Shown: positions 1 through 64,000 of the stretch, piece by piece | How positions within the stretch are numbered: the first letter of the stretch is position 1 | Layout: every line of letters begins with the position of its first letter | The notes under the pieces: generated by a model | What the model was told of the DNA's origin: nothing | What the model saw: the letters and a program-made list of their open reading frames with translations, nothing else | Database searches by the model: none | IMG/VR virus record: IMGVR_UViG_3300032335_000935 | Location: 4,090-68,089 of that record | Length of the DNA: 64,000 nucleotides | Direction: 5' to 3' (one strand) | DNA from: a virus | Translations under genes and position numbers: made by a program

Positions 1-20
1 GTGGTAGGGGTTTTTTAGCA

Positions 21-230
21 TTGAATTCTGCTCGCATGGTGGACCGTACCGCTCCACAATGGCTGTTGGATACTTTTGGAAAATCAACTCCAGATCCTTT
101 GCAAGTGCAAGAATATGTGCTGGATCAACTGTCTATGCTCGACATAGATTTCCTGGTGACTGACTTGTTGATTTCTGAATATCCTGATGAAGTCATGGAC
201 GGAAATATTAGAATGGTATTTAAAAAATGA
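21..230 (+). CDS. hypothetical protein (69 aa)
   Basis: ORF track; small acidic protein; stop overlaps next start (ATGA at 227-230). Confidence 0.3.
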   Translation: MNSARMVDRTAPQWLLDTFGKSTPDPLQVQEYVLDQLSMLDIDFLVTDLLISEYPDEVMDGNIRMVFKK

Positions 231-742
231 GCATAGTAGTAACAGGTTCTGCTGGATATATTGGCGGACCTCTCAGATCCAACAATCCTGAGTATGTTGA
301 ACGTGCCCGCCGTATGGAGGCAGAGGGCAAGCTCCGGATCTATGACAACATAAGCAAGAATGAATACTATGCTCATCTCAACAACACTCGTGTGTTGTTT
401 AATTGTGCTCTACAAGATTGGGTTTCAAACACCGTATCAGAGGCCGATACTCTTGGATGCAATGTGCTATATCCTGCCTATCGCAGTTTTCCCGAAACCT
501 TCGCGAACGATCCCAATAGACTGTATATTCCTTGGAGCCTAGATGATGCCTATCACAAAATGCAAAACCTCTTGCGTGAACCGCATCACAACATGGGACT
601 TATTTCCAAATGGAACGATGGTACTGTTGATAGGATTGTTGACATACTGCTGGGCCAAGGTGAACAGTGGAATCGTGCAGGCAATCGCTATCGTGACCAT
701 GCTGCTCACGAAAAATATCAAGTGGTAAAGGTTGAGTCGTGA
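227..742 (+). CDS. hypothetical protein with N-terminal Rossmann-like VVTGSAGYIGG motif only (possible epimerase remnant fused to unrelated body)
   Basis: N-terminus MSIVVTGSAGYIGGPL resembles start of NAD-epimerases (cf. 1446 gene) but rest lacks SDR motifs. Confidence 0.4.
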   Translation: MSIVVTGSAGYIGGPLRSNNPEYVERARRMEAEGKLRIYDNISKNEYYAHLNNTRVLFNCALQDWVSNTVSEADTLGCNVLYPAYRSFPETFANDPNRLYIPWSLDDAYHKMQNLLREPHHNMGLISKWNDGTVDRIVDILLGQGEQWNRAGNRYRDHAAHEKYQVVKVES

Positions 743-1449
743 TCACACACTTTGTGACTTCGGGTTGCAGCTTTTCTGAACGTCCCGGTAACTGGCACAC
801 CTTGCTGCATGAGCGACTGGGTCGTTCCATACGTCACAGTCCATTGGGCATGAGCAGCCAGGGAAATGGCCTGGTCAGTCGGCGACTCATACATTACTGC
901 CAATATCTCATGGATCGAGGCATTGCACCAGACGAGATATTTGTGGCTGTGATGTGGAGTGGACCGGATCGGCATGACTATTACACTCGCAGTGATCCGG
1001 GCTTTTCAGGCAACACTCATGGCTGGAGTCGTAATCCTGTGCAGTTTGTTGATGGTGGCGAAGGTGCCTGGGTCATATTTAACCCACTGTGGACCATGCA
1101 CAATTGTGAAACATGGTATCGCCACTTTCATGACGACGTGGGTGCTGTGATTTCAACACTGGAGCATGTGCTGCGCACTCAGTGGTACTTGAAAAATTTA
1201 GGCATCCGCTACGTGATGTCTACATACATGAACACTGTGTTGCCAGACTGGTGTGCTGAACACCCAGACACTGCACACTTGTGGCACATGTTGGATCATG
1301 GCAGTTTTGTGCCAGTGTCGGGCATGTGGGAGTGGTGTCGTGATGCCACTGATATTGAGTTCCGAGCCGGAGACTATCATCCGGTGCCGGAACACCACAA
1401 AGCATTTGTAGAACAGGTCATGTGGCCATTTGTAAAGGAACGTATATGA
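739..1449 (+). CDS. SGNH/GDSL-like hydrolase family protein (paralog A)
   Basis: N-term TSGCSFSERPG (GDS-like block I) and C-term DYHPVPEHH (DxxH block V); paralogous to 11627, 12337, 32275 ORFs. Confidence 0.5.
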   Translation: MITHFVTSGCSFSERPGNWHTLLHERLGRSIRHSPLGMSSQGNGLVSRRLIHYCQYLMDRGIAPDEIFVAVMWSGPDRHDYYTRSDPGFSGNTHGWSRNPVQFVDGGEGAWVIFNPLWTMHNCETWYRHFHDDVGAVISTLEHVLRTQWYLKNLGIRYVMSTYMNTVLPDWCAEHPDTAHLWHMLDHGSFVPVSGMWEWCRDATDIEFRAGDYHPVPEHHKAFVEQVMWPFVKERI

Positions 1450-2393
1450 AAGTAGTTGTAACTGGAGCCGCTGGATATGTGGGCTCGCAAACTGTGTTGG
1501 CATTGAGTGATGCTGGGCACGAGGTCTTGGCCATTGATCATGTGTCGCTGCCCAAGGCTGTGAGTGCAGTGTGTGCACAGCAATTGATTCAAAACTTTGC
1601 GTCAGACACAGCCTTGGATTGGGTTCGGTATCATCAACCACAGGCTGTGATTCACTGTGCTGCCGAAAGCACTGTGGGCCCCAGCATGACCAATCCCAGC
1701 AGCTACTACGATGTCAATGTGGTAGGCACCAAGAGACTGATTGACACTGTGCGGCAAATGCCCGGCGTTAAGTTTGTGTTCTCAAGCTCGGCTGCGGTAT
1801 ACGGTGAGCCCATAATGACTCCCTGTCATGAAGTTGACCCTTGTGAACCCATTAACCCTTACGGTGAAACTAAGCTGGTGATTGAGCGACTGTTGGCCAG
1901 TTACTTCCGTGCCTATGGTCAAGAATATGTGGCTTTTAGATATTTCAACGTGGCCGGTGCTGACAGTCAAGGTCGTGCAGGGCCACATCGCGACGGCAGT
2001 CACATCATTGAACGTGCACTGCAATCAGTCACACAAGGCACCACGTTTGAACTCTACGGCACTGACTATCCCACTCGTGATGGAACTTGTGTGCGAGATT
2101 ACGTGCATGTGGAGGATGTGGCTCAAGCACATGTCATGGCCTTGAGCTCTACAATTGAGTCAGGAGTGTACAACCTTGGCAGTGACCAGGGCGTAAGCAA
2201 CCTTGAAGTGTTGGCAGCCGTTCATTGCGCAACTGGACAAGCTGTGACTGTGCAACACTGCGATCGACGTCTGGGAGATCCAGCACAACTCACAGCCAGT
2301 CCTGCCCGTTGGATTACTACTACCAAAGGTGGTTGGAAGGCTCAAGGGCTTGATAGTATGATTTCTAGTGCATGGGCCTGGTTTCAGTCATGA
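1446..2393 (+). CDS. galE: NAD-dependent UDP-sugar 4-epimerase (GalE-like)
   Basis: MKVVVTGAAGYVGS Rossmann motif, SSSAAVYG, YGETK catalytic YxxxK; RBS AAGGA 7 nt upstream; ATGA overlap with previous gene. Confidence 0.8.
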   Translation: MKVVVTGAAGYVGSQTVLALSDAGHEVLAIDHVSLPKAVSAVCAQQLIQNFASDTALDWVRYHQPQAVIHCAAESTVGPSMTNPSSYYDVNVVGTKRLIDTVRQMPGVKFVFSSSAAVYGEPIMTPCHEVDPCEPINPYGETKLVIERLLASYFRAYGQEYVAFRYFNVAGADSQGRAGPHRDGSHIIERALQSVTQGTTFELYGTDYPTRDGTCVRDYVHVEDVAQAHVMALSSTIESGVYNLGSDQGVSNLEVLAAVHCATGQAVTVQHCDRRLGDPAQLTASPARWITTTKGGWKAQGLDSMISSAWAWFQS

Positions 2394-3514
2394 CATACAG
2401 CGTACACCAACACTGGGATCCATTAAGGGTGTGCGTTGTTGGTCGCAGTTGGAATCCTGAATTCTACTCATGGATCAAGGTTCCGCATGTGCGACACTTG
2501 TTTGAGCGCATTGCCGAAGAAACTGAGGAGGATTATCAAAATCTCATTGCTAAGTTAGAGAGCTTTGGCGTCAAGATATTGCGACCTACCATGCCTGAAC
2601 CATTCAAACACGGGCGATATACCATACCTCCTATGTCACCTAGAGACCACATGGTAATGATTGGAGATAAACTATATCGCAATAGTAGCGATTGGGATTG
2701 GTTTTACAAAAAAGTCAAAGATGACGCTTGGCCCAACGCACTGTTTAACCAGTTACCTAGCCATATACAAGAAGAGTGCATAAATGTGCATGGCTGGAAA
2801 ACGGATCAAGCTGATTATGCATATGACCGTTGTTACGCTGATATTTTTAAACATGTACGAGAACAAGGAAATCAGATTGTAGACGGATATGCATTTTCCA
2901 ATGGAGCCATGACTTCTCGGGTAGGTAAAGATCTTTATATAGGTACTTGGCTAATAGATGAGAACATTGAAGTTCTCAAAAAACAAACACAAGAACAATA
3001 TCCCAATCATCGAACTCATGTAATACACACCGTTGGGCACACCGACGGTACTTTTTGTCCAGTTGCTCCTGGACTAATAATCAGTCTCATGGATGGTCCC
3101 ACATATGAAAACACCTTTCCGGGCTGGGAGGTAGTGAATTTACAAGGACAAAGCTGGGAACAAATTGGGCCTTTTCTAACACTCAAACACAAAAATCACG
3201 GCAAATGGTGGATCCCGGGGTTTGAATACGATCAAGATGTAGTCAACGTAGTAGAAACATGGTTGAGTCACTGGACTGGTTATGTTGAAGAAACAGTGTT
3301 TGATGTCAACATGTTGATTGTGGACCCAAAAAATGTCATAGTGTTTAATCACAACGACAAAGTATTCAAAGCATTTGCTCGATATGGCATAACACCGCAC
3401 GTGGTGCCATTTAGACACAGGTATTTTTGGGATGGAGGTATACACTGCATCACTACTGATCTAGATCGACAAGGTACACAACAAGACTATTTTCCCGAAA
3501 GAAATCATGTTTGA
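2390..3514 (+). CDS. amidinotransferase-family protein
   Basis: N-term WDPLRVCVVGRSW, HTD motif, C-terminal GGIHCITTDL (Cys nucleophile context typical of amidinotransferase/arginine deiminase superfamily); ATGA overlap. Confidence 0.65.
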   Translation: MTYSVHQHWDPLRVCVVGRSWNPEFYSWIKVPHVRHLFERIAEETEEDYQNLIAKLESFGVKILRPTMPEPFKHGRYTIPPMSPRDHMVMIGDKLYRNSSDWDWFYKKVKDDAWPNALFNQLPSHIQEECINVHGWKTDQADYAYDRCYADIFKHVREQGNQIVDGYAFSNGAMTSRVGKDLYIGTWLIDENIEVLKKQTQEQYPNHRTHVIHTVGHTDGTFCPVAPGLIISLMDGPTYENTFPGWEVVNLQGQSWEQIGPFLTLKHKNHGKWWIPGFEYDQDVVNVVETWLSHWTGYVEETVFDVNMLIVDPKNVIVFNHNDKVFKAFARYGITPHVVPFRHRYFWDGGIHCITTDLDRQGTQQDYFPERNHV

Positions 3515-4112
3515 TGAAATTTTTGAATTTGAACAGGACCTAGCTCGCTTTACCGGCGCACCCTATGCAGTCATGACTGATTGTTGCACACATGCCATTG
3601 AGCTGTGCCTGCGCTATGATAATATTCGGCAGTGCAGTTTTACTCCATTTACCTATGTCAGTGTGCCCATGACTATGGTCAAACTGGGCATTGATTTTGA
3701 TTACTTTCCTGATCACTTGCCACATCGGCAGCAGTGGGTAGGCGAGTACAAGTTTGAAGCCACTCGTATCTGGGACAGTGCTCGCAGACTAGAACCCAAC
3801 ATGTATCGGCCTGGACAGATGCAATGTTTAAGTTTTGGTTTCAGCAAACCCATTGACATCAATCGTGGCGGTGCTATACTATTGGATGACCGAGAAGCCT
3901 GGCAGAAGCTGAGTCAAATGCGCAGTGACGGAAGAGATCTACGAATCTCACCTTGGGAGAAACAAACAGTCATGGAACTGGGTTTTCACTATCGCCCCAC
4001 CATAGAAGAAGCTCGTCGTGCACAAGCAGCCCTGGATCTCTATCAACAAAATCCACAGCCACCACGAGCAGTGAATTACCCAGACTGTCGTAATATTTTT
4101 ATTAAATCTTGA
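3507..4112 (+). CDS. hypothetical protein
   Basis: ORF track, 201 aa, no recognisable motif. Confidence 0.45.
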   Translation: MFDEIFEFEQDLARFTGAPYAVMTDCCTHAIELCLRYDNIRQCSFTPFTYVSVPMTMVKLGIDFDYFPDHLPHRQQWVGEYKFEATRIWDSARRLEPNMYRPGQMQCLSFGFSKPIDINRGGAILLDDREAWQKLSQMRSDGRDLRISPWEKQTVMELGFHYRPTIEEARRAQAALDLYQQNPQPPRAVNYPDCRNIFIKS

Positions 4113-4137
4113 CGCGGCTGTCTAAATACTGTATAAT
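4109..4137 (+). promoter_or_regulatory. sigma70-like promoter (TTGACG-N17-TATAAT); folE ATG lies about 7 nt after -10 (leaderless?)
   Basis: ttgacg 4109-4114, 17-nt spacer, tataat 4132-4137. Confidence 0.55.
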
Positions 4138-4143
4138 TGAATC

Positions 4144-5001
4144 ATGGACATCCTCGTCCCAAACTCGGAGAACAACTTGACCAAAGAATTTATACCAGAC
4201 CCCGTAATCAACGGTTCCGATAATCGAAAGTTTGTCAAAGACGAATATACACCGTTGGGCAAAGAAGTGTATGTAAAAGCCGGAGACGATATGAGCGACA
4301 AAGGCTACGAAGAAGCATATCTTTCAGATGTAATCCGTGCTAGAATGAAACGAGATAGTAAAAGATTCTGGGCTGGCGATAACATCTCAGATTACTTACA
4401 CGAAACAGACAAAGAACATTTGATAAACGAAGCTACAGAAGCATTTGAACTGGTGCTTGATCGTTTGCTGATTGATCGAGACTCAGATCCCAACAGTCAT
4501 GGCACAGCTCGACGACTGGCCAAGATGTACTTTAACGAAATCATGGCAGGTAGGTATGAACCCAGACCCGATGCAACATCATTCCCCAACAACTCGCAGG
4601 ACCGTTACGAAGGTATGCTGGTGGTTCGTAGCGAGTTGCGCAGCATGTGCAGTCATCATCACCAACCCGTGGCTGGTGTTGCTTATATTGGCATTATTGC
4701 CGCTCAGCACCTCATCGGTCTTTCAAAATATACACGCATCGCACAGTGGTGTGCGCGACGAGGCACCCTCCAGGAGGAGCTTTGTAACGACATTGCTCGA
4801 GAAATTGAGAGGGCCACAGGGGCCACGGACCTAGGTGTGTATATTCAGGCCACACATGGTTGCTGTGAAAATCGCGGCATCATGGCACACAGCAGTCTTA
4901 CACAGACCACAGTGCTTCGGGGTGCATTCCGCACAGATCCTGCTGTGAAAAAAGAGTTTTTTGACAACATCAAGCTTCAGCAAGACTGGGCACCACGCTA
5001 A
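4144..5001 (+). CDS. folE: GTP cyclohydrolase I
   Basis: SMCSHHHQPV...YIGIIAAQHLIGLSKYTRIAQWCARR matches FolE zinc-site/active-site segments (CEHH-like, GLSK..R..Q). Confidence 0.9.
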   Translation: MDILVPNSENNLTKEFIPDPVINGSDNRKFVKDEYTPLGKEVYVKAGDDMSDKGYEEAYLSDVIRARMKRDSKRFWAGDNISDYLHETDKEHLINEATEAFELVLDRLLIDRDSDPNSHGTARRLAKMYFNEIMAGRYEPRPDATSFPNNSQDRYEGMLVVRSELRSMCSHHHQPVAGVAYIGIIAAQHLIGLSKYTRIAQWCARRGTLQEELCNDIAREIERATGATDLGVYIQATHGCCENRGIMAHSSLTQTTVLRGAFRTDPAVKKEFFDNIKLQQDWAPR

Positions 5002-5013
5002 CAAGGAGATACT

Positions 5014-5700
5014 ATGTACGCAGATACTTTGGGAACTTACCGCTCGGCTTCGGCTCTAAATCAGGCCATGAGCCGAGTATACGGTCACATGATGTTGGCC
5101 GTGATCACCAGCATGCTGGTAGCTGGTTTGGTCAGCGGCAGCGCCGCGCTGATGGCATTCTTTTTCACTGGCTTCATGAAGTGGGTCACTATCTTTGCAC
5201 CTTTGGTGGCAGTGTTTGGTGTCACCATTGCACTCAATGCAAGGCCGCCCTTGGCCATGGCCACTGCACTGTTACATGGCTTTGCAGCCATCATGGGCTT
5301 GAGCTTTGCCAGTATTTTTGTGGTGTTCAACCTAGGCAGTGTGATCAGTGCTTTCATGGGCGCCGCAGTGTTGTTTGCTGTGATGAGTGGTTATGGTTAC
5401 TTTACCAAACAGAATCTTGACACTGTGGGCCGATATGCTTTTGTGGCCTTGATTGCCATTGTTGTGGTCAGCATCATCAACTTGTTTTTGGGCAGTTCAG
5501 TACTGCAAATGATTGTCAGTGCCATTGCTATCTTGGTGTTTTTGGCACTCACGGCCTATGACACTCAACAAATTCGTGAGAGCTTGAGTTCAGACTCGGC
5601 TGGACACACAGAAGAAATCTGCGGTGCACTGAGCTTGTATTTGGATTTTATCAACATCTTCCTGAGTCTTCTGCAATTGTTTGGTGAACGCAAGGAATAA
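5014..5700 (+). CDS. BAX inhibitor-1 / YccA (TMBIM) family membrane protein
   Basis: 7 predicted TM helices; C-terminal LSLYLDFINIFLSLLQLFGERKE matches BI-1/YccA signature. Confidence 0.75.
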   Translation: MYADTLGTYRSASALNQAMSRVYGHMMLAVITSMLVAGLVSGSAALMAFFFTGFMKWVTIFAPLVAVFGVTIALNARPPLAMATALLHGFAAIMGLSFASIFVVFNLGSVISAFMGAAVLFAVMSGYGYFTKQNLDTVGRYAFVALIAIVVVSIINLFLGSSVLQMIVSAIAILVFLALTAYDTQQIRESLSSDSAGHTEEICGALSLYLDFINIFLSLLQLFGERKE

Positions 5701-5702
5701 AC

Positions 5703-6098
5703 ATGACTGATCTTGATCAAGCACACCACAGTGGTGTAGCACCCTGGGATCTCAAAGTTGAAAGACTCAGTGACTATCATGTTGCAGTGTTTGAGGATCG
5801 ATTTCCAGTAACTCGTGGACATTTGTTGTTTGTTCCTGAATACAACAACGATGATATCATTGCAGAATGTTTTGAGGCTGCCTTGCGCGAGGGTCGCAGA
5901 CTGGTCACAGCTGGCGAATGCACTGCATTCAACATTGGTATCAACATGGGCTATGACGCTGGTCAAACTGTGATGTATCCACATGTGCACCTCATACCCA
6001 GACGTTCTGGAGACACAGCCAATCCTGTAGGCGGTGTACGTGGAGTGATCTTTGGGCAGGCCAATTATCGCTCAGGCGGCTACGAACTGCCTAAATAA
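5703..6098 (+). CDS. HIT-like (histidine-triad-like) domain protein
   Basis: TRGHLLFVP and YPHVHLIP resemble HIT/GalT half-motifs (only two His in triad position); assignment tentative. Confidence 0.4.
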   Translation: MTDLDQAHHSGVAPWDLKVERLSDYHVAVFEDRFPVTRGHLLFVPEYNNDDIIAECFEAALREGRRLVTAGECTAFNIGINMGYDAGQTVMYPHVHLIPRRSGDTANPVGGVRGVIFGQANYRSGGYELPK

Positions 6099-6176
6099 TC
6101 TCACAGCGGCCTGTCCGGCAATCACCCCGCTATACAAATTCTGCTTGCCTATGCTATACTAACATAGGAGGACGTT

Positions 6177-6716
6177 ATGGCAAAATTTTTATCTACCAAG
6201 ACTTACGGCAATGACCGTGGACTCAGCTGCTGCTTCCGTCAATGGCGCAGTCGACACAGTCATTGCAGTCTGTTGCACGGCTACTCAATTGGTATCCGAC
6301 TGGTGTTTGAAAGCGATACCTTAGATGACCGCAACTGGGTCATGGACTTTGGTGGCCTCAAGGCCTTCAAGGAGTGGAGCGAATACATGTTTGATCACAC
6401 CTTGCTCGTTACTCGAGATGACCCACATTATCAAATGTTTGTGAGCATGAGTGACCTGGGCCTGCAGGATCGCGGCGGCGTTTGTGACCTGCGCACTGTG
6501 GATGCTGTGGGTTGTGAAAAGTTTGCTGAGTTGGCCTATCAAGAAATGAACAAAATTTTGGAAAAGTTCAAGGCTGACGAACGCTATGAGTTCTACGATA
6601 GCCGCGTCAAAGAAAAACGTGGTTTCAGTGCACGTTATCCAGTGGGCGAATCAGTGCGCCTGCGCAGCGTAGAAGTATTTGAGCACAGCGGTAACTCGGC
6701 TACTTACGAAGGATGA
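6177..6716 (+). CDS. queD: 6-carboxytetrahydropterin synthase / PTPS-family protein (QueD-like)
   Basis: CCFRQWRSRHSHCSLLHGYSIG resembles PTPS Cys..HGH zinc/active-site region; good RBS AGGAGG upstream; adjacent to folE/queE. Confidence 0.55.
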   Translation: MAKFLSTKTYGNDRGLSCCFRQWRSRHSHCSLLHGYSIGIRLVFESDTLDDRNWVMDFGGLKAFKEWSEYMFDHTLLVTRDDPHYQMFVSMSDLGLQDRGGVCDLRTVDAVGCEKFAELAYQEMNKILEKFKADERYEFYDSRVKEKRGFSARYPVGESVRLRSVEVFEHSGNSATYEG

Positions 6717-6719
6717 TGC

Positions 6720-7559
6720 ATGAACACTCAGTTTGATATTGCCATATTGTTGGCCACCCGTGGCCGTCAAGAGCCCTTGATGCGCAGTCTACAAAGTTTG
6801 GTGGATCTAGCCGACAATGCCAAACGCATTCAATTCATGCTGGCATTTGATCGCGACGACGCTGTGGGACTTGACTATTTTGTGAGCACTGTACAACCTT
6901 GGATGGACCAACAAGGTTTGCGATATCATGCTGAGGTGTTTGAGCCCATGGGCTACATTAACCTGCACAAATACAACAATGCCATGGCTGCCAAAACTGC
7001 CAGTGACTGGCTGGTGATCTGGAACGACGATGCTGTGATGGAGACCCAAGGCTGGGACACAGTTATTGCCAGTTACACTGGGCAGTTCCAGCTGTTGGCA
7101 TTTCATACGCATCGTGATCACCCCTACTCAATTTTTCCCATAGTGCCTCGAGCATGGTTTGATCTATTGGGCTACATTTCTCCGCACCCCACGCAAGACG
7201 GTTGGGTCAGCCAGCAGGCATACATGTTGGATATCTGGCAACGTATCCCAGTCAACGTGTTGCATGATCGTTATGATCTCACTGGCAACAATGCAGACGA
7301 AACATTTAGAAACCGTCCCATGCTAGAAGGCAAGCCCACAGACCCCAGAGATTTTCACAGCCAACAAATGATCGAGTTGCGGCACCAGGACTGTGGCAAG
7401 CTGGCTGCATACATGGTCAGTCAAGGACTCAGCATTGAATTTTTTGAAAATATCTTTCGTGGTATGCAGAATCCTTGGGAAAAATTGGCTCAAAACGATG
7501 TAAACGGACAAATGGTTCAGTTTCGAAACCCACATGCGCACTTTGCGGCGAGTAAATAA
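6720..7559 (+). CDS. hypothetical protein (279 aa)
   Basis: ORF track; no clear motif. Confidence 0.45.
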   Translation: MNTQFDIAILLATRGRQEPLMRSLQSLVDLADNAKRIQFMLAFDRDDAVGLDYFVSTVQPWMDQQGLRYHAEVFEPMGYINLHKYNNAMAAKTASDWLVIWNDDAVMETQGWDTVIASYTGQFQLLAFHTHRDHPYSIFPIVPRAWFDLLGYISPHPTQDGWVSQQAYMLDIWQRIPVNVLHDRYDLTGNNADETFRNRPMLEGKPTDPRDFHSQQMIELRHQDCGKLAAYMVSQGLSIEFFENIFRGMQNPWEKLAQNDVNGQMVQFRNPHAHFAASK

Positions 7560-7562
7560 CTG

Positions 7563-9575
7563 ATGACATACAAAATTGCCTGGGTGCAGCCAAATTTCCA
7601 ACAAGGCCCCAAAGAATTCAACGCTCACTATCTGCCCTACTCAGCTGGTGTAATCTGGAGCTATGCTCGCACCGATGACTGGGTACGTGACAACTTTGAG
7701 CTCACTGACATGGTATGGCGGCGCGATGCTGTGGAGCCTTTGGCTCAACAACTCAGTGTCAACAACGTGGTGGCTTTCAGCACCTATGTGTGGAACCATC
7801 AGTACAACTACACCTTGGCTCGCAGAGTCAAAGAGCTCAACCCTGACTGCTTGATTGTGTTTGGTGGACCTGAGCCTGCCATCACTGATCCTGATTTGTT
7901 TCGCAAAGAACCCTACATGGATCTAGTGATTTGCTTCGAGGGTGAGATTACATTTCGCGAATTGTTGCGTAACTTTGAACGACGAAACTGGGAAAACATT
8001 CCGGGTCTGTTGATCAATTGTTCAGGCGAAGCTGTAAAAACCCCCGACGCTCGACGCATTGAAACCTTGGAGGAAGTGCCCAGTCCCTATCTCACAGGTG
8101 TGTTTGATGACATCATGGCACGTAATCCTGATGTAGAATGGAACGGCACACTGGAAACCAATCGTGGCTGCCCGTTTGCTTGTACGTTTTGTGACTGGGG
8201 ATCGTTGACCTACAACAAGGTCAAACACTTTGGTCTGGAACGAGTGTTTGAAGAGCTGGAGTGGATGGCCAAGCATCGCTGCGGTTTTATTTCCATCACT
8301 GACGCCAACTTTGGCATGTTCCCCGAGCGTGACAACATGATTGCTGACAAGATCATTGAAGTTCAAGAGCGTTATGGTTATCCCAAAACATTCAGTGTGG
8401 CCTGGGCCAAGAACCAAAAGCGCGAAGTAGTGGACATTGTAAAGAAGCTGTTGGACGCACCAGGCTTTAATCAAGGCCTGACCTTGAGTGTGCAGAGTCT
8501 GGATGTGGACGTTCTTGAAAACATTCGTCGCAAAAACATGGAAATGAACAAGCTAGAGGAAGTGTTTGAACTTTGTGAGCAGCGCAACATTCCCACTTAC
8601 ACCGAACTGATTCTAGGCTTGCCAGGGGAGACCTTGCAAGGCTGGAAAGACAACTTCTGGCGACTGTTCCGCATGGGCAATCATACTGGGCTCACGGTGT
8701 TCCAGGCCCAGATGCTGGAAAATGCCGAGATGAATCTGTTGCAAAAGAAGATGTTCCGCATCACAGCCACCAGAGTCACAGACTACTTCTCGGGCAGCTA
8801 CTCAAACGAACACATTGAAGAAGGCATTGACATTGTGACCAGTACTCGGGACTTACCACCTGAGACCATGTTGGATGCTGAAGTGTTTTCATGGTACATC
8901 AACACATTCCACATCAATGGTGTAAGCACATTGCTGAGTCGACTGGTGTACAAGTATCTGGGCATTGACTACAGCAACTTTTATGAAGACCTGTTTGAAT
9001 TTCTCAAACAAGACTCTTGGTTTGCACGTGAGATGCAAGAGGTGCGTCAATACTATGCCAACTGGATGAGTGACGGACGTATACGTCATCCCAATATTGG
9101 TGGCATTGAGATCCACGGCTGGAACCTCATACACCGTAGCATTCTCAACATGCACGTGGACAACCAGTACGACAACATTTTTGCGTTGCTGGCCCAGTTC
9201 ATGGCTCGTTATGACTTGCCGCAGGATCTACTGGATGATGCTATGCAGTTCCAACGTAGGTATCTCATTGCCTACAACGATCGACATCAGTATCCCATGC
9301 AACTAGAACTGAACCACAATCTTTGGGATTACCTTACTTTTGATCGACCGTTAGAACAGGGTCGTTGTGTGTATAACTTGGACTTCCCCGAGGACAAGAA
9401 CATGAGCTTCCCGCGCTTTCTCGAACTGTTTTATTTTGCCCGACGACGCAACTTTGGCAAAGCCATGGTAGAATTGGTAGATGGCAACACTAACGGAGCC
9501 CGACGTGGCGAGGCTGCATCGCGAGCATCTGGACAAACCACTGTTGCATTAACCACCATACCGGTAGTACAATAA
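7563..9575 (+). CDS. B12-binding-domain radical SAM enzyme
   Basis: N-terminal B12-binding-like region (LIVFGGPEP), NRGCPFACTFCDWG = Cx3Cx2C radical-SAM cluster motif; 670 aa. Confidence 0.75.
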   Translation: MTYKIAWVQPNFQQGPKEFNAHYLPYSAGVIWSYARTDDWVRDNFELTDMVWRRDAVEPLAQQLSVNNVVAFSTYVWNHQYNYTLARRVKELNPDCLIVFGGPEPAITDPDLFRKEPYMDLVICFEGEITFRELLRNFERRNWENIPGLLINCSGEAVKTPDARRIETLEEVPSPYLTGVFDDIMARNPDVEWNGTLETNRGCPFACTFCDWGSLTYNKVKHFGLERVFEELEWMAKHRCGFISITDANFGMFPERDNMIADKIIEVQERYGYPKTFSVAWAKNQKREVVDIVKKLLDAPGFNQGLTLSVQSLDVDVLENIRRKNMEMNKLEEVFELCEQRNIPTYTELILGLPGETLQGWKDNFWRLFRMGNHTGLTVFQAQMLENAEMNLLQKKMFRITATRVTDYFSGSYSNEHIEEGIDIVTSTRDLPPETMLDAEVFSWYINTFHINGVSTLLSRLVYKYLGIDYSNFYEDLFEFLKQDSWFAREMQEVRQYYANWMSDGRIRHPNIGGIEIHGWNLIHRSILNMHVDNQYDNIFALLAQFMARYDLPQDLLDDAMQFQRRYLIAYNDRHQYPMQLELNHNLWDYLTFDRPLEQGRCVYNLDFPEDKNMSFPRFLELFYFARRRNFGKAMVELVDGNTNGARRGEAASRASGQTTVALTTIPVVQ

Positions 9576-9579
9576 AGCT

Positions 9580-10467
9580 ATGAAAATCAAAGTCAGTGAA
9601 ATATTTTATTCTGCGCAAGGCGAAGGACGCTTTATTGGTGTTCCTAGTGTTTTCCTTAGAACGTTCGGATGCAATTTTACTTGCGCGGGCTTTGGCTGCG
9701 CTCCCGGATCAGTATCTACAGAAGCCGATGAGGTGGCAAAGAACATTCATCTTTACAAAGACTTCAACAGCTTGCCTCTGGTCAATACCGGCTGCGACAG
9801 TTATGCTAGCTGGCACCCGGCATTTAAAGAACTCAGTCCCAATCTAGACACTGTTGACTTGGTAGATCGCATGTTGGCGTTGACCCCCAATCAACACTGG
9901 GTACAACACAACGGCAACGATGTACATCTTGTGATCACAGGCGGTGAGCCTTTGTTGGGTTGGCAGCGAGCATACGAAGAACTGCTGAATCATGACGCCA
10001 TGCGTGATCTACAAAATTTAACTTTTGAAACCAATGGCACTCAAACACTGCAACCCAAATTCAGACAGTTCTTGTTGAACTGGAGTTTGAACAGTACCAA
10101 AAACTCACGCAGTGTGGCACGTGGCTCCAACAACTTGACATTCAGTGTCAGTCCCAAATTGTCAGCATCAGGTGAAAACTGGAGTGATGCTATTTGTCCC
10201 AACGTCATTGCTGACTATCAAGAAATTGGCACAGTGTATCTCAAGTTTGTGCTAGACAGTGAACAGCATTTTGACGAAGTAGATCAGGCTGTGAGTGAGT
10301 TTCGCAGTCAAGGTTTCCGTGGGGTAGTATATGTGATGCCACAGGGCGGCGTAGTCACACCCTATGCTGAAAATCGTGTGCGTGTGGCCGACTGGGCATT
10401 AACCCGTGGCTACAACTACAGTCCCAGACTGCATGTGGATCTCTGGGGCAATGGTTGGGGCAAATGA
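9580..10467 (+). CDS. queE: 7-carboxy-7-deazaguanine synthase-like radical SAM protein (QueE-like, atypical Cys spacing)
   Basis: EIFYSAQGEGRFIGVPSVFLRTFGCNFTCAGFGC matches QueE N-terminal signature (FxSxQGEG...FxRxxGCN) but cluster is Cx3Cx4C. Confidence 0.65.
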   Translation: MKIKVSEIFYSAQGEGRFIGVPSVFLRTFGCNFTCAGFGCAPGSVSTEADEVAKNIHLYKDFNSLPLVNTGCDSYASWHPAFKELSPNLDTVDLVDRMLALTPNQHWVQHNGNDVHLVITGGEPLLGWQRAYEELLNHDAMRDLQNLTFETNGTQTLQPKFRQFLLNWSLNSTKNSRSVARGSNNLTFSVSPKLSASGENWSDAICPNVIADYQEIGTVYLKFVLDSEQHFDEVDQAVSEFRSQGFRGVVYVMPQGGVVTPYAENRVRVADWALTRGYNYSPRLHVDLWGNGWGK

Positions 10468-10919
10468 CCCCGGACGTGATGTTAGGAGCGTTAGATATGT
10501 TTGATAAACTCAAAGGTTGGTTTGGCAAAAATGCTCAGGTAAATCCTCCGCCTGCTCAATCAAGACCTGAGCCCCCACCAAGCCCTCCCAAAAAGAAGGA
10601 ATCTGTCAAAACAGAAAAAGAGTTGGCCACAGAACGCGGGGAACCATGGATACAAGTTTTGCGCATTGATGTAGATCCTGAAAATCTACATCAGGGTGCG
10701 TTTGAACTGGACTGGAACGAGATCTTTGTGGCCCGCTTGGTCAAAGCTGGTTACATGATCAAACGTGAAGACACTGATGCTGAAATAGTGGATCGCTGGT
10801 TTCAAAATGTATGCAGACACGTTGTGATGGAGACTTGGGAACAAGAGCAGGCCATCAAACAATCCGGTATCTACGTACAGAGCAGAGATATAGGTGGAGG
10901 TCGGAGTGCAGTATCATGA
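10455..10919 (+). CDS. hypothetical protein (Pro-rich N-terminus)
   Basis: ORF track. Confidence 0.4.
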   Translation: MGQMTPDVMLGALDMFDKLKGWFGKNAQVNPPPAQSRPEPPPSPPKKKESVKTEKELATERGEPWIQVLRIDVDPENLHQGAFELDWNEIFVARLVKAGYMIKREDTDAEIVDRWFQNVCRHVVMETWEQEQAIKQSGIYVQSRDIGGGRSAVS

Positions 10920-11164
10920 GCATGCACTCACGCGAGCAAGCACAAGAATTTCTACGACAACTGGGACTGTTACGTCGGCGGCGGGTGCTAGAAGGCACTG
11001 AACGTGATCAAACCATGACCATGTTGCGACTGATTGGTCCAGGTGAACAATCAAACAATCAACGTTTTTTCAGTGAGACTTGGCAAGTGGGTCATATCAT
11101 GTACTGTCATACCACAGGTCAAGACATTGACGAATTGGAAGAAATAATTGACGATGATCTTTAA
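10914..11164 (+). CDS. hypothetical protein
   Basis: ATGA overlap start at 10914 chosen over 10811. Confidence 0.35.
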
Positions 11165-11630
11165 TCATATCAAACAACTCAAATCAGAAGGCAAAAGGAT
11201 TGGCATCACTTTTTCAACCTTTGACATGCTGCATGCAGGACACATTGCCATGCTGAGTGAAGCCAAGAACCACTGTGATTACCTCATTGCTGGCTTGCAA
11301 ACAGATCCCACAATTGATAGGCCCGACACTAAGAATCGCCCTGTGCAAAGCATTGTTGAGCGACAAATACAGCTGGCCGCATGTCGTTATGTTGATGAAG
11401 TTGTTGTTTATCAAACTGAACAAGATCTACGAGACCTGTTGTTGATTCTGCCAGTAGACGTGCGTATACTAGGTGTAGAGTACGAAGGCAAGAATTTCAG
11501 TGGCGACGAAGAATGTTGGAAACGCAATATTGAGATTGTGTTTAACGGGCGTGACCACTCATTCTCATCCAGCAGCCTTCGCAAACGTGTGGTAGCTGCT
11601 GAAACAGAAAAAGTTTTATTGCAAAAATGA
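11148..11630 (+). CDS. cytidylyltransferase-like nucleotidyltransferase (HxGH motif)
   Basis: GITFSTFDMLHAGH = (T/H)xGH nucleotidyltransferase signature of CTP:glycerol-3-P cytidylyltransferase / RfaE-II family. Confidence 0.7.
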   Translation: MTMIFNHIKQLKSEGKRIGITFSTFDMLHAGHIAMLSEAKNHCDYLIAGLQTDPTIDRPDTKNRPVQSIVERQIQLAACRYVDEVVVYQTEQDLRDLLLILPVDVRILGVEYEGKNFSGDEECWKRNIEIVFNGRDHSFSSSSLRKRVVAAETEKVLLQK

Positions 11631-12340
11631 TTTTGTACGTCAACGGCGACAGTCACAGTGTGGGCCATGGTACCGCATATCATGCCGGCATGTGTTTTGA
11701 TGACACTAAGACCAAACATCTGGGAGAGGCACCACATCCAGAAAACTTTCCACACAGCTATGGCGCATTATTGGCCAACCAACTTGACACTAATCTGGTG
11801 TGTCAAGCCCTGAGTGGCGGCAGCTTGGATCGAGCCATCCGCACCACCAAAACTTTTGTGTATCAATCTCAAGGACCAGTTTTTGTGTTGTTGGGTGTGC
11901 CTAGCTGGGAACGCACAGAAAAGTTCTACCACTATTCATGGTGGCCCATTAATTTTACTGGTCACGAACCCTTGCCGCCTGGACTGCATGCGTGGTACAA
12001 AAATTGGATCCTAGAATGGCAACGTGGCAGCATGCGGTACTATCATGATCAACCAGGTTTGCATCAACAACTGATTGATTTTCATGAGTGGTTAAACCAA
12101 CACAGCATCAAACATTTGTTTTTCAACACTGCACAGAGTTTTGTGACAGATGGTAGATTTGAACCATACGACTGGCAGGGGTGTTTCCTAACTCCGTATG
12201 GTGATCATACCACGCCCACTCACTATTTGAACTGGTGCCTTGACCAAGGGTTCCAGGACGACGAATACGGGCATTTTGGTAAAGATGCACATCGGGCCTG
12301 GGCCCAGCATCTGCTACCGCATATTCAGGCACTACTATGA
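11627..12340 (+). CDS. SGNH/GDSL-like hydrolase family protein (paralog B)
   Basis: MILYVNGDSHS (GDS block) and C-terminal DAHRAWAQHLL; tandem paralog of next gene. Confidence 0.5.
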   Translation: MILYVNGDSHSVGHGTAYHAGMCFDDTKTKHLGEAPHPENFPHSYGALLANQLDTNLVCQALSGGSLDRAIRTTKTFVYQSQGPVFVLLGVPSWERTEKFYHYSWWPINFTGHEPLPPGLHAWYKNWILEWQRGSMRYYHDQPGLHQQLIDFHEWLNQHSIKHLFFNTAQSFVTDGRFEPYDWQGCFLTPYGDHTTPTHYLNWCLDQGFQDDEYGHFGKDAHRAWAQHLLPHIQALL

Positions 12341-13041
12341 TCTTGTATGTCAACGGCGACAGTCATGCTGCTGCGGCCGAAGTTGTAAACGCCCATTCCT
12401 GGGCCTGTGATGACGGAGCATTATGGCAATGTGGACGAGAGCCACATCCCGACAATGCGCGAGCCAGTTTTGGGTGCGAACTGGCCAATCATTTATGGGC
12501 AGTGTTGGAGTTGCAAGCACAAGCCGGTTGCAGCAATGCTCGAATCATGAGAACCACACGACAGTGGATTGATCAAAACCCTGATCTTATTGGTCAATGT
12601 TTCATGGTGATTCAATGGACTACTTGGGAACGAGAAGAGTGGTGGCACGATGGCAAGGACTATCAAGTCAATGCGTCGGGCATTGACACCGTGCCTCCCG
12701 AACTTCAGGATCGCTATCGCCAGTTTGTAATTGATGTAGATTGGGAAAGTGCCCGTGCTCAAGCACATCAAGACATCTGGGAATTTCATTGCGAGCTTGA
12801 TCGTTTGGGTGTCCGACATGTGATGTTCAATGGCAACAACCATTTTGAAGGAATTGAGCACAAACTGGATTGGGGCACCAGTTATATTGCACCCTATGAC
12901 TCAACCAAAACTTATGATTCAGTATTACGACAACAAGGTTTTGGTACAGTAAATCCACAAAGTTGGCATTTTGGGCCCAAAGCCCATTGCTTTTGGGCAG
13001 AATATCTGCTACAATACATCAAGAGCAACCAACTACTGTGA
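12337..13041 (+). CDS. SGNH/GDSL-like hydrolase family protein (paralog C)
   Basis: MILYVNGDSHA, C-terminal KAHCFWAEYLL; same N-terminal 10 aa as upstream paralog. Confidence 0.5.
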   Translation: MILYVNGDSHAAAAEVVNAHSWACDDGALWQCGREPHPDNARASFGCELANHLWAVLELQAQAGCSNARIMRTTRQWIDQNPDLIGQCFMVIQWTTWEREEWWHDGKDYQVNASGIDTVPPELQDRYRQFVIDVDWESARAQAHQDIWEFHCELDRLGVRHVMFNGNNHFEGIEHKLDWGTSYIAPYDSTKTYDSVLRQQGFGTVNPQSWHFGPKAHCFWAEYLLQYIKSNQLL

Positions 13042-13045
13042 CCAC

Positions 13046-14131
13046 ATGAAATACCTTATAATTGACACTGCCAACATGTTTTTTCGTGCCCGGCATTCAG
13101 CACATCGTGCTTCGGACACATGGACCAAGTTGGGGTTTGCACTGCATGTCACGCTGATGGCTGCCAACAAAGTGGCCCGTAAATTTGAGCCTGACCATGT
13201 CATATTTGCACTGGAAGGTCGTTCGTGGCGCAAAGATCACTACCGTCCCTACAAGGCCAATCGTGCCGTGGCACGTGATGCCATGACAGAAACCGAAGCA
13301 GAAGAGGACAAACTGTTTTGGGAAACTTATGACCAGTTGTGTCAGTATCTTGGCACCCGTACCAATTGCAGTGTGATTCGCTGTGCCACTGCCGAAGCTG
13401 ATGACATCATTGCTCGCTGGATTGCCTTGCATCCACAGGATCAGCACACCATTGTCAGCAGTGACTCAGACTTTGTGCAACTGGTTGCGCCCAATGTTTG
13501 CCTCTACAATGGCATCAACGATCACTTGTTCACTGTCAGCGGGGTGGAGGATGACAAAGGTCGATCATTGAAATTCACAGTCAAAAGTGACAGCAAGATC
13601 AAAGTTGAGAAACATGATCCTGACTTTGTTGCCCCTGTGGATTATCATCGTTGGGCATTGTTCTTGAAGTGTGTGCGTGGTGATCCCGGCGACAATGTGT
13701 TTTCGGCCTACCCTGGTGCACCTATCAAAGGCAGCAAGAATCGCGTGGGTTTGACCGAAGCGTTCGAAGATCGTGGCCGTCGTGGCTATGCTTGGAACAA
13801 TCTCATGCTTCAGCGTTGGACTGACCACAACAATCAAGAACACAAGGTCTTGGACGACTACGACCGCAACCGTGTGTTGATTGATCTTACTGCACAGCCT
13901 GACACAGTCAAACAGGTTGTAGATGAATGCATACGCCAACAGATCAGTCACCGTGACATAGGTCAAGTAGGCGTGCACTTCATGAAATTCTGCGGCAAAT
14001 ACGAACTCAACAAACTCAGCGAGCATGCTGAAACTCTGAGTCGTTGGATGAACAAAACCTATCAAGGAGCACTGAATGATATTGGCCAAGCCCATAGTAG
14101 CCAACCGCTACTGGATACTCAAGAAGGATGA
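13046..14131 (+). CDS. 5'-3' exonuclease / flap endonuclease (T4 RNase H / T5 D15-like)
   Basis: MKYLIIDTANMFFRA...EADDIIA...acidic clusters typical of PIN-like FEN; start after stop of previous gene. Confidence 0.8.
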   Translation: MKYLIIDTANMFFRARHSAHRASDTWTKLGFALHVTLMAANKVARKFEPDHVIFALEGRSWRKDHYRPYKANRAVARDAMTETEAEEDKLFWETYDQLCQYLGTRTNCSVIRCATAEADDIIARWIALHPQDQHTIVSSDSDFVQLVAPNVCLYNGINDHLFTVSGVEDDKGRSLKFTVKSDSKIKVEKHDPDFVAPVDYHRWALFLKCVRGDPGDNVFSAYPGAPIKGSKNRVGLTEAFEDRGRRGYAWNNLMLQRWTDHNNQEHKVLDDYDRNRVLIDLTAQPDTVKQVVDECIRQQISHRDIGQVGVHFMKFCGKYELNKLSEHAETLSRWMNKTYQGALNDIGQAHSSQPLLDTQEG

Positions 14132-14522
14132 CGAAAAAATTGGTGAAGTAGAAGCCAGTGACTCAGGAGTCACGGTGAAAATCCACAACCAAGTACACCA
14201 GTACAAGACCATACGCATGGCCGGACGCGATGGCAACATTGAGTTCGAAACAGTACCTCGTGCTCGTGCACGAATCACAAACGAAGTATATGGTTATGCA
14301 GTGTCAGGTCGTGTGTACAACCCTGTGTGGGATGTCAAGCATCGATTGCCGCTGTACACACGAGACAACAAGAGCAAATCTTGGTACGCTGCCGGCTGGT
14401 ACAGTATCCAGCAACACCGAAGCTGGCGTGTTACACGCAACCCCAAGTTGATTATGCTACAGCGTTACAAATACCAAGGACCTTTCCATACCGAGGAGCA
14501 AGCACGTGAATCCATTTCGTGA
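14076..14522 (+). CDS. hypothetical protein
   Basis: ORF track. Confidence 0.4.
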   Translation: MILAKPIVANRYWILKKDDEKIGEVEASDSGVTVKIHNQVHQYKTIRMAGRDGNIEFETVPRARARITNEVYGYAVSGRVYNPVWDVKHRLPLYTRDNKSKSWYAAGWYSIQQHRSWRVTRNPKLIMLQRYKYQGPFHTEEQARESIS

Positions 14523-14883
14523 TCAAGAAAAATTTATGCGGGCCTGTGATCAAAGCACAGACCATTTCAACGGCACACAGTTTGACATGTACTGTGCTTT
14601 GATTGATGAAGAAGTGGGCGAACTGCACACTGCTTTAGAAACCTTGGATGTAGAGAACGACGTCAATATTCTTGACGCCTTGATTGATATCTTGGTAGTG
14701 ACCACTGGTGCTATACACAGCATGGGCGCCGATGCTGAAGGCGCTTGGAAGGAAGTCATGCGTACTAACTTTGCCAAGATTGACCGAGAAACTGGCAAAG
14801 TTCGCAAGCGCGAAGATGGCAAAGTATTGAAGCCACAAGGATGGACGCCGCCCGATCTCAAACCATTTGTGCGCAAGTCATGA
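14506..14883 (+). CDS. mazG: MazG-like nucleotide pyrophosphohydrolase
   Basis: ALIDEEVGELHTALE (EExGE), small all-alpha NTP-PPase pattern. Confidence 0.75.
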   Translation: MNPFRDQEKFMRACDQSTDHFNGTQFDMYCALIDEEVGELHTALETLDVENDVNILDALIDILVVTTGAIHSMGADAEGAWKEVMRTNFAKIDRETGKVRKREDGKVLKPQGWTPPDLKPFVRKS

Positions 14884-15107
14884 GTTTGCATATCAACAGA
14901 TTTGTGGATGCCATCAAGGCTGTGGAAGCACGTGGCGGGCGAGACTTGACCATGAGCCTGCGCGATGCCAAGGACTTGCACAGTGACATCACCAAATTGT
15001 TACTGAGTCTAGAACGCATGCGAGAAGCCTTGGTTCGCCCGCAAAGCACTGGCCAACAGGACGTCACAGTGGTAGAATGGAGCGGAGGCAACTTCAAAAA
15101 CTCCTAG
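14880..15107 (+). CDS. hypothetical protein
   Basis: ATGA overlap start. Confidence 0.35.
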   Translation: MSLHINRFVDAIKAVEARGGRDLTMSLRDAKDLHSDITKLLLSLERMREALVRPQSTGQQDVTVVEWSGGNFKNS

Positions 15108-15135
15108 TTTATGACATAAATAAAACTAGGAGATA

Positions 15136-15426
15136 ATGATGAGTAGACCCAAGCCACAGGTACTGATTGAAAATACCAACAAGCAGACTTACAAAACCGA
15201 GCAAGTTCTGGCCAGCGAGGGTGTATGGGCAGTGTTCTACGACAGCAAGCCCATCAATCTCAAGACCAGCAATTTGTTGACTCAATACCCCGGTCCCAAG
15301 TACAAAAAGGTCAGTTTTTCAAATCCCGGGCATGCTAGAAACCTAGCCCGCAAACTCAACACACAGTTCAAGACTGATCGTTTCACTGTGGTATTGCTGA
15401 CCCAGGGCAGCACCATTTATCCATGA
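15136..15426 (+). CDS. hypothetical protein
   Basis: RBS AGGAGA upstream. Confidence 0.4.
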   Translation: MMSRPKPQVLIENTNKQTYKTEQVLASEGVWAVFYDSKPINLKTSNLLTQYPGPKYKKVSFSNPGHARNLARKLNTQFKTDRFTVVLLTQGSTIYP

Positions 15427-16658
15427 TTAGAATTTACGCTCACAGAGACCCCAAAACTGGCAACTGGCTCAGTCCCAACGAACATGCTGGCTTATGGGCA
15501 TGTCGCAAGAGTGTGGGGTGGCAAACTCATCAGTTTGTGCCACAACTGCAAGCACTGCGTGACAGCGATCGCTGGTTTGAATTTCGAGAATACGATCAAG
15601 GTGCCAAGGGCCGCGGCATATATCTTGTGTTTTGCGGCAACAAAGACGACTTGCAGGAATGTACAGGGCTGGCAGCACTCAGCACCGAAGTGCGCAATCG
15701 CATCAATGCTGGGGATCTAGATCTCTTGGTGGTGTTTACACACGAAGGGTTTGACGACTGGACTCTCAAAGAGTGGCAGAACTATTTTTGTACCCATTTA
15801 GGACAAATTGGCCTCACACGAGCCAATTCGGTCAAGGTATTGCTGGGTGTCAACAGCTTAGAAATGAGCAATCATCGTGACTGGCGAGTGCAGTGGATCT
15901 ATTATCCCTTTATTGAAGCTTTGACGCAAACGCAGGCCTTGCGAGTGTTTCGCGATCAAGAGCTGCCTGGCACAGATTTTACTGGGCGTCGTCACCGATT
16001 CCTTAGTCTGGGCGGTGTGATGCGAGTGCACAGACTGATCATGACCATGTATCTAGAATACCTTGGCATTACTGAACATGCCTACATCAGCATGCAGCCC
16101 ACTCATTTGCCCTGGGATCACTACGTAGAAAAAAACAACAACATGCACTATGGCATTGCCTGCAATGCTGAGTTCAAAAAGTTTCTAGACACCAACAAAA
16201 TCCCCAGTGGTAGCTATGCCAACAGCAATGATCGTCATCGTGACAGCCATGTGTCAGGTTGGTTCAACACTGATGCCTACTATCGCGAAGGCTGTGTGGA
16301 CCTTGTGCAAGAAACACACTATGCCATGTGGAACTGTACTTTTCTCACTGAAAAGACCTATCGTCCCATGGTGTATGGATTGCCGTTCATGATCAATGGC
16401 TGCCGCAGTAGCCTTGACACTTTGCGTAGAGAAGGTTACCAAACGTTCCCTGAGCTCTGGGACGAAGGTTATCAGGATCTCATGGCCGGTATCAATCCCA
16501 TAATGCACATTGGTGATCAGCTCAAAAAGTTTGTTGAGCGAGATGACTTCTATGAAGTACTCAACAGTGCGCCTATACAAGAAAAACTACGTCACAACCA
16601 ACAGTTGTTCTTTGCCAGAAATCACGCTCAACTGCTACACGATGCCTTGTCACAATGA
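15423..16658 (+). CDS. putative glycosyltransferase (GT10-like TEK motif)
   Basis: CTFLTEKTYRPMVYGLPFMING resembles fucosyltransferase-type TEK..G..P motif. Confidence 0.45.
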   Translation: MIRIYAHRDPKTGNWLSPNEHAGLWACRKSVGWQTHQFVPQLQALRDSDRWFEFREYDQGAKGRGIYLVFCGNKDDLQECTGLAALSTEVRNRINAGDLDLLVVFTHEGFDDWTLKEWQNYFCTHLGQIGLTRANSVKVLLGVNSLEMSNHRDWRVQWIYYPFIEALTQTQALRVFRDQELPGTDFTGRRHRFLSLGGVMRVHRLIMTMYLEYLGITEHAYISMQPTHLPWDHYVEKNNNMHYGIACNAEFKKFLDTNKIPSGSYANSNDRHRDSHVSGWFNTDAYYREGCVDLVQETHYAMWNCTFLTEKTYRPMVYGLPFMINGCRSSLDTLRREGYQTFPELWDEGYQDLMAGINPIMHIGDQLKKFVERDDFYEVLNSAPIQEKLRHNQQLFFARNHAQLLHDALSQ

Positions 16659-17038
16659 CACGCTTGGATTTTGCCAATCAAGTCTTGAGCCTTTTGCCAG
16701 CAGACTTGAACTGGACCTTGGAACGAGCACAGCACGATTGGTGGGTAGACAGTCGATCACACAGTGGGTTGAGGCTCACACGCGAAGCACGTGACTTGGC
16801 CAAGAGCGTGGGACTGGATAGTTGGCGTTTTGCGATCGAAGGCAACACACCATTCTTGCCTCGCACCATGCTCACTCTCAACAGCCATCTTGAATGCGCC
16901 TACTGGCTGGAACTCAAACGGCCTCCTGCCATTGAACTGTTTGGTTCACGCGAAGCTGTGATGTTTGGGCTCTATCGTGATATCAATCAGTTTGTGCGAG
17001 CCCTAGGTCGCGAGCCAGGCGCTCGCAATCACGAATAA
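16655..17038 (+). CDS. hypothetical protein
   Basis: ORF track. Confidence 0.4.
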   Translation: MTRLDFANQVLSLLPADLNWTLERAQHDWWVDSRSHSGLRLTREARDLAKSVGLDSWRFAIEGNTPFLPRTMLTLNSHLECAYWLELKRPPAIELFGSREAVMFGLYRDINQFVRALGREPGARNHE

Positions 17039-17957
17039 ATCGTAGTTCCATGATTGTGGGCCAGTCTTCCAGCAAGTGTTCTCGATTGGCTCGAATGCGT
17101 TCACGGTAAGGCTCAAGGTCACGTTGGCCCACAATGAGATCTTGATTCAGTGTCACAGCCTGCTCCACTCTCACTTCATTGGGCATGTAATCATACGTGG
17201 TGTTGACTAAATCATCAAACATATCAAAACCCAGTTCACGGCAGTGTTGTACAATGCCCGCATGCCCAATCACAATGGGTATCTGTCCCGCAGCAAACGC
17301 CATCAGTGTCTTTTCACTCACAATGCCTGGTGCAGTGTTGTATTCAGTTTCGGTCACAATGTTCACAGCCGTGGTACCATACAACCAATTCAGGGCAACA
17401 AAGTTGTCATCGTTTTCAGTGCCGCGGTAGCAACTATAATCCCACTTGGGCAGCGGATGTTCAGAGCCATAGGTCACAATGCCGTTGGGCAGATCACGCA
17501 ATGCCCAATAAGCACGTTGTCGATGTCGACAAGTACGTCCATTGAGGCACTGCCAAGCGCGAGTGCGAGTGTGCTGCATGGCCGGTAACCATTCTGCAGA
17601 TCTTGCGCTCAGCGCCTGACAGATATCGTAGTTGTGATTGCTGAACTCAATGAGATTGACTGGTCCTGAATACACTTGATCCAGCCCGTGATTCCAGTAA
17701 GTCACAACCACACGATTGCTGTTGGCTCCGTATTTGGCTTCAACTTTTTCAAGTTCAAGCACACGCCCATCCCGTATGTTCACAAAATCTTGAAAATGCA
17801 ACAGCAACAATGTTTTGGGGCCAAACTCAATGTCGGGCAGCTTGAGTGGCCATCCTGATTCAGGATCCACAGGCACATCGTAGCAATTGTACACACAGTG
17901 AAGATCATCAAATCCCACACGACCCAATTGTTCATTGAAGAAAACGCTGTATTGCAT
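16983..17957 (-). CDS. putative glycosyltransferase (GT10-like TEK motif)
   Basis: EYNTAPGIVSEKTLMAFAAGQIPIVIG; start set at MQYSV (17957) because upstream part of ORF is low-complexity. Confidence 0.45.
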   Translation of the reverse strand: MQYSVFFNEQLGRVGFDDLHCVYNCYDVPVDPESGWPLKLPDIEFGPKTLLLLHFQDFVNIRDGRVLELEKVEAKYGANSNRVVVTYWNHGLDQVYSGPVNLIEFSNHNYDICQALSARSAEWLPAMQHTRTRAWQCLNGRTCRHRQRAYWALRDLPNGIVTYGSEHPLPKWDYSCYRGTENDDNFVALNWLYGTTAVNIVTETEYNTAPGIVSEKTLMAFAAGQIPIVIGHAGIVQHCRELGFDMFDDLVNTTYDYMPNEVRVEQAVTLNQDLIVGQRDLEPYRERIRANREHLLEDWPTIMELRFIRDCERLARDLGLAQTD

Positions 17958-17979
17958 GCGGGTACTTATAAATATTTTT

Positions 17980-18684
17980 ATGGAATACTGGAAAAATCCA
18001 ACTGTTGAAATTGCTTGGCCTTCAGAAATTGATGTGTTTGCAGAGCACAGCAAAACACACTGTCTTTTTTACAATCCTGCAGCTCGAGTAGACAGTTTGA
18101 TAACCACTCAAAAATTGTCTGACCTATGTCGTTGGGCCCAGGAGTGGCTCACACAAGATGGCCTTGACGGTTTAATTGCTGAACCACGATGTCATTATGA
18201 TGTTGCCAACTTGGTCAAAATCAATATATGGCTGCACGATATCCGGCAACAGGGCAACGTGAAACCATGGTTGTTGCAAGATCAAGGTGACGGTACTTTG
18301 CAGGCTGGAAATGGTGACACTAGATTAAAATGCCTAGAGCGCATTCCTGAAATTACCACAGTGCATGCATTTGTAAGCACTCGTCGTGAACGGGCCAGTT
18401 TTTATGCTGATCTAGAACCAGTGACAACTTTTAATCAATTTGCCGGCCTGTGTGGGGCTGAGTATGTTGGACAACCGTTCTTGATTAGATTCACTGATGA
18501 ATCTGCACCGTACGGAATTGATTGGTATGAATACGCCAGTACACGAACACGAGCAGTGACCCCAAATCAAGATCAAGCTGTTGACATGTTTGTGCAATAC
18601 ATGCGTGCCAATCCCAACACCGAGATCACACCCGAATGGTTTGATTGTAAGATTGATTGGAACCGCTATGGATCCAATCAATGA
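17980..18684 (+). CDS. hypothetical protein (start uncertain; ORF opens at 17935 with TTG)
   Basis: only long ORF in 18.0-18.7 kb; converges on minus-strand gene. Confidence 0.35.
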   Translation: MEYWKNPTVEIAWPSEIDVFAEHSKTHCLFYNPAARVDSLITTQKLSDLCRWAQEWLTQDGLDGLIAEPRCHYDVANLVKINIWLHDIRQQGNVKPWLLQDQGDGTLQAGNGDTRLKCLERIPEITTVHAFVSTRRERASFYADLEPVTTFNQFAGLCGAEYVGQPFLIRFTDESAPYGIDWYEYASTRTRAVTPNQDQAVDMFVQYMRANPNTEITPEWFDCKIDWNRYGSNQ

Positions 18685-20153
18685 CTTGAGCCTGTGTAGT
18701 TATAAAAAGTTGTCTTGGCAATTTGTTTCCAAGTTTGATGACGATCACCTTGATCAACTACTGTTACTGACATCCATGGCAAGCCATCGTTGGCGTGACC
18801 AGTAAAACCTTGTTTGGCAAACAACAACTCTGGCGGCCAGTGCTGTAAAAATTCTTCTCGCAACAGTGGTTTGTTCTGTCTAAGACTCCAGGGCAAATTC
18901 AGTGCAAACTGCATGACGTCGCGATGCATGAATGGGTTGCGAGACTCGCGACCCCAGGCTCCACTGAGTCTGTGCTGGCCCGGACTGTCACAGCCCACAA
19001 TCTGATACCAGTAATCCATGAGCAGTGTGGCTGGTTTGGGATCATCATGATACGCTGCCATACAACGTGGCCAGAGTCCAGCTGAGTCGTGCTGGCTGTA
19101 GGGGCTAGCACTGCCATCAGCGGTGAATTCTAGATCACGGTAAGCAGTGTATCCGCCAAACAGTTCGTCTGCGGCCAGACCAGTAAAAATTACCGGTGCT
19201 GATGCATGCTGGGCCACCAACCACTTGCCCACAAAACTCCAACTCTGAGCTGGCATTCTACTGTGTTCAATCAGTTCACGATAGGATCGGGCAAATCCCT
19301 CAGGATCGCAATCAACCACTGTGAGGCGTTCAAGCTGCTGCGCAGTGAGAAAATCTTGCACACGGTCTACAATGGGATCTTTGCCCAGCATGTTGGTGGC
19401 CACAAGACTGGCATCAGGCATCTGACTCAAGATTATGCTGCTGTCTACCCCACCTGAATAGCTGATGGCTGCTGCACATTGAGGTTGCATTTCACGCATC
19501 ACCCGCGGCCATAGCCACTGCCAGTGTTCACGGGCCTCACGCTCAGTGATGTTGGTGGGACAAATCCAACGCCAAATTGAGTCAATCTCACTCACCGCTT
19601 GGTGATTGTGATACAATTGACCCGGAGTCAGTCGTTCAATGTGTTGCCACGGGGTGTGCTCCAACAAGGTCCAGCCCTTGTTGGCATAGTCAATGTGTTG
19701 TGGCTCACAGTCAATCAGCGCCAAAATCACGGCTACTTCGCTGGCCACTATGGTCAGTCCTGGTTGTTGATAACGATAAAGGAAATGTTCGCCTTGTGGA
19801 TCTGTGGCGTACCAAACATGGTCTGAAGTGGCTCTAATCCAGGCCCAAGGTCCTGTGAAGTGTTGAAATTGCCGGGGGTCTTCACGGGCAGCACGCCAAG
19901 CCACTTCGGTGTCAGTGCTGGCTGGTCCAAAACTGCGCCAATTGTAGATTTCGCCATTGAACACAAAGGCATCGTCTCGGGCACTGTAGTAAAATTCTGT
20001 GGTTCCAGTGATGTGCAACACTGATTGAGCCAACCAGTACTGACCTTGCTGATGTGTAACAGTGAAGTCAGGGCCGCGACGTTGCAGTATTTCTAGGGCT
20101 GCTTGCTGACGTTCGGGTGCAACCGGACCGTCAATCAACAATATGCCACACAT
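18678..20153 (-). CDS. asparagine synthetase-like glutamine amidotransferase (class-II GATase N-term + PP-loop)
   Basis: MCGI N-terminal nucleophile Cys2, SYSGGVDSS PP-loop. Confidence 0.75.
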   Translation of the reverse strand: MCGILLIDGPVAPERQQAALEILQRRGPDFTVTHQQGQYWLAQSVLHITGTTEFYYSARDDAFVFNGEIYNWRSFGPASTDTEVAWRAAREDPRQFQHFTGPWAWIRATSDHVWYATDPQGEHFLYRYQQPGLTIVASEVAVILALIDCEPQHIDYANKGWTLLEHTPWQHIERLTPGQLYHNHQAVSEIDSIWRWICPTNITEREAREHWQWLWPRVMREMQPQCAAAISYSGGVDSSIILSQMPDASLVATNMLGKDPIVDRVQDFLTAQQLERLTVVDCDPEGFARSYRELIEHSRMPAQSWSFVGKWLVAQHASAPVIFTGLAADELFGGYTAYRDLEFTADGSASPYSQHDSAGLWPRCMAAYHDDPKPATLLMDYWYQIVGCDSPGQHRLSGAWGRESRNPFMHRDVMQFALNLPWSLRQNKPLLREEFLQHWPPELLFAKQGFTGHANDGLPWMSVTVVDQGDRHQTWKQIAKTTFYNYTGSSH

Positions 20154-21226
20154 TACCGGATGTGATCAATCACTTGTGGCAACCAAGCTGCAAACTCTGC
20201 GGGCCAACGTTGACTCATGTTTTCAAGCACTGCTTGATTGTTGCGAGCCGCAGTGAGACAACGATGTCGTAGTTCGGTGCGATCCATTTCGCTCAGGCGA
20301 GTAAATGTGTCTGCGCCTGAGAAGATCCACTCTACCAGCTTGTCACCATAGGCTGCGGTTTTATTTTCAGATATACTGTCATATCCATGGTTCACAATGT
20401 CACGCATGACATCAAATCCCAGACTTTCAAGATAGGCCACAGCGTGCTTGCCTGCATATAATTGCCATGGAGCCGGTGTTACCAGCGCACGGAATGTTTT
20501 TTCGCTTAGTGCAATGCTAGTGTCTGAACTGTAGGTTTCGGCCACCATGTTTACATAGGCCGACAGGTGTGCCTGTTCCATGTTCATATCATGATTACGG
20601 AATGGCATGTCGGGCAACAGTCGTTCAAATGTTTCTTGGTACACTTCTCGATACTGTGGTTCCAGGCCTTGATACACACGAGCAAAATTTTCACGCAGAC
20701 CTTCAGGAATAGAGTTGTCGCCTTCCCATGACCAGCAGTTGAAGTTGATGAAATCCAAGGTATCTCTGTCAGGATATTTTTCACTGCGCAAGGCCATTTC
20801 CAACATCAACAACAGACGTTTGCTGTCAATGCGATTCACTGAGAAGTTAAATCTGCGAGTGGGGTTGTAGTCAACAGCCCGGGGTTGATAGTTGTAGATA
20901 CCAAACCAAGAAGTAGGCAGTTGAATCACAGGATACAATGTAGGACTTGTGACAAAATTGTCGGTGATCACAGTGGTGTTGCGATCGAACCTATAGGCCA
21001 CAGGCGTGTCATAATCTGTAGTGGTAGAGATGTAGTCGTCCACCAAGCACACCACCACGGTTTTGTCGCCGCGACGCCAGGTCTTGTGTCCATCTTTCAC
21101 AGGCTCGTAGCCCAATTTCATCAGCATGCTGTGCAAAAAGTTCATGAGATTGTTTTCGTGCCAAATGCATTGACTGGCGTCAAATACTTCTGATGTGTAG
21201 ATTTCGTGGTAGAGGTCTTGGGTCAT
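20153..21226 (-). CDS. hypothetical protein (possible glycosyltransferase)
   Basis: stop/start overlap with downstream minus gene; SISENKTAAYGDKL weakly resembles motif of neighbours. Confidence 0.4.
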   Translation of the reverse strand: MTQDLYHEIYTSEVFDASQCIWHENNLMNFLHSMLMKLGYEPVKDGHKTWRRGDKTVVVCLVDDYISTTTDYDTPVAYRFDRNTTVITDNFVTSPTLYPVIQLPTSWFGIYNYQPRAVDYNPTRRFNFSVNRIDSKRLLLMLEMALRSEKYPDRDTLDFINFNCWSWEGDNSIPEGLRENFARVYQGLEPQYREVYQETFERLLPDMPFRNHDMNMEQAHLSAYVNMVAETYSSDTSIALSEKTFRALVTPAPWQLYAGKHAVAYLESLGFDVMRDIVNHGYDSISENKTAAYGDKLVEWIFSGADTFTRLSEMDRTELRHRCLTAARNNQAVLENMSQRWPAEFAAWLPQVIDHIR

Positions 21227-21253
21227 GCTGTTACTTATAGCCCTGGAATCTGG

Positions 21254-21282
21254 TTGACCAAAAAACCCCGATGCGTTATAAT
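21254..21282 (+). promoter_or_regulatory. sigma70-like promoter TTGACC-N17-TATAAT
   Basis: ttgacc 21254-21259, tataat 21277-21282. Confidence 0.6.
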
Positions 21283-21309
21283 TACAGTCTAATCACAAAG
21301 GAGCCTGCT

Positions 21310-21576
21310 ATGTCTACATCAAACATTCGTGTTGCAAACCTTGCACGAGCAAAGATTATCTATAATAAAAACAAAGAAACTTACAAAATCGTTATTGCAT
21401 TTAATGTATTTCCCCGAGAAAATGATCGTGGAGATATTGTATATCCATTTCCCACTCAAGCCAAATGCGATTTTGTTTCGGGAGATATTGCTTACGAAAC
21501 CATCGAAAATGATAAACTGCGTATTATCGAACGTGCAAAACAACAACTACGTACCGATAATATTGAATTTGTTTAA
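21310..21576 (+). CDS. hypothetical protein (AT-rich gene)
   Basis: RBS AAAGGAG upstream of ATG 21310. Confidence 0.35.
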   Translation: MSTSNIRVANLARAKIIYNKNKETYKIVIAFNVFPRENDRGDIVYPFPTQAKCDFVSGDIAYETIENDKLRIIERAKQQLRTDNIEFV

Positions 21577-21623
21577 TATTATGCAATAATACCCTGAATG
21601 TTGCAAGAATACAACACTAAAAA

Positions 21624-21646
21624 CCCCAGAAATCTGGGGTTTTTTG
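21624..21646 (+). terminator. intrinsic terminator (ccccagaaatctgggg + T-run)
   Basis: GC hairpin followed by tttttt. Confidence 0.7.
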
Positions 21647-21656
21647 TTGATTTTGG

Positions 21657-21685
21657 TTGACCAGAATTGCAAGATCGGTTATAAT
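21657..21685 (+). promoter_or_regulatory. sigma70-like promoter TTGACC-N17-TATAAT
   Basis: ttgacc 21657-21662, tataat 21680-21685. Confidence 0.6.
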
Positions 21686-21691
21686 ACTAGT

Positions 21692-22033
21692 ATGGAAATT
21701 AAAAAAGCCCCCCGCAAAAAACGTGCAGATCGCACTCACATCATTTACCAGATTGAGTCAGGCTCGGACTTCTACATTGGTGTCACTGCCAAGACTGAGT
21801 CAACTGTGCTCAAGAGTGTGAAGACTCGCATCAACAAGCACATCTATCGCTCGCGTACCGAAGACAAGAGCTGGGCACTGTACGAAGCAATTCGTGAGCG
21901 CGGCACTGGTGCTTTTCAGTTTCGTATCTTGGCTGTGGTGCGTGGCAAAACAGCGGCGCACACCATGGAACGTGCCATGATTCGTGAATGCCGTCCCAAT
22001 CTCAACACTGACGTGCGAGTGGCTCAGGCTTGA
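21692..22033 (+). CDS. GIY-YIG nuclease domain protein (stand-alone, 113 aa)
   Basis: [17 protein letters not shown] (GIY..YIG), downstream R, ERAMIRE (Glu) and N residues in expected order. Confidence 0.6.
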
Positions 22034-22078
22034 CCCGTTATTGGCTGTGTGTTAAAATAAACACAACTAGGAACAATC

Positions 22079-22354
22079 ATGAGCACTGAATGCGAAATTG
22101 TACTCACTCCCCAGGGCGGGCGATATTACCGGGCTATGGCCTTTCACTGGGCTGTGGTCGCGGTGTGCATTGTGCCCGTGGTCGCGGCACTGCTTGTGGC
22201 TATCTTGAATCCGTTTTGGTTCCGATCCTCAATGTTTGATTGGGTGGAACGTGGAGTGAATCGCATCAGTCGCTGGCGCAACTATCGCAAATACGCCATT
22301 TATCTTGGCACTGATCCTGCCCTCTGGCATCAACTCAAAGGAGATCTGCAATGA
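22079..22354 (+). CDS. hypothetical small membrane protein
   Basis: hydrophobic core. Confidence 0.35.
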   Translation: MSTECEIVLTPQGGRYYRAMAFHWAVVAVCIVPVVAALLVAILNPFWFRSSMFDWVERGVNRISRWRNYRKYAIYLGTDPALWHQLKGDLQ

Positions 22355-22755
22355 CCATGCCCGCTGGAAAGTACTACATTGGTGACCTGTGCTATGTCAT
22401 GCATGACGCATGGGACGAATTCTGTCAGCTGACCATTGACGGTTATGCATGCAAGGACGGTGAGTTTGTTCTTGGGGACGGACGCCGTTTTGCAACTTTT
22501 GGCACGGCCTATGGCGACGGCACCTATCGTAGCAACATCGGCACTGAGCACTCAGTGGATGCTGGTTTGATTGGTTGCATCCGTGTGGAAGACATCCGCG
22601 ACACACAGTACGACAACATTGAAGACTTGGGTGCCATTGTAGAATTTGATGCGCCGTTTGAAGTGTCGGAAGATCAAGGTCTCATTGTGTTTGGGCATGT
22701 TCAAATTGAAACTGCCAACGAAGAATACGATTGTTTTGACGAGGTAACCGAATGA
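22351..22755 (+). CDS. hypothetical protein
   Basis: ORF track. Confidence 0.4.
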   Translation: MTMPAGKYYIGDLCYVMHDAWDEFCQLTIDGYACKDGEFVLGDGRRFATFGTAYGDGTYRSNIGTEHSVDAGLIGCIRVEDIRDTQYDNIEDLGAIVEFDAPFEVSEDQGLIVFGHVQIETANEEYDCFDEVTE

Positions 22756-22961
22756 ACGAACGAATTCGTGAACTCTTGAAGCAGGCAACCAAAGAAGTCG
22801 ATCCCCACGACCGAGTGTGGGTATTCTCCAAAGTCGATCAGGCAAAGTTCGCCGAGTTGATTGTGCGGGAATGTGTCGAACTGAACAAACAAGAGTTGGC
22901 ATTCAATGCGTTCGAACGGTTGCTAAACCGATACAAAGAACATTTCGGAGTTGAAGAATGA
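22752..22961 (+). CDS. hypothetical protein
   Basis: ORF track. Confidence 0.3.
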   Translation: MNERIRELLKQATKEVDPHDRVWVFSKVDQAKFAELIVRECVELNKQELAFNAFERLLNRYKEHFGVEE

Positions 22962-23179
22962 ACAAGCGTAAAATTACCACTCGGATTATATTTGATGGTG
23001 TTATAGATAATACCTTTACACAGATGCGACAAGTATACTCTGACGAAAAGGGTGAGTATGTAAATTGCAATCGCAATCGATATTACATTGAGAATGATAG
23101 TTTTGACATTGTTTATACTACAGGCAAAATGATTACTGGTAGCAATCTTATCAAAATGCTTTCAGGAGTTGAATTGTGA
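22958..23179 (+). CDS. hypothetical protein
   Basis: ORF track. Confidence 0.3.
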   Translation: MNKRKITTRIIFDGVIDNTFTQMRQVYSDEKGEYVNCNRNRYYIENDSFDIVYTTGKMITGSNLIKMLSGVEL

Positions 23180-23373
23180 CCAACGAACCAGCAGTAATTG
23201 GCTACACCTTGGAGCCCATACACGAAACACCGCGTGGATACATAACCACGCATGCATTCATTTTGTGTGCCAGTTGCGGCAGTGCCATTTCTGGTTCAGG
23301 CGGCCCCAGATACAATGCTGTGTGCCTAAAGTGTGTGGACAAGCTGGCGGTATTCAACAAGTTATCAAAATGA
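23176..23373 (+). CDS. hypothetical zinc-ribbon protein
   Basis: CASCG...CLKC paired CxxC. Confidence 0.35.
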   Translation: MTNEPAVIGYTLEPIHETPRGYITTHAFILCASCGSAISGSGGPRYNAVCLKCVDKLAVFNKLSK

Positions 23374-23479
23374 CGTACATAGCCAATTACAACAACACAA
23401 TTCGTTTGCCTTATGAACCAGGATTGTTGGAGTGGTTGCAGGAAAGATATCCACGTTCACGTTATAGGATTGTGACAGT

Positions 23480-23785
23480 ATGAACCGATTCAGGCCCCAA
23501 GATATCAGCCGTCGTTACTTTATGAAGCAACGACTAAAGACTGGTCGTGCAGAAAACTACAACTGGCAAACTCGTGTCAAATGGCATCCAGTGGGTTGGA
23601 AACCCAACCAAGTCAGCATTGCTCGCAGATTTGCACAGTTACACTATCTTGCTTGTCATGCTCCTGTGCCGGTGCAACGGCGCTGGCATCCAGCATATAA
23701 AAATCTTTGCCGTCGTCTTTTTGCTGATCAAGGTCGTGCAAGTGTGCGCTATCTCAACAAGTATACTTGCCACGCTTGGCTATAA
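23480..23785 (+). CDS. hypothetical protein
   Basis: ORF track. Confidence 0.3.
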   Translation: MNRFRPQDISRRYFMKQRLKTGRAENYNWQTRVKWHPVGWKPNQVSIARRFAQLHYLACHAPVPVQRRWHPAYKNLCRRLFADQGRASVRYLNKYTCHAWL

Positions 23786-23838
23786 AATTCACAGATGTTT
23801 GCAGAAATCATATAATAAGTGTTTTACAAGAGGCCTAT

Positions 23839-24234
23839 ATGGAATACCTACCAGTACTGGAATTGATTGATCGACTGTGCATTGCACGAGTCAAACACCG
23901 CAGAACCAACGGTGCCAACAGTGTGGAACGTGACTGGTACGAACGCCAGTACGAACAACTGCAAAGGCTGGTGTCGTCGGTTGAGGAATTGGAACACAAT
24001 GTGGCGGCCATGACTGCCATACACGAAGCTATCTGGGAACTGGAATGGCAGCTGAAATCCGGTGTAGAGGATCAGCTCAGCCTGGAAGAAATTGGTCGCA
24101 GAGCCATTCGAATCCGTGACTACAACAACAAACGCATTTCGTTCAAGAATTCAATTGCGGCCTTGGTAAACCGTGACCCAGTGCGTGAACTCAAAACTGA
24201 CCATCTCAGCGATGGCACAGTTGACACTAAATAA
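23839..24234 (+). CDS. hypothetical protein
   Basis: RBS AAGAGG before ATG 23839. Confidence 0.4.
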   Translation: MEYLPVLELIDRLCIARVKHRRTNGANSVERDWYERQYEQLQRLVSSVEELEHNVAAMTAIHEAIWELEWQLKSGVEDQLSLEEIGRRAIRIRDYNNKRISFKNSIAALVNRDPVRELKTDHLSDGTVDTK

Positions 24235-24258
24235 TTTTTCACGTACAATAGCGATATT

Positions 24259-24333
<75 letters not shown>

Positions 24334-24354
24334 CCATATTTTAGAGAGTGCATC

Positions 24355-24729
24355 ATGCAGATCACAGAAGATCAGTTTCGTTTTGAGTGGTTTTCGGGCA
24401 CCGGTAAAGGTGGTCAGCATCGCAACAAGCATCAAAATTGTTGCCGCTGTATCCACGAACCCACTGGTATATCTGCCAACGGCACCAATAGTCGCAGTCG
24501 TGAAGACAACCGACGTGCGGCCTACACTGTGTGTCGCAGCCGTGTGCAAGCACACTTTCATCGCGATCGTGAGCGATTCTTGGCCGGTACTGAACGCATA
24601 CGCACCTACCACGAAGCTGACAATCGTGTTACAGACCATGCGTCGGGGCTCATGGACAGCTGGTCCAACATCATGGTCAAAGGCAACTTAGATTCCATGA
24701 TCACGGCTCGTGCACAGGCCACAAGATAA
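24355..24729 (+). CDS. arfB: peptidyl-tRNA hydrolase, release-factor GGQ domain (ArfB/YaeJ-like)
   Basis: FSGTGKGGQHRNKHQN...HEPTGI...RSR pattern of class-I RF catalytic domain; 124 aa with basic C-terminal half. Confidence 0.75.
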   Translation: MQITEDQFRFEWFSGTGKGGQHRNKHQNCCRCIHEPTGISANGTNSRSREDNRRAAYTVCRSRVQAHFHRDRERFLAGTERIRTYHEADNRVTDHASGLMDSWSNIMVKGNLDSMITARAQATR

Positions 24730-24799
24730 ACCCAAACCGGCGTTGGTCTAATGGATAAGGCAACGGTCTTCTACACCGTACGATGTGGGTTCGATTCCT
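24727..24799 (+). tRNA. tRNA-Arg (anticodon TCT), CCA encoded
   Basis: acceptor ccggcgt/acgccgg, anticodon stem acggt/accgt loop ctTCTac, T-arm gtggg-ttcgatt-cctgc. Confidence 0.75.
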
Positions 24800-24808
24800 G
24801 CACGCCGG

Positions 24809-24899
24809 ACCAAACAAAGCGAGTGTGGTGGAATGGTATACACAGCAGACTTAAAATCTGCCGCTTAATTGATTGAGGGTTCAAGTCCCTCCACTCGTA
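24809..24899 (+). tRNA. tRNA-Leu (anticodon TAA), type II, CCA encoded
   Basis: anticodon stem gcaga/tctgc loop ctTAAaa, long variable arm, T-arm gaggg-ttcaagt-ccctc. Confidence 0.75.
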
Positions 24900-24915
24900 C
24901 CACTAAGGAAACATC

Positions 24916-25161
24916 ATGAACAAACCCTTAACTGTTGAATTTGCCCCGGGCGCTTTTGATCAATTTGAAGGCACCCAGGAAGAACTGGATGAGCTCATGC
25001 GTGAACTCACTACTATGTTTACTGAACTCACACCGGAAGAACTGGCTGCTCGTAGTCGCCCGCTCAGTGAGGCTGATTTTGATGAGTTGCCAGACTCGGT
25101 AAAACAGCAACTGGCCGCAGCCTTGGCCGACGAACCTAGCCCTGACCGGAATCTACAATGA
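24916..25161 (+). CDS. hypothetical acidic protein
   Basis: ORF track. Confidence 0.35.
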   Translation: MNKPLTVEFAPGAFDQFEGTQEELDELMRELTTMFTELTPEELAARSRPLSEADFDELPDSVKQQLAAALADEPSPDRNLQ

Positions 25162-25505
25162 CCCCAGAACTGCAAGCTCAAACTCCAGCACAGGGTGTGC
25201 TACAAATCAAGGACTGGGGACAGAGTCAGATGTATCGTGCAGTGTGTGAGTGCGGCGACACTGACTGTGATCATGTGATCGACGTGGAAGCAGATGATCA
25301 TTCGGTCACTGTTACCATCTACACAAGAACACGCACCAATTTTTGGAGTCGCACACGCTGGAGTCACTTGTGGCGTCTGCTGACTCAGGGCTACACCGAT
25401 TACGAAACCACAATTATGTTGCAGGAACAATCTGCCTTGAACTATGCAGAAACACTGAAAAAGGCTGTGCAAGATGTCCAAAATTTCAAGAAGACCAATA
25501 CGTAA
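25158..25505 (+). CDS. hypothetical protein
   Basis: ORF track. Confidence 0.35.
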   Translation: MTPELQAQTPAQGVLQIKDWGQSQMYRAVCECGDTDCDHVIDVEADDHSVTVTIYTRTRTNFWSRTRWSHLWRLLTQGYTDYETTIMLQEQSALNYAETLKKAVQDVQNFKKTNT

Positions 25506-26052
25506 TGCTTTTCGCAAAGAGTGTTTGGCCAAACAACTCGAAGAAGGCGAGACCACTCAACAACATGCGGACGAAATGACTGACTTGTTCAAGAGCTGGG
25601 AAGAACAAAAACTAGAAATGGAAGAGACCTCGGACTGGCAGGAAAACAACATGGAATATGATCTGCGCACCACTGACTGGATCTTGGAAAAAGCAAGGTC
25701 TAGTGAACTGTATGCTCAGCACCTCTATGCAGCCTTGTGCAACAATGACTTTCAAAAAAATGATGTCATGCCTATTCTAAAAAACAAAACCTGGGGTTGC
25801 AGCTGGCGCTATGCTGGCGGCGTCATTGCCGACATGCGTGAGTCAGGCGACTACATGGACTGGTACTGCTCGGGCATACGGGGTGACAAATTGAGCGACT
25901 CAGAGTTTGCTGATTTGACCAAGGACCAAAAAGTTGCGTATCTTGAATCTCAGGCCTATGTTTCAGAAAGCGTGGTCACAGACGAAATTCGTGCGGACCT
26001 ATTTCGTCTGGGCTGGCTGGTGGTTGACAGCGAGGAGTCAAGCCTGATATAA
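25474..26052 (+). CDS. hypothetical protein
   Basis: ORF track. Confidence 0.4.
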   Translation: MSKISRRPIRNAFRKECLAKQLEEGETTQQHADEMTDLFKSWEEQKLEMEETSDWQENNMEYDLRTTDWILEKARSSELYAQHLYAALCNNDFQKNDVMPILKNKTWGCSWRYAGGVIADMRESGDYMDWYCSGIRGDKLSDSEFADLTKDQKVAYLESQAYVSESVVTDEIRADLFRLGWLVVDSEESSLI

Positions 26053-26223
26053 TTGCACTAAATAAGTGCCAAGGAGGGGCAAGCCATGAAACAGCGCAAA
26101 CTGGTTCAAAAGGTGTATCGAGCTTGCTTTGACCATGACGCCGAAAGATTAGCCCAACTCCGTAAGAAAGAGTTTGCTAAGATCCAAAAACGCCGGGCCG
26201 AAGGAAAGCCGTTCAATACCCGA

Positions 26224-26313
26224 TGGACTTTGGTTAGGATTTAAAGGTTATTGCTGTATGAAGCCGAGAGAAAAGTGTTCTGGACGCGGGTTCGACTCCC
26301 GCCAGGTCCACCA
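26224..26313 (+). ncRNA. ssrA: tmRNA acceptor piece (T-arm + 3' acceptor strand + CCA) of a permuted two-piece tmRNA (tRNA-like)
   Basis: T-arm gcggg-ttcgact-cccgc then caggtcc-a-CCA; 3' strand pairs with gggcctg at 26558 giving G3:U70. Confidence 0.6.
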
Positions 26314-26322
26314 TAAGGAAGT

Positions 26323-26544
26323 TTGATGCAAGTATACGGATATTGGGATAAGAAAACTAGGTTCATATTTGGACCTGGCAACTTTGAAATGGATTCAGCC
26401 AAGAGTGATTTGACTCCGTTTTATACCCAACCTGTCTATGAAGGGCAAGAACCTTTTGCCTGTATCAAATCTGATGTAGGAATATTTCTACACTATCCAC
26501 AATATATTGGACAGTATGATTTAGTTCCTGTGTATCAGGGTTAA
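26323..26544 (+). CDS. hypothetical protein encoded in the tmRNA intervening segment
   Basis: 73-aa ORF between the two tmRNA pieces. Confidence 0.3.
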   Translation: MMQVYGYWDKKTRFIFGPGNFEMDSAKSDLTPFYTQPVYEGQEPFACIKSDVGIFLHYPQYIGQYDLVPVYQG

Positions 26545-26557
26545 GTTTTCTTATGAT

Positions 26558-26746
26558 GGGCCTGTCATGGTTTCGACAGGGCAAAGAGTAACAGAGTGGA
26601 CAGCACGTTAGATGACGAACGTTAATCGCATAAAACCTATAAACGCCAACGACGACGTTTACGCACTGGCTGCTTGAGCAGCCCGCTGAGGTAGGAATAC
26701 CGAGAAACAGAAACTTCCAAATAGGCTCTTCGGAGCCTATTTTTTC
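26558..26746 (+). ncRNA. ssrA: tmRNA coding piece: 5' acceptor strand/D-analog, tag reading frame ANDDVYALAA-stop (26645-26677), terminator
   Basis: gggcctgtcatggtttcgacaggg resembles tmRNA 5' consensus; gcc aac gac gac gtt tac gca ctg gct gct tga; ends at hairpin ggctcttcggagcc + T7. Confidence 0.7.
26724..26746 (+). terminator. intrinsic terminator
   Basis: ggctcttcggagcc hairpin + tattttttc. Confidence 0.7.
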
Positions 26747-26759
26747 AAACAGGGCTCAC

Positions 26760-27410
26760 ATGCTAGCTACCATAGCACTATTTTTGCATCAACCCAAATG
26801 CTCAGTACAGAGCGGCAACGGCATCATACAGGCCTTGAGTCCCTATTATCGATTCAAGATCTTTACCCGACAGGCTGTGGAAGACGACTTCTTTGACGAT
26901 GTAGATGTAGTGGCCGTGCCTGGTGGCATAGGCGACAGCGAAAGCTATCGCTATGTCATGAGCGAACATGAATCGAGCATACAACAGTTTGTCAAACAGG
27001 GTGGCAGATATCTTGGCATCTGCATGGGCGCATACTGGGCCGATCAAGAATATCTTGGTCTCACCACCGGAGTCCGTGCTGTGCAGTACATCACGCGACC
27101 CAACACTGACACTCGCAGGCCACATCCCAAGAACATCGCAGTGACTTGGCAGGGCCAGGCCACCAACATGTATTTTTACGATGGCTGCGCTTTGGTGGGT
27201 GACGAAACCACGTTTGACGTGGTGGCTCGCTACAGCAACGGTGACCCCATGGCCATCATACAGAACGGTGTGGGCTTGATTGGCTGTCATCCCGAAAGCC
27301 AACAGTTCTGGTATCAAGAGCACTCATGGATGCGCCCGCACTACCACCAAGGTCAGCATGCCACTCTGTTGTTGAACTTTGTTGATCAACTGTGTGGACG
27401 AGATCGCTGA
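26760..27410 (+). CDS. class-I glutamine amidotransferase-like fold protein (DJ-1/PfpI/BPL_N-like)
   Basis: VAVPGGIG ... LGICMGAYWAD nucleophile-elbow-like Cys. Confidence 0.45.
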   Translation: MLATIALFLHQPKCSVQSGNGIIQALSPYYRFKIFTRQAVEDDFFDDVDVVAVPGGIGDSESYRYVMSEHESSIQQFVKQGGRYLGICMGAYWADQEYLGLTTGVRAVQYITRPNTDTRRPHPKNIAVTWQGQATNMYFYDGCALVGDETTFDVVARYSNGDPMAIIQNGVGLIGCHPESQQFWYQEHSWMRPHYHQGQHATLLLNFVDQLCGRDR

Positions 27411-27741
27411 CACAGTTTGCCAAAATGCATTGCGGCTGCTGGGCAAATCATGTATAAATATATTACTACTGATATATCATGCTAGTATAGGTCGTTAAAC
27501 CAATATTATCCAGCCCCGACTTCTCCTGGACTGACCAGCCTGGATGCCGGGGCTTTCTCATGGCACGAATCAATTTGACAAATTCTCTGCGATCATGTAA
27601 CATCACTGCTAAGTATGTCTAGCAACGCCGGCAGGGGCCGACGTCGGATCAGAATCGACGCTTGAGGTAGTGAAACCTCTTTACCAGCATGATATGCCTG
27701 TAACGCCGACCGTGAGGAAATTTCCAAGCTAGCTTACCTTT

Positions 27742-28620
27742 TTGGAGACTAACATGCGTTATTTCATCGCGGCCATGATCTGGTTGGCTGCTGTCTGTGC
27801 TCAAGCACAAACCATCACAGTACACATTCCTTACAGCAAGACCGGCAATGCACAAGCCACCACTCGACTGCTGTTGGACGGCCTGGAACAGCGGGGCTGG
27901 CGCTTTGACGAGCGTGTGACCAGCAATCCAGTGTTGAGCAAAGAAACATTTGCCAATGCCCGTGAGCCCATGTTGTTGCTGTGGGGCACTGATCTTGTGC
28001 CCACTCGCGCACATGCTGGCTATCGCCCAGTGCCTGCACCACAAGAACTGGTAACTGTGACTTACGTGATTCCACGCTACATCTGTGCTGCCAACAACAG
28101 CAATGTCAACCTCATTACCACTGAACAGTTTGTGAGTCGTGATCGTGTGTGGACCATTGGAGTCACTGTGGTACCAACCGAAGAACGTTACATACAAACC
28201 CTAAATCAGCACTTGGGCACACGTCACCGCATTGTGAAGTATACCAACAGTCGCGAACTCGAAGCCGCAGTGGCAGCTAGAGAAGTTGATGTGGTCATGA
28301 CTTCCATTGGATTGAGACTGGAACAACAGAATCGAGCACGTTGCTTCTACAACACCAGCCAGTATCGTGTGGGCTCAACTCCCTTGATCACTGACCATCA
28401 TCCTCACATGCTGCCTCGTAACTTTGCTGCTGTGAGTTATCTTGTGGCACGTGGCATGGATGCAGCCACCATGGCTCGCTTGCGTCAGGATACCTTGGCC
28501 GTACAGCGTGAGTACCAGCCCTATGTGGACTATCTCAAACGCAACTTCAATCCCGAAACACCCTTAGCATTGGATCAACAACTGCGTATCATTCAAGAAC
28601 TTGATGGCAACACTCCATGA
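27742..28620 (+). CDS. secreted/periplasmic solute-binding-like protein (TctC-like?)
   Basis: N-terminal signal peptide MRYFIAAMIWLAAVCAQAQ; translationally coupled to permease. Confidence 0.4.
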   Translation: METNMRYFIAAMIWLAAVCAQAQTITVHIPYSKTGNAQATTRLLLDGLEQRGWRFDERVTSNPVLSKETFANAREPMLLLWGTDLVPTRAHAGYRPVPAPQELVTVTYVIPRYICAANNSNVNLITTEQFVSRDRVWTIGVTVVPTEERYIQTLNQHLGTRHRIVKYTNSRELEAAVAAREVDVVMTSIGLRLEQQNRARCFYNTSQYRVGSTPLITDHHPHMLPRNFAAVSYLVARGMDAATMARLRQDTLAVQREYQPYVDYLKRNFNPETPLALDQQLRIIQELDGNTP

Positions 28621-29921
28621 ACCCTGAATGGTTGTTGTTGGCCGCTGCGCCCATGATTGGTGTTGTGATTGGTCTCATGCCAGCCCTGGGCGCACTGTTT
28701 GTGATGCTGATGCTGTATCCCATGCTGTTGCATGTGACCCCTTGGATCGTGGTGGTATTCTATGCCATGATCATTGCAGCACGTGATTTTTCAGGGTCAG
28801 TGGCGGCCTTGGGGTTTGGCATGCTGGGCGAAGTCAGTTCAGGTCCGGCACTGCGTGAACGTGCTGCCATTCTGGAACATGGTGGCAGTCGTCAGGCCTT
28901 GATTGACACCATGTGGGCCAGTCAAGTGGGTGTGATCACTAGCACAGCATTGCTTATCATGGCTGTGACCCTGGGCACTTCAACTGCGTGGTTGTTTCGC
29001 AGTGATGTGCAGGCTGTGTTCATGATGGTCACATTGCTGTTCTTGTTGGCCTGGGCCAATCAGGCCTGGTGGAAAAATGCTGTGCTCATGATCTTGGGCT
29101 ATGTGATTGGTGCTGTAGGCTACAACATGCGCACCAATTCTGACTTCCTGACCTTTGGCAACATGTATCTCATGGGTGGCATCCCTGTATTGCCTGTGAT
29201 CCTGGGCATATACGCTGTACCAGTGATGTTGAGAATCGCCGGCACTGCACCGCCGGGCGATCCTGCGCCCATCACACAGACATGGACTGTGGGTAGATCC
29301 TGGTTCAGCATGTTGCGTGGCAGTGTGATTGGCTCAGTGTCTGGGCTCATACCTTATGTAGGCTGTGTGGTAACCAGTAACTTGGCGCACTGGACAGAAC
29401 GTTGGTTCAGCCCACGTTGGAATCTTGATCACAGCCTACGCAGATTAAGTTCGGCCGAAGCGGCCAACAATGCTGCACATGTTACCAGTCTCATACCATT
29501 CATTGTCATGGGGCTGGCAGTGCAACCCAGTGAACTGGTGCTGTTGGAAATCCTACACACTCAAGGAGTGAGACCACAAGATGTTGCGGGACTTGTGTTT
29601 GCTGTGGCCGGGGGCGTGGCAGTGAGTGCCTTGGTGGCCGGGTGGTTGTGCAGTCATGTGGTATCACAGTTGATGGCCTGGTTCCAACGTTGGTTCCGTG
29701 CCATTGTGTCTGTGTTGGTGGTGGCCTTGATCGCCAATGTGGCCTGGATTGGCTGGAGTGCAGACCAAACTGTGTATTATCTTGTGACCTTTGCTGTGAG
29801 CATGCTGGTGGGCCTGGCATTGCATCGCCGAGTAGATGCCTTGCCCTTGGTGTTGGTGTTGCTGCTGCAAAATCATCTAGATATTGTGTTCCCTAGAATC
29901 TATCAATTTTACCTATCATGA
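28617..29921 (+). CDS. integral membrane permease, TctA-like (two internal repeats)
   Basis: many TM helices; GVVIGLMPALGA and GSVIGSVSGLIPYVG resemble the duplicated G-rich motifs of TctA. Confidence 0.45.
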   Translation: MNPEWLLLAAAPMIGVVIGLMPALGALFVMLMLYPMLLHVTPWIVVVFYAMIIAARDFSGSVAALGFGMLGEVSSGPALRERAAILEHGGSRQALIDTMWASQVGVITSTALLIMAVTLGTSTAWLFRSDVQAVFMMVTLLFLLAWANQAWWKNAVLMILGYVIGAVGYNMRTNSDFLTFGNMYLMGGIPVLPVILGIYAVPVMLRIAGTAPPGDPAPITQTWTVGRSWFSMLRGSVIGSVSGLIPYVGCVVTSNLAHWTERWFSPRWNLDHSLRRLSSAEAANNAAHVTSLIPFIVMGLAVQPSELVLLEILHTQGVRPQDVAGLVFAVAGGVAVSALVAGWLCSHVVSQLMAWFQRWFRAIVSVLVVALIANVAWIGWSADQTVYYLVTFAVSMLVGLALHRRVDALPLVLVLLLQNHLDIVFPRIYQFYLS

Positions 29922-30994
29922 TCAAACCCATTGTTCAAAAAATTCAACCCACAGCTGACTATGTGAGTCCACACTATCAAGTGGGCAATCGAGTGTTCTA
30001 CAGCAAACTAGCTGCCTTGACTCATTGTGATCGAACGAGCGTGGAGTGGCCCACGTTTCGTGTGTGGCCGCATGAACAAGGCCATGCCAGACCACAGGAG
30101 ACATTTTGGCAACTGGCCGTAGCGGCTGCTGAACAACTAGGTCGTGAGCACGGTGCTGTGAGACTGTGGTACAGCGGCGGATCGGACAGTCATGCTGTGC
30201 TGGAAGCATTGTTGCAGGCCGGCCACCCCCCAGCCGAATTGGCCATGTATCGACGTTTTGTGGGCGCAGTGGACGACACTGTGAACGTGGAAGTGGATGT
30301 GTTTCCGGTGCGAGAGTTTGCTCAAAAGACCATGGCCCGCTACGGTGCGGAGATACCAATTCGGGTGTATGATATCCTGCCCGACCACTTTGAGTGGTAC
30401 ATGCAAGATCCCGGCCAGCGTTGGTTCCGACACAAAACCTGCTGGCCCACCAGCATGAATGCTGTGGTGTGTCATGAAGTGTATCCTGAACTACAGACCG
30501 ACGGCTTAATCAACGTGGGCGGTGGTGCCACACCCACAGTGCGGGATCGCAGCTTTCACTGGGTAGATGCTGATTTCAATCTCAATTTCATGACTCCAAG
30601 ATTTGTGCACTTTTTCTCGGACCCACGTTGGCCCGAACTGTCAGCGGCCTATGCTTACGGAATCTATGACTGCGGTCAACGCGGCATCACCAACATTCGC
30701 GATGTCAAGCGTGAACTGGGATTTCCGCGGTTGGAAAACATGCTGGATCGCAAATGGATCTGGCCACATGTAAACGGTGAGGTCACCATCAAGAATGACT
30801 GGCGTCACTGCAAGAAAGAGCAACTGTTGTTGGCCAATGCGTTTCTCAGTGACCAAGGTCAGCAAACCTTGGATCGCATGCAAGCCTATCTTGTCACGTT
30901 GGCCAAGAATCGTCGCTGGTTCAACCAAGGCGACATTTTTCAAGACTTTGTGGGATCGGTCAGTGAAAGCCATGCTCTGGAAGATGTGTTGTAA
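29918..30994 (+). CDS. PP-loop superfamily ATP pyrophosphatase (QueC/TilS-like N-domain)
   Basis: VRLWYSGGSDSHAV = SGGxDS PP-loop. Confidence 0.5.
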   Translation: MIKPIVQKIQPTADYVSPHYQVGNRVFYSKLAALTHCDRTSVEWPTFRVWPHEQGHARPQETFWQLAVAAAEQLGREHGAVRLWYSGGSDSHAVLEALLQAGHPPAELAMYRRFVGAVDDTVNVEVDVFPVREFAQKTMARYGAEIPIRVYDILPDHFEWYMQDPGQRWFRHKTCWPTSMNAVVCHEVYPELQTDGLINVGGGATPTVRDRSFHWVDADFNLNFMTPRFVHFFSDPRWPELSAAYAYGIYDCGQRGITNIRDVKRELGFPRLENMLDRKWIWPHVNGEVTIKNDWRHCKKEQLLLANAFLSDQGQQTLDRMQAYLVTLAKNRRWFNQGDIFQDFVGSVSESHALEDVL

Positions 30995-31186
30995 AAACCA
31001 CAAAAAGGACAACAAAATTCTTGACTTTTGTCAGCAAGGCATATATACTAACACTATGACGACGCAACTGATCAACCTGAATTATTGCCCCACAATAGCT
31101 TATGAGAGCGATTGTGAGCCTTCATTCATGGCTTGGACTGCGGCGGGTGCAGTTATCAAGTAAGCACAACAACAAACAACCAAAGA

Positions 31187-31214
31187 CCCGCACCTGATGC
31201 GGGTTTTTCTTTTT
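31187..31214 (+). terminator. intrinsic terminator
   Basis: cccgcacctgatgcggg + tttttctttttg. Confidence 0.7.
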
Positions 31215-31218
31215 GTGC

Positions 31219-31247
31219 TAGACCAAAATTCAGTAGAGTGCTATAAT
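31219..31247 (+). promoter_or_regulatory. sigma70-like promoter (TAGACC-N17-TGcTATAAT)
   Basis: extended -10 tgctataat 31239-31247. Confidence 0.5.
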
Positions 31248-31317
31248 AGAAACAAGTCGAGAAAGACAGCAAAGTTTGTAAAGACCCTGCAACAAGGCGG
31301 GGCTTTTACAAAACAAG

Positions 31318-31346
31318 TTGACCAGTATAGCACTTGATGTTATACT
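31318..31346 (+). promoter_or_regulatory. sigma70-like promoter TTGACC-N17-TATACT driving ~320-nt leader into tRNA array
   Basis: ttgacc 31318-31323, tatact 31341-31346. Confidence 0.5.
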
Positions 31347-31673
31347 AGCGGCTTGATTGAGAAATAGTTGATCACAGCTACTTCCAGTGTTCTTTAACAA
31401 GTTACAGTTATTTTCATATGGTGCTGGGTTTGCCCAGCTACTATATGCAAACACATTAGGGTTACCTAGTCCGTTAGGGGTGAACAAAAGGCTGATTCGA
31501 GCCGGATACCCATGAAGCAGGAGGGTCCTAGAGTATGGCGAGACACCATCGAGCCAAAGGGTAAGGACTATTAAACTCCAGGAAGGCGGCGGAACTACTA
31601 GGCCCGTAATGAGGTCTTGATGCAAGTTGGTGATGCGTGTCAAGAACTTCCCTAATGTGGTTGCATATAGTAT

Positions 31674-31745
31674 GCACGGTTCGTCTATCGGTTAGGACAC
31701 GGCCCTTTCAAGGCCGGAAGACGGGTTCGATTCCCGTACCGTGTA
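31674..31745 (+). tRNA. tRNA-Glu (TTC)
   Basis: anticodon stem cggcc/ggccg loop ctTTCaa; T-arm acggg-ttcgatt-cccgt; CCA encoded. Confidence 0.75.
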
Positions 31746-31756
31746 CCAAGTTCTGT

Positions 31757-31831
31757 GGTGCGGTGGCAGAGTGGCCCAATGCACGGGATTGCAAATCCTG
31801 AAAACCGGGGGTTCAAATCCCTCCCGCACTT
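31757..31831 (+). tRNA. tRNA-Cys (GCA)
   Basis: acceptor ggtgcgg/ccgcact, loop ttGCAaa, T-arm ggggg-ttcaaat-ccctc, CCA. Confidence 0.7.
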
Positions 31832-31840
31832 CCAAGTCAT

Positions 31841-31926
31841 GTAGGTTGTTCCCCATTGCCGGCTGTAACCCGGTAGGCATTGTCAAGTGGGGTGGTTGCC
31901 AAGTGGTTCGATTCCATCAACCTGCA
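31841..31926 (+). tRNA. tRNA-Tyr-like (GTA), aberrant D-arm, possible pseudogene
   Basis: 6-bp anticodon stem tgccgg/ccggta loop ctGTAac; acceptor gtaggtt/aacctgc + CCA; no clean D-arm. Confidence 0.4.
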
Positions 31927-32003
31927 CCAAATTTTTCATAGGAGAGTGGCAGCGAGCCTACTCTTAAACGACTGGCCTCCACAGCGTCCTGGAACTTGTA
32001 CAT

Positions 32004-32085
32004 GGACAGGTGGGTGAGTGGTTAATACCAGCAGACTGTAAATCTGCCGCCTCCGGCTACGCTGGTTCGAATCCAGCCCTGTCCA
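32004..32085 (+). tRNA. tRNA-Tyr (GTA), type II
   Basis: acceptor ggacagg/cctgtcc, loop ctGTAaa, long variable arm, T-arm gctgg-ttcgaat-ccagc. Confidence 0.8.
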
Positions 32086-32093
32086 CCAATTTT

Positions 32094-32166
32094 GGTCTCA
32101 AAGTGTTCATGGACGCACGACGGCTTGTCACGCCGTAAGAGTGGGGATCGTTACCCCCTGGGACCG
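32094..32166 (+). tRNA. tRNA-Asp-like (GTC) with variant T-loop ATCGTTA
   Basis: acceptor ggtctca/tgggacc, anticodon stem acggc/gccgt loop ttGTCac, T-arm tgggg-atcgtta-ccccc (A54/U58). Confidence 0.55.
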
Positions 32167-32175
32167 CCAAGTCAA

Positions 32176-32247
32176 GGCTCGTTCATATAATGGTCATTAT
32201 CCCGGATTGTCTATCCGGAGATGGGAGTTCGATTCTCCCACGAGTCG
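32176..32247 (+). tRNA. tRNA-Asp (GTC)
   Basis: acceptor ggctcgt/acgagtc, loop ttGTCta, T-arm gggag-ttcgatt-ctccc, CCA. Confidence 0.8.
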
Positions 32248-32274
32248 CCAGGACATTGGTGTAAATAATACACA

Positions 32275-33231
32275 ATGAAATTACTAATAACTTTTGGATG
32301 CAGCTGGACTCATGGCGTTGGGGTCAATTACGAGCCAGGCATGTCAAGAAAAGAATTCAAAGCGGATTATTGGAACCCTGCTTATCACGATCAATACAGT
32401 TTTCGAGCATTGCTGTGCCAGGAGCACAACATGCACAACATAAACTTTTCTGTAGGTGGTAGCAGCAATCAGGCGCAGTTCAGATTGGCTGAAAATTTTT
32501 TTTCGTGTCTTAAATTTGCAGAATATCAAAAAGAGTATTCTGAGATTGTAGTATTGTGGGGTATTACCTCAGTTTTTAGAAACGAAATATATTACAATCA
32601 GGAAAAAGAATCCAAAAGTTATTTTTATACCGACGAGTCTTTGCTGAGCAAAGTCATAGTCAGTGATCACTTTGATCCACAATATGAGATGAGTTTGTTG
32701 TACCAAAAAATTATTTTTTGGAACAAATTTTTTGATCTCATGGGTATCAAAAACTTGTGGGTCGATACGTTTAATCATCACAACTATGTTTTAAGGCCCC
32801 CGACACATGTCATGGAGTCCTATCAGCAAAATGCTGGCCCGTCGTGGCCCAGTTGGGAACAGTTTATTGCAGGAGATCTGTCCAGTACTGATATTGAAAC
32901 TCAAGAGGAAATTCTTGACAAAAATCGCTGGGTGTTTTATAGATATTTCTATGATCCTGGACTAGACAGAATTTTTAAAGGGCCAGGGGCCGGGCCACGC
33001 GATTTGTTGAGTCAAATGGCCATACAGCATGGTATGTCTGTCATGGACAATCGCTATCACTTGTCAACTTGGCAAGATGATTGCAATAGAATCACACATC
33101 TAACCAAACTTGGACTTTTGAATCCCTATTCAAATCATCCCACAAAGTTAGGGCATAGATGCATTGCTGATTTGTTGTCCAGTACATTACCAATCAATCG
33201 CATGGAGTCAGATGAGAAGTCAGTCTCATAA
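32275..33231 (+). CDS. SGNH/GDSL-like hydrolase family protein (paralog D), embedded in tRNA array
   Basis: MKLLITFGCSWTHGVG and C-terminal LGHRCIADLL; RBS absent, AT-rich. Confidence 0.5.
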   Translation: MKLLITFGCSWTHGVGVNYEPGMSRKEFKADYWNPAYHDQYSFRALLCQEHNMHNINFSVGGSSNQAQFRLAENFFSCLKFAEYQKEYSEIVVLWGITSVFRNEIYYNQEKESKSYFYTDESLLSKVIVSDHFDPQYEMSLLYQKIIFWNKFFDLMGIKNLWVDTFNHHNYVLRPPTHVMESYQQNAGPSWPSWEQFIAGDLSSTDIETQEEILDKNRWVFYRYFYDPGLDRIFKGPGAGPRDLLSQMAIQHGMSVMDNRYHLSTWQDDCNRITHLTKLGLLNPYSNHPTKLGHRCIADLLSSTLPINRMESDEKSVS

Positions 33232-33625
33232 GCTCTACCCCGACGGTTTGAATCCAGTACGGGTCGCCAAGTTTTGTCATAGTGTAATGAGAATGCACGG
33301 GATCGCCACATAAGTCTATGCCGAAAGGCAACACTAGTATTCTAGTGCAACAGCGGTGGAACAAGGTTCAGGTACGGTAAAAACCCGTAACGACATATAA
33401 GTTTTGAGAGTGTCAGCAAGAGAATGTCACGCTGTCTAGGTAAGTTCGAACTACCAAAACAGTAGAAGGTCGCGGGTTCGATGCCCGACGGATCGGAAGA
33501 TCCGGGTGCATGATGGCGCACAGACTGGACCGGTATCCCAAGTGACGTACCGAGTCCCAGCCGGCCTTGATTAAAAGGGTGAATGGTTCCTATAACGATG
33601 GGGGAACTACTCTCAAATTCACAAC

Positions 33626-33697
33626 ATCGCATTCGACTTCAGGTGAGGTCAACGGGCTTTCAATCCGTGTAGAGGGGATCGTTACCCCTATGCGATA
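33626..33697 (+). tRNA. tRNA-Glu-like (TTC) with variant T-loop ATCGTTA
   Basis: acceptor atcgcat/atgcgat, anticodon acggg/tccgt loop ctTTCaa, T-arm agggg-atcgtta-cccct, CCA. Confidence 0.6.
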
Positions 33698-33705
33698 CCA
33701 CTTTT

Positions 33706-33794
33706 GCCTCTGTAGTTTAATGGTAAAACAGCGGATTTATATCCCGTGTGCAACAGATAATTGGCCAATACAGGTTCGACTCCTGTCGGAGGCA
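33706..33794 (+). tRNA. tRNA-like, 89 nt (anticodon candidate TAT or GAT; extra hairpin/insertion), possibly tRNA-Ile
   Basis: acceptor gcctctg/cggaggc, D gttt/aaac, T-arm acagg-ttcgact-cctgt, CCA; anticodon arm ambiguous. Confidence 0.45.
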
Positions 33795-34039
33795 CCAACA
33801 GACCATTTTGGTCAAATTGATCGGCCTGTGTCAAAAACTCAATGACGATGGGCCCAACTGCTGGGGACCAATAATTGGATCCAGGGCCTCTGGGATTAAG
33901 TTCAAGGCTGTTAGTCACAGTCGAACCATGTGCCTGGAAGGAAGTGAGCGCAGACTTGTGTTCAGTACCTTTAAACACAAAGCAGTAGGCAGATCAGTTT
34001 GTCCAAAATAGTTTGACAACAAAACGCATTTGTCTTACA

Positions 34040-34530
34040 ATAGATACTTGGGGCAGTTTATTGTCCTGCGCAGTATGGTTCGCCCAGCTGTGCAAAGAAT
34101 AACTGGGGTGACCCAGCCAAAGGAGGTAAGCCTACGCAACTCCGCCAGCAATGGTTCGTGTAAACAAGCCTGCTCAGGTCCGCGAGGATCCCTTCACTGA
34201 GAAGACCGGTGGAGGTAACAATGACGCTGGGAGTATAGGAAAGAACAGTGGCTTACCGGCCCGCAAGGGTAACCGGAGTCGCTGGAAAGTAACAGGTGGT
34301 GCTGACTTCTATACAAAACCAGCCCAGTTAATTGGTATGAGAAAGGGTAGCGTACAGGTCCGAGAGGTTGCACTCAAGGGCTTGTGCGCAGTTTTAGTGG
34401 TCAGTGGAGGTACGCGAAAGCCGAGACCCGACACAGATCGCAAAAGACGGTTGAGTAGTCCGCAAGACCAAAGACACGTGGTGAGTTGTATTGTGCAGTC
34501 CAAAAGATTGTTCAGCAACTGAGTCAGCTC
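34040..34530 (+). ncRNA. candidate structured non-coding RNA (~0.5 kb; GNRA-tetraloop hairpins; group-I-intron/RNase-P-like?)
   Basis: no credible ORF (34151-34522 ORF is low-complexity Arg/Gly-rich); motifs cccGCAAggg, tccGCAAga, gcGAAAgc. Confidence 0.3.
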
Positions 34531-34540
34531 ATCGCAGTAG

Positions 34541-34612
34541 GTTGTTATAGCACAATGGTAGTGCATTTCTCTGTTAAAGAAACGGCTGAAGGTTCAACTC
34601 CTTCTAACATAC
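34541..34612 (+). tRNA. tRNA-Asn-like (GTT) with imperfect acceptor stem (possible pseudogene)
   Basis: D gcac/gtgc, anticodon tttct/agaaa loop ctGTTaa, T-arm gaagg-ttcaact-ccttc; only 5/7 acceptor pairs, no CCA. Confidence 0.4.
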
Positions 34613-34953
34613 AAAAACGCAAAGACTGACTCGGTCATATGTGAAAAGCATCTAATACTTGACTGGCAACAGAATCAAGTCCAACGTAGCTCGCAAGGTG
34701 AAATTGGTTTATGCAGGAAGTTTCGTAAGGTGTTAGCGCACTTGAATGGCTCGCAAGGTCAACGGGATAGAAAGCGTAGAATAGCATGTGACGACAAGCC
34801 TACTGCCTGGCTTTAAAAACGGCGATGCTGACAGCAGACTAGGTTACATAGCAATATGGATCTAGTGGAAGTCGAGAGAAGCTAGACTCGCAAGGTGTAG
34901 CGTAATGCTCGAGGTGTTGTTGGCTTAAGGTGTATTCTCAACCTTAGGCACTA

Positions 34954-35028
34954 TCGTAAAACACATTGCATGAATGGATACAATCTGTAGGCATACAGAA
35001 GAAACAGAGCAGGTAGTGTGTTTTACGA
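34954..35028 (+). repeat. 12-bp perfect inverted repeat pair (tcgtaaaacaca / tgtgttttacga) enclosing ~50 nt, just upstream of a tRNA-like gene
   Basis: arms 34954-34965 and 35017-35028. Confidence 0.6.
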
Positions 35029-35036
35029 TGGTTCAT

Positions 35037-35111
35037 GGCTGGGTACCAGAGAGACTCAATGGCTGCGCCTGCAAAGCGTTTGATTCGTAGGTTTGAATCC
35101 TACCCCAGCCT
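35037..35111 (+). tRNA. tRNA-like (anticodon uncertain, possibly GCA)
   Basis: acceptor ggctggg/cccagcc + CCA, T-arm gtagg-tttgaat-cctac; weak D/anticodon stems. Confidence 0.4.
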
Positions 35112-35138
35112 CCAACATAAATAACTGTAACTGATTGT

Positions 35139-35210
35139 CGCGCGGTGGAGAAGTGGCAACTCATCGGGCTCATAACCCGAAGATCGGGGGTTCGAATCCC
35201 TCCTGCGCAA
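35139..35210 (+). tRNA. initiator tRNA-fMet (CAT)
   Basis: C1-A72 mismatch, anticodon stem tcggg/cccga (three G-C) loop ctCATaa, T-arm ggggg-ttcgaat-ccctc, CCA. Confidence 0.75.
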
Positions 35211-35264
35211 CCAAAATTTGGCGTGTTGTATAAATACAACACATGAAACAAAATCATTTAGTGG

Positions 35265-35293
35265 TTGACAACAATCACTAAATACTGTACAAT
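35265..35293 (+). promoter_or_regulatory. sigma70-like promoter TTGACA-N17-TACAAT
   Basis: ttgaca 35265-35270, tacaat 35288-35293; followed by 46-codon ORF/sRNA ending near ccggggttttt. Confidence 0.5.
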
Positions 35294-35709
35294 AGGACTT
35301 ATGATGAAAACTGTAATTCATTCACTGTTGACCAAACCCACAATGCTCCAGACAGCTTCTGCCTGGTCACGCGGTTTTGCGAGCGTGAATAGCATTCCAG
35401 GAGTGTCAGGGTCCGAAGGTGGCGGTTACGCATAAAGTGTAACTAACAAATTCAAAGGACCCTGGAACTAACAACTCCGGGGTTTTTCATTTAGTGCAAT
35501 AGGGAACGCGACCCTGCCGGCACTGTAAACATTGGCTTAATGTGGGCGGCCTACCGGATGGTAAGTTCCAGGCGATAACTGGAATGTGTAAAAAGGTAGT
35601 GTATCGAAGCATTCTCTATCCTTCGGCTCCCTGGCACAAGGGCCAGGGCAAGGAGACACGTGGGTTCACCCATGAAGAGTGCTTCGATACACGCATTGGC
35701 AACAGTGCG

Positions 35710-36324
35710 TTAAGAAGTTTTTTTGGTCTTGAGGTCAAGACTGAACTTGAAGCTGTAGCGAACTTGATCAGTGTCGTTCATGCCACAGTGCCTGGCTCGG
35801 TCAGTGTTGATGATCATCCAGCCCTGTCCTGGTGCTGACGGTGCTCGCAACAGGTGTCCGTGCTGACCAGTATCAAACCAAGTGCTGTGCAAGGCATTGT
35901 CCTCGTGAGTAAAGTAGATCATGCCAAATGCCACTTGATTGCGACTGTCAACGTGCCAGGGATGTTTGCAATATCTGGCCGGTGTGGCCACCCAGTTGCA
36001 CTGAAGTTCAGTCAAACTGTCAAAGTACTCGCGCTGAGGGTTACCCCAGGCCATGCAGAACTCTTCATTGTCAAACAACAATGACAGCAGGCGTTGCTTG
36101 AAATCGGCTGTGAAATGTTTTTGAAACACACTGAGCTGAGTATCATAAGGAGCGCAGTACGTGGCCAAGCACATCACTGCAAATTGATCTTGACCACCAA
36201 TGGTTGGTTCCGAACGCCAACCTAGATTTTCTAATTCTTGATGCATGTGACTCCAGCTGGCTGGTGGATCCTGTGTGTCAACAAAGTAAACAATGTCAGA
36301 TGCGGGTGTGAATGTAACTTGCAT
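35710..36324 (-). CDS. hypothetical protein (possible Fe/2OG-oxygenase-like HxD..H)
   Basis: start trimmed to MQVTF at 36324 because ORF 5' extension overlaps tRNA-Trp. Confidence 0.4.
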   Translation of the reverse strand: MQVTFTPASDIVYFVDTQDPPASWSHMHQELENLGWRSEPTIGGQDQFAVMCLATYCAPYDTQLSVFQKHFTADFKQRLLSLLFDNEEFCMAWGNPQREYFDSLTELQCNWVATPARYCKHPWHVDSRNQVAFGMIYFTHEDNALHSTWFDTGQHGHLLRAPSAPGQGWMIINTDRARHCGMNDTDQVRYSFKFSLDLKTKKTS

Positions 36325-36338
36325 GTGGTATTTAATGT

Positions 36339-36409
36339 ATCTCGCTGGTGTAATGGCAGCATGTCGGTCTCCAAAACCGTTGGTCGGGGTTCGAGTCCCT
36401 GGCGGGATG
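36339..36409 (+). tRNA. tRNA-Trp (CCA)
   Basis: acceptor atctcgc/gcgggat, loop ctCCAaa, T-arm cgggg-ttcgagt-ccctg, CCA. Confidence 0.75.
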
Positions 36410-36419
36410 CCAATTTGTT

Positions 36420-36494
36420 GGGGTGTAGTGTATTCTGGTACTAGCACATGTGGCTTTGACCCACATAGATTCGGTTCGATTCCGGACACCCCTG
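36420..36494 (+). tRNA. tRNA-Gln (TTG)
   Basis: anticodon stem tgtgg/ccaca loop ctTTGac, T-arm ttcgg-ttcgatt-ccgga, CCA. Confidence 0.65.
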
Positions 36495-36505
36495 CCAAGA
36501 TTCTT

Positions 36506-36577
36506 GGGCTGTTAGTGATAATGGGAGCACGAGGCCTTTGCACGGCTTAGGTGGGAGTTCGATTCTCCCACGGTCCA
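36506..36577 (+). tRNA. tRNA-Ala (TGC)
   Basis: acceptor gggctgt/acggtcc with G3:U70, loop ttTGCac, T-arm gggag-ttcgatt-ctccc, CCA. Confidence 0.8.
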
Positions 36578-36586
36578 CCAAGATAT

Positions 36587-36657
36587 TCCCCGTTAGCTCA
36601 AAGGTAGAGCACTCGACTGATAATCGAGCGACCGAGGATCGTTACCTCGACAGGGAA
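36587..36657 (+). tRNA. tRNA-Ile-like (GAT) with variant T-loop ATCGTTA
   Basis: D gctc/gagc, anticodon ctcga/tcgag loop ctGATaa, T-arm cgagg-atcgtta-cctcg, one acceptor mismatch, CCA. Confidence 0.55.
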
Positions 36658-36668
36658 CCAAGTTTTCG

Positions 36669-36697
36669 TTGACAGCCAATTCTATTGGCTATATAAT
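36669..36697 (+). promoter_or_regulatory. sigma70-like promoter TTGACA-N17-TATAAT inside tRNA array
   Basis: ttgaca 36669-36674, tataat 36692-36697. Confidence 0.55.
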
Positions 36698-36706
36698 TTG
36701 CTTTAC

Positions 36707-36793
36707 GGAGGGCGGGCCGGACGGTAAGGCAGCTGATTGCTAATCAGTACATCGGTGAAAGCCGGTGAGTGGGTTCGACTCCCACGTCCTCCA
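36707..36793 (+). tRNA. tRNA-Ser (GCT), type II
   Basis: acceptor ggagggc/gtcctcc, loop ttGCTaa, long variable arm, T-arm gtggg-ttcgact-cccac, CCA. Confidence 0.8.
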
Positions 36794-36802
36794 CCAAACA
36801 AT

Positions 36803-36874
36803 TCCAGAGTAGCACAGCGGTAGTGCAGTTGACTGTTAATCAATTGGTCGTAGGTTCGATCCCTGCCTCTGGAG
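36803..36874 (+). tRNA. tRNA-Asn (GTT)
   Basis: acceptor tccagag/ctctgga, loop ctGTTaa, T-arm gtagg-ttcgatc-cctgc, CCA. Confidence 0.75.
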
Positions 36875-36882
36875 CCAATTTT

Positions 36883-36953
36883 GCCCCTGTAGCATGAAGG
36901 TCGTGCAGTTGCCTTGTAAGCATCAGGTCCGTGTTCGATTCACGGTGGGGGCA
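36883..36953 (+). tRNA. tRNA-Thr (TGT)
   Basis: acceptor gcccctg/tgggggc, loop ctTGTaa, T-arm ccgtg-ttcgatt-cacgg, CCA. Confidence 0.7.
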
Positions 36954-37004
36954 CCAATTCTGAATCCATACTCTCCCTTGACGAGCTAGGTCACTGGATT
37001 CTTT

Positions 37005-37075
37005 GCGTGGTTAGTTTAACGGTAAAATCAAACGTTGCCAACGTTTAGTCAAGGGTTCGACTCCCTTACCCCGCA
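37005..37075 (+). tRNA. tRNA-Gly (GCC)
   Basis: anticodon aaacg/cgttt loop ttGCCaa, T-arm aaggg-ttcgact-ccctt, CCA. Confidence 0.75.
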
Positions 37076-37085
37076 CCAAATCAAT

Positions 37086-37160
37086 CTCTGTGTAATGTCA
37101 ATCTGGCAGACGGCCTGGTTCGGAGCCAGGAGGCTGTAGGTTCAAATCCTACCACGGAGA
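37086..37160 (+). tRNA. tRNA-Pro (CGG)
   Basis: acceptor ctctgtg/cacggag, anticodon cctgg/ccagg loop ttCGGag, T-arm gtagg-ttcaaat-cctac, CCA. Confidence 0.7.
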
Positions 37161-37170
37161 CCAAGTCAAC

Positions 37171-37244
37171 GCCGCGTTAGCTCATTTGGATAGAGCACTG
37201 TGCTACGAACGCAGGGGCGGGGAGTTCGAATCTCTCACGCGGTA
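37171..37244 (+). tRNA. tRNA-Arg (ACG)
   Basis: acceptor gccgcgt/acgcggt, anticodon ctgtg/cgcag loop ctACGaa, T-arm gggag-ttcgaat-ctctc, CCA. Confidence 0.75.
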
Positions 37245-37270
37245 CCAATTTTTTAAACAAGGACAACAAC

Positions 37271-37522
37271 ATGGAACGATATAAACAACTAGTTCGCATC
37301 CAGCGTTGTGTCCTGGGTGAAGTAGAACATGAAGTAACTGTTCGCAACATCAACGGCAACTATCATTGCCGAGTGTTGGTTAACGGTGAATTGAATCAAG
37401 AAGCAGTATGCTCGAGCAAGCGTGACATTGGTTACACTTGCCGTAGTTTGCTTCGTTGGGAAGACAAGTGCGGTAACATCAGCAAGTTTGCAAGTGCCGC
37501 AAGAGAGCGTTTATTCGCTTGA
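37271..37522 (+). CDS. hypothetical small Cys-containing protein (83 aa)
   Basis: RBS AAGGA upstream. Confidence 0.35.
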   Translation: MERYKQLVRIQRCVLGEVEHEVTVRNINGNYHCRVLVNGELNQEAVCSSKRDIGYTCRSLLRWEDKCGNISKFASAARERLFA

Positions 37523-37575
37523 TTTTTAAAAGGAAGATGATATGAAACGAGGTAAACGATAGTGTCATCCTGGAT

Positions 37576-37703
37576 CCCGTATGGTCCTGGATGGCACGAT
37601 AAAGAAAATTATTTACGATCCATCCCTCACAAACATTAAGGTGATGTAACCGGCTCTTAACCGGTAAAACACGGATCGTTACCGTGGTGTGGGACCATAC
37701 GGG
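37576..37703 (+). repeat. 12-bp perfect inverted repeat pair (cccgtatggtcc / ggaccatacggg) bracketing the variant tRNA-Lys(CTT); right arm overlaps its 3' end/CCA and the start of tRNA-Lys(TTT)
   Basis: arms 37576-37587 and 37692-37703. Confidence 0.6.
37624..37694 (+). tRNA. tRNA-Lys-like (CTT) with variant T-loop ATCGTTA
   Basis: D acat/atgt, anticodon accgg/ccggt loop ctCTTaa, T-arm cacgg-atcgtta-ccgtg, CCA; one acceptor mismatch. Confidence 0.55.
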
Positions 37704-37774
37704 TTTATAGTTTAACGGCTAAAACATCTGGCTTTTAACCAGTAAGAGTCTCGGTTCGAATCCGAGTAGACCCA
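37701..37774 (+). tRNA. tRNA-Lys (TTT)
   Basis: acceptor gggttta/tagaccc, loop ctTTTaa, T-arm ctcgg-ttcgaat-ccgag, CCA. Confidence 0.7.
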
Positions 37775-37780
37775 CCAAAG

Positions 37781-37845
37781 TTTTCATATAATTGAACTGT
37801 AGGCATAAATACAGTATAGAAAGTATGAGTTCAATTATATGAAAA
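37781..37845 (+). repeat. 18-bp perfect inverted repeat (ttttcatataattgaact / agttcaattatatgaaaa) at 5' edge of HNH cassette; HNH ATG lies in right arm
   Basis: arms 37781-37798 and 37828-37845. Confidence 0.6.
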
Positions 37846-38417
37846 TTTGCCCCAAATGTAACACAGCGCATGAAAAATCAGGAACCTTTTGTTCTAGGAC
37901 TTGTGCTAACAGTAGAGTTTTTTCCGAAGATAGTAAGAAAAAGAAAAGCGTTGCTAACATCGGTAAGACAGCGAGAAAAACTGCTATCACACCCGAAGAA
38001 AGAGCAAGCAATATTGCTAAAACAAAAGCATGGGCACTAGAGAAATACAATTCAGCTACTTTTGACGAGTTAGGGCTGAGTAATAAGAAACGCCGAGTAG
38101 TTGAAGAACAGCAAGGTAAATGTAATCACTGTGGTATCTCTGAATGGAATGGCAAGCCTATTGTTCTTGAGTACGAACATAAAGATGGAAACAACCAAAA
38201 CAATTCAAGAGATAATGTTGAATGTATTTGTCCTAACTGTCATTCACAGACAGATACATGGCGAGGACGAAACAATAAGAAAGAAAAAATCAGTGATGAA
38301 CGATTGTTAGAAGCGTTACAATCACATGACACACCTTCAGCCGCTTTGAGAAGTTTAGGTATGGCTGACAAAGGTGGCAATTTCAGTCGAGTTAACAAGT
38401 TGTTAGGAGTTAAGTAA
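37839..38417 (+). CDS. HNH homing endonuclease
   Basis: CNHCGISEWNG...EYEHKDGNNQNNSRDNVECICPNCHSQTD (HNH with zinc CxxC pairs); AT-rich island inside tRNA array. Confidence 0.85.
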   Translation: MKICPKCNTAHEKSGTFCSRTCANSRVFSEDSKKKKSVANIGKTARKTAITPEERASNIAKTKAWALEKYNSATFDELGLSNKKRRVVEEQQGKCNHCGISEWNGKPIVLEYEHKDGNNQNNSRDNVECICPNCHSQTDTWRGRNNKKEKISDERLLEALQSHDTPSAALRSLGMADKGGNFSRVNKLLGVK

Positions 38418-38573
38418 TGAATGAACAAGACCTATACAATGATTTGTGGACTAAAATCCACGATTTAGTTGATAGTGAGTTAGCAAACGCAGACCCAGAA
38501 ACAGAGGAATACATCCGCAAAAAACTCACGGAATCTTTTAGATTTTGGAAGCGTGGAGAATAAATACTATACT

Positions 38574-38969
38574 ATGACAAACAAATCTATCCGCGATTAT
38601 ATCAACCTTATTGAAAATGCCCAAAGCGAAGAAGTAGCAGAGGGCTGGACCAAAACTCCTAGTGGTGATTATATAAATCAACACACTGGTGTTCGCTCAT
38701 CTAAACCTCCTGTAAAGAAAAAACGAGGTGAAAAGACCGGAGCCGAATGGGACGCAATAGAGAAAGCAAAGAAGGATAAAGAGCAAGGTGTGGCGGAAGG
38801 CTCTTTAGAAGAATACGGCGATACTAACAAAGGTCAAAAGATGTTAGGCAAGGTCCACAATCGTGCCGCAGATAGAGTAACAAGTAAACAAGCAGATAAA
38901 GATCCAGAATATGCCCGCAAGGCACAACAGACTCAGGATCGTGCTTGGGACAGATTAAAAGACAAATGA
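38574..38969 (+). CDS. hypothetical Lys/Glu-rich protein in HNH island
   Basis: start at ATG 38574 after TAA of preceding small ORF. Confidence 0.35.
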   Translation: MTNKSIRDYINLIENAQSEEVAEGWTKTPSGDYINQHTGVRSSKPPVKKKRGEKTGAEWDAIEKAKKDKEQGVAEGSLEEYGDTNKGQKMLGKVHNRAADRVTSKQADKDPEYARKAQQTQDRAWDRLKDK

Positions 38970-39019
38970 TTATTGCTAAACTCAGCAAATAAAATCTAAG
39001 ACTTCAAAGATCCGTAAAT

Positions 39020-39044
39020 CAGAGTTCGATTCTCTGTGCCCCTA
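39020..39044 (+). pseudogene. tRNA 3'-half fragment (T-arm + acceptor 3' strand + CCA) lacking a 5' half
   Basis: cagag-ttcgatt-ctctg tgcccct a CCA at distal edge of HNH island; no complementary aggggca upstream. Confidence 0.45.
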
Positions 39045-39132
39045 CCATATAAGAACACATTCACAGATCCGCCCGATAGTAAGGGAGATAGCGACTAGCG
39101 TTGAAGGACTGTTCAAGAGTGTGTTCCTATAT

Positions 39133-39204
39133 GGTGTCCATAGTTTAGTGGCAAAACCGCGGGTTGTGATTCCGCTATCATGAGTTCGATTCTCATTGGA
39201 TACC
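39133..39204 (+). tRNA. tRNA-His (GTG) with encoded G-1
   Basis: G-1 (39133) opposite discriminator C73; anticodon gcggg/tccgc loop ttGTGat; T-arm atgag-ttcgatt-ctcat; CCA. Confidence 0.8.
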
Positions 39205-39208
39205 CCAA

Positions 39209-39280
39209 GGTGATATGGCGTAGATGGATGCGCACCGGACTCATAAGCCGAGGAGGAAGGATCGATACCTTCTATCACCA
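39209..39280 (+). tRNA. tRNA-Met/Ile2-like (CAT) with variant T-loop ATCGATA and weak anticodon stem
   Basis: acceptor ggtgata/tatcacc, loop ctCATaa, T-arm gaagg-atcgata-ccttc, CCA. Confidence 0.5.
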
Positions 39281-39292
39281 CCAAGTTAGTAT

Positions 39293-39365
39293 ACCCTGTT
39301 CGCCAAGTTGGTAAGGCATCGGATTTTGATTCCGACATTCGGTGGTTCGAGTCCATCACGGGGTG
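39293..39365 (+). tRNA. tRNA-Gln (TTG), second copy
   Basis: acceptor accctgt/acggggt, anticodon tcgga/tccga loop ttTTGat, T-arm ggtgg-ttcgagt-ccatc, CCA. Confidence 0.65.
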
Positions 39366-39375
39366 CCAAACTCAG

Positions 39376-39404
39376 TTGACAGCCTTGGCTGTTGATGTTA
39401 CAAT
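39376..39404 (+). promoter_or_regulatory. sigma70-like promoter TTGACA-N17-TACAAT inside tRNA array
   Basis: ttgaca 39376-39381, tacaat 39399-39404. Confidence 0.5.
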
Positions 39405-39412
39405 ATACATGT

Positions 39413-39485
39413 GCGGGTGAAGTGTTTACGGTTACACGTCAGTCTTCCAAACTGAAATAGACGAGTTCGAATCTCGCCTCCCGCT
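39413..39485 (+). tRNA. tRNA-Gly (TCC)
   Basis: anticodon tcagt/actga loop ctTCCaa, T-arm cgag-ttcgaat-ctcg, CCA; one acceptor mismatch. Confidence 0.65.
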
Positions 39486-39494
39486 CCAAACAGC

Positions 39495-39566
39495 GCCTGG
39501 TTAGCTCAGGGGTAGAGCGTCTCGTTTACACCGAGAGGGTCGGCAGTTCGAAACTGTCACCAGGTA
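39495..39566 (+). tRNA. tRNA-Val (TAC)
   Basis: D gctc/gagc, anticodon tctcg/cgaga loop ttTACac, T-arm ggcag-ttcgaaa-ctgtc, CCA. Confidence 0.8.
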
Positions 39567-39576
39567 CCATTTTAAT

Positions 39577-39645
39577 CGCGGGGATTCAGGGTAAAGGTCA
39601 GTCTCATAAGCTCGGCCTGGGTGTGTTCGAGTCCGCCCCCCGCAA
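39577..39645 (+). pseudogene. degenerate tRNA-like element (CAT loop, truncated D-arm) sharing a 17-mer with 33219-33235
   Basis: acceptor-like cgcgggg/ccccgca + CCA, loop ctCATaa, no proper D-arm or T-stem. Confidence 0.35.
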
Positions 39646-39654
39646 CCAACTCAT

Positions 39655-39728
39655 CGGAGTGTGGCGCAGTCTGGTAGCGCACCTGGTTTGGGACCAGGGG
39701 GTCCAAGGTTCGAATCCTTGTACTCCGA
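39655..39728 (+). tRNA. tRNA-Pro (TGG)
   Basis: acceptor cggagtg/tactccg, D gcgc/gcgc, anticodon cctgg/ccagg loop ttTGGga, T-arm caagg-ttcgaat-ccttg, CCA. Confidence 0.8.
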
Positions 39729-39744
39729 CCATACAAAGGAACAG

Positions 39745-39918
39745 TATGACTTGTAGAGGTTATGATTCTCGCACAGTAAAGCTCAGCAAAGCCGTCAAAC
39801 TCAGTGCGGCCGGAATCCTTGATGCACATCGTCGTGGTGCGTTCATTCGCAGCTATGTGCTGGTGGCTCGCGAAGCTGCACAAAATCGTTCGTCGCGACG
39901 CGAACGACAACGATAATA
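39745..39918 (+). CDS. hypothetical small basic protein (57 aa) between tRNAs
   Basis: RBS AAAGGA 8 nt upstream of ATG 39745. Confidence 0.3.
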
Positions 39919-39924
39919 CACAAT

Positions 39925-40013
39925 GGAAGTGTGTCAGAGTCCGGTTTATTGAACTAGTCTTGAAAACTAGCGATCCAGAAATGGGTCCGTGGGTTCGAAT
40001 CCCACCGCTTCCA
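39925..40013 (+). tRNA. tRNA-Ser (TGA), type II
   Basis: acceptor ggaagtg/cgcttcc, anticodon ctagt/actag loop ctTGAaa, long variable arm, T-arm gtggg-ttcgaat-cccac, CCA. Confidence 0.8.
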
Positions 40014-40020
40014 CCATATT

Positions 40021-40093
40021 GCCCCGGTGACGGAATGGTATACGTGTTGGTCTTAGAAACCAAATTTTAGGAGTTCGAGTCTCCTCTGGGGCA
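40021..40093 (+). tRNA. tRNA with anticodon TAG (Leu codon CUA) but type-I architecture (short variable arm), A73
   Basis: acceptor gccccgg/ctggggc, Leu-like D-arm acggaatggtatacgt, anticodon ttggt/accaa loop ctTAGaa, var 5 nt, T-arm aggag-ttcgagt-ctcct, CCA. Confidence 0.6.
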
Positions 40094-40150
40094 CCAAGAT
40101 TCTCCCTTGCATGCGGAGTACAATAGGAAAAGTAGCATGCAACACATTCT

Positions 40151-40222
40151 GCGTGATTAACTCAGTGGTAGAGTCCCGTCCTGACTCGACGGTGGTCAGG
40201 AGTTCGAATCTCTTATCACGCA
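40151..40222 (+). tRNA. tRNA-Val (GAC)
   Basis: acceptor gcgtgat/atcacgc, anticodon ccgtc/gacgg loop ctGACtc, T-arm aggag-ttcgaat-ctctt, CCA. Confidence 0.75.
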
Positions 40223-40232
40223 CCAACAATTT

Positions 40233-40305
40233 GCCGCGGTAGCTCATCAGGTAGAGCAGCAGACTGAAAATCTGTGTGTGGCTGGTTCGAGTCCAGCTCG
40301 CGGTA
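40233..40305 (+). tRNA. tRNA-Phe (GAA)
   Basis: acceptor gccgcgg/tcgcggt, anticodon gcaga/tctgt loop ctGAAaa, T-arm gctgg-ttcgagt-ccagc, CCA. Confidence 0.8.
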
Positions 40306-40314
40306 CCATAACAG

Positions 40315-40388
40315 GCCCTGGTGGTGGAATTGGCAGACACACTGCGTTGAGGTCGCAGGCACTACGGGTTCGAGTCCCGTCTAGGGTA
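40315..40388 (+). tRNA. tRNA-Leu (GAG) lacking long variable arm (type-I-like, 74 nt)
   Basis: acceptor gccctgg/ctagggt A73, Leu-type D-arm gtggaattggcagacac, anticodon ctgcg/cgcag loop ttGAGgt, var gcact, T-arm acggg-ttcgagt-cccgt, CCA. Confidence 0.65.
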
Positions 40389-40602
40389 CCAAGTTTTGCA
40401 AACAAACACTCGTGCGGGGGTAATACCCCTTGAAGCTCTGTGCAGTGATGCGCATCTTCTATGGATCAGTTGGTGGGATGAGAGGTCCTTCACTGTTTCC
40501 GGTGTCAAGAATTATCCATTCGGTGGAGCCGGAGTGCCAACCCTGGTCGATAGTTCACAGCCACACGCCCCGGCGAAACCGGATTGTTTGCAATTTTTTA
40601 TT

Positions 40603-40675
<73 letters not shown>

Positions 40676-40682
40676 CCAATTT

Positions 40683-40768
40683 GGAAGGTTAACTGGGCTG
40701 GGCCCAGCACTGTTTCGAAAACAGATGGACTGCAAAAGCGGTTGGAGTTCGATTCTGCCATCCTTCCT
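40683..40768 (+). tRNA. tRNA-like, 86 nt, unclassified (6-bp internal hairpins; poor T-stem)
   Basis: ends ggaagg.../...ccttcc-t-CCA; ttcgatt T-loop-like; anticodon not identifiable. Confidence 0.3.
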
Positions 40769-40895
40769 CCACGTTACTGTAAATAGACAATACATGGTAC
40801 ACGGGATTATCATCACTGACAATGCTTTTTTAGAAAGCGATGTGGGCATTGACAAAAAACTCGCCTTTGATTACTCACAGGTCTATAACTGACAT

Positions 40896-40963
40896 TGGCT
40901 CACTCTGGCGATTCTCAGGAGTCCAAATCCATGGGATCTGGGGTTCGATTCCCTGAGGGCCAG
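40896..40963 (+). tRNA. tRNA-like, unclassified (possible TCC loop)
   Basis: acceptor tggctca/agggcca (6/7) + CCA, T-arm tgggg-ttcgatt-ccctg. Confidence 0.35.
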
Positions 40964-40975
40964 CCACATACATGC

Positions 40976-41004
40976 TTGACCACAATTTGTGGTCAGTGTA
41001 TAAT
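40976..41004 (+). promoter_or_regulatory. sigma70-like promoter TTGACC-N17-TATAAT immediately upstream of tRNA-Pro(GGG)
   Basis: ttgacc 40976-40981, tataat 40999-41004. Confidence 0.55.
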
Positions 41005-41008
41005 CAAA

Positions 41009-41082
41009 CTCTGTATAGCGCAGCCCGGTAGCGCACTAGTCTGGGGGACTAGGGGTCGCAGGTTCGAACCCTGCTACAGAGA
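41009..41082 (+). tRNA. tRNA-Pro (GGG)
   Basis: acceptor ctctgta/tacagag, D gcgc/gcgc, anticodon ctagt/actag loop ctGGGgg, T-arm gcagg-ttcgaac-cctgc, CCA. Confidence 0.75.
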
Positions 41083-41090
41083 CCAACTAT

Positions 41091-41170
41091 GCCCAGGTGG
41101 CGGAATAGGTAGACGCACCGGACTCAAAATCCGGCGGGAAACCGTGAGGGTTCGAGTCCCTCCCTGGGCA
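41091..41170 (+). tRNA. tRNA-Leu (CAA), type II
   Basis: acceptor gcccagg/cctgggc, D gcggaataggtagacgc, anticodon ccgga/tccgg loop ctCAAaa, long variable arm, T-arm gaggg-ttcgagt-ccctc, CCA. Confidence 0.8.
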
Positions 41171-41195
41171 CCAACTAAATATAGTAGGGCAACAC

Positions 41196-41666
41196 ATGAA
41201 AAAGCTCAATCTTGACGAAGTCAAGGCCTTTATTGAGGCACAAACACCGGAAACCAAAATCTACCTTGGTTGCGACTCAGAACGACTCCGCATCGACGGT
41301 CGTTGGTACGCTGACTATGTGTTGGCCATTGTGGTGCACATCAACGGCAACAACGGCTGCAAACTGTTTGGCGAAGTACAGCGCGAACCGGTATGGGACG
41401 CCAAGCCTGGCAAGCCTGCTATGCGACTCATGACCGAAGTCTACAAGGTTTCAGAACTGTACCTCAAGCTGGCCGAAGTGCTTGAGGGTCGTGAAGTAGA
41501 AGTGCACTTGGACATCAACCCCGACGAACACTATGGCTCAAGCTGTGTGATTTCACAGGCCATTGGCTATATCAAAGGCACTTGCAACGTGGTTCCGTTT
41601 GTGAAGCCCCGTGCTTTTGCTGCCAGCTATGCCGCTGACCGATTCAAAGGTCTCCGGGCTGCCTAA
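41196..41666 (+). CDS. hypothetical protein (156 aa)
   Basis: ORF track. Confidence 0.45.
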   Translation: MKKLNLDEVKAFIEAQTPETKIYLGCDSERLRIDGRWYADYVLAIVVHINGNNGCKLFGEVQREPVWDAKPGKPAMRLMTEVYKVSELYLKLAEVLEGREVEVHLDINPDEHYGSSCVISQAIGYIKGTCNVVPFVKPRAFAASYAADRFKGLRAA

Positions 41667-42006
41667 GCCACTGCACAAGCAAGTTAACCAAAATTGCTTG
41701 CTTGTACAGCGACAATGCTGTACAATTGTTTTTGTCAACACAGTGTTGTGTTGACCGGTGAAGCAAAAGGTAGATGAGGACAGGCATAACATTTTAGCCT
41801 TCAAAGCTGAAATGACTCAAACTTGGCTTCCGGGCTAACCCCCGGGTCGTACTTGTGTGCTCTGGATCTAACATATCAGACTTGTGATTTGCTGCCAGAC
41901 ATATACAGGTCACTGTGCTTTGCATGTTGTGACTTGCTGTTTGCATGTTGTTCAGTCTGTTACTTGATCTTTTGCGGATCCGTCTTTTTGTTTTTTTGAA
42001 TGGAGA

Positions 42007-42579
42007 ATGCTCGTGAATATTTCTTTGCGCAAAGCCAATGCCCTGCAGAACAGCATCCTGGATGCTATCCGTGGCCTGGCCGTGACCCCAGTGGTCAGCC
42101 TTAACGAATTCCAAGACGCCGAGCAAGAGATTGCTGCCGTGCGTACCACTGTGTTGGATCAACTCAACACTCGTCGCTATCTCTACAATGCCTTGTACGA
42201 AATCCGTCAGGCAGTGAGTGTAGCCAATCACCGTGTGGGCATCGATGCTCGCTTGGCCGAAGTAGCCCACACCGACAAGTTGGTGCAGGTGTACCAAAGT
42301 CTGGCCGATGGCAAGGCTCGTGATGCCGCTGCTGTGGTGGCTGGCAAGTTGGAGAGACTACGATCGCGTGTAGAAAGCAGCCGCTTGTATGCGTTTGAAA
42401 GCACTGTAGAAACTTCAGCATTGAGCCAAGAAGATCTTGACAGCTTTCGTCGGGAAGTGGCTCAGCTCAAGAAGGCCAAGCAAAAGGTTCAGGACGAAAT
42501 CCTGGAACTCAACGTGCGCACTGAAATCACTCTCAGTGACAGCACTCGAGCTGTGTTGACCAGCCAAGGCCTGGTGTAA
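42007..42579 (+). CDS. hypothetical coiled-coil-like protein
   Basis: RBS GGAGA before ATG 42007. Confidence 0.4.
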   Translation: MLVNISLRKANALQNSILDAIRGLAVTPVVSLNEFQDAEQEIAAVRTTVLDQLNTRRYLYNALYEIRQAVSVANHRVGIDARLAEVAHTDKLVQVYQSLADGKARDAAAVVAGKLERLRSRVESSRLYAFESTVETSALSQEDLDSFRREVAQLKKAKQKVQDEILELNVRTEITLSDSTRAVLTSQGLV

Positions 42580-42618
42580 TCACTGTCCGGGTGAGATTCC
42601 CGGACTAGACAATGTCAT

Positions 42619-42691
<73 letters not shown>

Positions 42692-42695
42692 CCAC

Positions 42696-43400
42696 TTAAC
42701 CACGAACCTGGGCTAGGCCCAGAGTCTTCAATAGGTGAATGTAAACCCAGCCAATGTCTAGTTCGTACCAGCGACAACTGAATCGAGCACTGGCTCCGTT
42801 GCCGTGATGATTGTTGTGTAGTTCTTCTCCGCCAATCCAGATGCCAATAGGCAAGAGATTGCGACTGGTGTCTTGCACAGCATAGTTTCGATATCCCCAC
42901 CAGTGTGCTAGGCCATTGATTACACCAGCAGCCCAGAACGGAATCCAGATCATTTGTATGAGCCAGATCACTGGTCCCCACCAGCCAAACATCAAGGTGT
43001 TGAACACAAAGAGAAGGCCAATGCCAAGGGTAGGTCTAGCACTGTATAAGTGAAGCTCCACCCAATCAGTAGGACAACCGCGACCAAGTGCAGTGACCAT
43101 GTCACTATCTTGTTTTGCTTTGACATATAAGAATGCTCCCCCAAACAACACTTTCCAGATACCGTGAATTTTTGGGCTGTGTGGATCACGGTCTGTGTCA
43201 CTGGCCTGATGATGTCGTCGATGTACTGCTACCCATTCGCGTGTGATCATGCCTGTTGTGAGCCATAACCAAAAACGAAAAAAGTGTGCAATCACAGGAT
43301 GAAACTCCACGCTGCGATGTGCTTGGCTGCGGTGTAGATACAGCGTCACAGCCATTATGGTGATGTGTGTGGCCACCAACAAATAAATAATTTCAGTCAT
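42696..43400 (-). CDS. membrane fatty-acid (acyl-lipid) desaturase
   Basis: TM helices plus His boxes HRSQAH, HRRHH, HNNHH in canonical order. Confidence 0.85.
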   Translation of the reverse strand: MTEIIYLLVATHITIMAVTLYLHRSQAHRSVEFHPVIAHFFRFWLWLTTGMITREWVAVHRRHHQASDTDRDPHSPKIHGIWKVLFGGAFLYVKAKQDSDMVTALGRGCPTDWVELHLYSARPTLGIGLLFVFNTLMFGWWGPVIWLIQMIWIPFWAAGVINGLAHWWGYRNYAVQDTSRNLLPIGIWIGGEELHNNHHGNGASARFSCRWYELDIGWVYIHLLKTLGLAQVRG

Positions 43401-43419
43401 ATATTACTTATCAAAATCT

Positions 43420-43491
43420 CGGGCCTTAGTTCAATGGATAGAATGCGATGCTTCGAACTTCGAGATGTGGGTTCGATTCCTGCAGGCCCGG
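43420..43491 (+). tRNA. tRNA-Arg (TCG)
   Basis: acceptor cgggcct/aggcccg, D gttc/gaat, anticodon cgatg/cttcg (4/5) loop ctTCGaa, T-arm gtggg-ttcgatt-cctgc, CCA. Confidence 0.6.
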
Positions 43492-43498
43492 CCATGTC

Positions 43499-44125
43499 AT
43501 GAATATCTGTGTGTTTGGTGGCGGTGGCACGTTGGGCCAATTTGGTCCTGACTTCTGCCAACGTGCCACCGGCGACGGCCACAACGTTTACACCATATCT
43601 CACACAGATCGCCCTACCAGCATCACTGCCAACTTTGACAACACCGCAGATGTGGTTCACAAGTTTGAATCTGTGGCCAGCAAAGTGACCTTGGATCTAG
43701 TGATATACAATACCACAGCATCTGGGTACCCTGATCAACCCAATTGTTTTGCCGCTGATCATGAATACCAAGAACAACACTGGCTAGACAGTGTGAGAAT
43801 CCATGCTGCAATTCCGCATGCTGTGGCTCTAAAGTCCATGCAATACATGCAGCCTGGCAGCGCCATGGTGTTCATGACTTCGGGGATTTCCTGGGAACAT
43901 GATCGTAGCTACAGCACCTGGGCTGCCGGGTATGCTGGCGGCAAATCCATGCAAAATCATCTCATGTTGGCCTTGGCCCAACACAACGACCGCGGCATGA
44001 TCTTTACATCCATTGCACCGCACTTTACTCCCCAAACCTATCCCAACATTTTTGAAAAAATTTATCAGCATGTCATGGCCATTGACCAACAACACAGCGG
44101 TCAAATCCTAAGATTTTGGAATTAG
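43499..44125 (+). CDS. short-chain dehydrogenase/reductase-like NAD(P)-binding protein
   Basis: MNICVFGGGGTLGQ Rossmann motif; start trimmed to avoid tRNA overlap. Confidence 0.65.
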   Translation: MNICVFGGGGTLGQFGPDFCQRATGDGHNVYTISHTDRPTSITANFDNTADVVHKFESVASKVTLDLVIYNTTASGYPDQPNCFAADHEYQEQHWLDSVRIHAAIPHAVALKSMQYMQPGSAMVFMTSGISWEHDRSYSTWAAGYAGGKSMQNHLMLALAQHNDRGMIFTSIAPHFTPQTYPNIFEKIYQHVMAIDQQHSGQILRFWN

Positions 44126-44198
44126 CTCGCCATAGTTCAACTGGATAGAACCACTGCCTCCTAAGCAGTAGATCCAGGTTCAAGTCCTGGTGGCGAGA
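44126..44198 (+). tRNA. tRNA-Arg (CCT)
   Basis: acceptor ctcgcca/tggcgag, D gttc/gaac, anticodon actgc/gcagt loop ctCCTaa, T-arm ccagg-ttcaagt-cctgg, CCA. Confidence 0.8.
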
Positions 44199-44336
44199 CC
44201 ATTGACAAAAGCAATTATCAACATAAAAATAATTTCAGTAGAAACCATGAGATTCTCTTGATTTCCATGATACATACTGTTACAATACATGCACAGTGGC
44301 AAACACTGAACCATTTCATTTTTAACAGGAGATAAT

Positions 44337-44897
44337 ATGAAAACAGTTGGTGATAAATTAACAGCATTTGCAATCACAGGCGTCAAGCCCGGACAACCAG
44401 AAGACGCCTTCTATACAATTACAGAAAAGAGTTTTGAAGGCAAGTGGAAAGTAATCGTTTACTATCCAAAAGACTTTACATTTGTGTGCCCTACTGAAAT
44501 TGTGGCCTACGATAAGTTGGCACAAGACTTTGCTGATCGTGACGCAGTGCTGCTCACAGGATCAACAGACAATGAGTTCTGCAAAGTGGCATGGCAAAAG
44601 AGCCACGATGACTTGCGTAAAATCACACACCATCAATTTGCTGACACTGCTCGTCACGGACCTGGCGAAGAACGTGGCAGTGTTAGTTTGATTGAACAGT
44701 TGGGCGTGTTCTATGCTCCAGCCGGTGCAGCACTTCGTGCCACATTCATTGTTGACCCAGACAACGTGATCCAGCACGTTACTGTCAACAACTTGAACGT
44801 GGGTCGTAGTCCAGAAGAAACACTCCGTGTTCTTGATGCGTTACAAACTGGTGAACTGTGTGCTTGCAACCGCACAGTGGGCGGCGAGACACTGTAA
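44337..44897 (+). CDS. ahpC: peroxiredoxin (AhpC/TSA family)
   Basis: KDFTFVCPTEI peroxidatic-Cys motif, thioredoxin-fold length; RBS AGGAGA. Confidence 0.85.
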   Translation: MKTVGDKLTAFAITGVKPGQPEDAFYTITEKSFEGKWKVIVYYPKDFTFVCPTEIVAYDKLAQDFADRDAVLLTGSTDNEFCKVAWQKSHDDLRKITHHQFADTARHGPGEERGSVSLIEQLGVFYAPAGAALRATFIVDPDNVIQHVTVNNLNVGRSPEETLRVLDALQTGELCACNRTVGGETL

Positions 44898-45073
44898 TGG
44901 CAAAGCTTCAACGAGGTATCGACACGCTACGACAACCTGATCGTAATCCTAGATGTTATGAAATGACAGAACAGGAACGACTGGATCGTATTCGTGAATG
45001 GAATAACCGTAATGTTTGGAACACCCCTGAACTAGCCGAAGAAGATGAACTAAACTTCTATCAAGGAGCATGA
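44897..45073 (+). CDS. hypothetical small protein
   Basis: TAATG overlap start. Confidence 0.3.
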   Translation: MAKLQRGIDTLRQPDRNPRCYEMTEQERLDRIREWNNRNVWNTPELAEEDELNFYQGA

Positions 45074-45075
45074 CT

Positions 45076-45162
45076 ATGAGTACCAATGAAATTATTTTTG
45101 CTGTTATCATGGTGGCCGTAGTAGGAATAGTACTATGGGACATGCACAGTAATAAGGAATAA
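45076..45162 (+). CDS. hypothetical 28-aa single-TM peptide
   Basis: RBS GGAG; MSTNEIIFAVIMVAVVGIVLWDMHSNKE. Confidence 0.25.
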   Translation: MSTNEIIFAVIMVAVVGIVLWDMHSNKE

Positions 45163-45164
45163 CA

Positions 45165-45788
45165 ATGTTAGAAACCATTTGCGATACCTTGGTTGAAGCG
45201 TATAGACGCAACTGGATTACCAGTCGTGATGGCAATGTGAGTATTCGTCATCACGATCGGGATCACTTTTACATCACTCCCTCGGGAGTTCGCAAACAGA
45301 CCATGCAACCTGATCAATTTAAAAAGATCAGAGTTGTTAGCAGTCTAATGTGGGCCGAAGAATTCTACACAGACATCAGTGCTAACCTAAAGCCCAGTGG
45401 GGAGATTCCATTACATTTTGGTTTGCAAAAGAACATGGGCCAACACTCCAACGATGTCAGAGTGGTAGTGCACCTACATCCTACATATTGTGTTGCTGCC
45501 ATGCATCGTGGAATTGAATTGAGCAGTCTTGCTGACAGCTTTCCAGAACTCAGTCGCTACACAAAGGTAGCACCCAATGTAGGTGATGTTGCTCCTATCA
45601 GTCAAGAGCTTGCAGATCGTTGTCACGAGAACTTGCAGTTAGATCATTATGGCAACATTGCATACGATATTGTGGGCATCAAAGGACACGGTGTTGTGGC
45701 CATTGATACCTCGCCATGGCGTGCGTTTGAACACATCGAACGATTGGAACACATTTGCCAAATCGTTCTAGCATCAGGGAAATATTAA
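45165..45788 (+). CDS. class-II aldolase/adducin-family protein (MtnB-like)
   Basis: GNVSIRHH, ITPSGV, VVVHLHPTY segments typical of class-II aldolase fold (HxH zinc ligands). Confidence 0.55.
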   Translation: MLETICDTLVEAYRRNWITSRDGNVSIRHHDRDHFYITPSGVRKQTMQPDQFKKIRVVSSLMWAEEFYTDISANLKPSGEIPLHFGLQKNMGQHSNDVRVVVHLHPTYCVAAMHRGIELSSLADSFPELSRYTKVAPNVGDVAPISQELADRCHENLQLDHYGNIAYDIVGIKGHGVVAIDTSPWRAFEHIERLEHICQIVLASGKY

Positions 45789-45789
45789 A

Positions 45790-46203
45790 ATGTTAGAATG
45801 CATGATCATTGGTGATAGCATTGCAGTAGGCACAGCCATGGCTAGACCAGAATGTGTTGCTTACGCCAAAGGTGGCTGGAACAGTTGGCAATGGAACAAA
45901 GATTATTTGGCCAAAGCAACAGCACAACCTGCAAGAACCGTAATCATCAGTTTAGGCGCCAATGACCACAAAGGTGTCAAGACTGAGTTTGAGTTGCGTA
46001 AAATGCGCGAAGCAGTTCGGGGTCAGCGTGTGTTCTGGATTGATCCCGGCCGGGATCGCAAGCCTGTGCCACACGATGCTATTGTAAAAATTGCACAAGA
46101 GTACGGAGATACAATTTTGCCTCGTCCCCGAGATCATATGAGTGCTGATGGCATTCATCCTACTGGCCGAGGTTACAAAATTTTAGGAGAACAAACAAAA
46201 TGA
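45790..46203 (+). CDS. SGNH/GDSL hydrolase (small, 137 aa)
   Basis: MIIGDSIAVG (GDS block I), ADGIHPTGRG (DxxH block V). Confidence 0.65.
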   Translation: MLECMIIGDSIAVGTAMARPECVAYAKGGWNSWQWNKDYLAKATAQPARTVIISLGANDHKGVKTEFELRKMREAVRGQRVFWIDPGRDRKPVPHDAIVKIAQEYGDTILPRPRDHMSADGIHPTGRGYKILGEQTK

Positions 46204-46715
46204 CTCATTGGGTAGATCAACTTAAAGAAACAATTCCGGACTACGCAAAGGATGCTCGACTCAACATTGACGCTGTGATCAAGCGCAGTACTATTCCTGC
46301 AGAAGAAGCCGAAGCTGTGGCCTTGGCCGCTGCCTTTGCCACTGGCAACACCAAGTTCTGGACGTGGTTGCACAGTGTTGTGGCCAACCGTGTGGAGGCC
46401 GACGCTGCTGTCACTGCTGGTTCAATCATGGCCCAAAACAACGTATGGTATCCGTTTGTTGAAATGGCTGATGACGAACAGCTCAAGGGTTTACCAGCAC
46501 AGTTGCGCATGAATGCCATTGCCAGCCATGGCGGTACTACTCGAGCTCGGTTTGAAGCCTACAGCTTGGCCGCAAGTATTGTTGGCAAGTGTCATTTCTG
46601 CGTAAAAGCACACTACGACACACTAAAGAAGGAAGGTTATTCAGTAGAGCAATTGCGTGACATCGGACGTATTGCCGCAGTGATTACCTCAGTGAGCCGA
46701 GTGCTGGCTAGCTGA
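46200..46715 (+). CDS. ahpD: alkylhydroperoxidase AhpD-family / carboxymuconolactone decarboxylase-like protein
   Basis: GKCHFCVKAH = CxxC..H AhpD core motif; ATGA coupling; downstream of ahpC with one gene between. Confidence 0.7.
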   Translation: MTHWVDQLKETIPDYAKDARLNIDAVIKRSTIPAEEAEAVALAAAFATGNTKFWTWLHSVVANRVEADAAVTAGSIMAQNNVWYPFVEMADDEQLKGLPAQLRMNAIASHGGTTRARFEAYSLAASIVGKCHFCVKAHYDTLKKEGYSVEQLRDIGRIAAVITSVSRVLAS

Positions 46716-46865
46716 ACCACTGTTGTTTGACAGCTACCCAGATCTTGGCAACAAGATCCGGGTTTATCTTTGGGCGTCCCAACATCCATTGATTTAGAAT
46801 TCTAAATTAAGCGTCTGTGCCCAAAACAGTATTCCACAAAAAACTTGATCATGCTCATACCGTAT

Positions 46866-46895
46866 ATATACTGGGTTGACAACACCACACAACTT
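46866..46895 (+). promoter_or_regulatory. sigma70-like promoter TTGACA-N18-TATAAT
   Basis: ttgaca 46866-46871, tataat 46890-46895. Confidence 0.5.
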
Positions 46896-46928
46896 CGTGT
46901 ATAATACAATTTTTGTCAAGGAGCAACC

Positions 46929-47189
46929 ATGAACACCCAAGATGACAGCACTCTCCGACTCACCAGCGAATTAGCTGTGGCACAAATTGGTAACCGATAT
47001 GACACTGTGTTGGTGGCCGCACAACGACTGCGCGAACTGCGTCGTGGTGATGCAGCCTTGGTACCTTGCCGTGAAGGCAAAGTAACCACAGTGTTGAAAG
47101 AAATTGAACAGGGACTGGTAGGGCGCGAATACCTGTTGAAGAATCATGGTCGCGAACATCGCAGCCATAAACATCAAGGAACAAAATGA
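46929..47189 (+). CDS. rpoZ: RNA polymerase omega subunit-like protein
   Basis: [31 protein letters not shown]...[12 protein letters not shown] closely follows RpoZ core (IGNRFDLVLVAARRARQ...PLVP...A..EI..G). Confidence 0.65.
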
Positions 47190-48475
47190 CCGATTATCGA
47201 GTAAGAGACATTGAACTAGCGGCCTGGGGTCGCCGTGAAATAGCCATTGCCGAGCACGAAATGCCTGGGCTCATGGCTGTGCGTGAACAATATCGCGACA
47301 GCAAGCCTCTCAAAGGCGCCAAAATTGCTGGTAGTTTGCACATGACTATTCAAACCGCAGTGCTGGTAGAAACCTTAATAGATCTGGGTGCTGAGGTACG
47401 CTGGAGTTCATGCAACATTTTCTCTACTCAGGACCATGCTGCCGCAGCCTTGGCTGCTCGTGGCATTCCAGTATTTGCTTGGAAGGGCGAAACTGAAGAA
47501 GAATACTGGTGGTGCATTGCTCAAACGGTTGAAGGCCCCAACAACTGGCAGCCCAACATGCTGTTGGACGACGGGCATGATCTCACTGCCTATGTGCACG
47601 ACCAGCGTCCAGAACTCTTGCCCGGTATCATTGGGGTAACAGAAGAAACCACCACTGGTATTCACAAACTCTTGGAACGTGTGCGAGCAGGCACTCTTGC
47701 CTTGCCAGCTATCAATGTCAACGATTCAGTGACCAAGACCAAGTTTGACAATCTTTACGGCTGTCGCGAAAGTCTTGTGGATGCCATCAAGCGAGCCACT
47801 GACGTCATGATTGCTGGCAAAGTTGCTGTGGTAGCCGGTTATGGCGATGTGGGCAAAGGATCAGCCCAGGCCTTGCGAGCACTGAGTGCCCAGGTGTGGA
47901 TCACCGAAGTTGATCCTATCTGTGCTCTGCAAGCGGCCATGGAAGGCTATCGCGTGGTAGACATGAACGAAGCCTGTAGAGTAGCCGACATTTTTGTCAC
48001 AGCCACTGGCAACATCAACGTGATTACCAAACAGCACATGTTGCAGATGAAAGAAAATGCCATTGTGTGCAACATTGGTCACTTTGACAGTGAGATTGAC
48101 ATTGCTGGCATTCAAGATGCTGAGTGGACCGAAGTAAAGCCCCTGGTGGACCAAGTCAAACTCAGCAATGGTCGCACCATTATTGTGTTGGCCAAGGGTC
48201 GCTTGGTTAACCTAGGCTGCGGAACTGGCCATCCCAGTTTCGTGATGTCAAACTCTTTCACCAATCAGGTATTGGCACAGATTGAACTGTACACCAATTA
48301 CTGGCAATATCAGCGCGGTCAACTGTATCTATTGCCCAAGCACATTGATGAACATGTGGCACGTCTGCATCTTGCCAAGATTGGTGCAACATTAACCACA
48401 CTGACCGAACAGCAGGCCAACTACATCAGTGTGCCGGTACAAGGCCCGTTCAAGGGCGATGGCTACCGTTATTGA
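47186..48475 (+). CDS. ahcY: S-adenosyl-L-homocysteine hydrolase
   Basis: [31 protein letters not shown]-terminus, NAD-binding GYGDVGKG, 429 aa. Confidence 0.92.
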
Positions 48476-48490
48476 TCAGTAAATAACAAC

Positions 48491-49276
48491 ATGCATACAC
48501 CCATTTATCCCGACAGCATGCAGTATCCAGACAACACCATGTTTGACTGGGACGCCAAGAGAGAAGTTGCACCATCGTTGTGGCAGTTAGAAAACTTTCT
48601 CAACGAAGAGTGGTACACTCGCATCAAGAATGATTATCGTAGAACCGAGAGTTTGTGGAGCAGCCGTTACCCCAATCGACTGGTCATGGAGAACAATCAC
48701 TGGCTCAACGCCATTATGTTGGGTGCCGCACTAACACCTTATCTTGAAGAGCTAACAGGCGAACGGTTGAACATGGCCACGGCTCGTGGCTATCTTGATC
48801 TCAGTGGCGCATACTTCTATCCACACTACGACAGTTCACAGTGGGTGGTGAACGTGCAGATCTATCTCACTGACGTAGATCGTGACGAACTGGGAACACA
48901 GTTTATTCTTGACAAAGACATTAACTCTACCATCAAGGAAGAACTAGGCGGTGACAAGATCATGGAACTGGTTCCCGACGAAAAGTACTACACAGTTCCT
49001 TTCCGCCAGAACTGGGGGTATATCAACGATAACCGTGAACGCAAACTGCACAAGACTCGCCCAGTTCCGCCAGCGTTTGCTCGCGAAAGTCTGCACTTCA
49101 ACTATGGTTTGAGACAGGGCAACGAAACTGGTCTAGCTGGGGTGGCTGAATGGGCCATTACTGGTCAAAATCAAGTAATGGAAAACTGGCATCAGGCCAT
49201 GACCAAGCTCAACAGCGTAGACGGACTACGCGAGTGGTTGATTCTCAATACCAATTTTCACGAAGGCGTTGGTTGA
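48491..49276 (+). CDS. hypothetical protein (possible Fe/2OG oxygenase: HYD...)
   Basis: YFYPHYDSSQW (HxD) only; tentative. Confidence 0.35.
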   Translation: MHTPIYPDSMQYPDNTMFDWDAKREVAPSLWQLENFLNEEWYTRIKNDYRRTESLWSSRYPNRLVMENNHWLNAIMLGAALTPYLEELTGERLNMATARGYLDLSGAYFYPHYDSSQWVVNVQIYLTDVDRDELGTQFILDKDINSTIKEELGGDKIMELVPDEKYYTVPFRQNWGYINDNRERKLHKTRPVPPAFARESLHFNYGLRQGNETGLAGVAEWAITGQNQVMENWHQAMTKLNSVDGLREWLILNTNFHEGVG

Positions 49277-49301
49277 CTCAAATTCTCTCTTGTGCTATAA
49301 T
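49273..49301 (+). promoter_or_regulatory. sigma70-like promoter TTGACT-N17-TGcTATAAT
   Basis: ttgact 49273-49278, tataat 49296-49301. Confidence 0.55.
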
Positions 49302-49320
49302 ACAGCATTAGGAGAGAATC

Positions 49321-49800
49321 ATGCCTTGGATTGAAAACGTCGCAGCCGCCGACATTCCCTTGCGGTTTCATCACGAAGCCGGTGCCAACTCAATGCTGAT
49401 CCAGATCATGGATCCCGCACCTAGCTGGTGGCCCACCCCGGCTCATGAGTTCCGGGAGACTCATCGTTTTGAGTTCTTGGACGCCGAAGATGCTGATGGT
49501 TTTTCCGAAGAGGCCAAAATTTCAGATGCTCAAGCCGCAGAAATTGTGGGTTTGCTCCAGCATGCCTTGGCCAATCGCATGAATGTGGTTGTGCACTGCT
49601 ATGCAGGCCTGTGCCGTTCGGGTGCTGTGGCCGAAGTTGGCGTGATGATGGGCTTTGACGACACTGAGCGTACTCGCATACCCAACCTCCGTGTAAAGCA
49701 CAAGCTGATGCGGCAGTTGGGCTGGACTTACGACAGCACTGAAAAGCCCTACGATCATGCCAATGATTGGAGGAATGGCACCATGGGATGGGAGCGATAA
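49321..49800 (+). CDS. Cys-based protein/RNA phosphatase (dual-specificity PTP fold)
   Basis: VVVHCYAGLCRSG = HCx5R(S/T) P-loop. Confidence 0.7.
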   Translation: MPWIENVAAADIPLRFHHEAGANSMLIQIMDPAPSWWPTPAHEFRETHRFEFLDAEDADGFSEEAKISDAQAAEIVGLLQHALANRMNVVVHCYAGLCRSGAVAEVGVMMGFDDTERTRIPNLRVKHKLMRQLGWTYDSTEKPYDHANDWRNGTMGWER

Positions 49801-50267
49801 TGCCACGTTGTTATCAATTGGTGGGAGTTCCGGGTTCGGGCAAAAGCACCTGGGTCCAGAATCAAATATGGGCATTGGGCTTGACCATAGTTTCTACTGA
49901 TGCGTTTGTGGAAGATTATGCAAGAGCACAAGGCAAGACTTATTCTGAAGTGTTTGCGGATTACATGCCCACAGCAGTTGATCTTATGAGCAAAGTTGTT
50001 GTTCATGCTCGAGAACACGGTCATGATATCATTTGGGATCAAACCAGTACCACTGTGGCCAGCCGTGCCAAGAAGTTCCGTATGTTGCCCAACTATGAAC
50101 ATATTGCTGTGGTGTTTCGAACACCTGAGCATACAGAACTCATGCGTCGATTGATGAGCCGCCCTGGCAAAGAGATTCCGGATCATGTCATAGCCAGCAT
50201 GATTGCAAGTTGGGAAGAACCAACCCAAGAAGAAGGCTTTGCAGAAATTTGGATGGCTCAAAACTAA
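49800..50267 (+). CDS. P-loop kinase (AAA_33 / polynucleotide-kinase-like)
   Basis: GVPGSGKST Walker A near N-terminus; TAATG overlap start. Confidence 0.55.
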   Translation: MPRCYQLVGVPGSGKSTWVQNQIWALGLTIVSTDAFVEDYARAQGKTYSEVFADYMPTAVDLMSKVVVHAREHGHDIIWDQTSTTVASRAKKFRMLPNYEHIAVVFRTPEHTELMRRLMSRPGKEIPDHVIASMIASWEEPTQEEGFAEIWMAQN

Positions 50268-50280
50268 TACTTTTTGCTAG

Positions 50281-50309
50281 TTGACCAAATATTGCCAATC
50301 TGCTATAAT
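50281..50309 (+). promoter_or_regulatory. sigma70-like promoter TTGACC-N17-TGcTATAAT
   Basis: ttgacc 50281-50286, tataat 50304-50309. Confidence 0.6.
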
Positions 50310-50333
50310 TAGATATTGAACAAGGAGGCAGAT

Positions 50334-50939
50334 ATGCCAGCAACATTTTTGGTAAGCGACACACATTTTGGCCATGCCGGCGTGTGTCGCTTCACCCACC
50401 CCGATGATGCCACTGTGAAGTTGCGCCCCTGGGACGATCCTGATGAGATGGACGAGGAAATGGTTCGTCGTTGGAACGACCGTGTGCGTCCGTCAGACAA
50501 GGTGTACCATTTGGGCGATGTTGTGATCAACCGCAAGGCCTTGCGCACATTGCATCGCTTGAACGGTGACAAGGTGTTGATCCGTGGTAACCACGACATC
50601 TTCCGTGATGACGAGTACCGCACCTACTTCCGTGAACTTCGTGCGTATCATGTCATGAACGGAATGATCCTTAGCCATATCCCGGTGCACGAGGCATCGT
50701 TGGGTCGCTTTGGTGTTAACATTCACGGACACTTGCACGCCAGTCGTGTCAAGCGGGCACGTGGCATTGACGCTCGCACCGGTACTGTGCTCTACGGCAA
50801 CGACAACGACACTCGATACCACTGTGTGTGCGTGGAACAGACTGATTTTGCCCCGATCTTGTTGGAAGATGTTTACCAGCGTATTCGCAACGAGGGCGGC
50901 GAAATTGGATTCCGTAACGGCAACGGTCCTACTATGTAG
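50334..50939 (+). CDS. calcineurin-like metallophosphoesterase
   Basis: LVSDTHFGH, LGDVV, GNHD, GHLH motif series; RBS AAGGAGG. Confidence 0.75.
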   Translation: MPATFLVSDTHFGHAGVCRFTHPDDATVKLRPWDDPDEMDEEMVRRWNDRVRPSDKVYHLGDVVINRKALRTLHRLNGDKVLIRGNHDIFRDDEYRTYFRELRAYHVMNGMILSHIPVHEASLGRFGVNIHGHLHASRVKRARGIDARTGTVLYGNDNDTRYHCVCVEQTDFAPILLEDVYQRIRNEGGEIGFRNGNGPTM

Positions 50940-50957
50940 TACTTGAGTACTACAAAA

Positions 50958-50986
50958 GCCCTGCAATTATGCGGGGCTTTTTTTGG
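50958..50986 (+). terminator. intrinsic terminator
   Basis: GC-rich hairpin agccc...gggct + ttttttt. Confidence 0.6.
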
Positions 50987-51015
50987 TTGACCAATTATTC
51001 CCGTTTTGCTATAAT
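50987..51015 (+). promoter_or_regulatory. sigma70-like promoter TTGACC-N17-TGcTATAAT
   Basis: ttgacc 50987-50992, tataat 51010-51015. Confidence 0.6.
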
Positions 51016-51045
51016 ATGGATATAGTGAACAACAAGGAGCCCAGC

Positions 51046-51276
51046 ATGGCATACACCGTGATTGCAGACCGTTTTGAAACAGATCTCATGCGGCAAAAAT
51101 ATGGCCCGCGCAAAGGCCTGGAAGGCCCGTTCCGCTATGCTTCGGGTCGTGTGCTGTACTACGATGTCAAAGAAGGTCGGTACTACGATCCCACCACAGA
51201 CTTCTATGTCAGTGACGAGGAAATGGCCCAGGAACATGCCATTTTGGTTCGTCGACTGGTAGATCACGCAAGGTAA
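51046..51276 (+). CDS. hypothetical small protein
   Basis: RBS AAGGAG before ATG 51046. Confidence 0.35.
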   Translation: MAYTVIADRFETDLMRQKYGPRKGLEGPFRYASGRVLYYDVKEGRYYDPTTDFYVSDEEMAQEHAILVRRLVDHAR

Positions 51277-51281
51277 CACCA

Positions 51282-51761
51282 TTGCTTTATTTTGCCTATG
51301 GCATGAACACTAACGTTGACGGCATGGCCCGGCGCTGTCCTCGGGCAGTGAGTTTTGGCCGCGCTCGGCTGTTGGGCCATCGTTTTAGATTTGCTGGACC
51401 AGCCGACGTTCAACGAGATCGTCGCTTCAACGTAGACGGTGTTCTGTGGGATATCACTGATCAGTGCCTGGCTTCGTTGGACCGATTGGAAGGTTATCCT
51501 TTCTACTATGATCGCAAGTGGGCCCGGGTTCAGTATCAAGATCAAATAGTTCAAGCCTTGGTATACTTTATGTTACCCGGACACGGCAATGGTGCACCCG
51601 GCTTTGACTATTTTGACATGGTGTTGCAAGGATACAACGAACATGGTGTGCCCACACATCAACTGTGGCACAATTACAACAGTAAATCAACAAATTGTGA
51701 GTTGACCAATAATTCTCAATTTGCTACAATAGAAGCTGTAAACAACAAGGAGTCACAATGA
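51282..51761 (+). CDS. gamma-glutamyl cyclotransferase-like (AIG2/GGCT fold) protein; apparent TTG start
   Basis: N-terminal LYFAYGMNTN and downstream RL.GY pattern typical of GGCT. Confidence 0.55.
   Translation: MLYFAYGMNTNVDGMARRCPRAVSFGRARLLGHRFRFAGPADVQRDRRFNVDGVLWDITDQCLASLDRLEGYPFYYDRKWARVQYQDQIVQALVYFMLPGHGNGAPGFDYFDMVLQGYNEHGVPTHQLWHNYNSKSTNCELTNNSQFATIEAVNNKESQ
51702..51730 (+). promoter_or_regulatory. sigma70-like promoter TTGACC-N17-TGcTACAAT
   Basis: ttgacc 51702-51707, tacaat 51725-51730. Confidence 0.5.
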
Positions 51762-51980
51762 GCAAGATGAGCGAACTGGTACTAGACATCGAGTACCTCA
51801 TGAACAAAGGTCTCAGCTTCGTTGAGATCGCCCGTGAGCTGGAGATTCCTGTACACTTTGTGGTCGAAGCCGCTGGCTCCCAAGATCTTGAAGAATTCAG
51901 CCCGCATGTGACTGTGAACAGTTGACACATATTTCGTAACCCTGTAAAATACAGACTCTTTAACACTGAAGGACAAGCCC

Positions 51981-53066
51981 ATGTCAGATACTCGCACCGT
52001 GACTTCGCAACAAGCTCGCAAGTCTATTCTCAAAGCATTTCAAGCCAAGCGTCCCTTGTTTTTGTGGGGTCCTCCCGGTATCGGTAAGTCTGAACTGGTG
52101 GAAGGCATCACTGCCGAGCTGAGCGGCTTCATGATTGACCTGCGACTGGGTCAGATGGAGCCCACTGACATTCGTGGCATCCCTTTCTACAACAAGGACA
52201 CCGGCAAGATGGACTGGGCTCCCCCTGTAGAACTGCCCGATGAGGAAACTGCCAGCCAGTATCCCATTGTGGTGCTGTTCTTGGACGAGTTGAACTCGGC
52301 TCCGGCTTCGGTGCAATCGGCTGCATATCAGCTGATCTTGAACCGTCGTGTGGGCAAGTATCGACTGCCTGACAATGTTGTCATGGTGGCTGCTGGTAAC
52401 CGTGAATCGGACAAAGGTGTTACTTACCGCATGCCGACTCCATTGGCAAACCGTTTTATCCACCAAGAGATGAAGGTGGACTTTGCTAGCTGGCAAGAGT
52501 GGGCTGTGATGAATCGTATCCACAAAGACGTGGTGGGTTATTTGAGCTTTGCCAAGCAAGACTTGTACGACTTTGATGCCAAGAGTGCCAGCCGTGCTTT
52601 TGCTACTCCGCGTTCGTGGACCTTTGTGAGCCAGCTCTTGAGCGATGGCACCGCAGACGACGACACTGTGACCAACCTTGTGGCTGGTACTGTGGGCGAA
52701 GGTCTTGCTGTGAAGTTCATGGCTCACCGCAAGGTGGCAGGTCGCATGCCGGACCCTGTGGACATCTTGAAGGGCAAGGTCAAGGATCTCAATGTCAAGG
52801 AAGTGTCGGCTATGTACAGCTTGGTGATTTCCATGTGCTATGAGCTCAAGGCTGCTGTGGAGAACAAGACCCCGGACAAGGAGTTCCATGAAATGGCTGA
52901 TAACTTCCTGGGTTACATGATGAAGAACTTTGAGACCGAGCTCACTGTGATGGGTGCCCGGATTGCGCTGACCACTTATGATCTGCCCTTCCTGCCCACC
53001 AAGATGAAGAACTTTGACGAGTTCCACAATCGCTTTGGCAAGTATATCCTGGCCGCTCAGGCCTAA
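51981..53066 (+). CDS. MoxR-family AAA+ ATPase
   Basis: LFLWGPPGIGKS Walker A, VVLFLDELN Walker B, AAA_5-like length. Confidence 0.85.
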   Translation: MSDTRTVTSQQARKSILKAFQAKRPLFLWGPPGIGKSELVEGITAELSGFMIDLRLGQMEPTDIRGIPFYNKDTGKMDWAPPVELPDEETASQYPIVVLFLDELNSAPASVQSAAYQLILNRRVGKYRLPDNVVMVAAGNRESDKGVTYRMPTPLANRFIHQEMKVDFASWQEWAVMNRIHKDVVGYLSFAKQDLYDFDAKSASRAFATPRSWTFVSQLLSDGTADDDTVTNLVAGTVGEGLAVKFMAHRKVAGRMPDPVDILKGKVKDLNVKEVSAMYSLVISMCYELKAAVENKTPDKEFHEMADNFLGYMMKNFETELTVMGARIALTTYDLPFLPTKMKNFDEFHNRFGKYILAAQA

Positions 53067-53070
53067 CTTG

Positions 53071-53118
53071 CGGGCTGTGCACCACTCAACATGGGCTGTG
53101 GTGCACAGCCCTTTTTTA
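53071..53118 (+). terminator. intrinsic terminator (14-bp perfect stem + T-run)
   Basis: gggctgtgcaccac ... gtggtgcacagccc tttttt. Confidence 0.75.
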
Positions 53119-53125
53119 TTGATCG

Positions 53126-53455
53126 ATGAAATACAAAATCATCAAAATGGATGGTAGGTACACCCGATATGGTTATCTGTACCTAGTAGAGTTCAAAAAA
53201 GACATTGGTCGCGGCACCGGTGTGTTGGACTTTGACCGTTGCCGACGTTGGTTTAACCAACAGTTTGGTTGGAGTCAAGACGTTGAAACTCGAGATCAAA
53301 TGAAACGCAACAAAGTGGCCAATCAAGAGGCCTATCAAGAAGATGACATCAATCCCACATGGGCCTATGCTGTCAAATACGGCGACTATCGCATCTATAT
53401 CGACAGCGACAAAACACTGAGTTGGTTTGTGCTATGCCACCCCGCATCACCGTAA
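53126..53455 (+). CDS. hypothetical protein
   Basis: ORF track. Confidence 0.4.
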   Translation: MKYKIIKMDGRYTRYGYLYLVEFKKDIGRGTGVLDFDRCRRWFNQQFGWSQDVETRDQMKRNKVANQEAYQEDDINPTWAYAVKYGDYRIYIDSDKTLSWFVLCHPASP

Positions 53456-53718
53456 AAAAGAATCTCATCATATTTCACCGGCCTGGTGAGTGGTCAGACG
53501 TGTACGCAAAGATCTTGTCCCAACACGGTATGGGCATGGCCATACGTCCCAAGTTAAAACGCGAGTTGGGGTTTACATATCGTTATCACCGGGGCCTGGC
53601 GCCAGTGGACCACCCAACACCCAATGGTCCCAGCATGCACTACGAAGACCAGGTTCATTTGGATTTTTACAGTGAAAGTGCCCAGAGTTGGTTCCAGCTC
53701 AAGTACCTAAATTTGTAG
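53434..53718 (+). CDS. hypothetical protein
   Basis: in-frame ATG within 53359 ORF. Confidence 0.3.
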   Translation: MPPRITVKKNLIIFHRPGEWSDVYAKILSQHGMGMAIRPKLKRELGFTYRYHRGLAPVDHPTPNGPSMHYEDQVHLDFYSESAQSWFQLKYLNL

Positions 53719-53753
53719 TACTAAAGTGTTGCAAAAATACCACACTTTTTTGG

Positions 53754-53782
53754 TTGACCAATAAATCACGCCGTGCTATAAT
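53754..53782 (+). promoter_or_regulatory. sigma70-like promoter TTGACC-N17-TGcTATAAT; vWA gene ATG 7 nt after -10 (leaderless?)
   Basis: ttgacc 53754-53759, tataat 53777-53782. Confidence 0.6.
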
Positions 53783-53788
53783 ACTGAC

Positions 53789-55126
53789 ATGACGCAACAA
53801 AGGACTCGCATGCAATATTTCAACCCCCGTGTGCTACATGCTCGTGCCACTGGCACCACTGCTGACACCAAAGACAAAGACAAGTTCAAGGACCTGATTG
53901 GTCCCATGGATCCTGCACTGGATCGCAAGGTGCGTGAGAAACTGATCACTGCTCGCGTGGGCCTCTTGCTCCGCGCCAGCTTCTTTGGCAACCTTGCTAC
54001 TCGACTCAAACTGGTCAACGCTGACGAGTGGTGCGGTACTGCCGCAACAGACGGGCGCCACTTCTACTACAATAGCCGCTTTATTGAGATGCTTCGTCCC
54101 AAAGAGATTGAGTTTCTTTTTGGGCATGAAGTGCTTCACTGTGTGTACGATCACTTTGGACGCCGTGGCGAGCGCGATCCGCAGATTTGGAACATTGCCA
54201 ATGATTTCTGCGTCAACGCAGACCTTGTCAAGCACCGTGTGGGCGAGAAGATTACCACAGTGCCTTGTTTACATGACACCAAGTATGATGGCATGAGCTC
54301 GGAAGAGATCTATGACCAGCTCATGCAGAATGTGCAAAAGATCAGCCTGCAAGATCTCATTGACAAGATGCTGGACGAGCACTTGGATGGCGAGGGCGAT
54401 GGTGACGGCTCTGGCGATGGTGAGGACAAAGAAGGCAAAGGTCGTCCGCGACTGAGCGAAGCCGAAAAGCAACAGATCCGTGACGAGATCAAAGAAGCCA
54501 TGTTGGCTGCGGCTCAAACTGTGGACGGTGCTGGTAACATTCCGGCAGGCGTCAAGCGGTTGATTCAGGACCTAACTGAGCCCAAGATGAACTGGCGTGA
54601 ACTGCTTCGTATGCAGTTGGAGAGCACCATCAAGTCAGACTACACTTGGATGCGAGCCAGCCGACGCGGTTGGCACATGGATGCTGTGATGCCGGGCATG
54701 CAGACCGAGCCCATGATTGACATTGCAGTGGCCATTGACGCTTCGGGCTCGATTGGCGAGAAGATGCTGAAAGACTTCCTCAGCGAAATCCAAGGCATCA
54801 TGGACTCGTTCCCGGCCTATCGTATTCATGTGATCACGTTTGATACTGAATGCTACAATCCAGCACAGTACAATTCGGACAACTTGGATTCCATGTGCGA
54901 CTACGAAGTGTCAGGTGGCGGCGGTACTGACTTCACTGCCATCTTCCGATACCTCAAGGACGAAGAGATTGAGCCCAAGCGCCTGGTGGTGTTCACAGAC
55001 GGCTACCCGTTTGGTTCATGGGGTGATGAGAACTACTGCGATACAGTGTGGATCCTGCATGGTACCACTAGCATTGTGCCACCCTGGGGTCAATATGCTT
55101 ACTATGACGAGGACAAAAACAAATGA
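53789..55126 (+). CDS. vWA-domain protein with N-terminal HExxH putative metallopeptidase-like domain (MoxR partner)
   Basis: FGHEVLHCVYDH (HExxH), DIAVAIDASGSIG (MIDAS DxSxS), acidic linker. Confidence 0.8.
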   Translation: MTQQRTRMQYFNPRVLHARATGTTADTKDKDKFKDLIGPMDPALDRKVREKLITARVGLLLRASFFGNLATRLKLVNADEWCGTAATDGRHFYYNSRFIEMLRPKEIEFLFGHEVLHCVYDHFGRRGERDPQIWNIANDFCVNADLVKHRVGEKITTVPCLHDTKYDGMSSEEIYDQLMQNVQKISLQDLIDKMLDEHLDGEGDGDGSGDGEDKEGKGRPRLSEAEKQQIRDEIKEAMLAAAQTVDGAGNIPAGVKRLIQDLTEPKMNWRELLRMQLESTIKSDYTWMRASRRGWHMDAVMPGMQTEPMIDIAVAIDASGSIGEKMLKDFLSEIQGIMDSFPAYRIHVITFDTECYNPAQYNSDNLDSMCDYEVSGGGGTDFTAIFRYLKDEEIEPKRLVVFTDGYPFGSWGDENYCDTVWILHGTTSIVPPWGQYAYYDEDKNK

Positions 55127-55299
55127 TTAGATACGTTTTGATTTTTGCAGTGCTCACAGCACTGATCTATGTCGGCATCCATGGTTGGAGATTGTTGTCC
55201 AATTTAGACAAATGGACCGTGATCAAGACATTGACCTTGAGTGTGCTGTGTGCTACAATTGCTTTCGCTGTGTTGACCACTATAGTGGTGCTTTTTTAA
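55123..55299 (+). CDS. hypothetical two-TM small membrane protein (58 aa)
   Basis: ATGA coupling to vWA gene. Confidence 0.3.
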   Translation: MIRYVLIFAVLTALIYVGIHGWRLLSNLDKWTVIKTLTLSVLCATIAFAVLTTIVVLF

Positions 55300-55309
55300 A
55301 GGAATTAAA

Positions 55310-56104
55310 ATGAAACGTTTTGTAACTCTTGGACTTGTTGCCGCGGCTGTACTGGCCACCGGTTGTACTCGCATTGAAACTGGCGAGGTAGGTGTGCGTG
55401 TGGGTTTTGACAAACAGGTTCAACCTGGTGAACTGTTGCCGGGTAGCTTTAACCAAACCATCATTGGCGAGGTCTTGACCTTCCCCATCAAGGATGTCAA
55501 CGTACAGTTGAACGACATGACTCCTGTGGCCAAAGACAACTCGACCATGAAAGACTTCGATGCTGTGGTTGTTTACAACATCAATCCACAGCAAGTGGCC
55601 GAACTATATAGCACCAAGAACAAAGCCTTCCATGCTGAGTTTAAAGGTGACACTTATGTGATGTACAACTACATCGTGCAGAATGCTCGCAATGCCATCT
55701 ACAAGGCAGCTCGCAAGTACGAAGCTCTAGACATGGCCGACGCTCGTAGCGACATGGAGAATTTCATCAAGGACGAGATTATTCGCAACCTTGCAGAAGA
55801 AAAACTGGATGGTACCATCATGATCAGCCAGGTGCTGATTCGTAATGTTGTGCCAGCAGACTCGGTTGTGGAGAGTGCCAACGCCCTGGTTCGTAGCAAG
55901 AACGAACTCAAGCAAAAGGAAGTTGAAGTACAAACAGCCCAGGCCGAAAGCCGTCGTATGGCAGCATTGGCCAACAACTCAGGTGCAAGTATTGCATTCA
56001 TGCAGGCACAGGCCATGCTCAACATCTCAGAAGGTATCAAGAACGGACAAGTTCAAACCATTGTAGTGCCTTCAAACTTCAATGCACTCATGATGCCCAA
56101 ATAA
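55310..56104 (+). CDS. SPFH/band-7 (stomatin/prohibitin/HflC-like) lipoprotein
   Basis: lipobox LATGC after signal peptide; SPFH core followed by coiled-coil KQKEVEVQTAQAESRRMAAL; RBS GGAATTAAAATG. Confidence 0.75.
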   Translation: MKRFVTLGLVAAAVLATGCTRIETGEVGVRVGFDKQVQPGELLPGSFNQTIIGEVLTFPIKDVNVQLNDMTPVAKDNSTMKDFDAVVVYNINPQQVAELYSTKNKAFHAEFKGDTYVMYNYIVQNARNAIYKAARKYEALDMADARSDMENFIKDEIIRNLAEEKLDGTIMISQVLIRNVVPADSVVESANALVRSKNELKQKEVEVQTAQAESRRMAALANNSGASIAFMQAQAMLNISEGIKNGQVQTIVVPSNFNALMMPK

Positions 56105-56105
56105 C

Positions 56106-56342
56106 ATGTATAAAAGTATCTACACCGAAGTTGAGGTGGATGTCAATCTGTCAGACTTTGACACGGATGACTTGATTGAGGAACTGGAAAGCCGCGGTCT
56201 GGACTACAACACCAATGGCGTAGACGGCGACGACATGCGGGCACTGTTGGAACAGATCTGGGTCAAACGCAGAAACGGCAACCCTGATTATCAACATGAA
56301 CTAGACGCACTGATCTGGGGTGTGCTGGGGCGAGTGATATGA
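56106..56342 (+). CDS. hypothetical acidic protein
   Basis: ORF track. Confidence 0.35.
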   Translation: MYKSIYTEVEVDVNLSDFDTDDLIEELESRGLDYNTNGVDGDDMRALLEQIWVKRRNGNPDYQHELDALIWGVLGRVI

Positions 56343-56461
56343 ACTGGGAAGAAATCAACCTGGCCTTGAACTACTTTCTGTTGGGTGCTGTCACAGGATA
56401 CTTCTGGCAACCACTGTGGGCACTGGGAAAGAAAATTATACACGAAGCAAAGGAAGCACGA

Positions 56462-56669
56462 CATGAGTGGCGAAACCCCCGAAAATAAATCCCGAGATCG
56501 TTTTGATCTTGAGCAGGAAATCTTGGAGTGCTGGAAAGTTACCAACGATATCAAACTGTTTGCAGAACAGAGCGGTGATTTTTCAGTACTGAGTCAGTAC
56601 TACGAGCAAAAATTTGAGAGACTTTGGTCTACATTTGAACACTTGGTACACACCCGAGCGGTCAAGTAA
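56462..56669 (+). CDS. hypothetical protein
   Basis: RBS AAGGAAG before ATG 56462. Confidence 0.3.
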
Positions 56670-56707
56670 AAAATAATTTCCATGCAGATGTTGGCGTAAA
56701 TATCTGC

Positions 56708-56929
56708 ATGGAAACCAACATTACTCTCACCGTTGCCGATATGGCAAGTTTACGTGCGCTGATTGAAACTGCTGTGAGTCGAGGTGCTTATCGCCCCGGC
56801 GAATTGCGTTCTGTTGGCGAGCTCTACGAGCGTTTGGATCGCTTTGTAGAACAGACCCAAGCCAGCCTGCTTCAACAGGCACAGGCACAGTCTGAATCTT
56901 TAACCCCCCAAGGAGATCAAAATGCTTAA
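56708..56929 (+). CDS. hypothetical protein
   Basis: ORF track. Confidence 0.3.
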   Translation: METNITLTVADMASLRALIETAVSRGAYRPGELRSVGELYERLDRFVEQTQASLLQQAQAQSESLTPQGDQNA

Positions 56930-57647
56930 ACACATTGGACGCCACGGCGATCGCAAAGTGGCCATTCTGTGGCGCGAAGTACCCAACGAAGATCACATGT
57001 GTTTGGTGATCTATCCCGAAACACTGCCCACGCACATTCATGACAGTGTGATGAAAACACTGGAAAGTGATGTAGGACAGCAGGCTTCAAACCTGGCTGA
57101 TGCACTGCATCGCAACATGCTACCGGATGGTCGTGTGCAATTGGAGGCCTTGCATCGTGAAGGCATGATCAAGAAGATCCCTACCAATCAAGTGATCGTC
57201 ACTCCCAACGCCACCAGTTCGGTCAAGTTGGAAGAGCTTAACAAGATCATACGCGAAATGGAAACTGGCCAAGACGCTCTTGAACGTTTGCAACGCATTG
57301 ACGAGAGCACTGGCATCGTGGATCCCTATACCAAGCGCAAGGCCGAAGCTGAATTCAAACGCAGTCAAGAACGTGGAGTTCCGCCTGCTCCTGTGGCACA
57401 GGCTCCTGCCAACGGTGCCCTAGACGACAAGGCCCTGGCAGCCAACATGTTGGCACAAGCACAGAAGATGGAATCTGAAGCCAAAGGACTCATTGCCGAG
57501 GCCGCCAGAATGAAGAAGGAAGCTCAACGCATGCACCCCACAGTCACAGCCAAGGCCGCCCCAGTCGTTACCACAGTTACCGACACACCTGCGACCAAAA
57601 AGCGCGGTCGTCCTAACAAGGTAGTGGCCGAGAATGCCGTTCAGTGA
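56922..57647 (+). CDS. hypothetical protein with Ala/Lys-rich C-terminus (KKRGRPNK AT-hook-like)
   Basis: ORF track. Confidence 0.4.
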   Translation: MLKHIGRHGDRKVAILWREVPNEDHMCLVIYPETLPTHIHDSVMKTLESDVGQQASNLADALHRNMLPDGRVQLEALHREGMIKKIPTNQVIVTPNATSSVKLEELNKIIREMETGQDALERLQRIDESTGIVDPYTKRKAEAEFKRSQERGVPPAPVAQAPANGALDDKALAANMLAQAQKMESEAKGLIAEAARMKKEAQRMHPTVTAKAAPVVTTVTDTPATKKRGRPNKVVAENAVQ

Positions 57648-57939
57648 TGACTTTCTTGATCGTTGGGAACACATCATTAACGAAGTCAGCATGACTGAGG
57701 TTCCTCTGGAGTGCCTAAAAAAGGTTATTATCAAGCTAGAGGGTCGGCGACAGCGCACTATCAATCTTGCACTGTTGCGACGTCAAGGCTTGGATGGTGA
57801 CGAGATGGAGGCTGTGTTGACCCGAGCATTGTTGGAACTAGGCGATGCTGTGGTAGACATGGACTTTGTGGTAGACATTGGTGCTGTGGCCGAGTTGGTT
57901 CAGCCTGAAACAGACAAAATTTTACATAATCTCAAATGA
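57634..57939 (+). CDS. hypothetical protein
   Basis: ATGA coupling both ends. Confidence 0.35.
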   Translation: MPFSDDFLDRWEHIINEVSMTEVPLECLKKVIIKLEGRRQRTINLALLRRQGLDGDEMEAVLTRALLELGDAVVDMDFVVDIGAVAELVQPETDKILHNLK

Positions 57940-58628
57940 ATGTACGCCTGGTATCCCACAGTCAACCCACCGCAGAATTTGCAAAATTGGGCATCACAGA
58001 TGCACAAGAACTCATTGCGTATTGCGCCCGTGTGTCCAATCCAGCCAACCAATTCAACACTGAAACAAGCAATAGACTCATACAGTACCTGGTCAAGCAC
58101 CAACACTGGAGTCCACTGGAAATGGTCTCTGCCTGCATGGAAATTGTCACCACCCGCGACATTGCGCGACAGATTCTACGTCACAGAAGTTTCAGCTTTC
58201 AAGAGTTCTCCCAGCGATATGCTGATCCTACAGCTGAACTCGATGAGGCGTTTGTGCTACGTGAGGCACGATTCCAAGACACCCGGAATCGACAAAACAG
58301 CGTAGACTTTGACATGTCGGATGAACAGCAACGTTTGTTGTCCTACGAATGGGAACGTGCTCAGAAACGTGTGTTGTACGCTGTGAAAAAAGAATACCAG
58401 TGGGCTATCGACAATGGCATTGCTAAAGAACAAGCTCGGGCTGTGTTGCCCGAAGGACTCACTGTGAGTCGCATGTACATGAACGGTACATTGCGTTCAT
58501 GGATTCACTACATCGAACTACGTGCGGCAAATGGAACACAACGAGAACATATGGAAATTGCACGAGCCTGTGCACAGGCCATTACAGCAATTTTTCCAAT
58601 GGTTTCAGACTTAGTTGCACAATCATAA
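57936..58628 (+). CDS. thyX: flavin-dependent thymidylate synthase
   Basis: ILRHRSFSFQEFSQRY = ThyX RHRx7S motif. Confidence 0.9.
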   Translation: MNVRLVSHSQPTAEFAKLGITDAQELIAYCARVSNPANQFNTETSNRLIQYLVKHQHWSPLEMVSACMEIVTTRDIARQILRHRSFSFQEFSQRYADPTAELDEAFVLREARFQDTRNRQNSVDFDMSDEQQRLLSYEWERAQKRVLYAVKKEYQWAIDNGIAKEQARAVLPEGLTVSRMYMNGTLRSWIHYIELRAANGTQREHMEIARACAQAITAIFPMVSDLVAQS

Positions 58629-58648
58629 TTGTTGTGCTATACTAGCAC

Positions 58649-58981
58649 ATGGGCATCACACAAGATCACAGCAAGCCAAGCCACTGGCAACCATATCAAA
58701 CCAAATGTGTTGATGGCAAATGGATCAGCTTCCGTGATGTCATAGTACACACCATCCGCATGGGCGATGTAGAAGATCCCGATCTGTTTGTGGCACAACC
58801 CATATACGAATGGCAACAAAGTGATGCTGGCCGGTTCATCATGGACCATGCTGTGGACAAACCTTACTGGCACAGAACCACTGACCACAGCAGTTATGGG
58901 CATCGTTATGACATTGTGGCCAGACTCAGCGAACAAAACGAAACTTTTTGGAGACTCAAATGGGATGGACTCAACAAATAG
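58649..58981 (+). CDS. hypothetical protein
   Basis: ORF track. Confidence 0.35.
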   Translation: MGITQDHSKPSHWQPYQTKCVDGKWISFRDVIVHTIRMGDVEDPDLFVAQPIYEWQQSDAGRFIMDHAVDKPYWHRTTDHSSYGHRYDIVARLSEQNETFWRLKWDGLNK

Positions 58982-59235
58982 AATACGTTGATGTGGAAGT
59001 CGTCCTCCCACCTCCTGTAAAGAAAAAGGTATGGGACGGAGAGAAGTTTGTGCCCATGGTGCTTTACAAACATCAAGCCTTGAACATTCAACAGATTGAC
59101 TGGCTTCGTGACACTTTTGGCACACCTGGCAATCATGGCAAAAGTTGTTATTGGGAGTCCAGTCGTAGTGGTAATTATGTAATTATGGATGAACAAATTT
59201 ATACCTGGTTTCAAATGAAATGGAGCAAGCAATGA
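58960..59235 (+). CDS. hypothetical protein
   Basis: ORF track. Confidence 0.3.
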   Translation: MGWTQQIEYVDVEVVLPPPVKKKVWDGEKFVPMVLYKHQALNIQQIDWLRDTFGTPGNHGKSCYWESSRSGNYVIMDEQIYTWFQMKWSKQ

Positions 59236-60203
59236 GCAAATTTTTGGTAACAGGCGGGCATGGCCTAATAGGGCACAATGTGGTGGCTCAACTGCAAGCT
59301 CGCGAAGAGACTGTGGCAGTGATTGATAATCATACCACCTATGGTATCATTCCCCAAACAGAGATTGATTACTTGATCAGTGAGCGACTCAAGAAGATCA
59401 GTGATCACACATACTACAATCAGTGTATCACAGACGGTTATGAGATTGATCACATTGTGGAAAAAGAAAAGCCCAAGGTAATCATTCACTGTGCCAGCTT
59501 CCCTAGACAAAAAGTAGTCAATGCCAACCCTGCACATGGTGCTGATGTCATGATGCGTGGGTTGATCAATCTGTTGGAGAGTGCCAAACGCCACGGTGTT
59601 GAACGTTTTGTTTACATCAGTAGCAGCATGGTATACGGAGACTTTGCGGATCAAGTTTTGGAAGAAGACGAATGTCGCCCGCAAGGACAGTATGGCGTCA
59701 TGAAACTGGCAGGAGAGTGGCTTGTTAAAGACTATGCTCGTCGAACTGGTATGGAATACGTTGTTATCCGCCCGTCAGCGGTATACGGTCCTTTGGACGT
59801 GGAGGATCGTGTTGTGGCAAAGTTTATGCTCACCGCGATGCGTAGTGGTGTTCTACGAGTCAACGGAGCCAACGAAACTCTTGACTTTACCTATGTTGAT
59901 GATGCTGCGGCAGGCATTGTTGCGGCGGCGACTAGAATCATGTCTAGAAACAATACTTACAACATCACCAAATCGCATTCCGTTAGCCTGCTTGAAGCCG
60001 CAGAAAAAATAGTAGCACTGGTTGGACGAGGAACTATAGAAGTTCAGGACAGGGATCAAGACTTCCCCAGTCGAGGTGCATTAAATATAGATCGTGCTCG
60101 TACCATTCTTGGTTACGATCCCAAAGTAGATGTTGATGAGGGTTTCCGTGCCTACTACGACTGGCTTGACAATTCCGTTTACTGGTCTCCGAAAACAGTA
60201 TAA
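59232..60203 (+). CDS. NAD-dependent epimerase/dehydratase (SDR-extended)
   Basis: LVTGGHGLIGHNV Rossmann, YGVMKLAGE (YxxxK). Confidence 0.75.
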   Translation: MSKFLVTGGHGLIGHNVVAQLQAREETVAVIDNHTTYGIIPQTEIDYLISERLKKISDHTYYNQCITDGYEIDHIVEKEKPKVIIHCASFPRQKVVNANPAHGADVMMRGLINLLESAKRHGVERFVYISSSMVYGDFADQVLEEDECRPQGQYGVMKLAGEWLVKDYARRTGMEYVVIRPSAVYGPLDVEDRVVAKFMLTAMRSGVLRVNGANETLDFTYVDDAAAGIVAAATRIMSRNNTYNITKSHSVSLLEAAEKIVALVGRGTIEVQDRDQDFPSRGALNIDRARTILGYDPKVDVDEGFRAYYDWLDNSVYWSPKTV

Positions 60204-61251
60204 CGCACTGCGCGACGAGATCCTGAGTGCTACCGACGAGGTTCTGCGTTCAGGATCTCTCATGAACAGCAACAACACTGCAGAATTTGAGCATTGGCTG
60301 GCCCGAAAAAATCGTGTGAGTTATGCAGTGACTTGCCATTCAGGTACTCAGGCCTTGGAAATCATTGCTGAATACTATCGCCAACAACTGTCTTTGGTCA
60401 ATCCTCGGGTGTTCATGCCCAGTTTTACCTATGCAGCCACAGCCAATGCATTTATACGAGCTGGGTGGGAACTGTACTTCATTGATACTGATGCATATGG
60501 TATCATTGACGATCAAAAATTCCCCCCGCTGGTAGAGTACGATGCTGTGGTGTTGGTAGGTCTGTATGGCAACTCAATTACTCACAGTGCACATGTACGA
60601 TCTTGGAATCAGTGGGTGGCTGCCAGTACCATTGTGATTGAAGATGCTGCACAACACTGGTTGGCCAACGATTGCCAACGCATCGGCGATGCTGCGGCCA
60701 TCAGTTTTGATCCTATGAAGAACCTGCCTTGTTACGGCAATGGCGGTGCAGTGGTTACTGATCGCCAGGATCTTGCAGAATTTGCTAGATCCTGGCGAGA
60801 CAATGGCAAACCCAATCATGGGTTCGCTGGCACCAACAGTCGCATGAGCGAAGTGGATTGTGCCCAAATGTTGGTCAAGACTCAACACATTGACCGCTGG
60901 CAGGCCCGTCGGGCTCAAATTGCTGCTTTTTGGTGCGACCGCTTGAGCCAGGCCAATCTGCGCTGTTTAATAGATGATCGCAACTCACACAATCATGCGT
61001 TTCACAAATTTGTAATTGATGTTGATCATCGAGATCAGTTGCGTCAACGACTTGGTGAACGCAAAATTGAGACTCGTGTGCACTACGAACGACCCATACA
61101 CGAGATTGACGTGTACCGGGCCTGGCCCGGTCCCGACATGTTGGCCGCCAGCAGCAGTCTGGCTCGTAGAGTGCTGAGTTTACCTCTCTATCCTGAACTC
61201 ACTGACTTGGAAGTTGAGTACATCACGGATCAGGTACTAGACCTCGTTTGA
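60130..61251 (+). CDS. DegT/DnrJ/EryC1/StrS-family PLP-dependent sugar aminotransferase
   Basis: LRKQYNALRDEILSATDEVLRSG N-terminal pattern, HSGTQALE, FDPMKNL (Lys), 74-nt out-of-frame overlap with upstream epimerase. Confidence 0.75.
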   Translation: MLMRVSVPTTTGLTIPFTGLRKQYNALRDEILSATDEVLRSGSLMNSNNTAEFEHWLARKNRVSYAVTCHSGTQALEIIAEYYRQQLSLVNPRVFMPSFTYAATANAFIRAGWELYFIDTDAYGIIDDQKFPPLVEYDAVVLVGLYGNSITHSAHVRSWNQWVAASTIVIEDAAQHWLANDCQRIGDAAAISFDPMKNLPCYGNGGAVVTDRQDLAEFARSWRDNGKPNHGFAGTNSRMSEVDCAQMLVKTQHIDRWQARRAQIAAFWCDRLSQANLRCLIDDRNSHNHAFHKFVIDVDHRDQLRQRLGERKIETRVHYERPIHEIDVYRAWPGPDMLAASSSLARRVLSLPLYPELTDLEVEYITDQVLDLV

Positions 61252-64000
61252 CTAACGCATAGCTGGCCAACCAGGACCATTCATAGCTCTGGCGCAGAGA
61301 TTCAAAATCTCCTGCTACCTCTTCATAGTATTCCACCGCATCCTTGGCACCTTTACGACTCCACTCACCTGCGGTGTTGTCTACTTCCAACCAACGGTTC
61401 AGTCTGTATTCGTTTTCTACGTCAGGCAAACTGGCTTGTAGCTTGAGCACTTCACGGAACGCAGTACGCCAAGCCATCCATGGTGTGTCTGCATACTGTG
61501 CTGTTCCTGACAGTACAGGAACTACTTCGTGCGCACTGTCCAAGGTAAAATCTAACCCAATGCCAGGGTTGGCCAATACCAGCTCACGATTGTAGGCGAT
61601 CATGGCCTGGTGCCCGTATTCTAGTCCGTTCACTGGGTTGCGAGCATGAAAGATATAGTGCTTGGGCTGTTGCATACGGTCAGGTTGCCAGGTCCAATCA
61701 AACATTTGATTCACTTCTAGCTTGGCAAACACAGCAAAAAACCAAGGTGTGGTGCTGGCCCGGGCAGCAGCATGATAAGCAGCCACGCGACCGTTCACAC
61801 TTGAAACCACATGCACTTTGTTGGTATTGCGTGATGAGTTGGCTAGATATATCTGCAACTGCAAAAGATTGGCATTGGCATTGGGTTCACCGTTGCTGAT
61901 AAACACAATGTCCAAGGGCGGATCTTTCAACATGCGACGAGTTTTATCAATATGCGGATAGTCGTACAACTGTGTCTTGATGTATGGCACAGACACACGC
62001 GGCACAATCACTGATCCAGCACCACTGCTGATGGGAGTAATGGTCTTGACTTCCTCTCTCCATAATGGCACTGTAACCAAGGCCTGATCAACATAATCTT
62101 CAGTGGTGAACAATGCCAATGGAGCAGTAAAGGAAGACTCTTTAACTGCATCCACGTGACTGTGTTGTGTGTGATGAATCACTGGCATGGGTCTGCGTGG
62201 CACACGTCGTCGTGACACATAGTTTACACTATACCATTCCAGCAACTGTTTCTTTTCTGCACGTTCAGCAAAGGTAGGAACATGCATGTAAAAAGTATCG
62301 CCAAACTTTTGTTCATCACTGGCAAATACATGTAACATGGTGCTCTGCCATGTTTCTGGATGCCACGAAAAATCAAAATCAGTGTAATCGCACACACTGC
62401 TACACACCCAAACATGTTCATATTCACCTACCAAACTCTTGGCCAAGCGAATCAAGGTGTCACGATAGTTGTCAAAGTAACGCACTCGACGCACAGTGTT
62501 GGGTATGTGGCCAGCATTGCCATCCATGTGATCAATTTCAAATATGGGTGCTGCCTCTTGGCTGACTTCGGCACGCATCCAGTCCACATATTTGAACTCA
62601 GTTGCCCCAGGCATGCGATACTGCGGTCCCCCAGTTTTTTGGTGCTGAGTAGCAAACTGATAGATATAAGGCTCTTCCCTAGGATCGGGTACCCAGGAAA
62701 AGTCCACATCAGACACATCCACATACCGGGGCACATGCCAGTTGGTCATGTTTACTGGCAATTGTGCTATTGGAGCAGACATGTACTTGCGTTCTGTGGC
62801 TCCGGGCATGTGATATTCCATAGTGGGCATTTTTTCAGAATTCCACCACTGGTTGCCAAACACATAGATGTAAGGGGGAGATCCTGGTTCAGGTCTCCAT
62901 GTATAGTCCCACTCACACTCAACAATGGCACGCCAGTTGTTGTCATGATGCGGCAACAGTGTAGCAGCCATGTCCATGTACTTGCGTTCTGTAGCACCGG
63001 ACACAGTGTAGGTCAGCGTGGGCATGACCTCTGCCGAATAGTACTGATTGCCAAACACATAGATATACGGAGGTGAACCTGGGTCAGGCTCCCAAGACCA
63101 GTCAAAGTCACACGGATATAGTTGTTGGAACCGGCCGGGATCTTGGCGCCGCTGAGCCCGAGGATGATCCATGTACTTGATGTCAGTGGCACCTGGCACT
63201 TGATACTGAACCGTGGGTCTCTGTTCGGGCAAGTGCCACTGGTTGCCAAACACATAAACATATGGCGGATCTGTGGGATTGGGGCGCCAACTGAAGTCAA
63301 ATTGTTCAATGTCATCCAACACAGTCCAATTAGTACGATCAGGTGCTACTTGAGCACGTACAGAATCCACGTACTTGATATCGGTACCGCCGGTGCTAAA
63401 AATCACTGTGGGTTCAAGAACTGCATCATTCCACTGGTTGCCAAACACATAGGTCATGGGAGGATCTGTGGGATCAGGTTCCCAGGACCAGTCAAATTCT
63501 GCCACAGGCAGCCTGGTTTCGAACCCAACAGGTTGCGGCAGTCTGCGTGTGCGACGATCCATGTACTTGACTTTGGTTGCACCCGGCGCATGATATTTCA
63601 AACTGGCTCGTAGTTCAGGTGGATGCCATTGATTACCAAACACATAGATGTAGGGAGGGTCTTTGGGATTGGGTACCCATGTCCAATCCCATGCGCTGTC
63701 ATCAATGTCTTCACAAAACTCCCAGTCGGCCATGCAAGCCCACAATTCAGCTATGAGGTCATCAACAAATTTTTCTTGTGTTGCGCCCGGGACACAATAG
63801 ATCAGTGTTGGCATGTCAGTTCCTGGCCAGTGCTGATTACCAAACACGTAATTGTAGGGCTCTTCGGTATTGTCTGGGTGCCAACTGTAATCAAACCTTG
63901 CTACTGCTTCTAAGAGTTTCCACAGAGTCTTGTCTGGCAGTCTACGGTGTTGTATGCCCACATACTTGCGTTCTGTGGCACCTGGTACTGTGTACACTGC
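61223..64000 (-). CDS. giant tandem-repeat protein (partial; N-terminus beyond window end) with at least 8 degenerate ~55-aa repeats and C-terminal globular domain
   Basis: repeat core W(S/T)WxPxPxDPPYIYVFGNQW...PT..Y.VPGAT..KYMD recurring from ~62.56 kb to window end. Confidence 0.6.
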   Translation of the reverse strand, partial: AVYTVPGATERKYVGIQHRRLPDKTLWKLLEAVARFDYSWHPDNTEEPYNYVFGNQHWPGTDMPTLIYCVPGATQEKFVDDLIAELWACMADWEFCEDIDDSAWDWTWVPNPKDPPYIYVFGNQWHPPELRASLKYHAPGATKVKYMDRRTRRLPQPVGFETRLPVAEFDWSWEPDPTDPPMTYVFGNQWNDAVLEPTVIFSTGGTDIKYVDSVRAQVAPDRTNWTVLDDIEQFDFSWRPNPTDPPYVYVFGNQWHLPEQRPTVQYQVPGATDIKYMDHPRAQRRQDPGRFQQLYPCDFDWSWEPDPGSPPYIYVFGNQYYSAEVMPTLTYTVSGATERKYMDMAATLLPHHDNNWRAIVECEWDYTWRPEPGSPPYIYVFGNQWWNSEKMPTMEYHMPGATERKYMSAPIAQLPVNMTNWHVPRYVDVSDVDFSWVPDPREEPYIYQFATQHQKTGGPQYRMPGATEFKYVDWMRAEVSQEAAPIFEIDHMDGNAGHIPNTVRRVRYFDNYRDTLIRLAKSLVGEYEHVWVCSSVCDYTDFDFSWHPETWQSTMLHVFASDEQKFGDTFYMHVPTFAERAEKKQLLEWYSVNYVSRRRVPRRPMPVIHHTQHSHVDAVKESSFTAPLALFTTEDYVDQALVTVPLWREEVKTITPISSGAGSVIVPRVSVPYIKTQLYDYPHIDKTRRMLKDPPLDIVFISNGEPNANANLLQLQIYLANSSRNTNKVHVVSSVNGRVAAYHAAARASTTPWFFAVFAKLEVNQMFDWTWQPDRMQQPKHYIFHARNPVNGLEYGHQAMIAYNRELVLANPGIGLDFTLDSAHEVVPVLSGTAQYADTPWMAWRTAFREVLKLQASLPDVENEYRLNRWLEVDNTAGEWSRKGAKDAVEYYEEVAGDFESLRQSYEWSWLASYALVKRGLVPDP
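62560..64000 (-). repeat. coding tandem repeat block (~165-bp unit) inside giant protein gene
   Basis: recurrent ccaaacacata(g/a)at(g/a)ta(g/t)gg(a/c)gg motif on plus strand, seen at DNA level. Confidence 0.6.

Follow-up and report, generated by a model that had tools for sequence, protein, structure and literature searches.

What does a giant phage make with the enzymes of 7-deazaguanine synthesis when their genes are embedded among those for sugar-nucleotide, glycosyl-, methyl- and acyl-transfer enzymes, and on which target does the product act? A conserved gene island of about 20 kb, bordered by a sliding-clamp-like gene on one side and by the RNase H/FEN gene from the replication module on the other, has its downstream three quarters at positions 227-14883 of the window, a 64,000-nucleotide stretch of phage DNA. 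The lineage carrying the island is an abundant freshwater jumbo (giant) phage, with contigs of up to about 350 kb. The features considered are as follows, numbers of loci in the list referring to gene presence, by tblastn, over 81 other related loci that were fetched.

227-742, + strand: u227, a 171-residue C-terminal duplicate of GT410 (92% identity with the C-terminal end of L087:2079-3311)
739-1449, + strand: SGNH-like (GCS-variant) protein (PF19547, DUF6071, E 3e-4, under the cut-off)
1446-2393, + strand: UDP-glucose 4-epimerase GalE (TIGR01179, 297.9 bits, cut-off 262.3; kept in 53 related loci)
2390-3514, + strand: amidinotransferase-superfamily protein (phmmer against the PDB; phrog_25854)
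3507-4112, + strand: shortened DegT-like protein, 201 residues (PF01041, E 6e-12 in two stretches; 50 loci)
4144-5001, + strand: GTP cyclohydrolase I FolE (PF01227, E 1e-37), extended N-terminally by about 90 residues
5014-5700, + strand: BI-1/YccA-type membrane protein (PF01027, E 2e-47)
5703-6098, + strand: HIT-family protein (PF01230, 34.8 bits, cut-off 21.5; 63 loci)
6177-6716, + strand: QueD-type 6-carboxytetrahydropterin synthase (PTPS, T-fold; PF01242, 55.8 bits, cut-off 22.4)
6720-7559, + strand: u6720, 279 residues, weakly glycosyltransferase-like (phrog_14945 'glycosyltransferase', E 2e-6)
7563-9575, + strand: cobalamin-dependent (class B) radical-SAM methyltransferase, TokK/CysS-like (PF02310 and PF04055)
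9580-10467, + strand: QueE-type 7-carboxy-7-deazaguanine synthase, phage subfamily (phrog_2076 'QueE-like radical SAM', E 3e-52)
10464-10919, + strand: u10455, its N-terminus disordered and rich in K/P, with a conserved domain of 90 residues (alignment A3)
11148-11630, + strand: small cytidylyl/adenylyltransferase, RfaE domain II/TagD-like (PF01467, 47.7 bits; 77 loci)
11627-12340 and 12337-13041, + strand: two tandem SGNH-type paralogs (32% identity to each other, E 5e-33)
13046-14131, + strand: FEN/T4 RNase H-type 5'-3' exonuclease (PF02739, E 3e-20)
14506-14883, + strand: MazG-type NTP pyrophosphohydrolase (PF01503, 38.4 bits; 59 loci)
18678-20153, - strand: AsnB-type glutamine amidotransferase, distal and full (PF00733, E 2e-19, and PF13537; 14 loci)
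29918-30994: distal ORF with an SGGSDS PP-loop motif

The original prediction had placed FolE, QueD and QueE in one translationally coupled block with GalE, an amidinotransferase, a B12 radical-SAM enzyme, a cytidylyltransferase, HIT and BI-1 proteins, followed by FEN and MazG. All are present and co-directional on the + strand, the three deazaguanine genes lie in a single, partly overlapping block, and, as to coupling, 11 of 19 gene junctions overlap by 4-56 nt, with gaps of 2-78 nt at the rest. Chance falls far short of explaining this arrangement. The gene order is repeated in at least 80 IMG/VR loci anchored on the B12 enzyme (66-88% identity), the common order in 80 of them being GT410-GalE-DegT'-FolE-HIT-QueD-u6720-B12-QueE-u10455-CTP-SGNH-FEN-MazG. 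The accessory genes vary strongly among relatives (PRT, Rieske, MetK, SAM methyltransferases, FG-GAP, HhH-GPD, YhhQ). In some relatives the island includes a queuosine-precursor transporter (YhhQ/Vut_1) as well as a phosphoribosyltransferase (PRT) of guanine type.

The amidinotransferase and BI-1, both stressed in the prediction, turn out to be accessory as well, occurring at this position in 13 and 10 of the 81 loci, respectively; BI-1 lies elsewhere in other loci. Neither Pfam nor NCBIfam gave a match to the amidinotransferase homolog, which in phmmer searches of the PDB matches L-arginine:glycine amidinotransferase (AGAT), HsvA, StrB1 and SxtG over its C-terminal 65 residues (E 1e-10 to 6e-8); the catalytic-Cys motif GGIHCIT is retained. 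Three SGNH-like paralogs had been proposed. The tandem pair stands, both members beginning with MILYVNGDSH, the SGNH block I motif, and the first (11627-12340) scoring 27.5 bits against DUF6071 (cut-off 27), but the protein at 739-1449, with the N-terminus VTSGCSFS and a tblastn match in one of the 81 loci, is just a distant GCS-variant relative.

Towards the downstream border, u10455 is a backbone protein and probably lies outside the pathway; the annotation of its PA5oct homolog, gp160, is virion structural protein. FEN, which shares 45% identity with the PA5oct exonuclease gp159, marks the border itself and belongs to the replication backbone. MazG is possibly linked to the pathway, since the phiST cluster contains a gene annotated as MazG-like (CGPG_00068). 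Two distal genes had also been brought into the prediction: the AsnB-type protein is indeed a full amidotransferase, with an MCGI N-terminus and SGGVDS, any link to the pathway being hypothetical, and the PP-loop ORF has the motif but no QueC similarity, and no family or PDB sequence match.

The core enzymes are, as judged by sequence, true members of the phage 7-deazaguanine families. FolE is 37% identical to that of Cellulophaga phage phiST, and the PTPS, which the NCBIfam QueD profile scores under its cut-off, is 40-42% identical to phiST QueD and has the same C-x3-HGY motif. QueE gave no Pfam match and matches PDB QueE structures in its N-terminal motif only; tblastn links it to 183 phage records including phiST, CP220, KVP40 and PA5oct, all four of which have its invariant C31, C35, C72, QGEG and TGGEP. 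QueC is absent from the block, as predicted.

The prediction further held that no DpdA was evident nearby, which proves to be an effect of the window's edge: a DpdA-like gene lies upstream in every relative that could be checked. The contig of the window's own genome (L087) has a DpdL-like T-fold gene 3.2 kb upstream of window base 1 (36% identity to phiST CGPG_00067, E 4e-15) and at its edge the 3' end of u170; it ends before the expected position of the DpdA-like gene, which is found neither there nor in the window. In relatives, u240, the DpdA-like gene, u170 and the DpdL-like gene stand upstream in 58 of 58 loci anchored on the glycosyltransferase-like gene and in 36 of 36 metagenome loci, and from this synteny we infer a DpdA-like gene in the window's genome too. 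No near-identical genome was found, the metagenome scan giving 81-83% identity for its top DpdL-like match. The DpdA-like protein of the relatives (500-545 residues, very divergent) has a TGT/DpdA fold in its AF2 model (pLDDT 87.8), for which Foldseek returned TGTs as the sole matches at E<=1e-3; the best structural match is the DNA insertase DpdA. Ties to known DpdA/TGT at the level of sequence are weak: the family, in which DSGG.Q, LNVLQG, HFLG and SFD are invariant, has no Pfam match, 2 of 50 members match TGT (E 0.043) and hhalign against DpdA3 gives 11.8%. It would be a DpdA subfamily of which we found no description.

Most likely, then, the phage replaces guanine in its DNA by a 7-deazaguanine. 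FolE, QueD and QueE would convert GTP to 7-carboxy-7-deazaguanine (CDG), the DpdL-like protein would decarboxylate CDG to 7-deazaguanine, and the DpdA-like enzyme would exchange guanine in DNA for this base after replication, rendering the DNA refractory to host nucleases. For DpdL, decarboxylation of CDG has been proposed in phiST; the activity is predicted, heterologous tests having failed (PMC10516641). The fuller reading, that island sugar and methyl genes also decorate the base or its precursor, is one we favour with moderate confidence. Such decoration, in a manner not yet described, may be sugar-based and vary between lineages. Candidates for nucleotide-sugar supply are GalE, the cytidylyltransferase (81 bits against TIGR02199, under the cut-off) and the shortened DegT, which aligns near the PLP lysine with DegT aminotransferases of the PDB and keeps an SF..SK lysine motif.

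Transfer of the sugar might fall to two glycosyltransferase-like candidates, GT410 (with its duplicate u227) and u6720. The latter, present in 81 of 81 loci, has an HTVC008M match (E 2e-5), no PDB sequence match and 1933 database relatives, none annotated; in every case a methyltransferase or SDR accompanies it. Its partner here, the B12 radical-SAM methyltransferase, a putative C-methyltransferase in the scheme, matches TokK (E 2e-82) and CysS (E 8e-46) in the PDB, has CPFACTFC at residue 203 and about 190 additional residues at its C-terminus, and counts 177 relatives in IMG/VR; in sister lineages, which are without it, a class-I SAM methyltransferase or SDR follows u6720 in its place. SGNH-type acyl hydrolases/transferases and, in a minority of genomes, the amidinotransferase complete the candidates.

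A less probable but substantial alternative is that two unrelated functions have met, a plain DNA modification of phiST/PA5oct type and separate glycan genes, gathered in a permissive insertion hot-spot, that build or remodel host LPS, capsule or a virion glycoprotein. Genes of the GalE, DegT, RfaE-II-like and SGNH kinds characterise surface-polysaccharide loci, the PA5oct core stands without any such sugar genes, the accessory content is highly variable, and TokK and CysS, the nearest solved relatives of the B12 enzyme, work on small molecules. The phage also has glycan genes unconnected to the island, since a second pair, epimerase/dehydratase and DegT, lies at 59220-61251. Against this, the sugar genes are intermixed with the pathway between DpdL and QueE rather than tacked on to it, in an order kept in at least 80 loci, and the block gave no sign of a flippase, polymerase or undecaprenyl-phosphate transferase. 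GT410 argues in the same direction. This 410-residue GT-B glycosyltransferase-like gene lies directly upstream of the window (L087:2079-3311), and its homologs give weak Pfam Glycos_transf_1 matches (E 2.5e-6 in cyanophage BUCT-ZZ01). Exactly one homolog was found among 50,697 phage records, in BUCT-ZZ01 (63.5% identity), again beside the deazaguanine module; on these sequences GT410 co-occurs exclusively with the module, which ties glycosylation to it.

That deazaguanine is instead put into the phage's own tRNAs, as a queuosine-like wobble modification, stays conceivable because the 41 tRNA genes of the window cover each of the four families with GUN anticodons (Tyr, Asp, Asn, His), but we regard it as improbable. 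The closest structural match is a DNA insertase, the island lies within the DNA replication module from clamp-like gene to RNase H, and characterised phage QueE/DpdA systems all act on DNA (PMC10516641). PA5oct shares the enzyme family, and its DNA withstands cutting at restriction sites that contain G and is recognised as DNA with modified G (PMC12191111). Moreover, preQ0 is not made because there is no QueC, and with no QueF in the system either, preQ1, the other known tRNA substrate, is not made. Least probable of all is that the product stays free as a small molecule, either a pterin glycoside or a toyocamycin/tubercidin-type 7-deazapurine nucleoside, acting as cofactor, photoprotectant or toxin during infection: FolE, PTPS and glycosyltransferases resemble cyanobacterial pteridine-glycoside synthesis, a PRT beside QueE (as in about 10 relatives, BUCT-ZZ01 and PA5oct) is also seen in deazapurine nucleoside pathways, and the B12 enzyme and amidinotransferase are closest to natural-product enzymes, but the island includes a conserved DpdA-fold base-exchange enzyme, its QueE family is that of DNA-modifying phages, and the PRT, not found in the genome region of the window, is explained equally by salvage of guanine freed by base exchange.

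Comparison with cultured phages also speaks for the replacement of guanine in DNA. PhiST, which carries dDG, has the same enzyme set (FolE, QueD, QueE, DpdL and a DpdA) and likewise is without QueC (PMC10516641). PA5oct has a DpdA-like protein (gp168), a DpdL-like protein (56% identity), PRT, QueE (gp162) and FEN in the order of the island, but is without its sugar, glycosyltransferase, B12, SGNH and amidinotransferase genes. In BUCT-ZZ01 the GT410 homolog adjoins DpdL-like and DpdA-like genes (the latter assigned by hhalign, 91.5%, E 8.5e-7), with QueE, PRT, QueD and FolE. The island core is a CDG-branch system of phiST/PA5oct type, not a DpdA-less one. A DNA-base modification beyond the described preQ0, G+ and ADG pathways stays a live reading because the pathway is embedded among co-conserved sugar-nucleotide, glycosyl-, methyl- and acyl-transfer genes.

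Every ORF named in the original prediction is present, on the + strand and where it had been placed, so that the observation is confirmed. Within the block at 227-14883, 11 of the 19 ORF junctions overlap, by 4-56 nt, the remainder being separated by gaps of 2-78 nt.

Genes of the block, with the evidence for each assignment
1446-2393, +, GalE (TIGR01179, 297.9 bits against a curated equivalog cut-off of 262.3)
2390-3514, +, amidinotransferase homologue (C-terminal catalytic region matching AGAT, HsvA, StrB1 and SxtG in the PDB at E 1e-10 to 6e-8)
3507-4112, +, shortened DegT-like protein (profile search)
4144-5001, +, FolE (PF01227, 129.6 bits against a cut-off of 27)
5014-5700, +, BI-1 (profile search)
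5703-6098, +, HIT (profile search)
6177-6716, +, PTPS/QueD T-fold protein (PF01242 above cut-off; 40-42% identity to phiST QueD)
7563-9575, +, B12-binding radical-SAM enzyme (PF02310, 37.3 bits against 32.1; PF04055, 49.2 against 29.5)
9580-10467, +, QueE-like radical SAM (phrog_2076 'QueE-like radical SAM', E 3e-52)
11148-11630, +, cytidylyltransferase (profile search)
11627-13041, +, pair of SGNH-like paralogues (GDSH block I motif)
13046-14131, +, FEN (profile search)
14506-14883, +, MazG-type pyrophosphohydrolase (profile search)

Judged by the criteria of Hutinet 2019 and Cui 2023, FolE, QueD and QueE belong, on their sequences, to the families expected of phage 7-deazaguanine DNA modification systems. 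FolE lies below the cut-offs of the NCBIfam FolE models. QueD passes PF01242, with TIGR03367 below its cut-off, and carries the same Cys-x3-His-Gly-Tyr motif as phiST QueD. The QueE-like ORF has no Pfam match and is matched by the curated NCBIfam QueE models over its N-terminal 36 aa only; its assignment holds through phrog_2076 and through end-to-end alignment with the QueE proteins of phiST, CP220, KVP40, PA5oct and BUCT-ZZ01, in which the Cys triad and the GGE motif are invariant. The QueE neighbourhood of KVP40 was uninformative.

Other expectations fared unevenly. The proposed amidinotransferase (2390-3514) resembles such enzymes at its C-terminal 65 aa (E 1e-10), where the catalytic-Cys motif GG.HC is retained as GGIHCIT, and it has no match in Pfam and NCBIfam profile searches. 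Two of three supposed SGNH-like paralogues, at 11627-13041, are real paralogues; the third, at 739-1449, is a distant GCS variant. Profile searches of the block's ORFs found no QueC, as had been anticipated. The distal PP-loop ORF (29918-30994, 358 aa; SGGSDS at residues 86-91) has no match in Pfam, PHROG or PDB sequences and no detectable similarity to QueC; its neighbours are the tRNA array and the gene for a TctA transporter (28617-29921). Since phiST and CP220 also do without QueC, its absence defines the branch that stops at 7-carboxy-7-deazaguanine (CDG) and does not exclude membership. The phiST system, which yields 7-deazaguanine in DNA (dDG), comprises FolE, QueD, QueE, DpdL, DpdA3 and a MazG-like gene (Cui et al. 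2023, PMC10516641), DpdL being a second T-fold protein proposed as a CDG decarboxylase.

The premise that the locus has no DpdA is probably wrong. A DpdL-like gene lies in the window's own genome, on its upstream extension (L087:440-889), 3.2-3.65 kb upstream of base 1, with 36% identity to phiST DpdL (E 4e-15). With phiST DpdL as query, homologues were found in 31 related loci, upstream of the gene for a 410-aa GT-B glycosyltransferase-like protein (GT410) that lies just upstream of the window, and also in Synechococcus phage BUCT-ZZ01. Upstream of DpdL, relatives with enough sequence encode a 240-aa clamp-like ORF, a 500-545-aa ORF and a 170-aa ORF, a trio present in all 58 IMG/VR loci and all 36 metagenome loci. 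The long ORF bears the motifs LGDSGGFQI, LNVLQG, GW..GG, HFLGTS and SFDCASPF and is the DpdA-like gene. Because the L087 contig ends within the 170-aa ORF, we infer its presence in the window's own genome by synteny; a metagenome scan found no genome near-identical to the window. The apparent lack of DpdA is probably an effect of the window's edge. The 170-aa ORF itself (L087:27-443; L026:2929-3435 family), conserved between the DpdA-like and DpdL-like genes and represented by 132 distinct sequences, has no family match; as a counterpart of phiST CGPG_00066, which has an analogous position, it was rejected on comparison.

The DpdA-like protein is recognised by fold. Three members matched no Pfam family; among 50 diverse members none matched DUF6610 and two reached the Pfam TGT family at E 0.043. 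A profile of 50 sequences matched no PDB sequence, fold comparison alone succeeding. An AlphaFold2 model from a shallow alignment (pLDDT 51) gave a meaningless fold search and was replaced by one from 102 sequences (pLDDT 87.8, pTM 0.87), with which tRNA-guanine transglycosylases were the sole Foldseek hits at E<=1e-3. The exclusivity of these hits identifies the protein, as modelled, as a TGT-superfamily enzyme, its predicted fold closest to DpdA. Comparison with DpdA3 of phiST (CGPG_00065) by hhalign gave a probability of 11.8% (E 0.0025, 122 columns, motifs in register). The DpdA3 profile is very shallow, its relatives being confined to four loci in IMG/VR and a handful of phage records; tblastn with DpdA3 found no relatives in the window or the loci. 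For comparison, the DpdA3 of phages stopping at CDG, phiST and CP220, is itself detectable by HHpred-level methods only (PMC10516641).

Neither PF01702, which marks bDpdA and DpdA1/2, nor DUF6610, which marks DpdA4, characterises the family, which is new in the sense that we found no description of this DpdA subfamily in the literature. Clustering of the family (L077:738-2372 and relatives; alignments A7 and A8) leaves 945 representatives when done at 50% identity, and over 7000 clusters when done at 90%. Among the best 120 matches listed per search its members are named 'hypothetical protein' only; they include PA5oct gp168 and BUCT-ZZ01 UTS52034.1, and tblastn matches fall in the PA5oct group (36% identity), Sinorhizobium phage Phosso and a Vibrio jumbo phage. 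Two other routes to a DpdA led nowhere. The 279-aa ORF at 6720-7559 (u6720), considered as a hidden DpdA, gave 0.25% by hhalign against phiST DpdA3 and nothing as a profile against the PDB, and resembles, weakly, a glycosyltransferase instead. When the ORFs of the window, of the extension upstream of it and of three stretches from reference phages were screened for the TGT zinc motif C.C..C, the only matches were an HNH-like ORF and short ORFs matching by chance. In the tRNA region, the ORF at 37839-38417 (192 aa) has a CxCxxC...H pattern and resembles an HNH homing endonuclease.

The block, metagenomic in origin, recurs on ENA scaffold KRAE22-1 scaffold_105, whereas its first 15 kb had no nucleotide-level match by megablast in a collection of 50,697 phage records. 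Across 80 loci anchored on the B12 enzyme the order GT410-GalE-shortened DegT-FolE-HIT-QueD-u6720-B12 enzyme-(variable)-QueE-u10455-cytidylyltransferase-SGNH-FEN-u14076-MazG is kept, u10455 (ORF 10464-10919) being a backbone protein common to PA5oct (gp160). The B12 enzyme has 177 IMG/VR relatives (66-88% identity; longest contig 349 kb), and u6720 has 1933 relatives in the databases (longest contig 353 kb). The amidinotransferase and BI-1 are accessory, occurring in 13/81 and 10/81 loci respectively.

Among the inserts that vary from relative to relative are a guanine-type PRT, a YhhQ/Vut_1 queuosine-precursor transporter, an HhH-GPD protein, a Rieske protein, MetK, class-I SAM methyltransferases and a second B12 enzyme. 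The YhhQ/Vut_1 gene (L038:8491-9111; 11 loci) and the PRT gene (L010:11922-12449, 10 loci; L001:15855-16316; L173:~16000-16227) lie inside the island of some relatives and have no counterpart in the window; the PRT might recycle released guanine and YhhQ import a precursor. As to the two ORFs of 151 and 82 aa that follow QueE, equivalence with the PRT and small ORF of BUCT-ZZ01 was rejected for want of similarity. The small HhH-GPD protein (EndoIII/Ogg-type; L038:5326-5736 and 11 other loci) is likewise encoded within the island. Host END nucleases sense modified G via an inactivated EndoIII domain (PMC12191111), and the island protein could serve as a decoy or act as a glycosylase on unmodified or foreign DNA.

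The B12 enzyme bears out the expected class B assignment: beyond its two Pfam domains it matches TokK (E 2e-82 over residues 22-481) and CysS (E 8e-46) in the PDB, and its CxxxCxxC motif reads CPFACTFC, as in a predicted cobalamin-dependent radical-SAM methyltransferase. It shares the B12-binding and radical-SAM domains and this motif with the TokK, CysS and KedN5 family, from which it differs in an extra C-terminal region, in being encoded by a phage and in not being a curated KedN5 member (272 bits, cut-off 700).

This enzyme and the other sugar, methyl and acyl-transfer genes may decorate the inserted base in DNA. The case for decoration begins with GT410, which has exactly one homologue among the 50,697 phage records, BUCT-ZZ01 GT388 (63.5% identity, above the 49% of QueD, 44% of QueE and 32% of FolE between the same two genomes), again positioned straight after the DpdL-like gene. 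It is favoured also by the 171-aa ORF at 227-742, a duplicate of the GT410 C-terminus, by the location of the sugar and methyl genes between DpdL and QueE and not on the pathway edge, by the pairing of u6720 in every case with a methyltransferase or SDR, and by the block's lack of polysaccharide export or polymerase genes. Against it, PA5oct does without the sugar and methyl genes, the island gathers many unrelated accessory genes, small molecules are the substrates of TokK and CysS, to which the B12 enzyme is most closely related among solved proteins, and a second sugar pair exists elsewhere in the window. No homology of the island glycosyltransferases to the T4 alpha- and beta-glucosyltransferases was detected. 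On these gene-content arguments decoration is a tentative reading, somewhat short of an even prospect. A fuller version, in which glycosylation by GT410 and u6720 after insertion would be joined by B12-dependent C-methylation of sugar or base, O-acylation by SGNH proteins and, in some genomes, amidination, the B12/SAM methyltransferase/SDR cassette diversifying under modification-sensing nucleases, we consider unlikely as a whole. In sublineages lacking the B12 enzyme, the gene directly after u6720 encodes a class-I SAM methyltransferase or an SDR; that sister lineages exchange the B12 radical-SAM enzyme for a SAM methyltransferase suggests a cassette caught up in an arms race.

The remainder of the window has the character of a jumbo phage.

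Features of the remaining window
24259-44201, +, 41 tRNA genes, including Tyr-GTA, Asp-GTC (x2), Asn-GTT (x2) and His-GTG, the four queuosine-family anticodons
26208-26768, permuted (two-piece) tmRNA, tag ANDDVYALAA (RF04321, 138.6 bits; alpha_tmRNA model, 51.5 bits)
34478-34944, GOLLD RNA within the tRNA array (RF02032, 204 bits, E 3e-56), with a tRNA-Asn embedded at 34540-34613
47186-48475, S-adenosylhomocysteine hydrolase
51981-55126, MoxR AAA ATPase and DUF2201/VWA metallopeptidase-like partner
57936-58628, ThyX
59220-61251, second nucleotide-sugar pair, far from the island: NAD-dependent epimerase/dehydratase and full-length DegT aminotransferase

The permuted tmRNA may hint at the host group, and the S-adenosylhomocysteine hydrolase may support heavy SAM use.

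The core of the island is real and ordinary-looking, most probably a 7-deazaguanine DNA modification system of the CDG branch. What is not ordinary is the DpdA subfamily, new to the literature we found, and the conserved embedded sugar/methyl/acyl cassette, which is partly module-specific. By established pathway chemistry and family membership, FolE, QueD and QueE would convert GTP to CDG, which the DpdL-like protein may convert to 7-deazaguanine, an activity predicted in the literature. The DpdA-like enzyme would then exchange G in DNA for the deazaguanine base, a role suggested by its modelled fold and in keeping with the DNA of PA5oct. MazG and HIT might, speculatively, act on the nucleotide pool, and the glycosyltransferases, GalE, cytidylyltransferase, B12/SAM methyltransferase, SGNH proteins and amidinotransferase may provide lineage-specific decoration.

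Deazaguanine DNA has DpdA as its signature, a rule that would now extend to a very large family for which the searches made here gave neither Pfam match nor functional name, and which occurs in jumbo phages abundant in lakes. Deazaguanine DNA modifications in the literature found carry small C7 substituents only, and we know of no sugar-bearing purine in DNA; a glycosylated base, if real, would be the first case of a purine in DNA hypermodified with a sugar. The tight, exclusive association of glycosyltransferase and module in two unrelated phage lineages offers a testable lead to such a decorated deazaguanine. Modifications of this kind affect restriction, CRISPR and the nanopore and enzymatic handling of environmental phage DNA.

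Among known systems, glucosyl-hydroxymethylcytosine of the T-even phages is a conceptual parallel only, base-modification genes accompanying glycosyltransferases and a UDP-sugar enzyme. T-even phages place sugar from host UDP-glucose on a modified base, and they differ from the island in base, enzymes and pre-replicative route. Bacterial DpdA (PDB 7ui4) shares only 15% identity with the DpdA-like protein, which has an extra C-terminal helical region of ~200 aa and no DpdB/DpdC partners, and whose substrate cannot be phage-made preQ0. Campylobacter phage CP220 (L083 12969-20072), with dADG in its DNA, has a QueE-like gene in whose vicinity are RNase H, another radical-SAM gene, a gene resembling sugar dehydrogenases and one for a protein of 503 aa that includes a cytidylyltransferase domain, an arrangement partly paralleling the present island.

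BUCT-ZZ01 (Kyanoviridae), a 156-kb cyanophage on which we found no experimental data in the literature, shares QueE, QueD, FolE and a DpdL-like T-fold protein with the window lineage in a different gene order, QueE-PRT-x-QueD-FolE-GT447-hyp416-T-fold-GT388, and its cluster does without the B12 radical-SAM, u6720, GalE and SGNH genes. Its hyp416 is DpdA-like (hhalign 91.5%, E 8.5e-7, motif ADSGGLQ).

Pseudomonas jumbo phage PA5oct (Wroclawvirus) carries, at gp170-gp159, a compact version of the island with the same backbone order: clamp-like gp170, DpdA-like gp168 (36%), annotated as hypothetical, a DpdL-like protein (56%), a PRT-like protein, QueE gp162 (31%), gp160, FEN gp159 (45%) and u14076. 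It does so without GT410, GalE, the shortened DegT, u6720, the B12 enzyme and the SGNH genes. An annotated cytidyltransferase (gp177) lies ~10 kb upstream of the block and a reported PTPS gene (gp230) also lies outside it; the PA5oct stretch that was fetched contained no match to FolE or QueD. Restriction assays in a 2025 preprint, to which PA5oct DNA proved resistant, indicate modified G in that DNA, and the phage is restricted by nucleases sensing modified G (PMC12191111). The authors noted QueE and PTPS and named neither insertase nor base (PMC12191111); through gp168 the DpdA-like family reaches this therapy-relevant phage.

Among the closest known systems is that of Cellulophaga phage phiST, with the same enzyme set. 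Direct homologues of phiST proteins are the window's FolE (37%) and QueD and the upstream DpdL-like protein, both QueE proteins belong to the phage subfamily phrog_2076, and a MazG-type gene is close by in each. The transglycosylase is in both cases too divergent for Pfam; that of the window lineage, at 500-545 aa, is twice as long as the 259-aa phiST protein and is not demonstrably DpdA3. Unlike phiST, the window's phage is a T4/PA5oct-like jumbo phage, and its island, ~20 kb in extent and situated between the clamp-like gene and RNase H/FEN, contains interleaved genes for sugar, methyl and acyl transfer that amount to ~10 kb.

Follow-up and report, generated by a model that had tools for sequence, protein, structure and literature searches.

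Class-B radical-SAM enzymes, which depend on cobalamin, include both methylases and non-methylases. Members of this class can methylate pyrrole carbons, as CloN6 does, and the substrates of the methylases GenK, GenD1, and Fom3 are aminoglycoside sugars or a CMP-activated phosphonate. OxsB carries out a ring contraction or rearrangement on a deoxynucleotide, and BchE a cyclization. TokK and ThnK, the sequential methylases of carbapenem C6 from Streptomyces (PDB 7KDX/7KDY), form one subgroup with CysS (cystobactamid) and the KedN5 family, which methylate a methoxy carbon iteratively. According to the paper on TokK, the chemistry begins with the abstraction of hydrogen from an sp3 C-H, and two residues, a Trp under the corrin (W76) and a Trp in the active site (W215), are specific to the TokK/ThnK/CysS subgroup.

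In bacteriophages, 7-deazaguanine DNA modification systems consist of FolE, QueD, QueE, and QueC together with DpdA, a transglycosylase whose family is the signature protein of this modification (Hutinet et al., PMC10516641); neither a B12 radical-SAM enzyme nor a glycosyltransferase belongs to any described system. A further type of phage DNA modification involves GT-A-like DNA glycosyltransferases, which have TarP as their closest structure and epimerases as partners, lie among genes of DNA metabolism, and act on 5-hydroxymethylpyrimidines, being linked to 5mYOX or ThyS-like genes (10.1101/2023.12.21.572611).

The locus described here lies in a window of 64 kb, meaning the whole stretch of DNA that was analyzed, which is part of the genome of a freshwater jumbo phage of ~340-350 kb carrying 41 tRNAs, a tmRNA, and a GOLLD RNA. 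In INPHARED no close relative was found, with no megablast hit and two protein matches only, at 25-28% identity, which leaves no cultured phage for comparison, and nothing in IMG/VR matched the representatives P0243 and P0252, which are 42-47% identical. The gene order is conserved across 83 related metagenomic loci, and the family of the radical-SAM enzyme has two large clades on phage-like contigs of up to ~350 kb. The searchable literature yielded no description of the enzyme or of the island that surrounds it, nor any report on a virus-encoded cobalamin-dependent radical-SAM enzyme. The features of the gene and its product are as follows.

7563..9575, plus strand: cobalamin-dependent radical-SAM enzyme, TokK/CysS-like; ATG start, 670 aa.
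Domains of this enzyme: Cbl-binding Rossmann domain, ~aa 1-190; radical-SAM core, ~191-400; C-terminal domain, ~401-640; disordered tail, 641-670.
8169..8192, plus strand: codons of the [4Fe-4S] motif C203-P-F-A-C207-T-F-C210, with W212 (equivalent to TokK W215) immediately after.

Judged by its sequence and predicted structure, the product belongs to the class-B (cobalamin-type) radical-SAM enzymes, and among these to the subgroup whose members C-methylate unactivated carbons. An earlier note on this DNA had described the reading frame and a CPFACTFC cluster behind a B12-binding-like N-terminal region, and both descriptions proved correct: the cluster has the spacing C203-x3-C207-x2-C210, and in Pfam the B12-binding family PF02310 matches residues 49-135 with 37.3 bits (E 2.8e-9; threshold 32.1), and Radical_SAM PF04055 matches residues 199-361 with 49.2 bits (E 8.8e-13; threshold 29.5). 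A chance match is ruled out by these E-values together with that of the TokK alignment (E 2e-82) and the size of the family, for which a limit of E 1e-5 gives more than 4,500 proteins and a limit of E 1e-30 gives 1,623 clusters of 50% identity. C203, C207, C210, and W212 show no variation across all aligned homologues. In the AF2 model (pLDDT 81.6), the Cbl domain superposes on those of TokK and CysS; cobalamin binding and the formation of methylcobalamin are predicted from the class.

The closest characterized relative by sequence is TokK, aligned over residues 22-481 in the PDB sequence search and HMMER alignment, followed by CysS (E 8e-46). Foldseek comparisons extend this relationship over the whole length of the model, with a TM of 0.81-0.84 for TokK over 667-681 columns and 0.71-0.77 for CysS, values for TsrM and OxsB being much lower, and the three-domain fold includes the large C-terminal domain of the TokK/ThnK/CysS subgroup. 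W77 and W212 take the places of the subgroup-specific residues Trp76 and Trp215 of TokK, and both are unchanged in 16/16 diverse homologues. These common features are accompanied by clear differences. Identity to TokK is only 28-29% over the structural alignment, and Arg280 of TokK, the anchor of the carbapenam carboxylate, aligns with Ser278, a position occupied by S, T, A, I, or N in relatives; the substrate should therefore differ, making the phage protein a TokK relative and not an orthologue. The antibiotic cluster of TokK is that of an actinomycete; the present gene belongs to a jumbo phage and has no beta-lactam genes nearby. The KedN5 family (NCBIfam NF033712) scores 272.5 bits against a cut-off of 700, its profile being covered at positions 5-398 of 624 only, with the C-terminal third of the phage enzyme left unmatched, and the neighborhood lacks aromatic-acid or carrier-protein genes. 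The enzyme lies outside any characterized subfamily with a known substrate.

The possibility that the enzyme is not a methylase but performs an OxsB-like ring contraction or rearrangement, or a BchE-like cyclization, on a nucleotide or sugar is rated as very improbable. OxsB and AprD4 do appear among the structural matches, NCBIfam gives weak matches to BchE and AprD4, and many genes of the phage context belong to nucleotide metabolism. However, the TM of OxsB is 0.48, with an E-value of 4e-14 against 5e-44 for the methylase matches, the Trp pair of the methylase subgroup is retained, and in NCBIfam the phage enzyme scores best against a family of methylcobalamin-dependent C-methyltransferases.

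The genes around the enzyme are listed below.

1422..2393, plus strand: UDP-glucose 4-epimerase (GalE), 323 aa; NCBIfam TIGR01179, 297.9 bits, above the cut-off of 262.3; Pfam Epimerase E 2.8e-52.
2372..3514, plus strand: amidinotransferase-family protein, 380 aa; matches to PDB sequences of L-arginine:glycine amidinotransferase, StrB1, and SxtG at E 1e-10 to 6e-8.
3507..4112, plus strand: short DegT/DnrJ aminotransferase-like protein, 201 aa; Pfam DegT E 6e-12, in two stretches.
4144..5001, plus strand: GTP cyclohydrolase I (FolE), 285 aa; Pfam GTP_cyclohydroI E 1.2e-37; N-terminal extension of ~100 aa.
5703..6098, plus strand: HIT-family nucleotide hydrolase/transferase, 131 aa; Pfam HIT E 2.7e-8; present in 64/84 loci searched.
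6177..6716, plus strand: QueD-like protein of the 6-carboxytetrahydropterin synthase/PTPS family, 179 aa; Pfam PTPS E 5.7e-15; phrog_2389 E 1.7e-35.
6720..7559, plus strand: GT-A fold glycosyltransferase, 279 aa; assigned with Foldseek from an AF2 model of pLDDT 86.6.
9580..10467, plus strand: QueE-like radical-SAM protein (predicted 7-carboxy-7-deazaguanine synthase), 295 aa; phrog_2076 E 3e-52, full length.
10455..10919, plus strand: conserved 154-aa protein after QueE, present in 80 loci; weak phrog_13349 match.
11148..11630, plus strand: sugar-/polyol-phosphate nucleotidyltransferase (RfaE domain II / glycerol-3-phosphate cytidylyltransferase-like), 160 aa; Pfam CTP_transf_like E 2.3e-12; NCBIfam rfaE_dom_II E 6e-23, below the cut-off.
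11627-12340 and 12337-13041, plus strand: two tandem DUF6071 proteins, with a third copy at 739-1449; Pfam DUF6071 E 3e-6 to 3e-3.
12971-14131: 5'-3' exonuclease.
15423..16658, plus strand: member of an uncharacterized multi-copy family, putative nucleotide-sugar glycosyltransferase; paralogues at 16983-18053 and 20153-21226, both minus strand.
18678..20153, minus strand: asparagine-synthase-type glutamine amidotransferase, 491 aa; Pfam GATase_7 and Asn_synthase; asn_synth_AEB E 8.5e-31, below the cut-off.

The core of this arrangement is a tight row on the plus strand consisting of the QueD-like, GT-A glycosyltransferase, radical-SAM, and QueE-like genes, with gaps of 3-4 nt (the QueE-like gene starts 5 nt past the radical-SAM gene), set in a larger block that contains FolE, GalE, the amidinotransferase, the short DegT protein, the HIT protein, and the nucleotidyltransferase. 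A promoter scan placed a sigma-70-like match at 4109-4137, upstream of FolE. The enzyme had been described in the earlier note as lying between QueD- and QueE-like genes; both do flank it and QueE adjoins it, but the GT-A gene separates it from QueD. The unusual placement within genes of the CDG pathway is borne out, since the FolE/QueD/QueE context is real and recurs in the 83 related loci. The amidinotransferase, a variable member of the island, was found in nine related loci. The DegT-like protein, found in 52 loci at ~195-204 aa, is short throughout the clade. The amidotransferase could serve in carboxylate amidation, for example of a uronic acid or CDG. A gene pair encoding MoxR-AAA and VWA proteins, considered as CobS/CobT, gave no NCBIfam match, and no cobalamin riboswitch was found in the window with Rfam.

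The glycosyltransferase gene lies directly upstream of the radical-SAM gene in 83/83 loci of this clade. The 279-aa product was also considered as a divergent DpdA, an assignment dismissed when structure prediction gave a GT-A glycosyltransferase, whose top Foldseek matches are TarP (the best PDB match), RmlT, PcManGT, ppGalNAc-T, and TarS at probability 1.0, with a DxD-type motif (N102-D103-D104) and D44/D46/D47 invariant. Further glycosyltransferases are suggested by the multi-copy family, in which the profiles of the 411-aa and 356-aa proteins match each other in hhalign (probability 99.9, E 1e-37) and R204, E297, E310-K311, and G338 are invariant. This family had no Pfam, PHROG, or PDB match by sequence or profile, and its putative assignment therefore rests on a motif known from GT10 fucosyltransferases.

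Taken with the constant glycosyltransferase neighbor, the reading that we tentatively prefer, and that falls just short of probable, is that the enzyme C-methylates a sugar or glycosyl unit by radical chemistry. Within the window, the link to sugars consists of the adjacent GT-A gene, a GalE above its equivalog cut-off, and a nucleotidyltransferase, an amidinotransferase, and a short DegT protein, the nucleotidyltransferase lying on the same strand. By analogy with the characterized relatives, one SAM would methylate Co(I) to give methylcobalamin, and a second would be cleaved at the [4Fe-4S] cluster to give a 5'-deoxyadenosyl radical, which would take hydrogen from an sp3 carbon of the substrate; the substrate radical would then accept the methyl group of methylcobalamin, possibly with repeats on one carbon. 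The likeliest substrate would be a nucleotide-activated sugar, or a glycosyl residue added by the glycosyltransferase encoded upstream. The enzyme may thus provide one tailoring step in a variable jumbo-phage island producing a decorated amino-sugar glycan, the remaining steps of which would be carried out by GalE, the aminotransferase-like proteins, the amidinotransferase, the nucleotidyltransferase, and several putative glycosyltransferases.

In chemistry and in the type of substrate proposed (a sugar or a nucleotide-activated small molecule), the enzyme would resemble GenK, GenD1, and Fom3, a likeness that is functional and contextual: the island holds classes known from aminoglycoside tailoring, namely an aminotransferase and a StrB1-like amidinotransferase, to which relatives add a carbamoyltransferase and SPASM radical-SAM proteins. 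No close sequence relationship to GenK, GenD1, or Fom3 was found, these being absent among the NCBIfam matches listed, where AprD4 (E 2.3e-5) is the sole aminoglycoside-related match. Further points count against a sugar substrate. The substrates of TokK, CysS, and KedN5 are not sugars but pantetheine- or carrier-linked carbapenam or methoxybenzoate, and the flanking of the enzyme by QueD and QueE in one tight row could mirror the order of a pathway.

The latter point leads to the suggestion of the earlier note that the enzyme C-alkylates the pterin or deazapurine scaffold itself, which would give the phage an alkylated 7-deazaguanine. Methylation would be directed either to an sp3 carbon of 6-carboxytetrahydropterin, before the ring contraction by QueE, or to the pyrrole C8 or a side-chain carbon of 7-deazaguanine. 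The Que genes themselves appear real. The QueE-like protein has a split cluster motif, C31-x3-C35-x36-C72, and its TGGEPL, ETNGT, FSVSPKL, and C-terminal R.H motifs align with the proteins of Rosebush, CP220, and VH7D; matches occur in 206 phage records, 186 of them at >=80% query coverage, including Rosebush, CP220, phiSM, VH7D, and HVTV-1. It is homologous to QueE proteins from phages in which deazaguanine DNA is proven. The curated models of bacterial QueE cover residues 2-37 only, with scores below their cut-offs. QueD has three His as zinc ligands and a catalytic Cys; the QueD-like protein retains the Cys and the Asp-His pair, but its motifs read C-S-L-L-H-G-Y and F-R-Q where E. coli QueD has HGH and AAH; the HGY/FRQ deviation recurs in all relatives and in cyanophage BUCT-ZZ01. 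In some relatives, a YhhQ-type transporter (Pfam Vut_1 family; a type with a role in preQ0/preQ1 transport) and a phosphoribosyltransferase adjoin the enzyme.

The chemistry speaks on both sides of scaffold alkylation. It is of the class-B C-methylase type, which can extend to pyrroles, and CPH4 has sp3 carbons; however, CDG and preQ0 have none, whereas TokK-type chemistry needs sp3 C-H abstraction at the start. No C-methylated 7-deazaguanine was found in the survey of phage DNA. The class of enzyme and the FolE/QueD/QueE context thus agree with the suggestion, but nothing links the enzyme to the scaffold itself, and the invariable neighbor is the glycosyltransferase, not QueD or QueE.

Comparison with relatives bears on the same question. 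The order QueD, GT-A, radical-SAM, QueE, with its gaps of 3-4 nt, is kept in the clade and occurs in four loci obtained with the sister-clade query (L235, L241-243). The enzyme of this sister phage clade is 50-57% identical overall, with ~70% in the radical-SAM core and ~44% in the C-terminal domain, and among its neighbors in 82 loci are putative glycosyltransferases of the multi-copy family (53 loci), the c0 protein (40), short DegT proteins (30), an epimerase (19), and an amidinotransferase (12), while single loci add UDP-glucose dehydrogenase, a carbamoyltransferase, SPASM radical-SAM proteins, and extra B12 radical-SAM paralogues. QueE was found within 10 kb of the enzyme in only 11/82 of these loci, as part of a separate opposite-strand Que module in 8/11 and in a window-like layout in three (L235, L241, and L243); the genomes of this clade may carry Que genes farther away than 10 kb. 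In the loci of cellular homologues, QueD, QueE, QueC, or FolE occurred within 8 kb in 0/80 and a GalE-like epimerase in 22-24/80. The homologue of L085, 53% identical and on a 7-kb contig, has the c0 protein and three of these putative glycosyltransferases as its neighbors, without Que genes, and two full-length cellular homologues, L086 (Terriglobia) and L087 (Gammaproteobacteria), have uninformative neighbors. Neither of the outcomes that the earlier note named as refuting its suggestion occurred, as a cobalamin domain is present and no characterized subfamily with a known substrate takes in the enzyme. With Que genes missing within 8-10 kb in 71/82 sister-clade and 80/80 cellular loci, a constant GT-A neighbor, and sugar islands in the sister clade, alkylation of the scaffold is a live but unlikely reading. 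All of the linkage evidence is gene neighborhood, drawn from two groups of jumbo phages that are related to each other, and the loci therefore do not count as independent.

Under the preferred sugar C-methylation, the interleaving of the island with FolE-QueD-QueE in the clade means that 7-deazaguanine may be the acceptor of the glycan, or a separate product of the same early-gene block. If the sugar reading and the Que context were both right, a special case would arise in which the enzyme and the GT-A protein act on a 7-deazaguanine that is already part of phage DNA, or of the GUN-anticodon tRNAs that the phage encodes, and turn it into a glycosylated, C-methylated deazaguanine, a proposal that we regard as doubtful. 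The product would be a new hypermodified base, a 7-deazaguanine whose sugar is C-methylated, perhaps repeatedly, by the B12 radical-SAM enzyme, placed in DNA or in the Asp/Asn/His/Tyr tRNAs by a non-DpdA route, for which the phosphoribosyltransferase or HhH-GPD proteins of relatives are perhaps candidates. The window carries the corresponding tRNAs (Asp and Asn in two copies each, His, and Tyr), and the island adjoins replication and nucleotide genes, namely the exonuclease here and, in relatives, genes for MazG-like and HhH-GPD proteins and for a phosphoribosyltransferase. The phage DNA glycosyltransferases and their partner epimerases offer a parallel, given the TarP match and the GalE of the block, but no 5mYOX or ThyS-like genes were found beside this cluster. 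We know of no glycosylated deazaguanine in DNA.

Against such a base stand the searches for the remaining parts of a deazaguanine system. No window ORF of >=210 aa had a TGT or DUF6610 Pfam match (64 kb of the ~340-350 kb being covered), phmmer with Rosebush DpdA1 returned nothing from the window, DpdA3 and DpdA4 being too divergent for the phmmer and Pfam tests used, and Rosebush QueC had no phmmer homologue there. When the Rosebush proteins and the neighbors from CP220 and VH7D were compared with the window, FolE and QueD alone were recovered. A PP-loop-motif protein of some relatives (c10), considered as QueC, showed no detectable QueC relationship. Moreover, the glycosyltransferase paralogues and tailoring enzymes of the sister clade resemble glycan synthesis more than base modification.

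The enzyme marks a large, fast-varying biosynthetic island that brings aminoglycoside-like sugar tailoring together with the 7-deazaguanine pathway. Its product would be either a new methylated glycan on DNA, tRNA, or virions, or deazaguanine chemistry that goes past the eight known DNA derivatives; a sugar-bearing, C-methylated 7-deazaguanine, if real, would make cobalamin a cofactor of viral nucleic-acid modification for the first time. Replication of the phage may depend on the cobalamin supply of the host, providing an ecological link in B12-limited lakes, and the enzyme, as a soluble TokK homologue with a probably different substrate, may be useful for mechanistic studies.

As for the accessory proteins, the DUF6071 proteins of the window are possibly SGNH-hydrolase-like, and a related accessory protein of neighboring loci (cluster c23) showed faint GDSL-lipase matches.

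The window is phage DNA, which contains 41 tRNA genes, a permuted tmRNA, a GOLLD RNA and many PHROG families, and its relatives are found on metagenome contigs, from IMG/VR and other sources, that reach 347-353 kb. The radical-SAM gene lies within a plus-strand row, in which neighbouring genes are spaced by 3-4 nt or overlap. The genes of the row and its surroundings are the following:

1422-2393, plus strand: GalE (298 bits, equivalog cut-off 262)
2372-3514, plus strand: amidinotransferase-family protein, upstream block
3507-4112, plus strand: short DegT-like protein, upstream block
4144-5001, plus strand: FolE, with a good sigma-70-like promoter match ahead (4109-4137)
between FolE and HIT, plus strand: Bax1-I membrane protein, upstream block
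5703-6098, plus strand: HIT protein, upstream block
6177-6716, plus strand: QueD-like protein, in the row, two genes upstream of the radical-SAM gene
6720-7559, plus strand: 279-aa GT-A glycosyltransferase, in the row, directly upstream
7563-9575, plus strand: cobalamin-dependent radical-SAM enzyme (ATG start, 670 aa)
9580-10467, plus strand: QueE-like protein, in the row, directly downstream
10455-10919, plus strand: conserved 154-aa protein, after QueE, end of the row
11148-11630: sugar-phosphate nucleotidyltransferase, downstream of the row
downstream of the row: DUF6071 proteins, then a 5'-3' exonuclease
15423-16658, plus strand; 16983-18053 and 20153-21226, minus strand: members of a multi-copy uncharacterised family

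The earlier note had called the product of 7563-9575 a B12-binding radical-SAM enzyme, which is borne out by both Pfam domains, B12-binding (residues 49-135, 37.3 bits against a cut-off of 32.1) and Radical_SAM (residues 199-361, 49.2 bits against 29.5), by the motif CPFACTFC (C203-x3-C207-x2-C210), and by sequence matches to the solved structures TokK (E 2e-82, query residues 22-481) and CysS (E 8e-46). The best curated family is KedN5, comprising methylcobalamin-dependent C-methyltransferases, although its score of 272.5 bits lies under the cut-off of 700 and only profile positions 5-398 of 624 are matched. An AlphaFold model built with 42 homologues as input (mean pLDDT 81.6) superposes on TokK over the whole length (TM 0.81-0.84, 667-681 columns) and on CysS with TM 0.71-0.77, while TsrM, OxsB, MgmA and AprD4 are far weaker structural matches. 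According to the TokK paper, no enzymes other than TokK, ThnK and CysS conserve Trp76, which lies under the corrin, and the active-site residue Trp215; the counterparts of these tryptophans here, W77 and W212, are invariant in all homologues aligned. Arg280, which in TokK anchors the carbapenam carboxylate, aligns with Ser278. The enzyme is thus a relative of the sequential C-methylases, predicted to act on another substrate.

Class and mechanism are assigned because of this homology. As inferred from the TokK paper and general knowledge of class-B enzymes, SAM would methylate Co(I), a second SAM would yield a 5'-deoxyadenosyl radical taking a hydrogen from an sp3 carbon, and the methyl group would then be given by methylcobalamin; chemistry other than methylation is very improbable. 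An S-adenosylhomocysteine hydrolase is encoded at 47186-48475 (plus strand, Pfam E 3.5e-130), and it would remove SAH from the many SAM-dependent enzymes of the phage, the B12 radical-SAM methylase included. A literature search found no paper describing this enzyme or its island, nor one reporting that a phage pathway for nucleobases or glycans contains a cobalamin-dependent radical-SAM enzyme. The enzyme is of a known kind, its viral setting is both new and widespread, and the finding is real and merits follow-up.

Among 84 loci searched (80 from IMG/VR, three from other metagenomes and one cultured cyanophage), the radical-SAM gene (66-99% identical) was found in 83, each time immediately preceded by the GT-A gene; 81 of these have QueE downstream and 75 have QueD upstream. 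The clade's order is GalE, short DegT, FolE, HIT, QueD, GT-A, radical-SAM enzyme, variable genes, QueE, 154-aa protein, nucleotidyltransferase, DUF6071 and exonuclease. Of the variable genes, one for a 233-aa protein (cluster c0) occurs in 67 loci, though not in the window; others encode a phosphoribosyltransferase (12 loci), a class-I SAM methyltransferase, a second GT-A paralogue, a PP-loop-motif protein, a Rieske protein, a YhhQ-type (Vut_1) transporter and additional radical-SAM enzymes, among them a second B12 type. The island is biosynthetic and diversifying rapidly.

Since the 83 loci all represent a single phage clade, the comparison was widened to more distant homologues through a library of 50%-identity representatives (1,623 clusters at E 1e-30 or better), in which full-length homologues show 37-57% identity. 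A large sister clade, whose phage-like contigs reach 364 kb, has an enzyme 50-57% identical overall, with about 70% identity in the radical-SAM core and about 44% in the C-terminal domain. Of the 82 loci in that query set, 53 have the multi-copy uncharacterised family near this enzyme, 40 have c0-like proteins, 30 a short DegT, 19 an epimerase and 12 an amidinotransferase; additional B12 radical-SAM paralogues also occur and, in individual loci, UDP-glucose dehydrogenase, a TobZ/NodU-type carbamoyltransferase, a 2OG-Fe(II) oxygenase and several SPASM radical-SAM proteins. Only 11/82 have QueE within 10 kb, and eight of these hold it in an opposite-strand module of its own (QueE, HIT, phosphoribosyltransferase, HhH-GPD, FolE) adjoining the exonuclease; the other three (L235, L241, L243) are arranged like the window, as is locus L242, whose QueE match fell below the counting filter. 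A 7-kb contig carries a 53%-identical enzyme between c0 and three multi-copy family members, without Que genes. Cellular genomes and MAGs supplied 80 loci with homologues 22-53% identical; QueD, QueE, QueC and FolE were absent within 8 kb (0/80), and a GalE-like epimerase was near in 22-24, which we judge to be far above chance given the few such genes per genome.

This comparative evidence favours, tentatively, a sugar or glycosyl unit as the substrate, handled jointly with the adjacent GT-A enzyme. The C-alkylation of a deazapurine or pterin scaffold proposed in the earlier note is unlikely: the gene row could mirror the order of the pathway, CPH4 has sp3 carbons and a class-B enzyme C-methylating pyrrole is a precedent, but the distribution of the family fits poorly. 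The chemical interpretation is better placed on the sugar branch than on the deazapurine or pterin ring. Both ideas would be combined if a deazaguanine in DNA or tRNA were glycosylated and methylated, a distinctly unlikely reading, which agrees with the phage's own GUN-anticodon tRNA set and has partial precedent in TarP-resembling, GT-A-like phage DNA glycosyltransferases with partner epimerases (10.1101/2023.12.21.572611).

The 279-aa protein, the sole candidate for a hidden DpdA, was ruled out in that role, its model (pLDDT 86.6) being a GT-A glycosyltransferase with TarP, RmlT, PcManGT, ppGalNAc-transferases and TarS as top structural matches (probability 1.0) and an invariant N102-D103-D104 motif. 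The multi-copy family, whose 411-aa and 356-aa groups form one superfamily (hhalign probability 99.9), counts at least 220 members across the loci retrieved, commonly 3-5 in a single locus, with invariant R, E, (S/T)-E-K and G residues, and no Pfam, PHROG or PDB match was found for it. Its motif may resemble the GDP-fucose-binding motif of GT10 fucosyltransferases, a likeness that database searches did not confirm, and its members are possibly GT10-like glycosyltransferases. An asparagine-synthase-type amidotransferase (18678-20153, minus strand) lies between two of them. The island's DegT-like protein is 201 aa, about half the normal length, across both phage clades, and a full-length PseC-like sugar aminotransferase is encoded 56 kb away (60130-61251, plus strand).

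The QueE-like protein matched 206 phage records, 186 over at least 80% of its length, including Rosebush, CP220, phiSM, VH7D and HVTV-1, in whose DNA 7-deazaguanines have been shown (PMC10516641), and it shares motifs with their QueE proteins. Its cluster cysteines are parted by an insertion of about 36 residues (C31-x3-C35-x36-C72), likewise in VH7D, CP220 and cyanophage BUCT-ZZ01; in Rosebush, CxxxCxxC is contiguous. The 295-aa QueE of the window shares only about 52% identity with its 281-aa counterpart from sister-clade locus L166; several loci of the clade to which the window belongs have a QueE 72-75% identical to the L166 protein. The QueD-like protein has C-x-L-L/I-H-G-Y and F/Y-R-Q motifs common to all relatives and BUCT-ZZ01. 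E. coli QueD has the zinc ligands HGH and AAH at these places; here HGY replaces HGH and F/Y-R-Q replaces AAH, and the activity may differ from that of canonical CPH4 synthase.

The searches of the 64 kb, a minor part of the genome, detected no QueC and no DpdA transglycosylase, although DpdA3 and DpdA4 are very divergent and may escape such searches. BUCT-ZZ01 groups QueE, a phosphoribosyltransferase, QueD and FolE, and a phosphoribosyltransferase, absent from the window, directly follows the B12 radical-SAM gene in twelve relatives (examples are L002/L003, 11949-12458; L019-L021, L024, L030 and L081; and L166, 19520-20107). By analogy with tubercidin and toyocamycin biosynthesis, these arrangements hint that CDG, the product of the FolE-QueD-QueE pathway, may be converted to a nucleotide instead of entering DNA by exchange. 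Some phosphoribosyltransferase-bearing relatives also have an HhH-GPD glycosylase-like gene, which the window lacks. In the Campylobacter phage CP220, which has dADG in place of every G of its DNA, the genes behind QueE (region 6947-14050, near RNase H) code for a UDP-glucose-dehydrogenase-like product, a further radical-SAM protein and a protein containing a cytidylyltransferase domain; this recalls the Que and 'sugar-nucleotide' mix of the island, and homology to window proteins was found for QueE alone.

The tRNA genes (24259-44201, all plus strand) include every normal queuosine carrier (Asp twice, Asn twice, His and Tyr), which could link the deazaguanine genes to the phage's own tRNAs. 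The GOLLD RNA (34478-34944, plus strand) is full-length (204 bits, gathering score 150, E 3e-56), with tRNA-Asn(GTT) at 34540-34613 inside its coordinates, and the two-piece tmRNA gene (26221-26768, plus strand; Rfam tmRNA_permuted 138.6 bits) encodes the tag peptide ANDDVYALAA. Among the tRNA genes lies a fatty-acid desaturase of the DesA family, only 234 aa long (42696-43400, minus strand), which scores 393 bits (cut-off 400) and matches positions 11-240 of the 385 in the profile. A MoxR-type AAA ATPase with a DUF2201/VWA partner (51981-55126, plus strand) showed no match to CobS/CobT, and a TctA-family transporter subunit (28617-29921) and ThyX (57936-58628) are also encoded on the plus strand.

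What the first reader, a model, noticed from the sequence alone, without database searches (positions are those of the whole stretch)
24355..24729. ArfB/YaeJ-like GGQ peptidyl-tRNA hydrolase encoded next to tRNAs and tmRNA: phage-borne ribosome-rescue toolkit
SGTGKGGQHRNK...HEPTGI...RSR matches the catalytic domain of class-I release factors, and the protein is ArfB-sized with a basic tail. Within 2 kb lie three tRNAs and an apparent tmRNA. A phage carrying both trans-translation RNA and an alternative rescue factor would be able to resolve stalled host ribosomes. This could be a response to host mRNA or tRNA cleavage defences, or to ssrA limitation.
Basis: partly seen in the sequence, partly recalled or inferred. 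Interest (0 to 1): 0.7.

Follow-up and report, generated by a model that had tools for sequence, protein, structure and literature searches.

The report
Phage mini release factor among tRNAs
A giant uncultivated phage carries, inside its tRNA gene array and near its own tmRNA, a 124-residue protein that is just the catalytic C-terminal third of a bacterial release factor.

Summary
The ORF at 24355-24729 (+) is real. It passes the Pfam RF-1 model (56.9 bits against a cut-off of 35) and has an invariant GGQ. It sits 18 nt after tRNA-Met and 7 nt before tRNA-Arg. A permuted tmRNA lies 1.5 kb downstream.

The family is large, with more than 1,200 proteins at 90% clustering and 254 IMG/VR loci. It is almost absent from 185,579 cellular genomes and is under strong purifying selection (dN/dS about 0.08). 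In the 124-aa clade the gene usually lies inside tRNA arrays.

The best reading is a stand-alone, codon-independent peptidyl-tRNA hydrolase that supports phage translation. Its activity and the way it is recruited to the ribosome are untested. Release factors and tmRNAs in huge phages have been reported before, so this is a new variant of a known kind.

The parts
24221..24249 (+). Sigma-70-like promoter candidate (TTGACA-17-TACAAT, 11/12), 10 nt upstream of tRNA-Met. It could drive a tRNA-Met / mini-RF / tRNA-Arg / tRNA-Leu transcript.
   Evidence: This is a consensus match only, and the number of such sites in the region is not above the shuffled expectation.
24259..24336 (+). tRNA with anticodon CAU (called Met). 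It ends 18 nt before the ATG of the mini-RF.
   Evidence: ARAGORN; Rfam tRNA, 59 bits. The same tRNA(CAU) / mini-RF / tRNA-Arg(UCU) order is seen in the closest relatives.
24355..24729 (+). Mini release factor CDS, 124 aa. It comprises the GGQ catalytic domain 3 (strands 8-13, 29-34 and 40-43; GGQ at 19-21), helix alpha7 (49-73), a shortened linker in place of the switch loop (about 74-82), and the RF domain-4 segment (strands 83-86, 91-94 and 100-102; helices 103-108 and 113-123).
24737..24812 (+). tRNA-Arg (UCU). It starts 7 nt after the stop codon of the mini-RF.
24819..24902 (+). tRNA-Leu (UAA).
26024..26053 (+). Perfect sigma-70 consensus promoter candidate (TTGACA-18-TATAAT with an upstream TG, 12/12), just upstream of the tmRNA.
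   Evidence: consensus match only.
26208..26768 (+). Two-piece (circularly permuted) tmRNA gene with tag ANDDVYALAA. The extreme coordinates are from Rfam alpha_tmRNA and ARAGORN; the core tmRNA_permuted hit is at 26252-26677.
   Evidence: ARAGORN tmRNA*; RF04321 138.6 bits against gathering 47; RF01849 51.5 bits.

Best explanation
The ORF encodes a stand-alone 'mini release factor'. It is the C-terminal third of a bacterial class-I release factor, made up of the GGQ domain 3, helix alpha7 and the C-terminal domain-4 strands and helices. It is expressed without domain 1, without the stop-codon-reading domain 2 (PCRF, PxT/SPF), and with the switch loop deleted.

Shown here:
- It is a member of a large, essentially virus-restricted family.
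- The family is under strong purifying selection.
- In this jumbo-phage lineage the gene is embedded in the tRNA gene array.

Inferred:
- Every element that couples catalysis to stop-codon recognition is gone, while the catalytic GGQ loop and the RF scaffold are invariant. The protein should therefore bind the ribosomal A site and hydrolyse peptidyl-tRNA independently of a stop codon.
- This would release nascent chains from ribosomes that stall during infection, for example on truncated mRNAs, on mRNAs or tRNAs cut by host nucleases, or on phage transcripts trimmed by tRNA processing.
- It would act beside the phage's own tRNAs and tmRNA as part of a translation-maintenance module.

It works like ArfB/ICT1 in outcome, but it is not a member of that family. 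How it senses a stalled ribosome is unknown.
For: Domain and fold:
- RF-1 domain at 56.9 bits, above the cut-off of 35.
- The best NCBIfam alignments are to prfA positions 210-340 of 347 and prfB positions 223-350 of 353.
- The family profile scores about 1e-19 against RF1/RF2, covering RF2 231-361.
- The AF2 model has pLDDT 83.4 with an RF-like order of secondary-structure elements.

Architecture:
- An alignment with full-length release factors shows that family members start exactly at domain 3 and run to the RF C-terminus. A gap of 10-11 residues removes the G(T/G)GDRSEK switch loop.
- Residues invariant in 76 members include G19, G20, Q21, N24, R31, H34, R83, Y85, N90, V92 and D94.
- No PCRF/domain 1-2 ORF occurs anywhere in the 64-kb window. 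The upstream tRNA leaves no room for one.

Selection and distribution:
- Median dN/dS is about 0.08 among 44 distinct coding sequences, with synonymous sites saturated.
- More than 1,200 and more than 1,000 cluster representatives were found for the two subfamilies, nearly all 124-135 aa. There are 254 IMG/VR loci on contigs up to 374 kb.
- Only 22 hits were found in 185,579 species genomes. The hits covering about 110 or more query residues are on MAG contigs of unrelated phyla, with one exception: Gemmobacter caeni DSM 21823 (L099, residues 1-115 at 35% identity), which may be an ordinary RF C-terminus.

Context:
- 18 of 66 distinct loci have a tRNA within 30 nt on both sides, and 40 of 66 have tRNAs within 4 kb.
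- tmRNAs were found within 10 kb in several lineages, including a 39%-identical one.
Against: - No biochemical data exist for any member. Isolated RF domains are not known to be efficient hydrolases.
- The protein has neither the ArfB basic tail nor a domain 2, so the ribosome-binding determinant is unidentified.
- The shortened alpha7/linker may prevent the domain-4 segment from reaching the decoding centre while GGQ sits in the peptidyl-transferase centre.
- In full-length release factors the domain-4 strands pair with the domain-2 sheet. A partner may therefore be needed, but none is conserved next to the gene.
- tmRNA linkage is seen in only a minority of loci, and no SmpB was found in the window.
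- The tight flanking by tRNAs is shared by other ORFs in the array. It may simply reflect where small accessory genes accumulate.
Confidence: 0.6

Rival explanations
1. It is an ArfB/YaeJ orthologue. A GGQ domain is followed by a basic C-terminal tail that probes the empty mRNA channel of non-stop ribosomes.
For: The size is similar (124 aa against about 140). It is a stand-alone GGQ domain lacking codon-recognition domains. The overall pI is 9.7.
Confidence: 0.04
2. It is the catalytic half of a two-component release system. The mini-RF is inactive alone and is recruited by a separate adaptor, from the phage or the host. That adaptor would replace domain 2 by beta-sheet augmentation, much as ArfA, BrfA or ArfT recruit RF2/RF1.
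For: The retained domain-4 strands normally extend the domain-2 sheet, so their edge would be exposed (general RF structural knowledge). Many small ORFs of unknown function surround the gene.
Against: No protein neighbour is conserved. The best candidate occurs in 13 of 67 loci, at variable positions. No PCRF-like ORF occurs in the window. The recurrent neighbours that could be annotated are a phosphatase, a kinase, a peroxiredoxin and a DUF2828 protein, not adaptor-like proteins.
Confidence: 0.15
3. It is specialised for non-70S or damaged substrates. One option is peptidyl-tRNA left on split 50S subunits, as for mitochondrial C12orf65/mtRF-R. Another is ribosomes whose decoding centre or tRNA was cut by a host defence nuclease, as for PrfH.
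Against: No RtcB or other ligase was found among the conserved neighbours or the window proteins that were scanned. The PrfH model scores 48 bits against a cut-off of 166.65. The protein lacks both the C12orf65 basic C-terminal helix and the PrfH domain 2.
Confidence: 0.15
4. It is not a rescue enzyme but a modulator. It could be an A-site or PrmC decoy, or a host shut-off factor that causes premature, codon-independent release of host nascent chains.
For: A codon-independent release factor is potentially toxic. Family-specific invariant residues next to GGQ (R23, C29, C30; the GGQHRNKHQNCCR motif) differ from RF1/RF2 (GGQHVNKT.SAVR).
Against: The invariance of GGQ and of the catalytic-loop residues N24 and K25 argues for catalysis. 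The gene sits with translation-supporting genes (tRNAs, tmRNA), not with shut-off genes.
Confidence: 0.05
5. It is a decaying fragment of a captured prfA/prfB gene with no function.
For: It corresponds to a truncated release factor.
Against: More than 2,000 cluster representatives have a fixed length and intact GGQ. dN/dS is about 0.08. The domain boundaries are clean.
Confidence: 0.01

Closest known systems
Bacterial class-I release factors RF1/RF2 (prfA/prfB), C-terminal part (domains 3 and 4)
   Same: The protein is homologous over its entire length (profile E about 1e-19, RF2 231-361). It shares GGQHxNK, the THxPTG strand, helix alpha7 and the RxYN..RVTDH strand pair plus terminal helices. 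The predicted fold is the same.
   Different: It lacks domain 1, the PCRF/domain 2 with its PxT/SPF codon reader, and the switch loop (10-11 residues deleted). It scores far below the equivalog cut-offs (68 against 400 bits). It has family-specific invariant residues R23, C29 and C30.
ArfB (YaeJ) / mitochondrial ICT1
   Same: Both are small stand-alone GGQ proteins without codon-recognition domains. The expected outcome is also the same: stop-codon-independent peptidyl-tRNA hydrolysis on stalled ribosomes.
C12orf65 / mtRF-R
   Different: mtRF-R has a basic C-terminal extension and works with MTRES1 on split large subunits. Here the C-terminus is RF domain 4, and no partner is known.
PrfH (RF-H)
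   Different: PrfH keeps a modified domain 2/4 that reads a damaged decoding centre, is about 200 aa long and is encoded next to rtcB. The mini-RF has no domain 2, and no RtcB neighbour was seen.
Previously deposited small phage 'RF-1 domain' proteins (PHROG 3122 and 20323; UniProt A0A6J5T9T2 'PrfB' of an uncultured Caudovirales phage; short GGQ proteins of Acinetobacter phage 133/Henu6 and Pseudomonas phage phiPsa347)
   Same: These are phage-encoded GGQ-domain proteins. A0A6J5T9T2 (40% identity, Foldseek E 3e-8) appears to be a member of the same family.
   Different: The PHROG families match only residues 3-59 and 8-68 (30 and 29 bits). Many of these proteins are 64-76 aa and contain the GGQ domain alone. 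None is functionally characterised in the literature I could search.

Membership tests
RF-1 / GGQ peptidyl-hydrolase domain superfamily (PF00472) | Score above the Pfam gathering threshold | tested here: met
   56.9 bits against a cut-off of 35, E 2.4e-15.
RF-1 / GGQ peptidyl-hydrolase domain superfamily (PF00472) | Invariant GGQ tripeptide in the catalytic loop | tested here: met
   G19, G20 and Q21 are invariant in 76 family members and in the alignment with six full-length release factors.
RF-1 / GGQ peptidyl-hydrolase domain superfamily (PF00472) | Three-stranded sheet plus long helix alpha7 fold | tested here: met
RF-1 / GGQ peptidyl-hydrolase domain superfamily (PF00472) | Ribosome-dependent peptidyl-tRNA hydrolysis | not testable with these tools
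   Requires biochemistry.
Canonical RF1/RF2 (prfA/prfB equivalogs) | NCBIfam equivalog score | tested here: not met
   67.9 bits against 400 (prfA); 52.8 bits against 370 (prfB).
Canonical RF1/RF2 (prfA/prfB equivalogs) | Domain 1 and PCRF domain 2 with the PxT/SPF codon-recognition loop | tested here: not met
   The protein starts at domain 3. A tRNA lies 18 nt upstream. No PCRF-like ORF occurs in any frame of the window.
Canonical RF1/RF2 (prfA/prfB equivalogs) | Switch loop between alpha7 and domain 4 | tested here: not met
   A 10-11-residue gap lies where release factors have G(T/G)GDRSEK. pLDDT is low (54) in the remaining linker.
Canonical RF1/RF2 (prfA/prfB equivalogs) | C-terminal domain-4 segment (RxYN..RVTDH, terminal helices) | tested here: met
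   R83, Y85, N90, V92 and D94 are invariant and aligned with RF1/RF2.
ArfB / YaeJ / ICT1 | Stand-alone GGQ domain without codon-recognition domains | tested here: met
ArfB / YaeJ / ICT1 | Flexible linker plus basic C-terminal helix with the conserved R118/L119/K122/K129/R132-type residues (PMC3950681) | tested here: not met
   The last 30 residues have 3 K/R against 2 D/E. They are homologous to RF domain 4 and predicted to be a folded beta/alpha unit.
ArfB / YaeJ / ICT1 | Family-level sequence similarity | tested here: not met
   No ArfB NCBIfam model matches at E<=1. The profile scores E 0.056-0.087 against the ArfB/YaeJ-type chains, matching about 15 residues in the ArfB and YaeJ chains. 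BLASTP to E. coli ArfB, whose sequence I recalled from memory, aligns only 25 residues.
ArfB / YaeJ / ICT1 | Rescue of non-stop ribosomes | not testable with these tools
   Requires a complementation or PURE-system assay.
PrfH (RF-H) | TIGR03072 equivalog score and a retained domain 2-like module | tested here: not met
   48.1 bits against 166.65, with only residues 2-73 matched.
PrfH (RF-H) | Operon with the RtcB ligase | tested here: inconclusive
   No RtcB was found among the recurrent neighbours or the scanned window proteins. However, only the 25 most frequent Pfam families of the window were listed, and whole genomes were not available.

The most novel reading that the evidence does not exclude
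The mini-RF may be a dedicated terminator and rescuer for 'tRNA-punctuated' phage messages. In this lineage, ORFs are wedged between tRNA genes, and stop codons lie 0-17 nt before the next tRNA. tRNA processing would therefore leave mRNAs that end at or just after their stop codon, as happens in mitochondria, which also evolved ICT1, mtRF-R and mtRF1. A codon-independent mini-RF would release complete phage proteins from such 3'-truncated messages. tmRNA rescue would instead tag those proteins for proteolysis. On this reading the RF scaffold was reduced a second, independent time to solve the same problem as ArfB/ICT1, using a different ribosome-sensing module.
Probability: 0.12. Interest if true: 0.75.

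Novelty: new variant of a known kind. Interest (0 to 1): 0.5.

Why it matters
If active, this would be a third architectural solution for stop-codon-independent peptide release. The first is ArfB/ICT1, which uses a basic tail. The second is the ArfA/BrfA/ArfT group, which uses an adaptor with a full release factor. Here the enzyme is an RF core stripped of codon reader and switch loop but keeping domain 4.

The family is abundant and confined to viruses. That points to ribosome stalling as a recurrent bottleneck, or a battleground, in jumbo-phage infection, and it complements phage tRNA arrays and tmRNAs.

The protein is also a natural 'minimal release factor'. It would be useful for asking which parts of RF1/RF2 are needed for A-site binding and catalysis.

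The general idea that huge phages carry termination and rescue genes is already published, so the advance is in the specific architecture and its distribution, not in the concept.

Tried and rejected
1. Close relatives among 50,697 GenBank phage records: none. DNA hits were to tRNAs only, and protein hits were at or below 43% identity, nearly all to bacterial-type release factors in contaminated or unannotated records.
2. A conserved protein partner next to the gene: none. ORFs within +/-3 kb of 67 distinct loci were clustered, and the best cluster occurs in 13 loci at variable positions. The recurrent neighbours are a DUF2828/DUF7788 protein, a PTPase, an AAA_33 kinase, an RNaseH-like protein, AhpC and CMD.
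3. A split release factor: rejected. Full-length release factors hit only this ORF in all six frames of the window.
4. SmpB in the window: tblastn with E. coli SmpB, whose sequence I recalled from memory, found nothing. This test has low sensitivity and covers only 64 kb of a genome of about 350 kb.
5. Fusion architectures among longer homologues: these turned out to be fragments of ordinary PCRF+RF-1 release factors or mis-joined gene calls.
6. tmRNA co-occurrence: ARAGORN on +/-10 kb of 77 loci found a tmRNA in about 12. An Rfam scan of seven distant loci added none that was convincing.
7. A metal site formed by the invariant C29 and C30: considered. Adjacent residues on a strand would point in opposite directions, and no further conserved Cys or His cluster exists beyond those shared with release factors. 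Not pursued.
8. The afdb50 fold library was unavailable.
9. Literature searches for phage ArfB or mini-RF found nothing specific. The RF evolution survey PMC6514570 does not mention phages. The jumbo-phage survey PMC7824862 discusses Pth2/Pth1 but not RF-1 domains.

Full report
**1. The observation**

The window has an ATG...TAA ORF at 24355-24729 on the + strand, encoding 124 aa. The protein matches Pfam RF-1 (PF00472) with E 2.4e-15 and 56.9 bits, against a gathering cut-off of 35.

ARAGORN and Rfam agree on the neighbouring RNA genes. tRNA(CAU) lies at 24259-24336, tRNA-Arg(UCU) at 24737-24812 and tRNA-Leu(UAA) at 24819-24902. A circularly permuted (two-piece) tmRNA lies at about 26208-26768: RF04321 scores 138.6 bits against a gathering score of 47, and the tag is ANDDVYALAA.

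The one descriptive element that fails is the 'basic tail'. The whole protein has pI 9.7, but residues 95-124 have only 3 K/R against 2 D/E.

**2. What the protein is**

Every comparison places it with full-length RF1/RF2 and not with ArfB.
- NCBIfam aligns residues 2-121 to positions 210-340 of the 347-position prfA model and to 223-350 of prfB. No ArfB model appears even at E<=1.
- phmmer against all PDB sequences gives RF1 chains at 3e-13 over residues 6-118. C12orf65 and PrfH are weaker, and no ArfB or ICT1 chain appears below 0.01.
- A profile of 76 family members sharpens this. RF1/RF2 score about 1e-19 over profile positions 3-124, equal to E. coli RF2 231-361. C12orf65 scores 7e-12 and PrfH 1e-9. 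The ArfB/YaeJ-type chains score only E 0.056-0.087, over the 15-29 residues around GGQ.
- An AlphaFold2 model built on that alignment has mean pLDDT 83.4. Its secondary-structure order is beta 8-13, GGQ loop, beta 29-34, beta 40-43, helix 49-73, beta 83-86, beta 91-94, beta 100-102, helix 103-108, helix 113-123.
- The top 47 Foldseek hits in the PDB are RF1, RF2 or mtRF1/mtRF1a, each with about 130 aligned columns. PrfH is rank 48, and ArfB is absent from the 50 matches listed (E up to about 1e-3).

A direct alignment with six full-length release factors shows three things. Family members begin exactly where RF domain 3 begins. They run to the RF C-terminus. They carry a 10-11-residue gap that removes the conserved G(T/G)GDRSEK switch loop.

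The C-terminal 40 residues are the RF domain-4 segment. The motif ERIRTYHEADNRVTDHASGL in the phage protein corresponds to [20 protein letters not shown] in RF1.

The protein is thus a class-I release factor reduced to domain 3, alpha7 and the domain-4 remnant. It has no domain 1, no codon-reading domain 2 and no switch loop. There is no room for missing domains, because a tRNA ends 18 nt upstream. Full-length release factors find no other ORF in any frame of the 64-kb window.

**3. It is a real, conserved, virus-specific gene family**

A search of 5.8 billion clustered proteins returned 1,206 hits. The best 120 are 73-93% identical, and almost all are exactly 124 aa. They come from metagenomic contigs of up to 374 kb. 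A second search seeded with a 41%-identical member returned another 1,073 hits, mostly 127-136 aa.

An exhaustive HMMER scan of 1.84 billion 50%-cluster representatives shows more than 100 clusters of 120-145 aa that cover the whole query.

IMG/VR holds 254 loci. By contrast, a pattern scan of one genome for each of 185,579 bacterial and archaeal species found only 22 loci. Those covering about 110 or more query residues lie on MAG contigs assigned to unrelated phyla, which is best explained by binned viral DNA. The one exception is Gemmobacter caeni DSM 21823 (L099), whose match covers residues 1-115 at 35% identity and may be an ordinary RF C-terminus. The remaining isolate-genome hits are partial.

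No sequenced, named phage in GenBank carries a close homologue. BFVD contains one apparent member, UniProt A0A6J5T9T2 from an uncultured Caudovirales phage, auto-named 'PrfB' and 40% identical.

In the 76-sequence alignment the invariant residues are F8, W12, S14, G15, G17, G19, G20, Q21, R23, N24, C29, C30, R31, H34, G38, G43, R49, N52, R83, Y85, N90, V92, D94 and R119. The signature W(F/Y)SG.G.GGQHRNKHQNCCR differs from the RF1/RF2 consensus GGQHVNKT.SAVR at R23, H26, C29 and C30.

Among 44 distinct 124-aa coding sequences, the median non-synonymous proportion pN is 0.167 and the median synonymous proportion pS is 0.811. Where synonymous divergence is not saturated, dN/dS is about 0.08. This is strong purifying selection on a protein.

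**4. Genomic setting**

The window looks like part of a jumbo phage.
- It has 42 tRNA genes, a tmRNA and a GOLLD RNA.
- It has PHROG hits to HNH endonucleases, thymidylate synthase, an exonuclease, and QueD/QueE-like and GTP cyclohydrolase genes.
- Its relatives lie on IMG/VR contigs of 340-375 kb.
- No capsid or terminase gene was seen in the window itself, so the viral assignment rests on these relatives and on gene content.

In the 124-aa clade the mini-RF is typically wedged between two tRNA genes. In 18 of 66 distinct loci a tRNA ends 10-25 nt before the ATG and another begins 0-8 nt after the stop codon. Forty of the 66 have tRNAs within 4 kb. The flanking tRNAs differ between lineages: Met/Arg in the closest relatives, and elsewhere Val/Leu, Ser/Arg, Glu/Tyr, Leu/Arg, Thr/Ala or Leu/Pro. 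The position inside the array is therefore maintained while the array itself is reshuffled.

The ~130-aa subfamily usually has no tRNA within 4 kb. In two large contigs, however, tRNA arrays start 5-6 kb away.

A strong promoter-like site (TTGACA-17-TACAAT) lies 10 nt upstream of tRNA(CAU). A perfect consensus site lies upstream of the tmRNA. These are consensus matches only. They fit a tRNA / mRNA / tRNA / tRNA transcript.

Other ORFs in the array are packed just as tightly. ORFs start 13-24 nt after a tRNA at 24916, 32275, 37271 and 41196. ORFs end 0-17 nt before a tRNA at 34522 and 44125. The tight flanking is therefore a property of the region, not of this gene alone.

No protein-coding neighbour is conserved with the mini-RF.

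A tmRNA was detected within +/-10 kb in about 12 of 77 loci. These include a 39%-identical member with no tRNAs nearby (L180/L181). No SmpB was found in the window.

**5. Mechanism (inferred)**

The protein keeps the catalytic GGQ loop and the RF scaffold that spans from the decoding region to the peptidyl-transferase centre. It has lost all three elements that make hydrolysis conditional on a stop codon: domain 1, domain 2 and the switch loop.

The most economical reading is a stop-codon-independent, ribosome-dependent peptidyl-tRNA hydrolase that clears stalled ribosomes. Its placement among phage tRNAs and near a phage tmRNA fits a translation-maintenance module. That matches the view that jumbo phages counter translation-jamming host defences (PMC7824862) and that huge phages carry termination and rescue genes (PMC7162821).

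What is not known:
- how the protein recognises its substrate;
- whether the shortened linker still lets the domain-4 remnant reach the decoding centre;
- whether a partner is needed.

I give 0.6 to 'codon-independent peptidyl-tRNA hydrolase acting in ribosome rescue or termination'. Alternatives are an adaptor-dependent two-component system (0.15), a specialist for 50S-bound or nuclease-damaged ribosomes like mtRF-R or PrfH (0.15), a decoy or shut-off factor (0.05), a true ArfB orthologue (0.04), and a dead fragment (0.01).

**6. Comparison with what is known, and novelty**

Functionally the protein would resemble ArfB/ICT1. By descent and architecture it is a separate reduction of RF1/RF2.

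The most thorough survey of RF evolution (PMC6514570) lists RF1/2, ArfB (two classes), PrfH, ICT1, C12orf65 and MRPS35, and does not mention phages. The jumbo-phage survey (PMC7824862) discusses Pth2 and Pth1 but no RF-1 domain proteins. The huge-phage paper (PMC7162821) reports 'release factor 1 and 2', tmRNA and SmpB in general terms. PHROGs already has small 'RF-1 domain peptide chain release factor' families, but these match only the GGQ part of this protein.

I therefore rate it a new variant of a known kind. It is a well-defined, abundant, virus-restricted mini-RF architecture that appears not to have been described or tested, within a concept that is already published.

**7. Verdict**

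Interest is 0.5.

The most novel reading not excluded is that the mini-RF serves tRNA-punctuated phage mRNAs that end at their stop codons, in parallel with mitochondria (probability about 0.12).

Noticed in passing
window 34478-34944 (+): A full-length GOLLD RNA (Rfam RF02032, 204 bits against gathering 150) lies inside the tRNA array, with tRNA-Asn (34540-34613) nested in it.
   Followed up: no
window 33706-33797; also L023 3345-3436, L034 1320-1410, L039 2876-2971: An unusually long (91-96 nt) tRNA-Ile with anticodon UAU recurs in this phage lineage. It may have a long variable arm or an insertion.
   Followed up: no
window 24259-44201: ARAGORN tRNA genes, and Rfam adds one more at 39209-39280 that ARAGORN missed. 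All are on the + strand, cover nearly all amino acids and include no suppressor anticodon. Several ORFs start 13-24 nt after a tRNA or end 0-17 nt before one, giving a tRNA-punctuated layout.
   Followed up: partly
window 49321-50939 (+); also L051 921-1966 and L042 2024-2491: Three adjacent genes encode a DSP/PTP-type phosphatase (49321-49800), an AAA_33 P-loop kinase (49767-50267) and a metallophosphoesterase (50316-50939). Homologues recur within 3 kb of the mini-RF in other loci. This may be an RNA end-healing set, but no ligase was found.
   Followed up: partly
window 27742-30994 (+): A TctA-family tripartite tricarboxylate transporter membrane subunit (28617-29921, Pfam E 3e-41) lies between two ORFs with no Pfam hit. 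The same genes follow the mini-RF region in L001/L002.
   Followed up: no
window 26024-26053 and 24221-24249 (+): A 12/12 sigma-70 consensus with an extended -10 TG lies directly upstream of the tmRNA, and an 11/12 site lies directly upstream of tRNA(CAU).
   Followed up: no
L184 9171-9785 (contig JACCDV011241818.1, 356 kb): In a 74%-identical relative, the gene immediately upstream of the mini-RF encodes a PP-loop ATPase (PF01171, the TilS/ATP_bind_3 family). This is another tRNA-related neighbour.
   Followed up: no
L046 2528-3952; also L018, L036, L048, L051, L060: A protein of about 470 aa with DUF2828 and DUF7788 domains lies within about 2 kb of the mini-RF in eight loci, and directly upstream of it in L046 and L048.
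   Followed up: no
L001/L002 4651-5004: In the closest relatives (91% identity), a 117-aa ORF with no Pfam hit is inserted between tRNA(CAU) and the mini-RF, overlapping its start by 4 nt. It is absent from the window.
   Followed up: no
window 1422-9575 and 47186-48475: The window carries auxiliary metabolic genes: a nucleotide-sugar epimerase/dehydratase (1422-2393), GTP cyclohydrolase I (4144-5001), a Bax1-inhibitor-like membrane protein (5014-5700), a B12-binding radical SAM enzyme (7563-9575) and S-adenosylhomocysteine hydrolase (47186-48475). QueD/QueE-like and ThyX hits also occur elsewhere in the window.
   Followed up: no
L161 10701-10782: An 82-nt sequence scores 61.6 bits against the standard tmRNA model (RF00023) with almost all of the model's internal positions deleted. 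It is probably only a tRNA-like domain or a tRNA-Ala-like gene, and it lies 340 nt after the mini-RF homologue.
   Followed up: no
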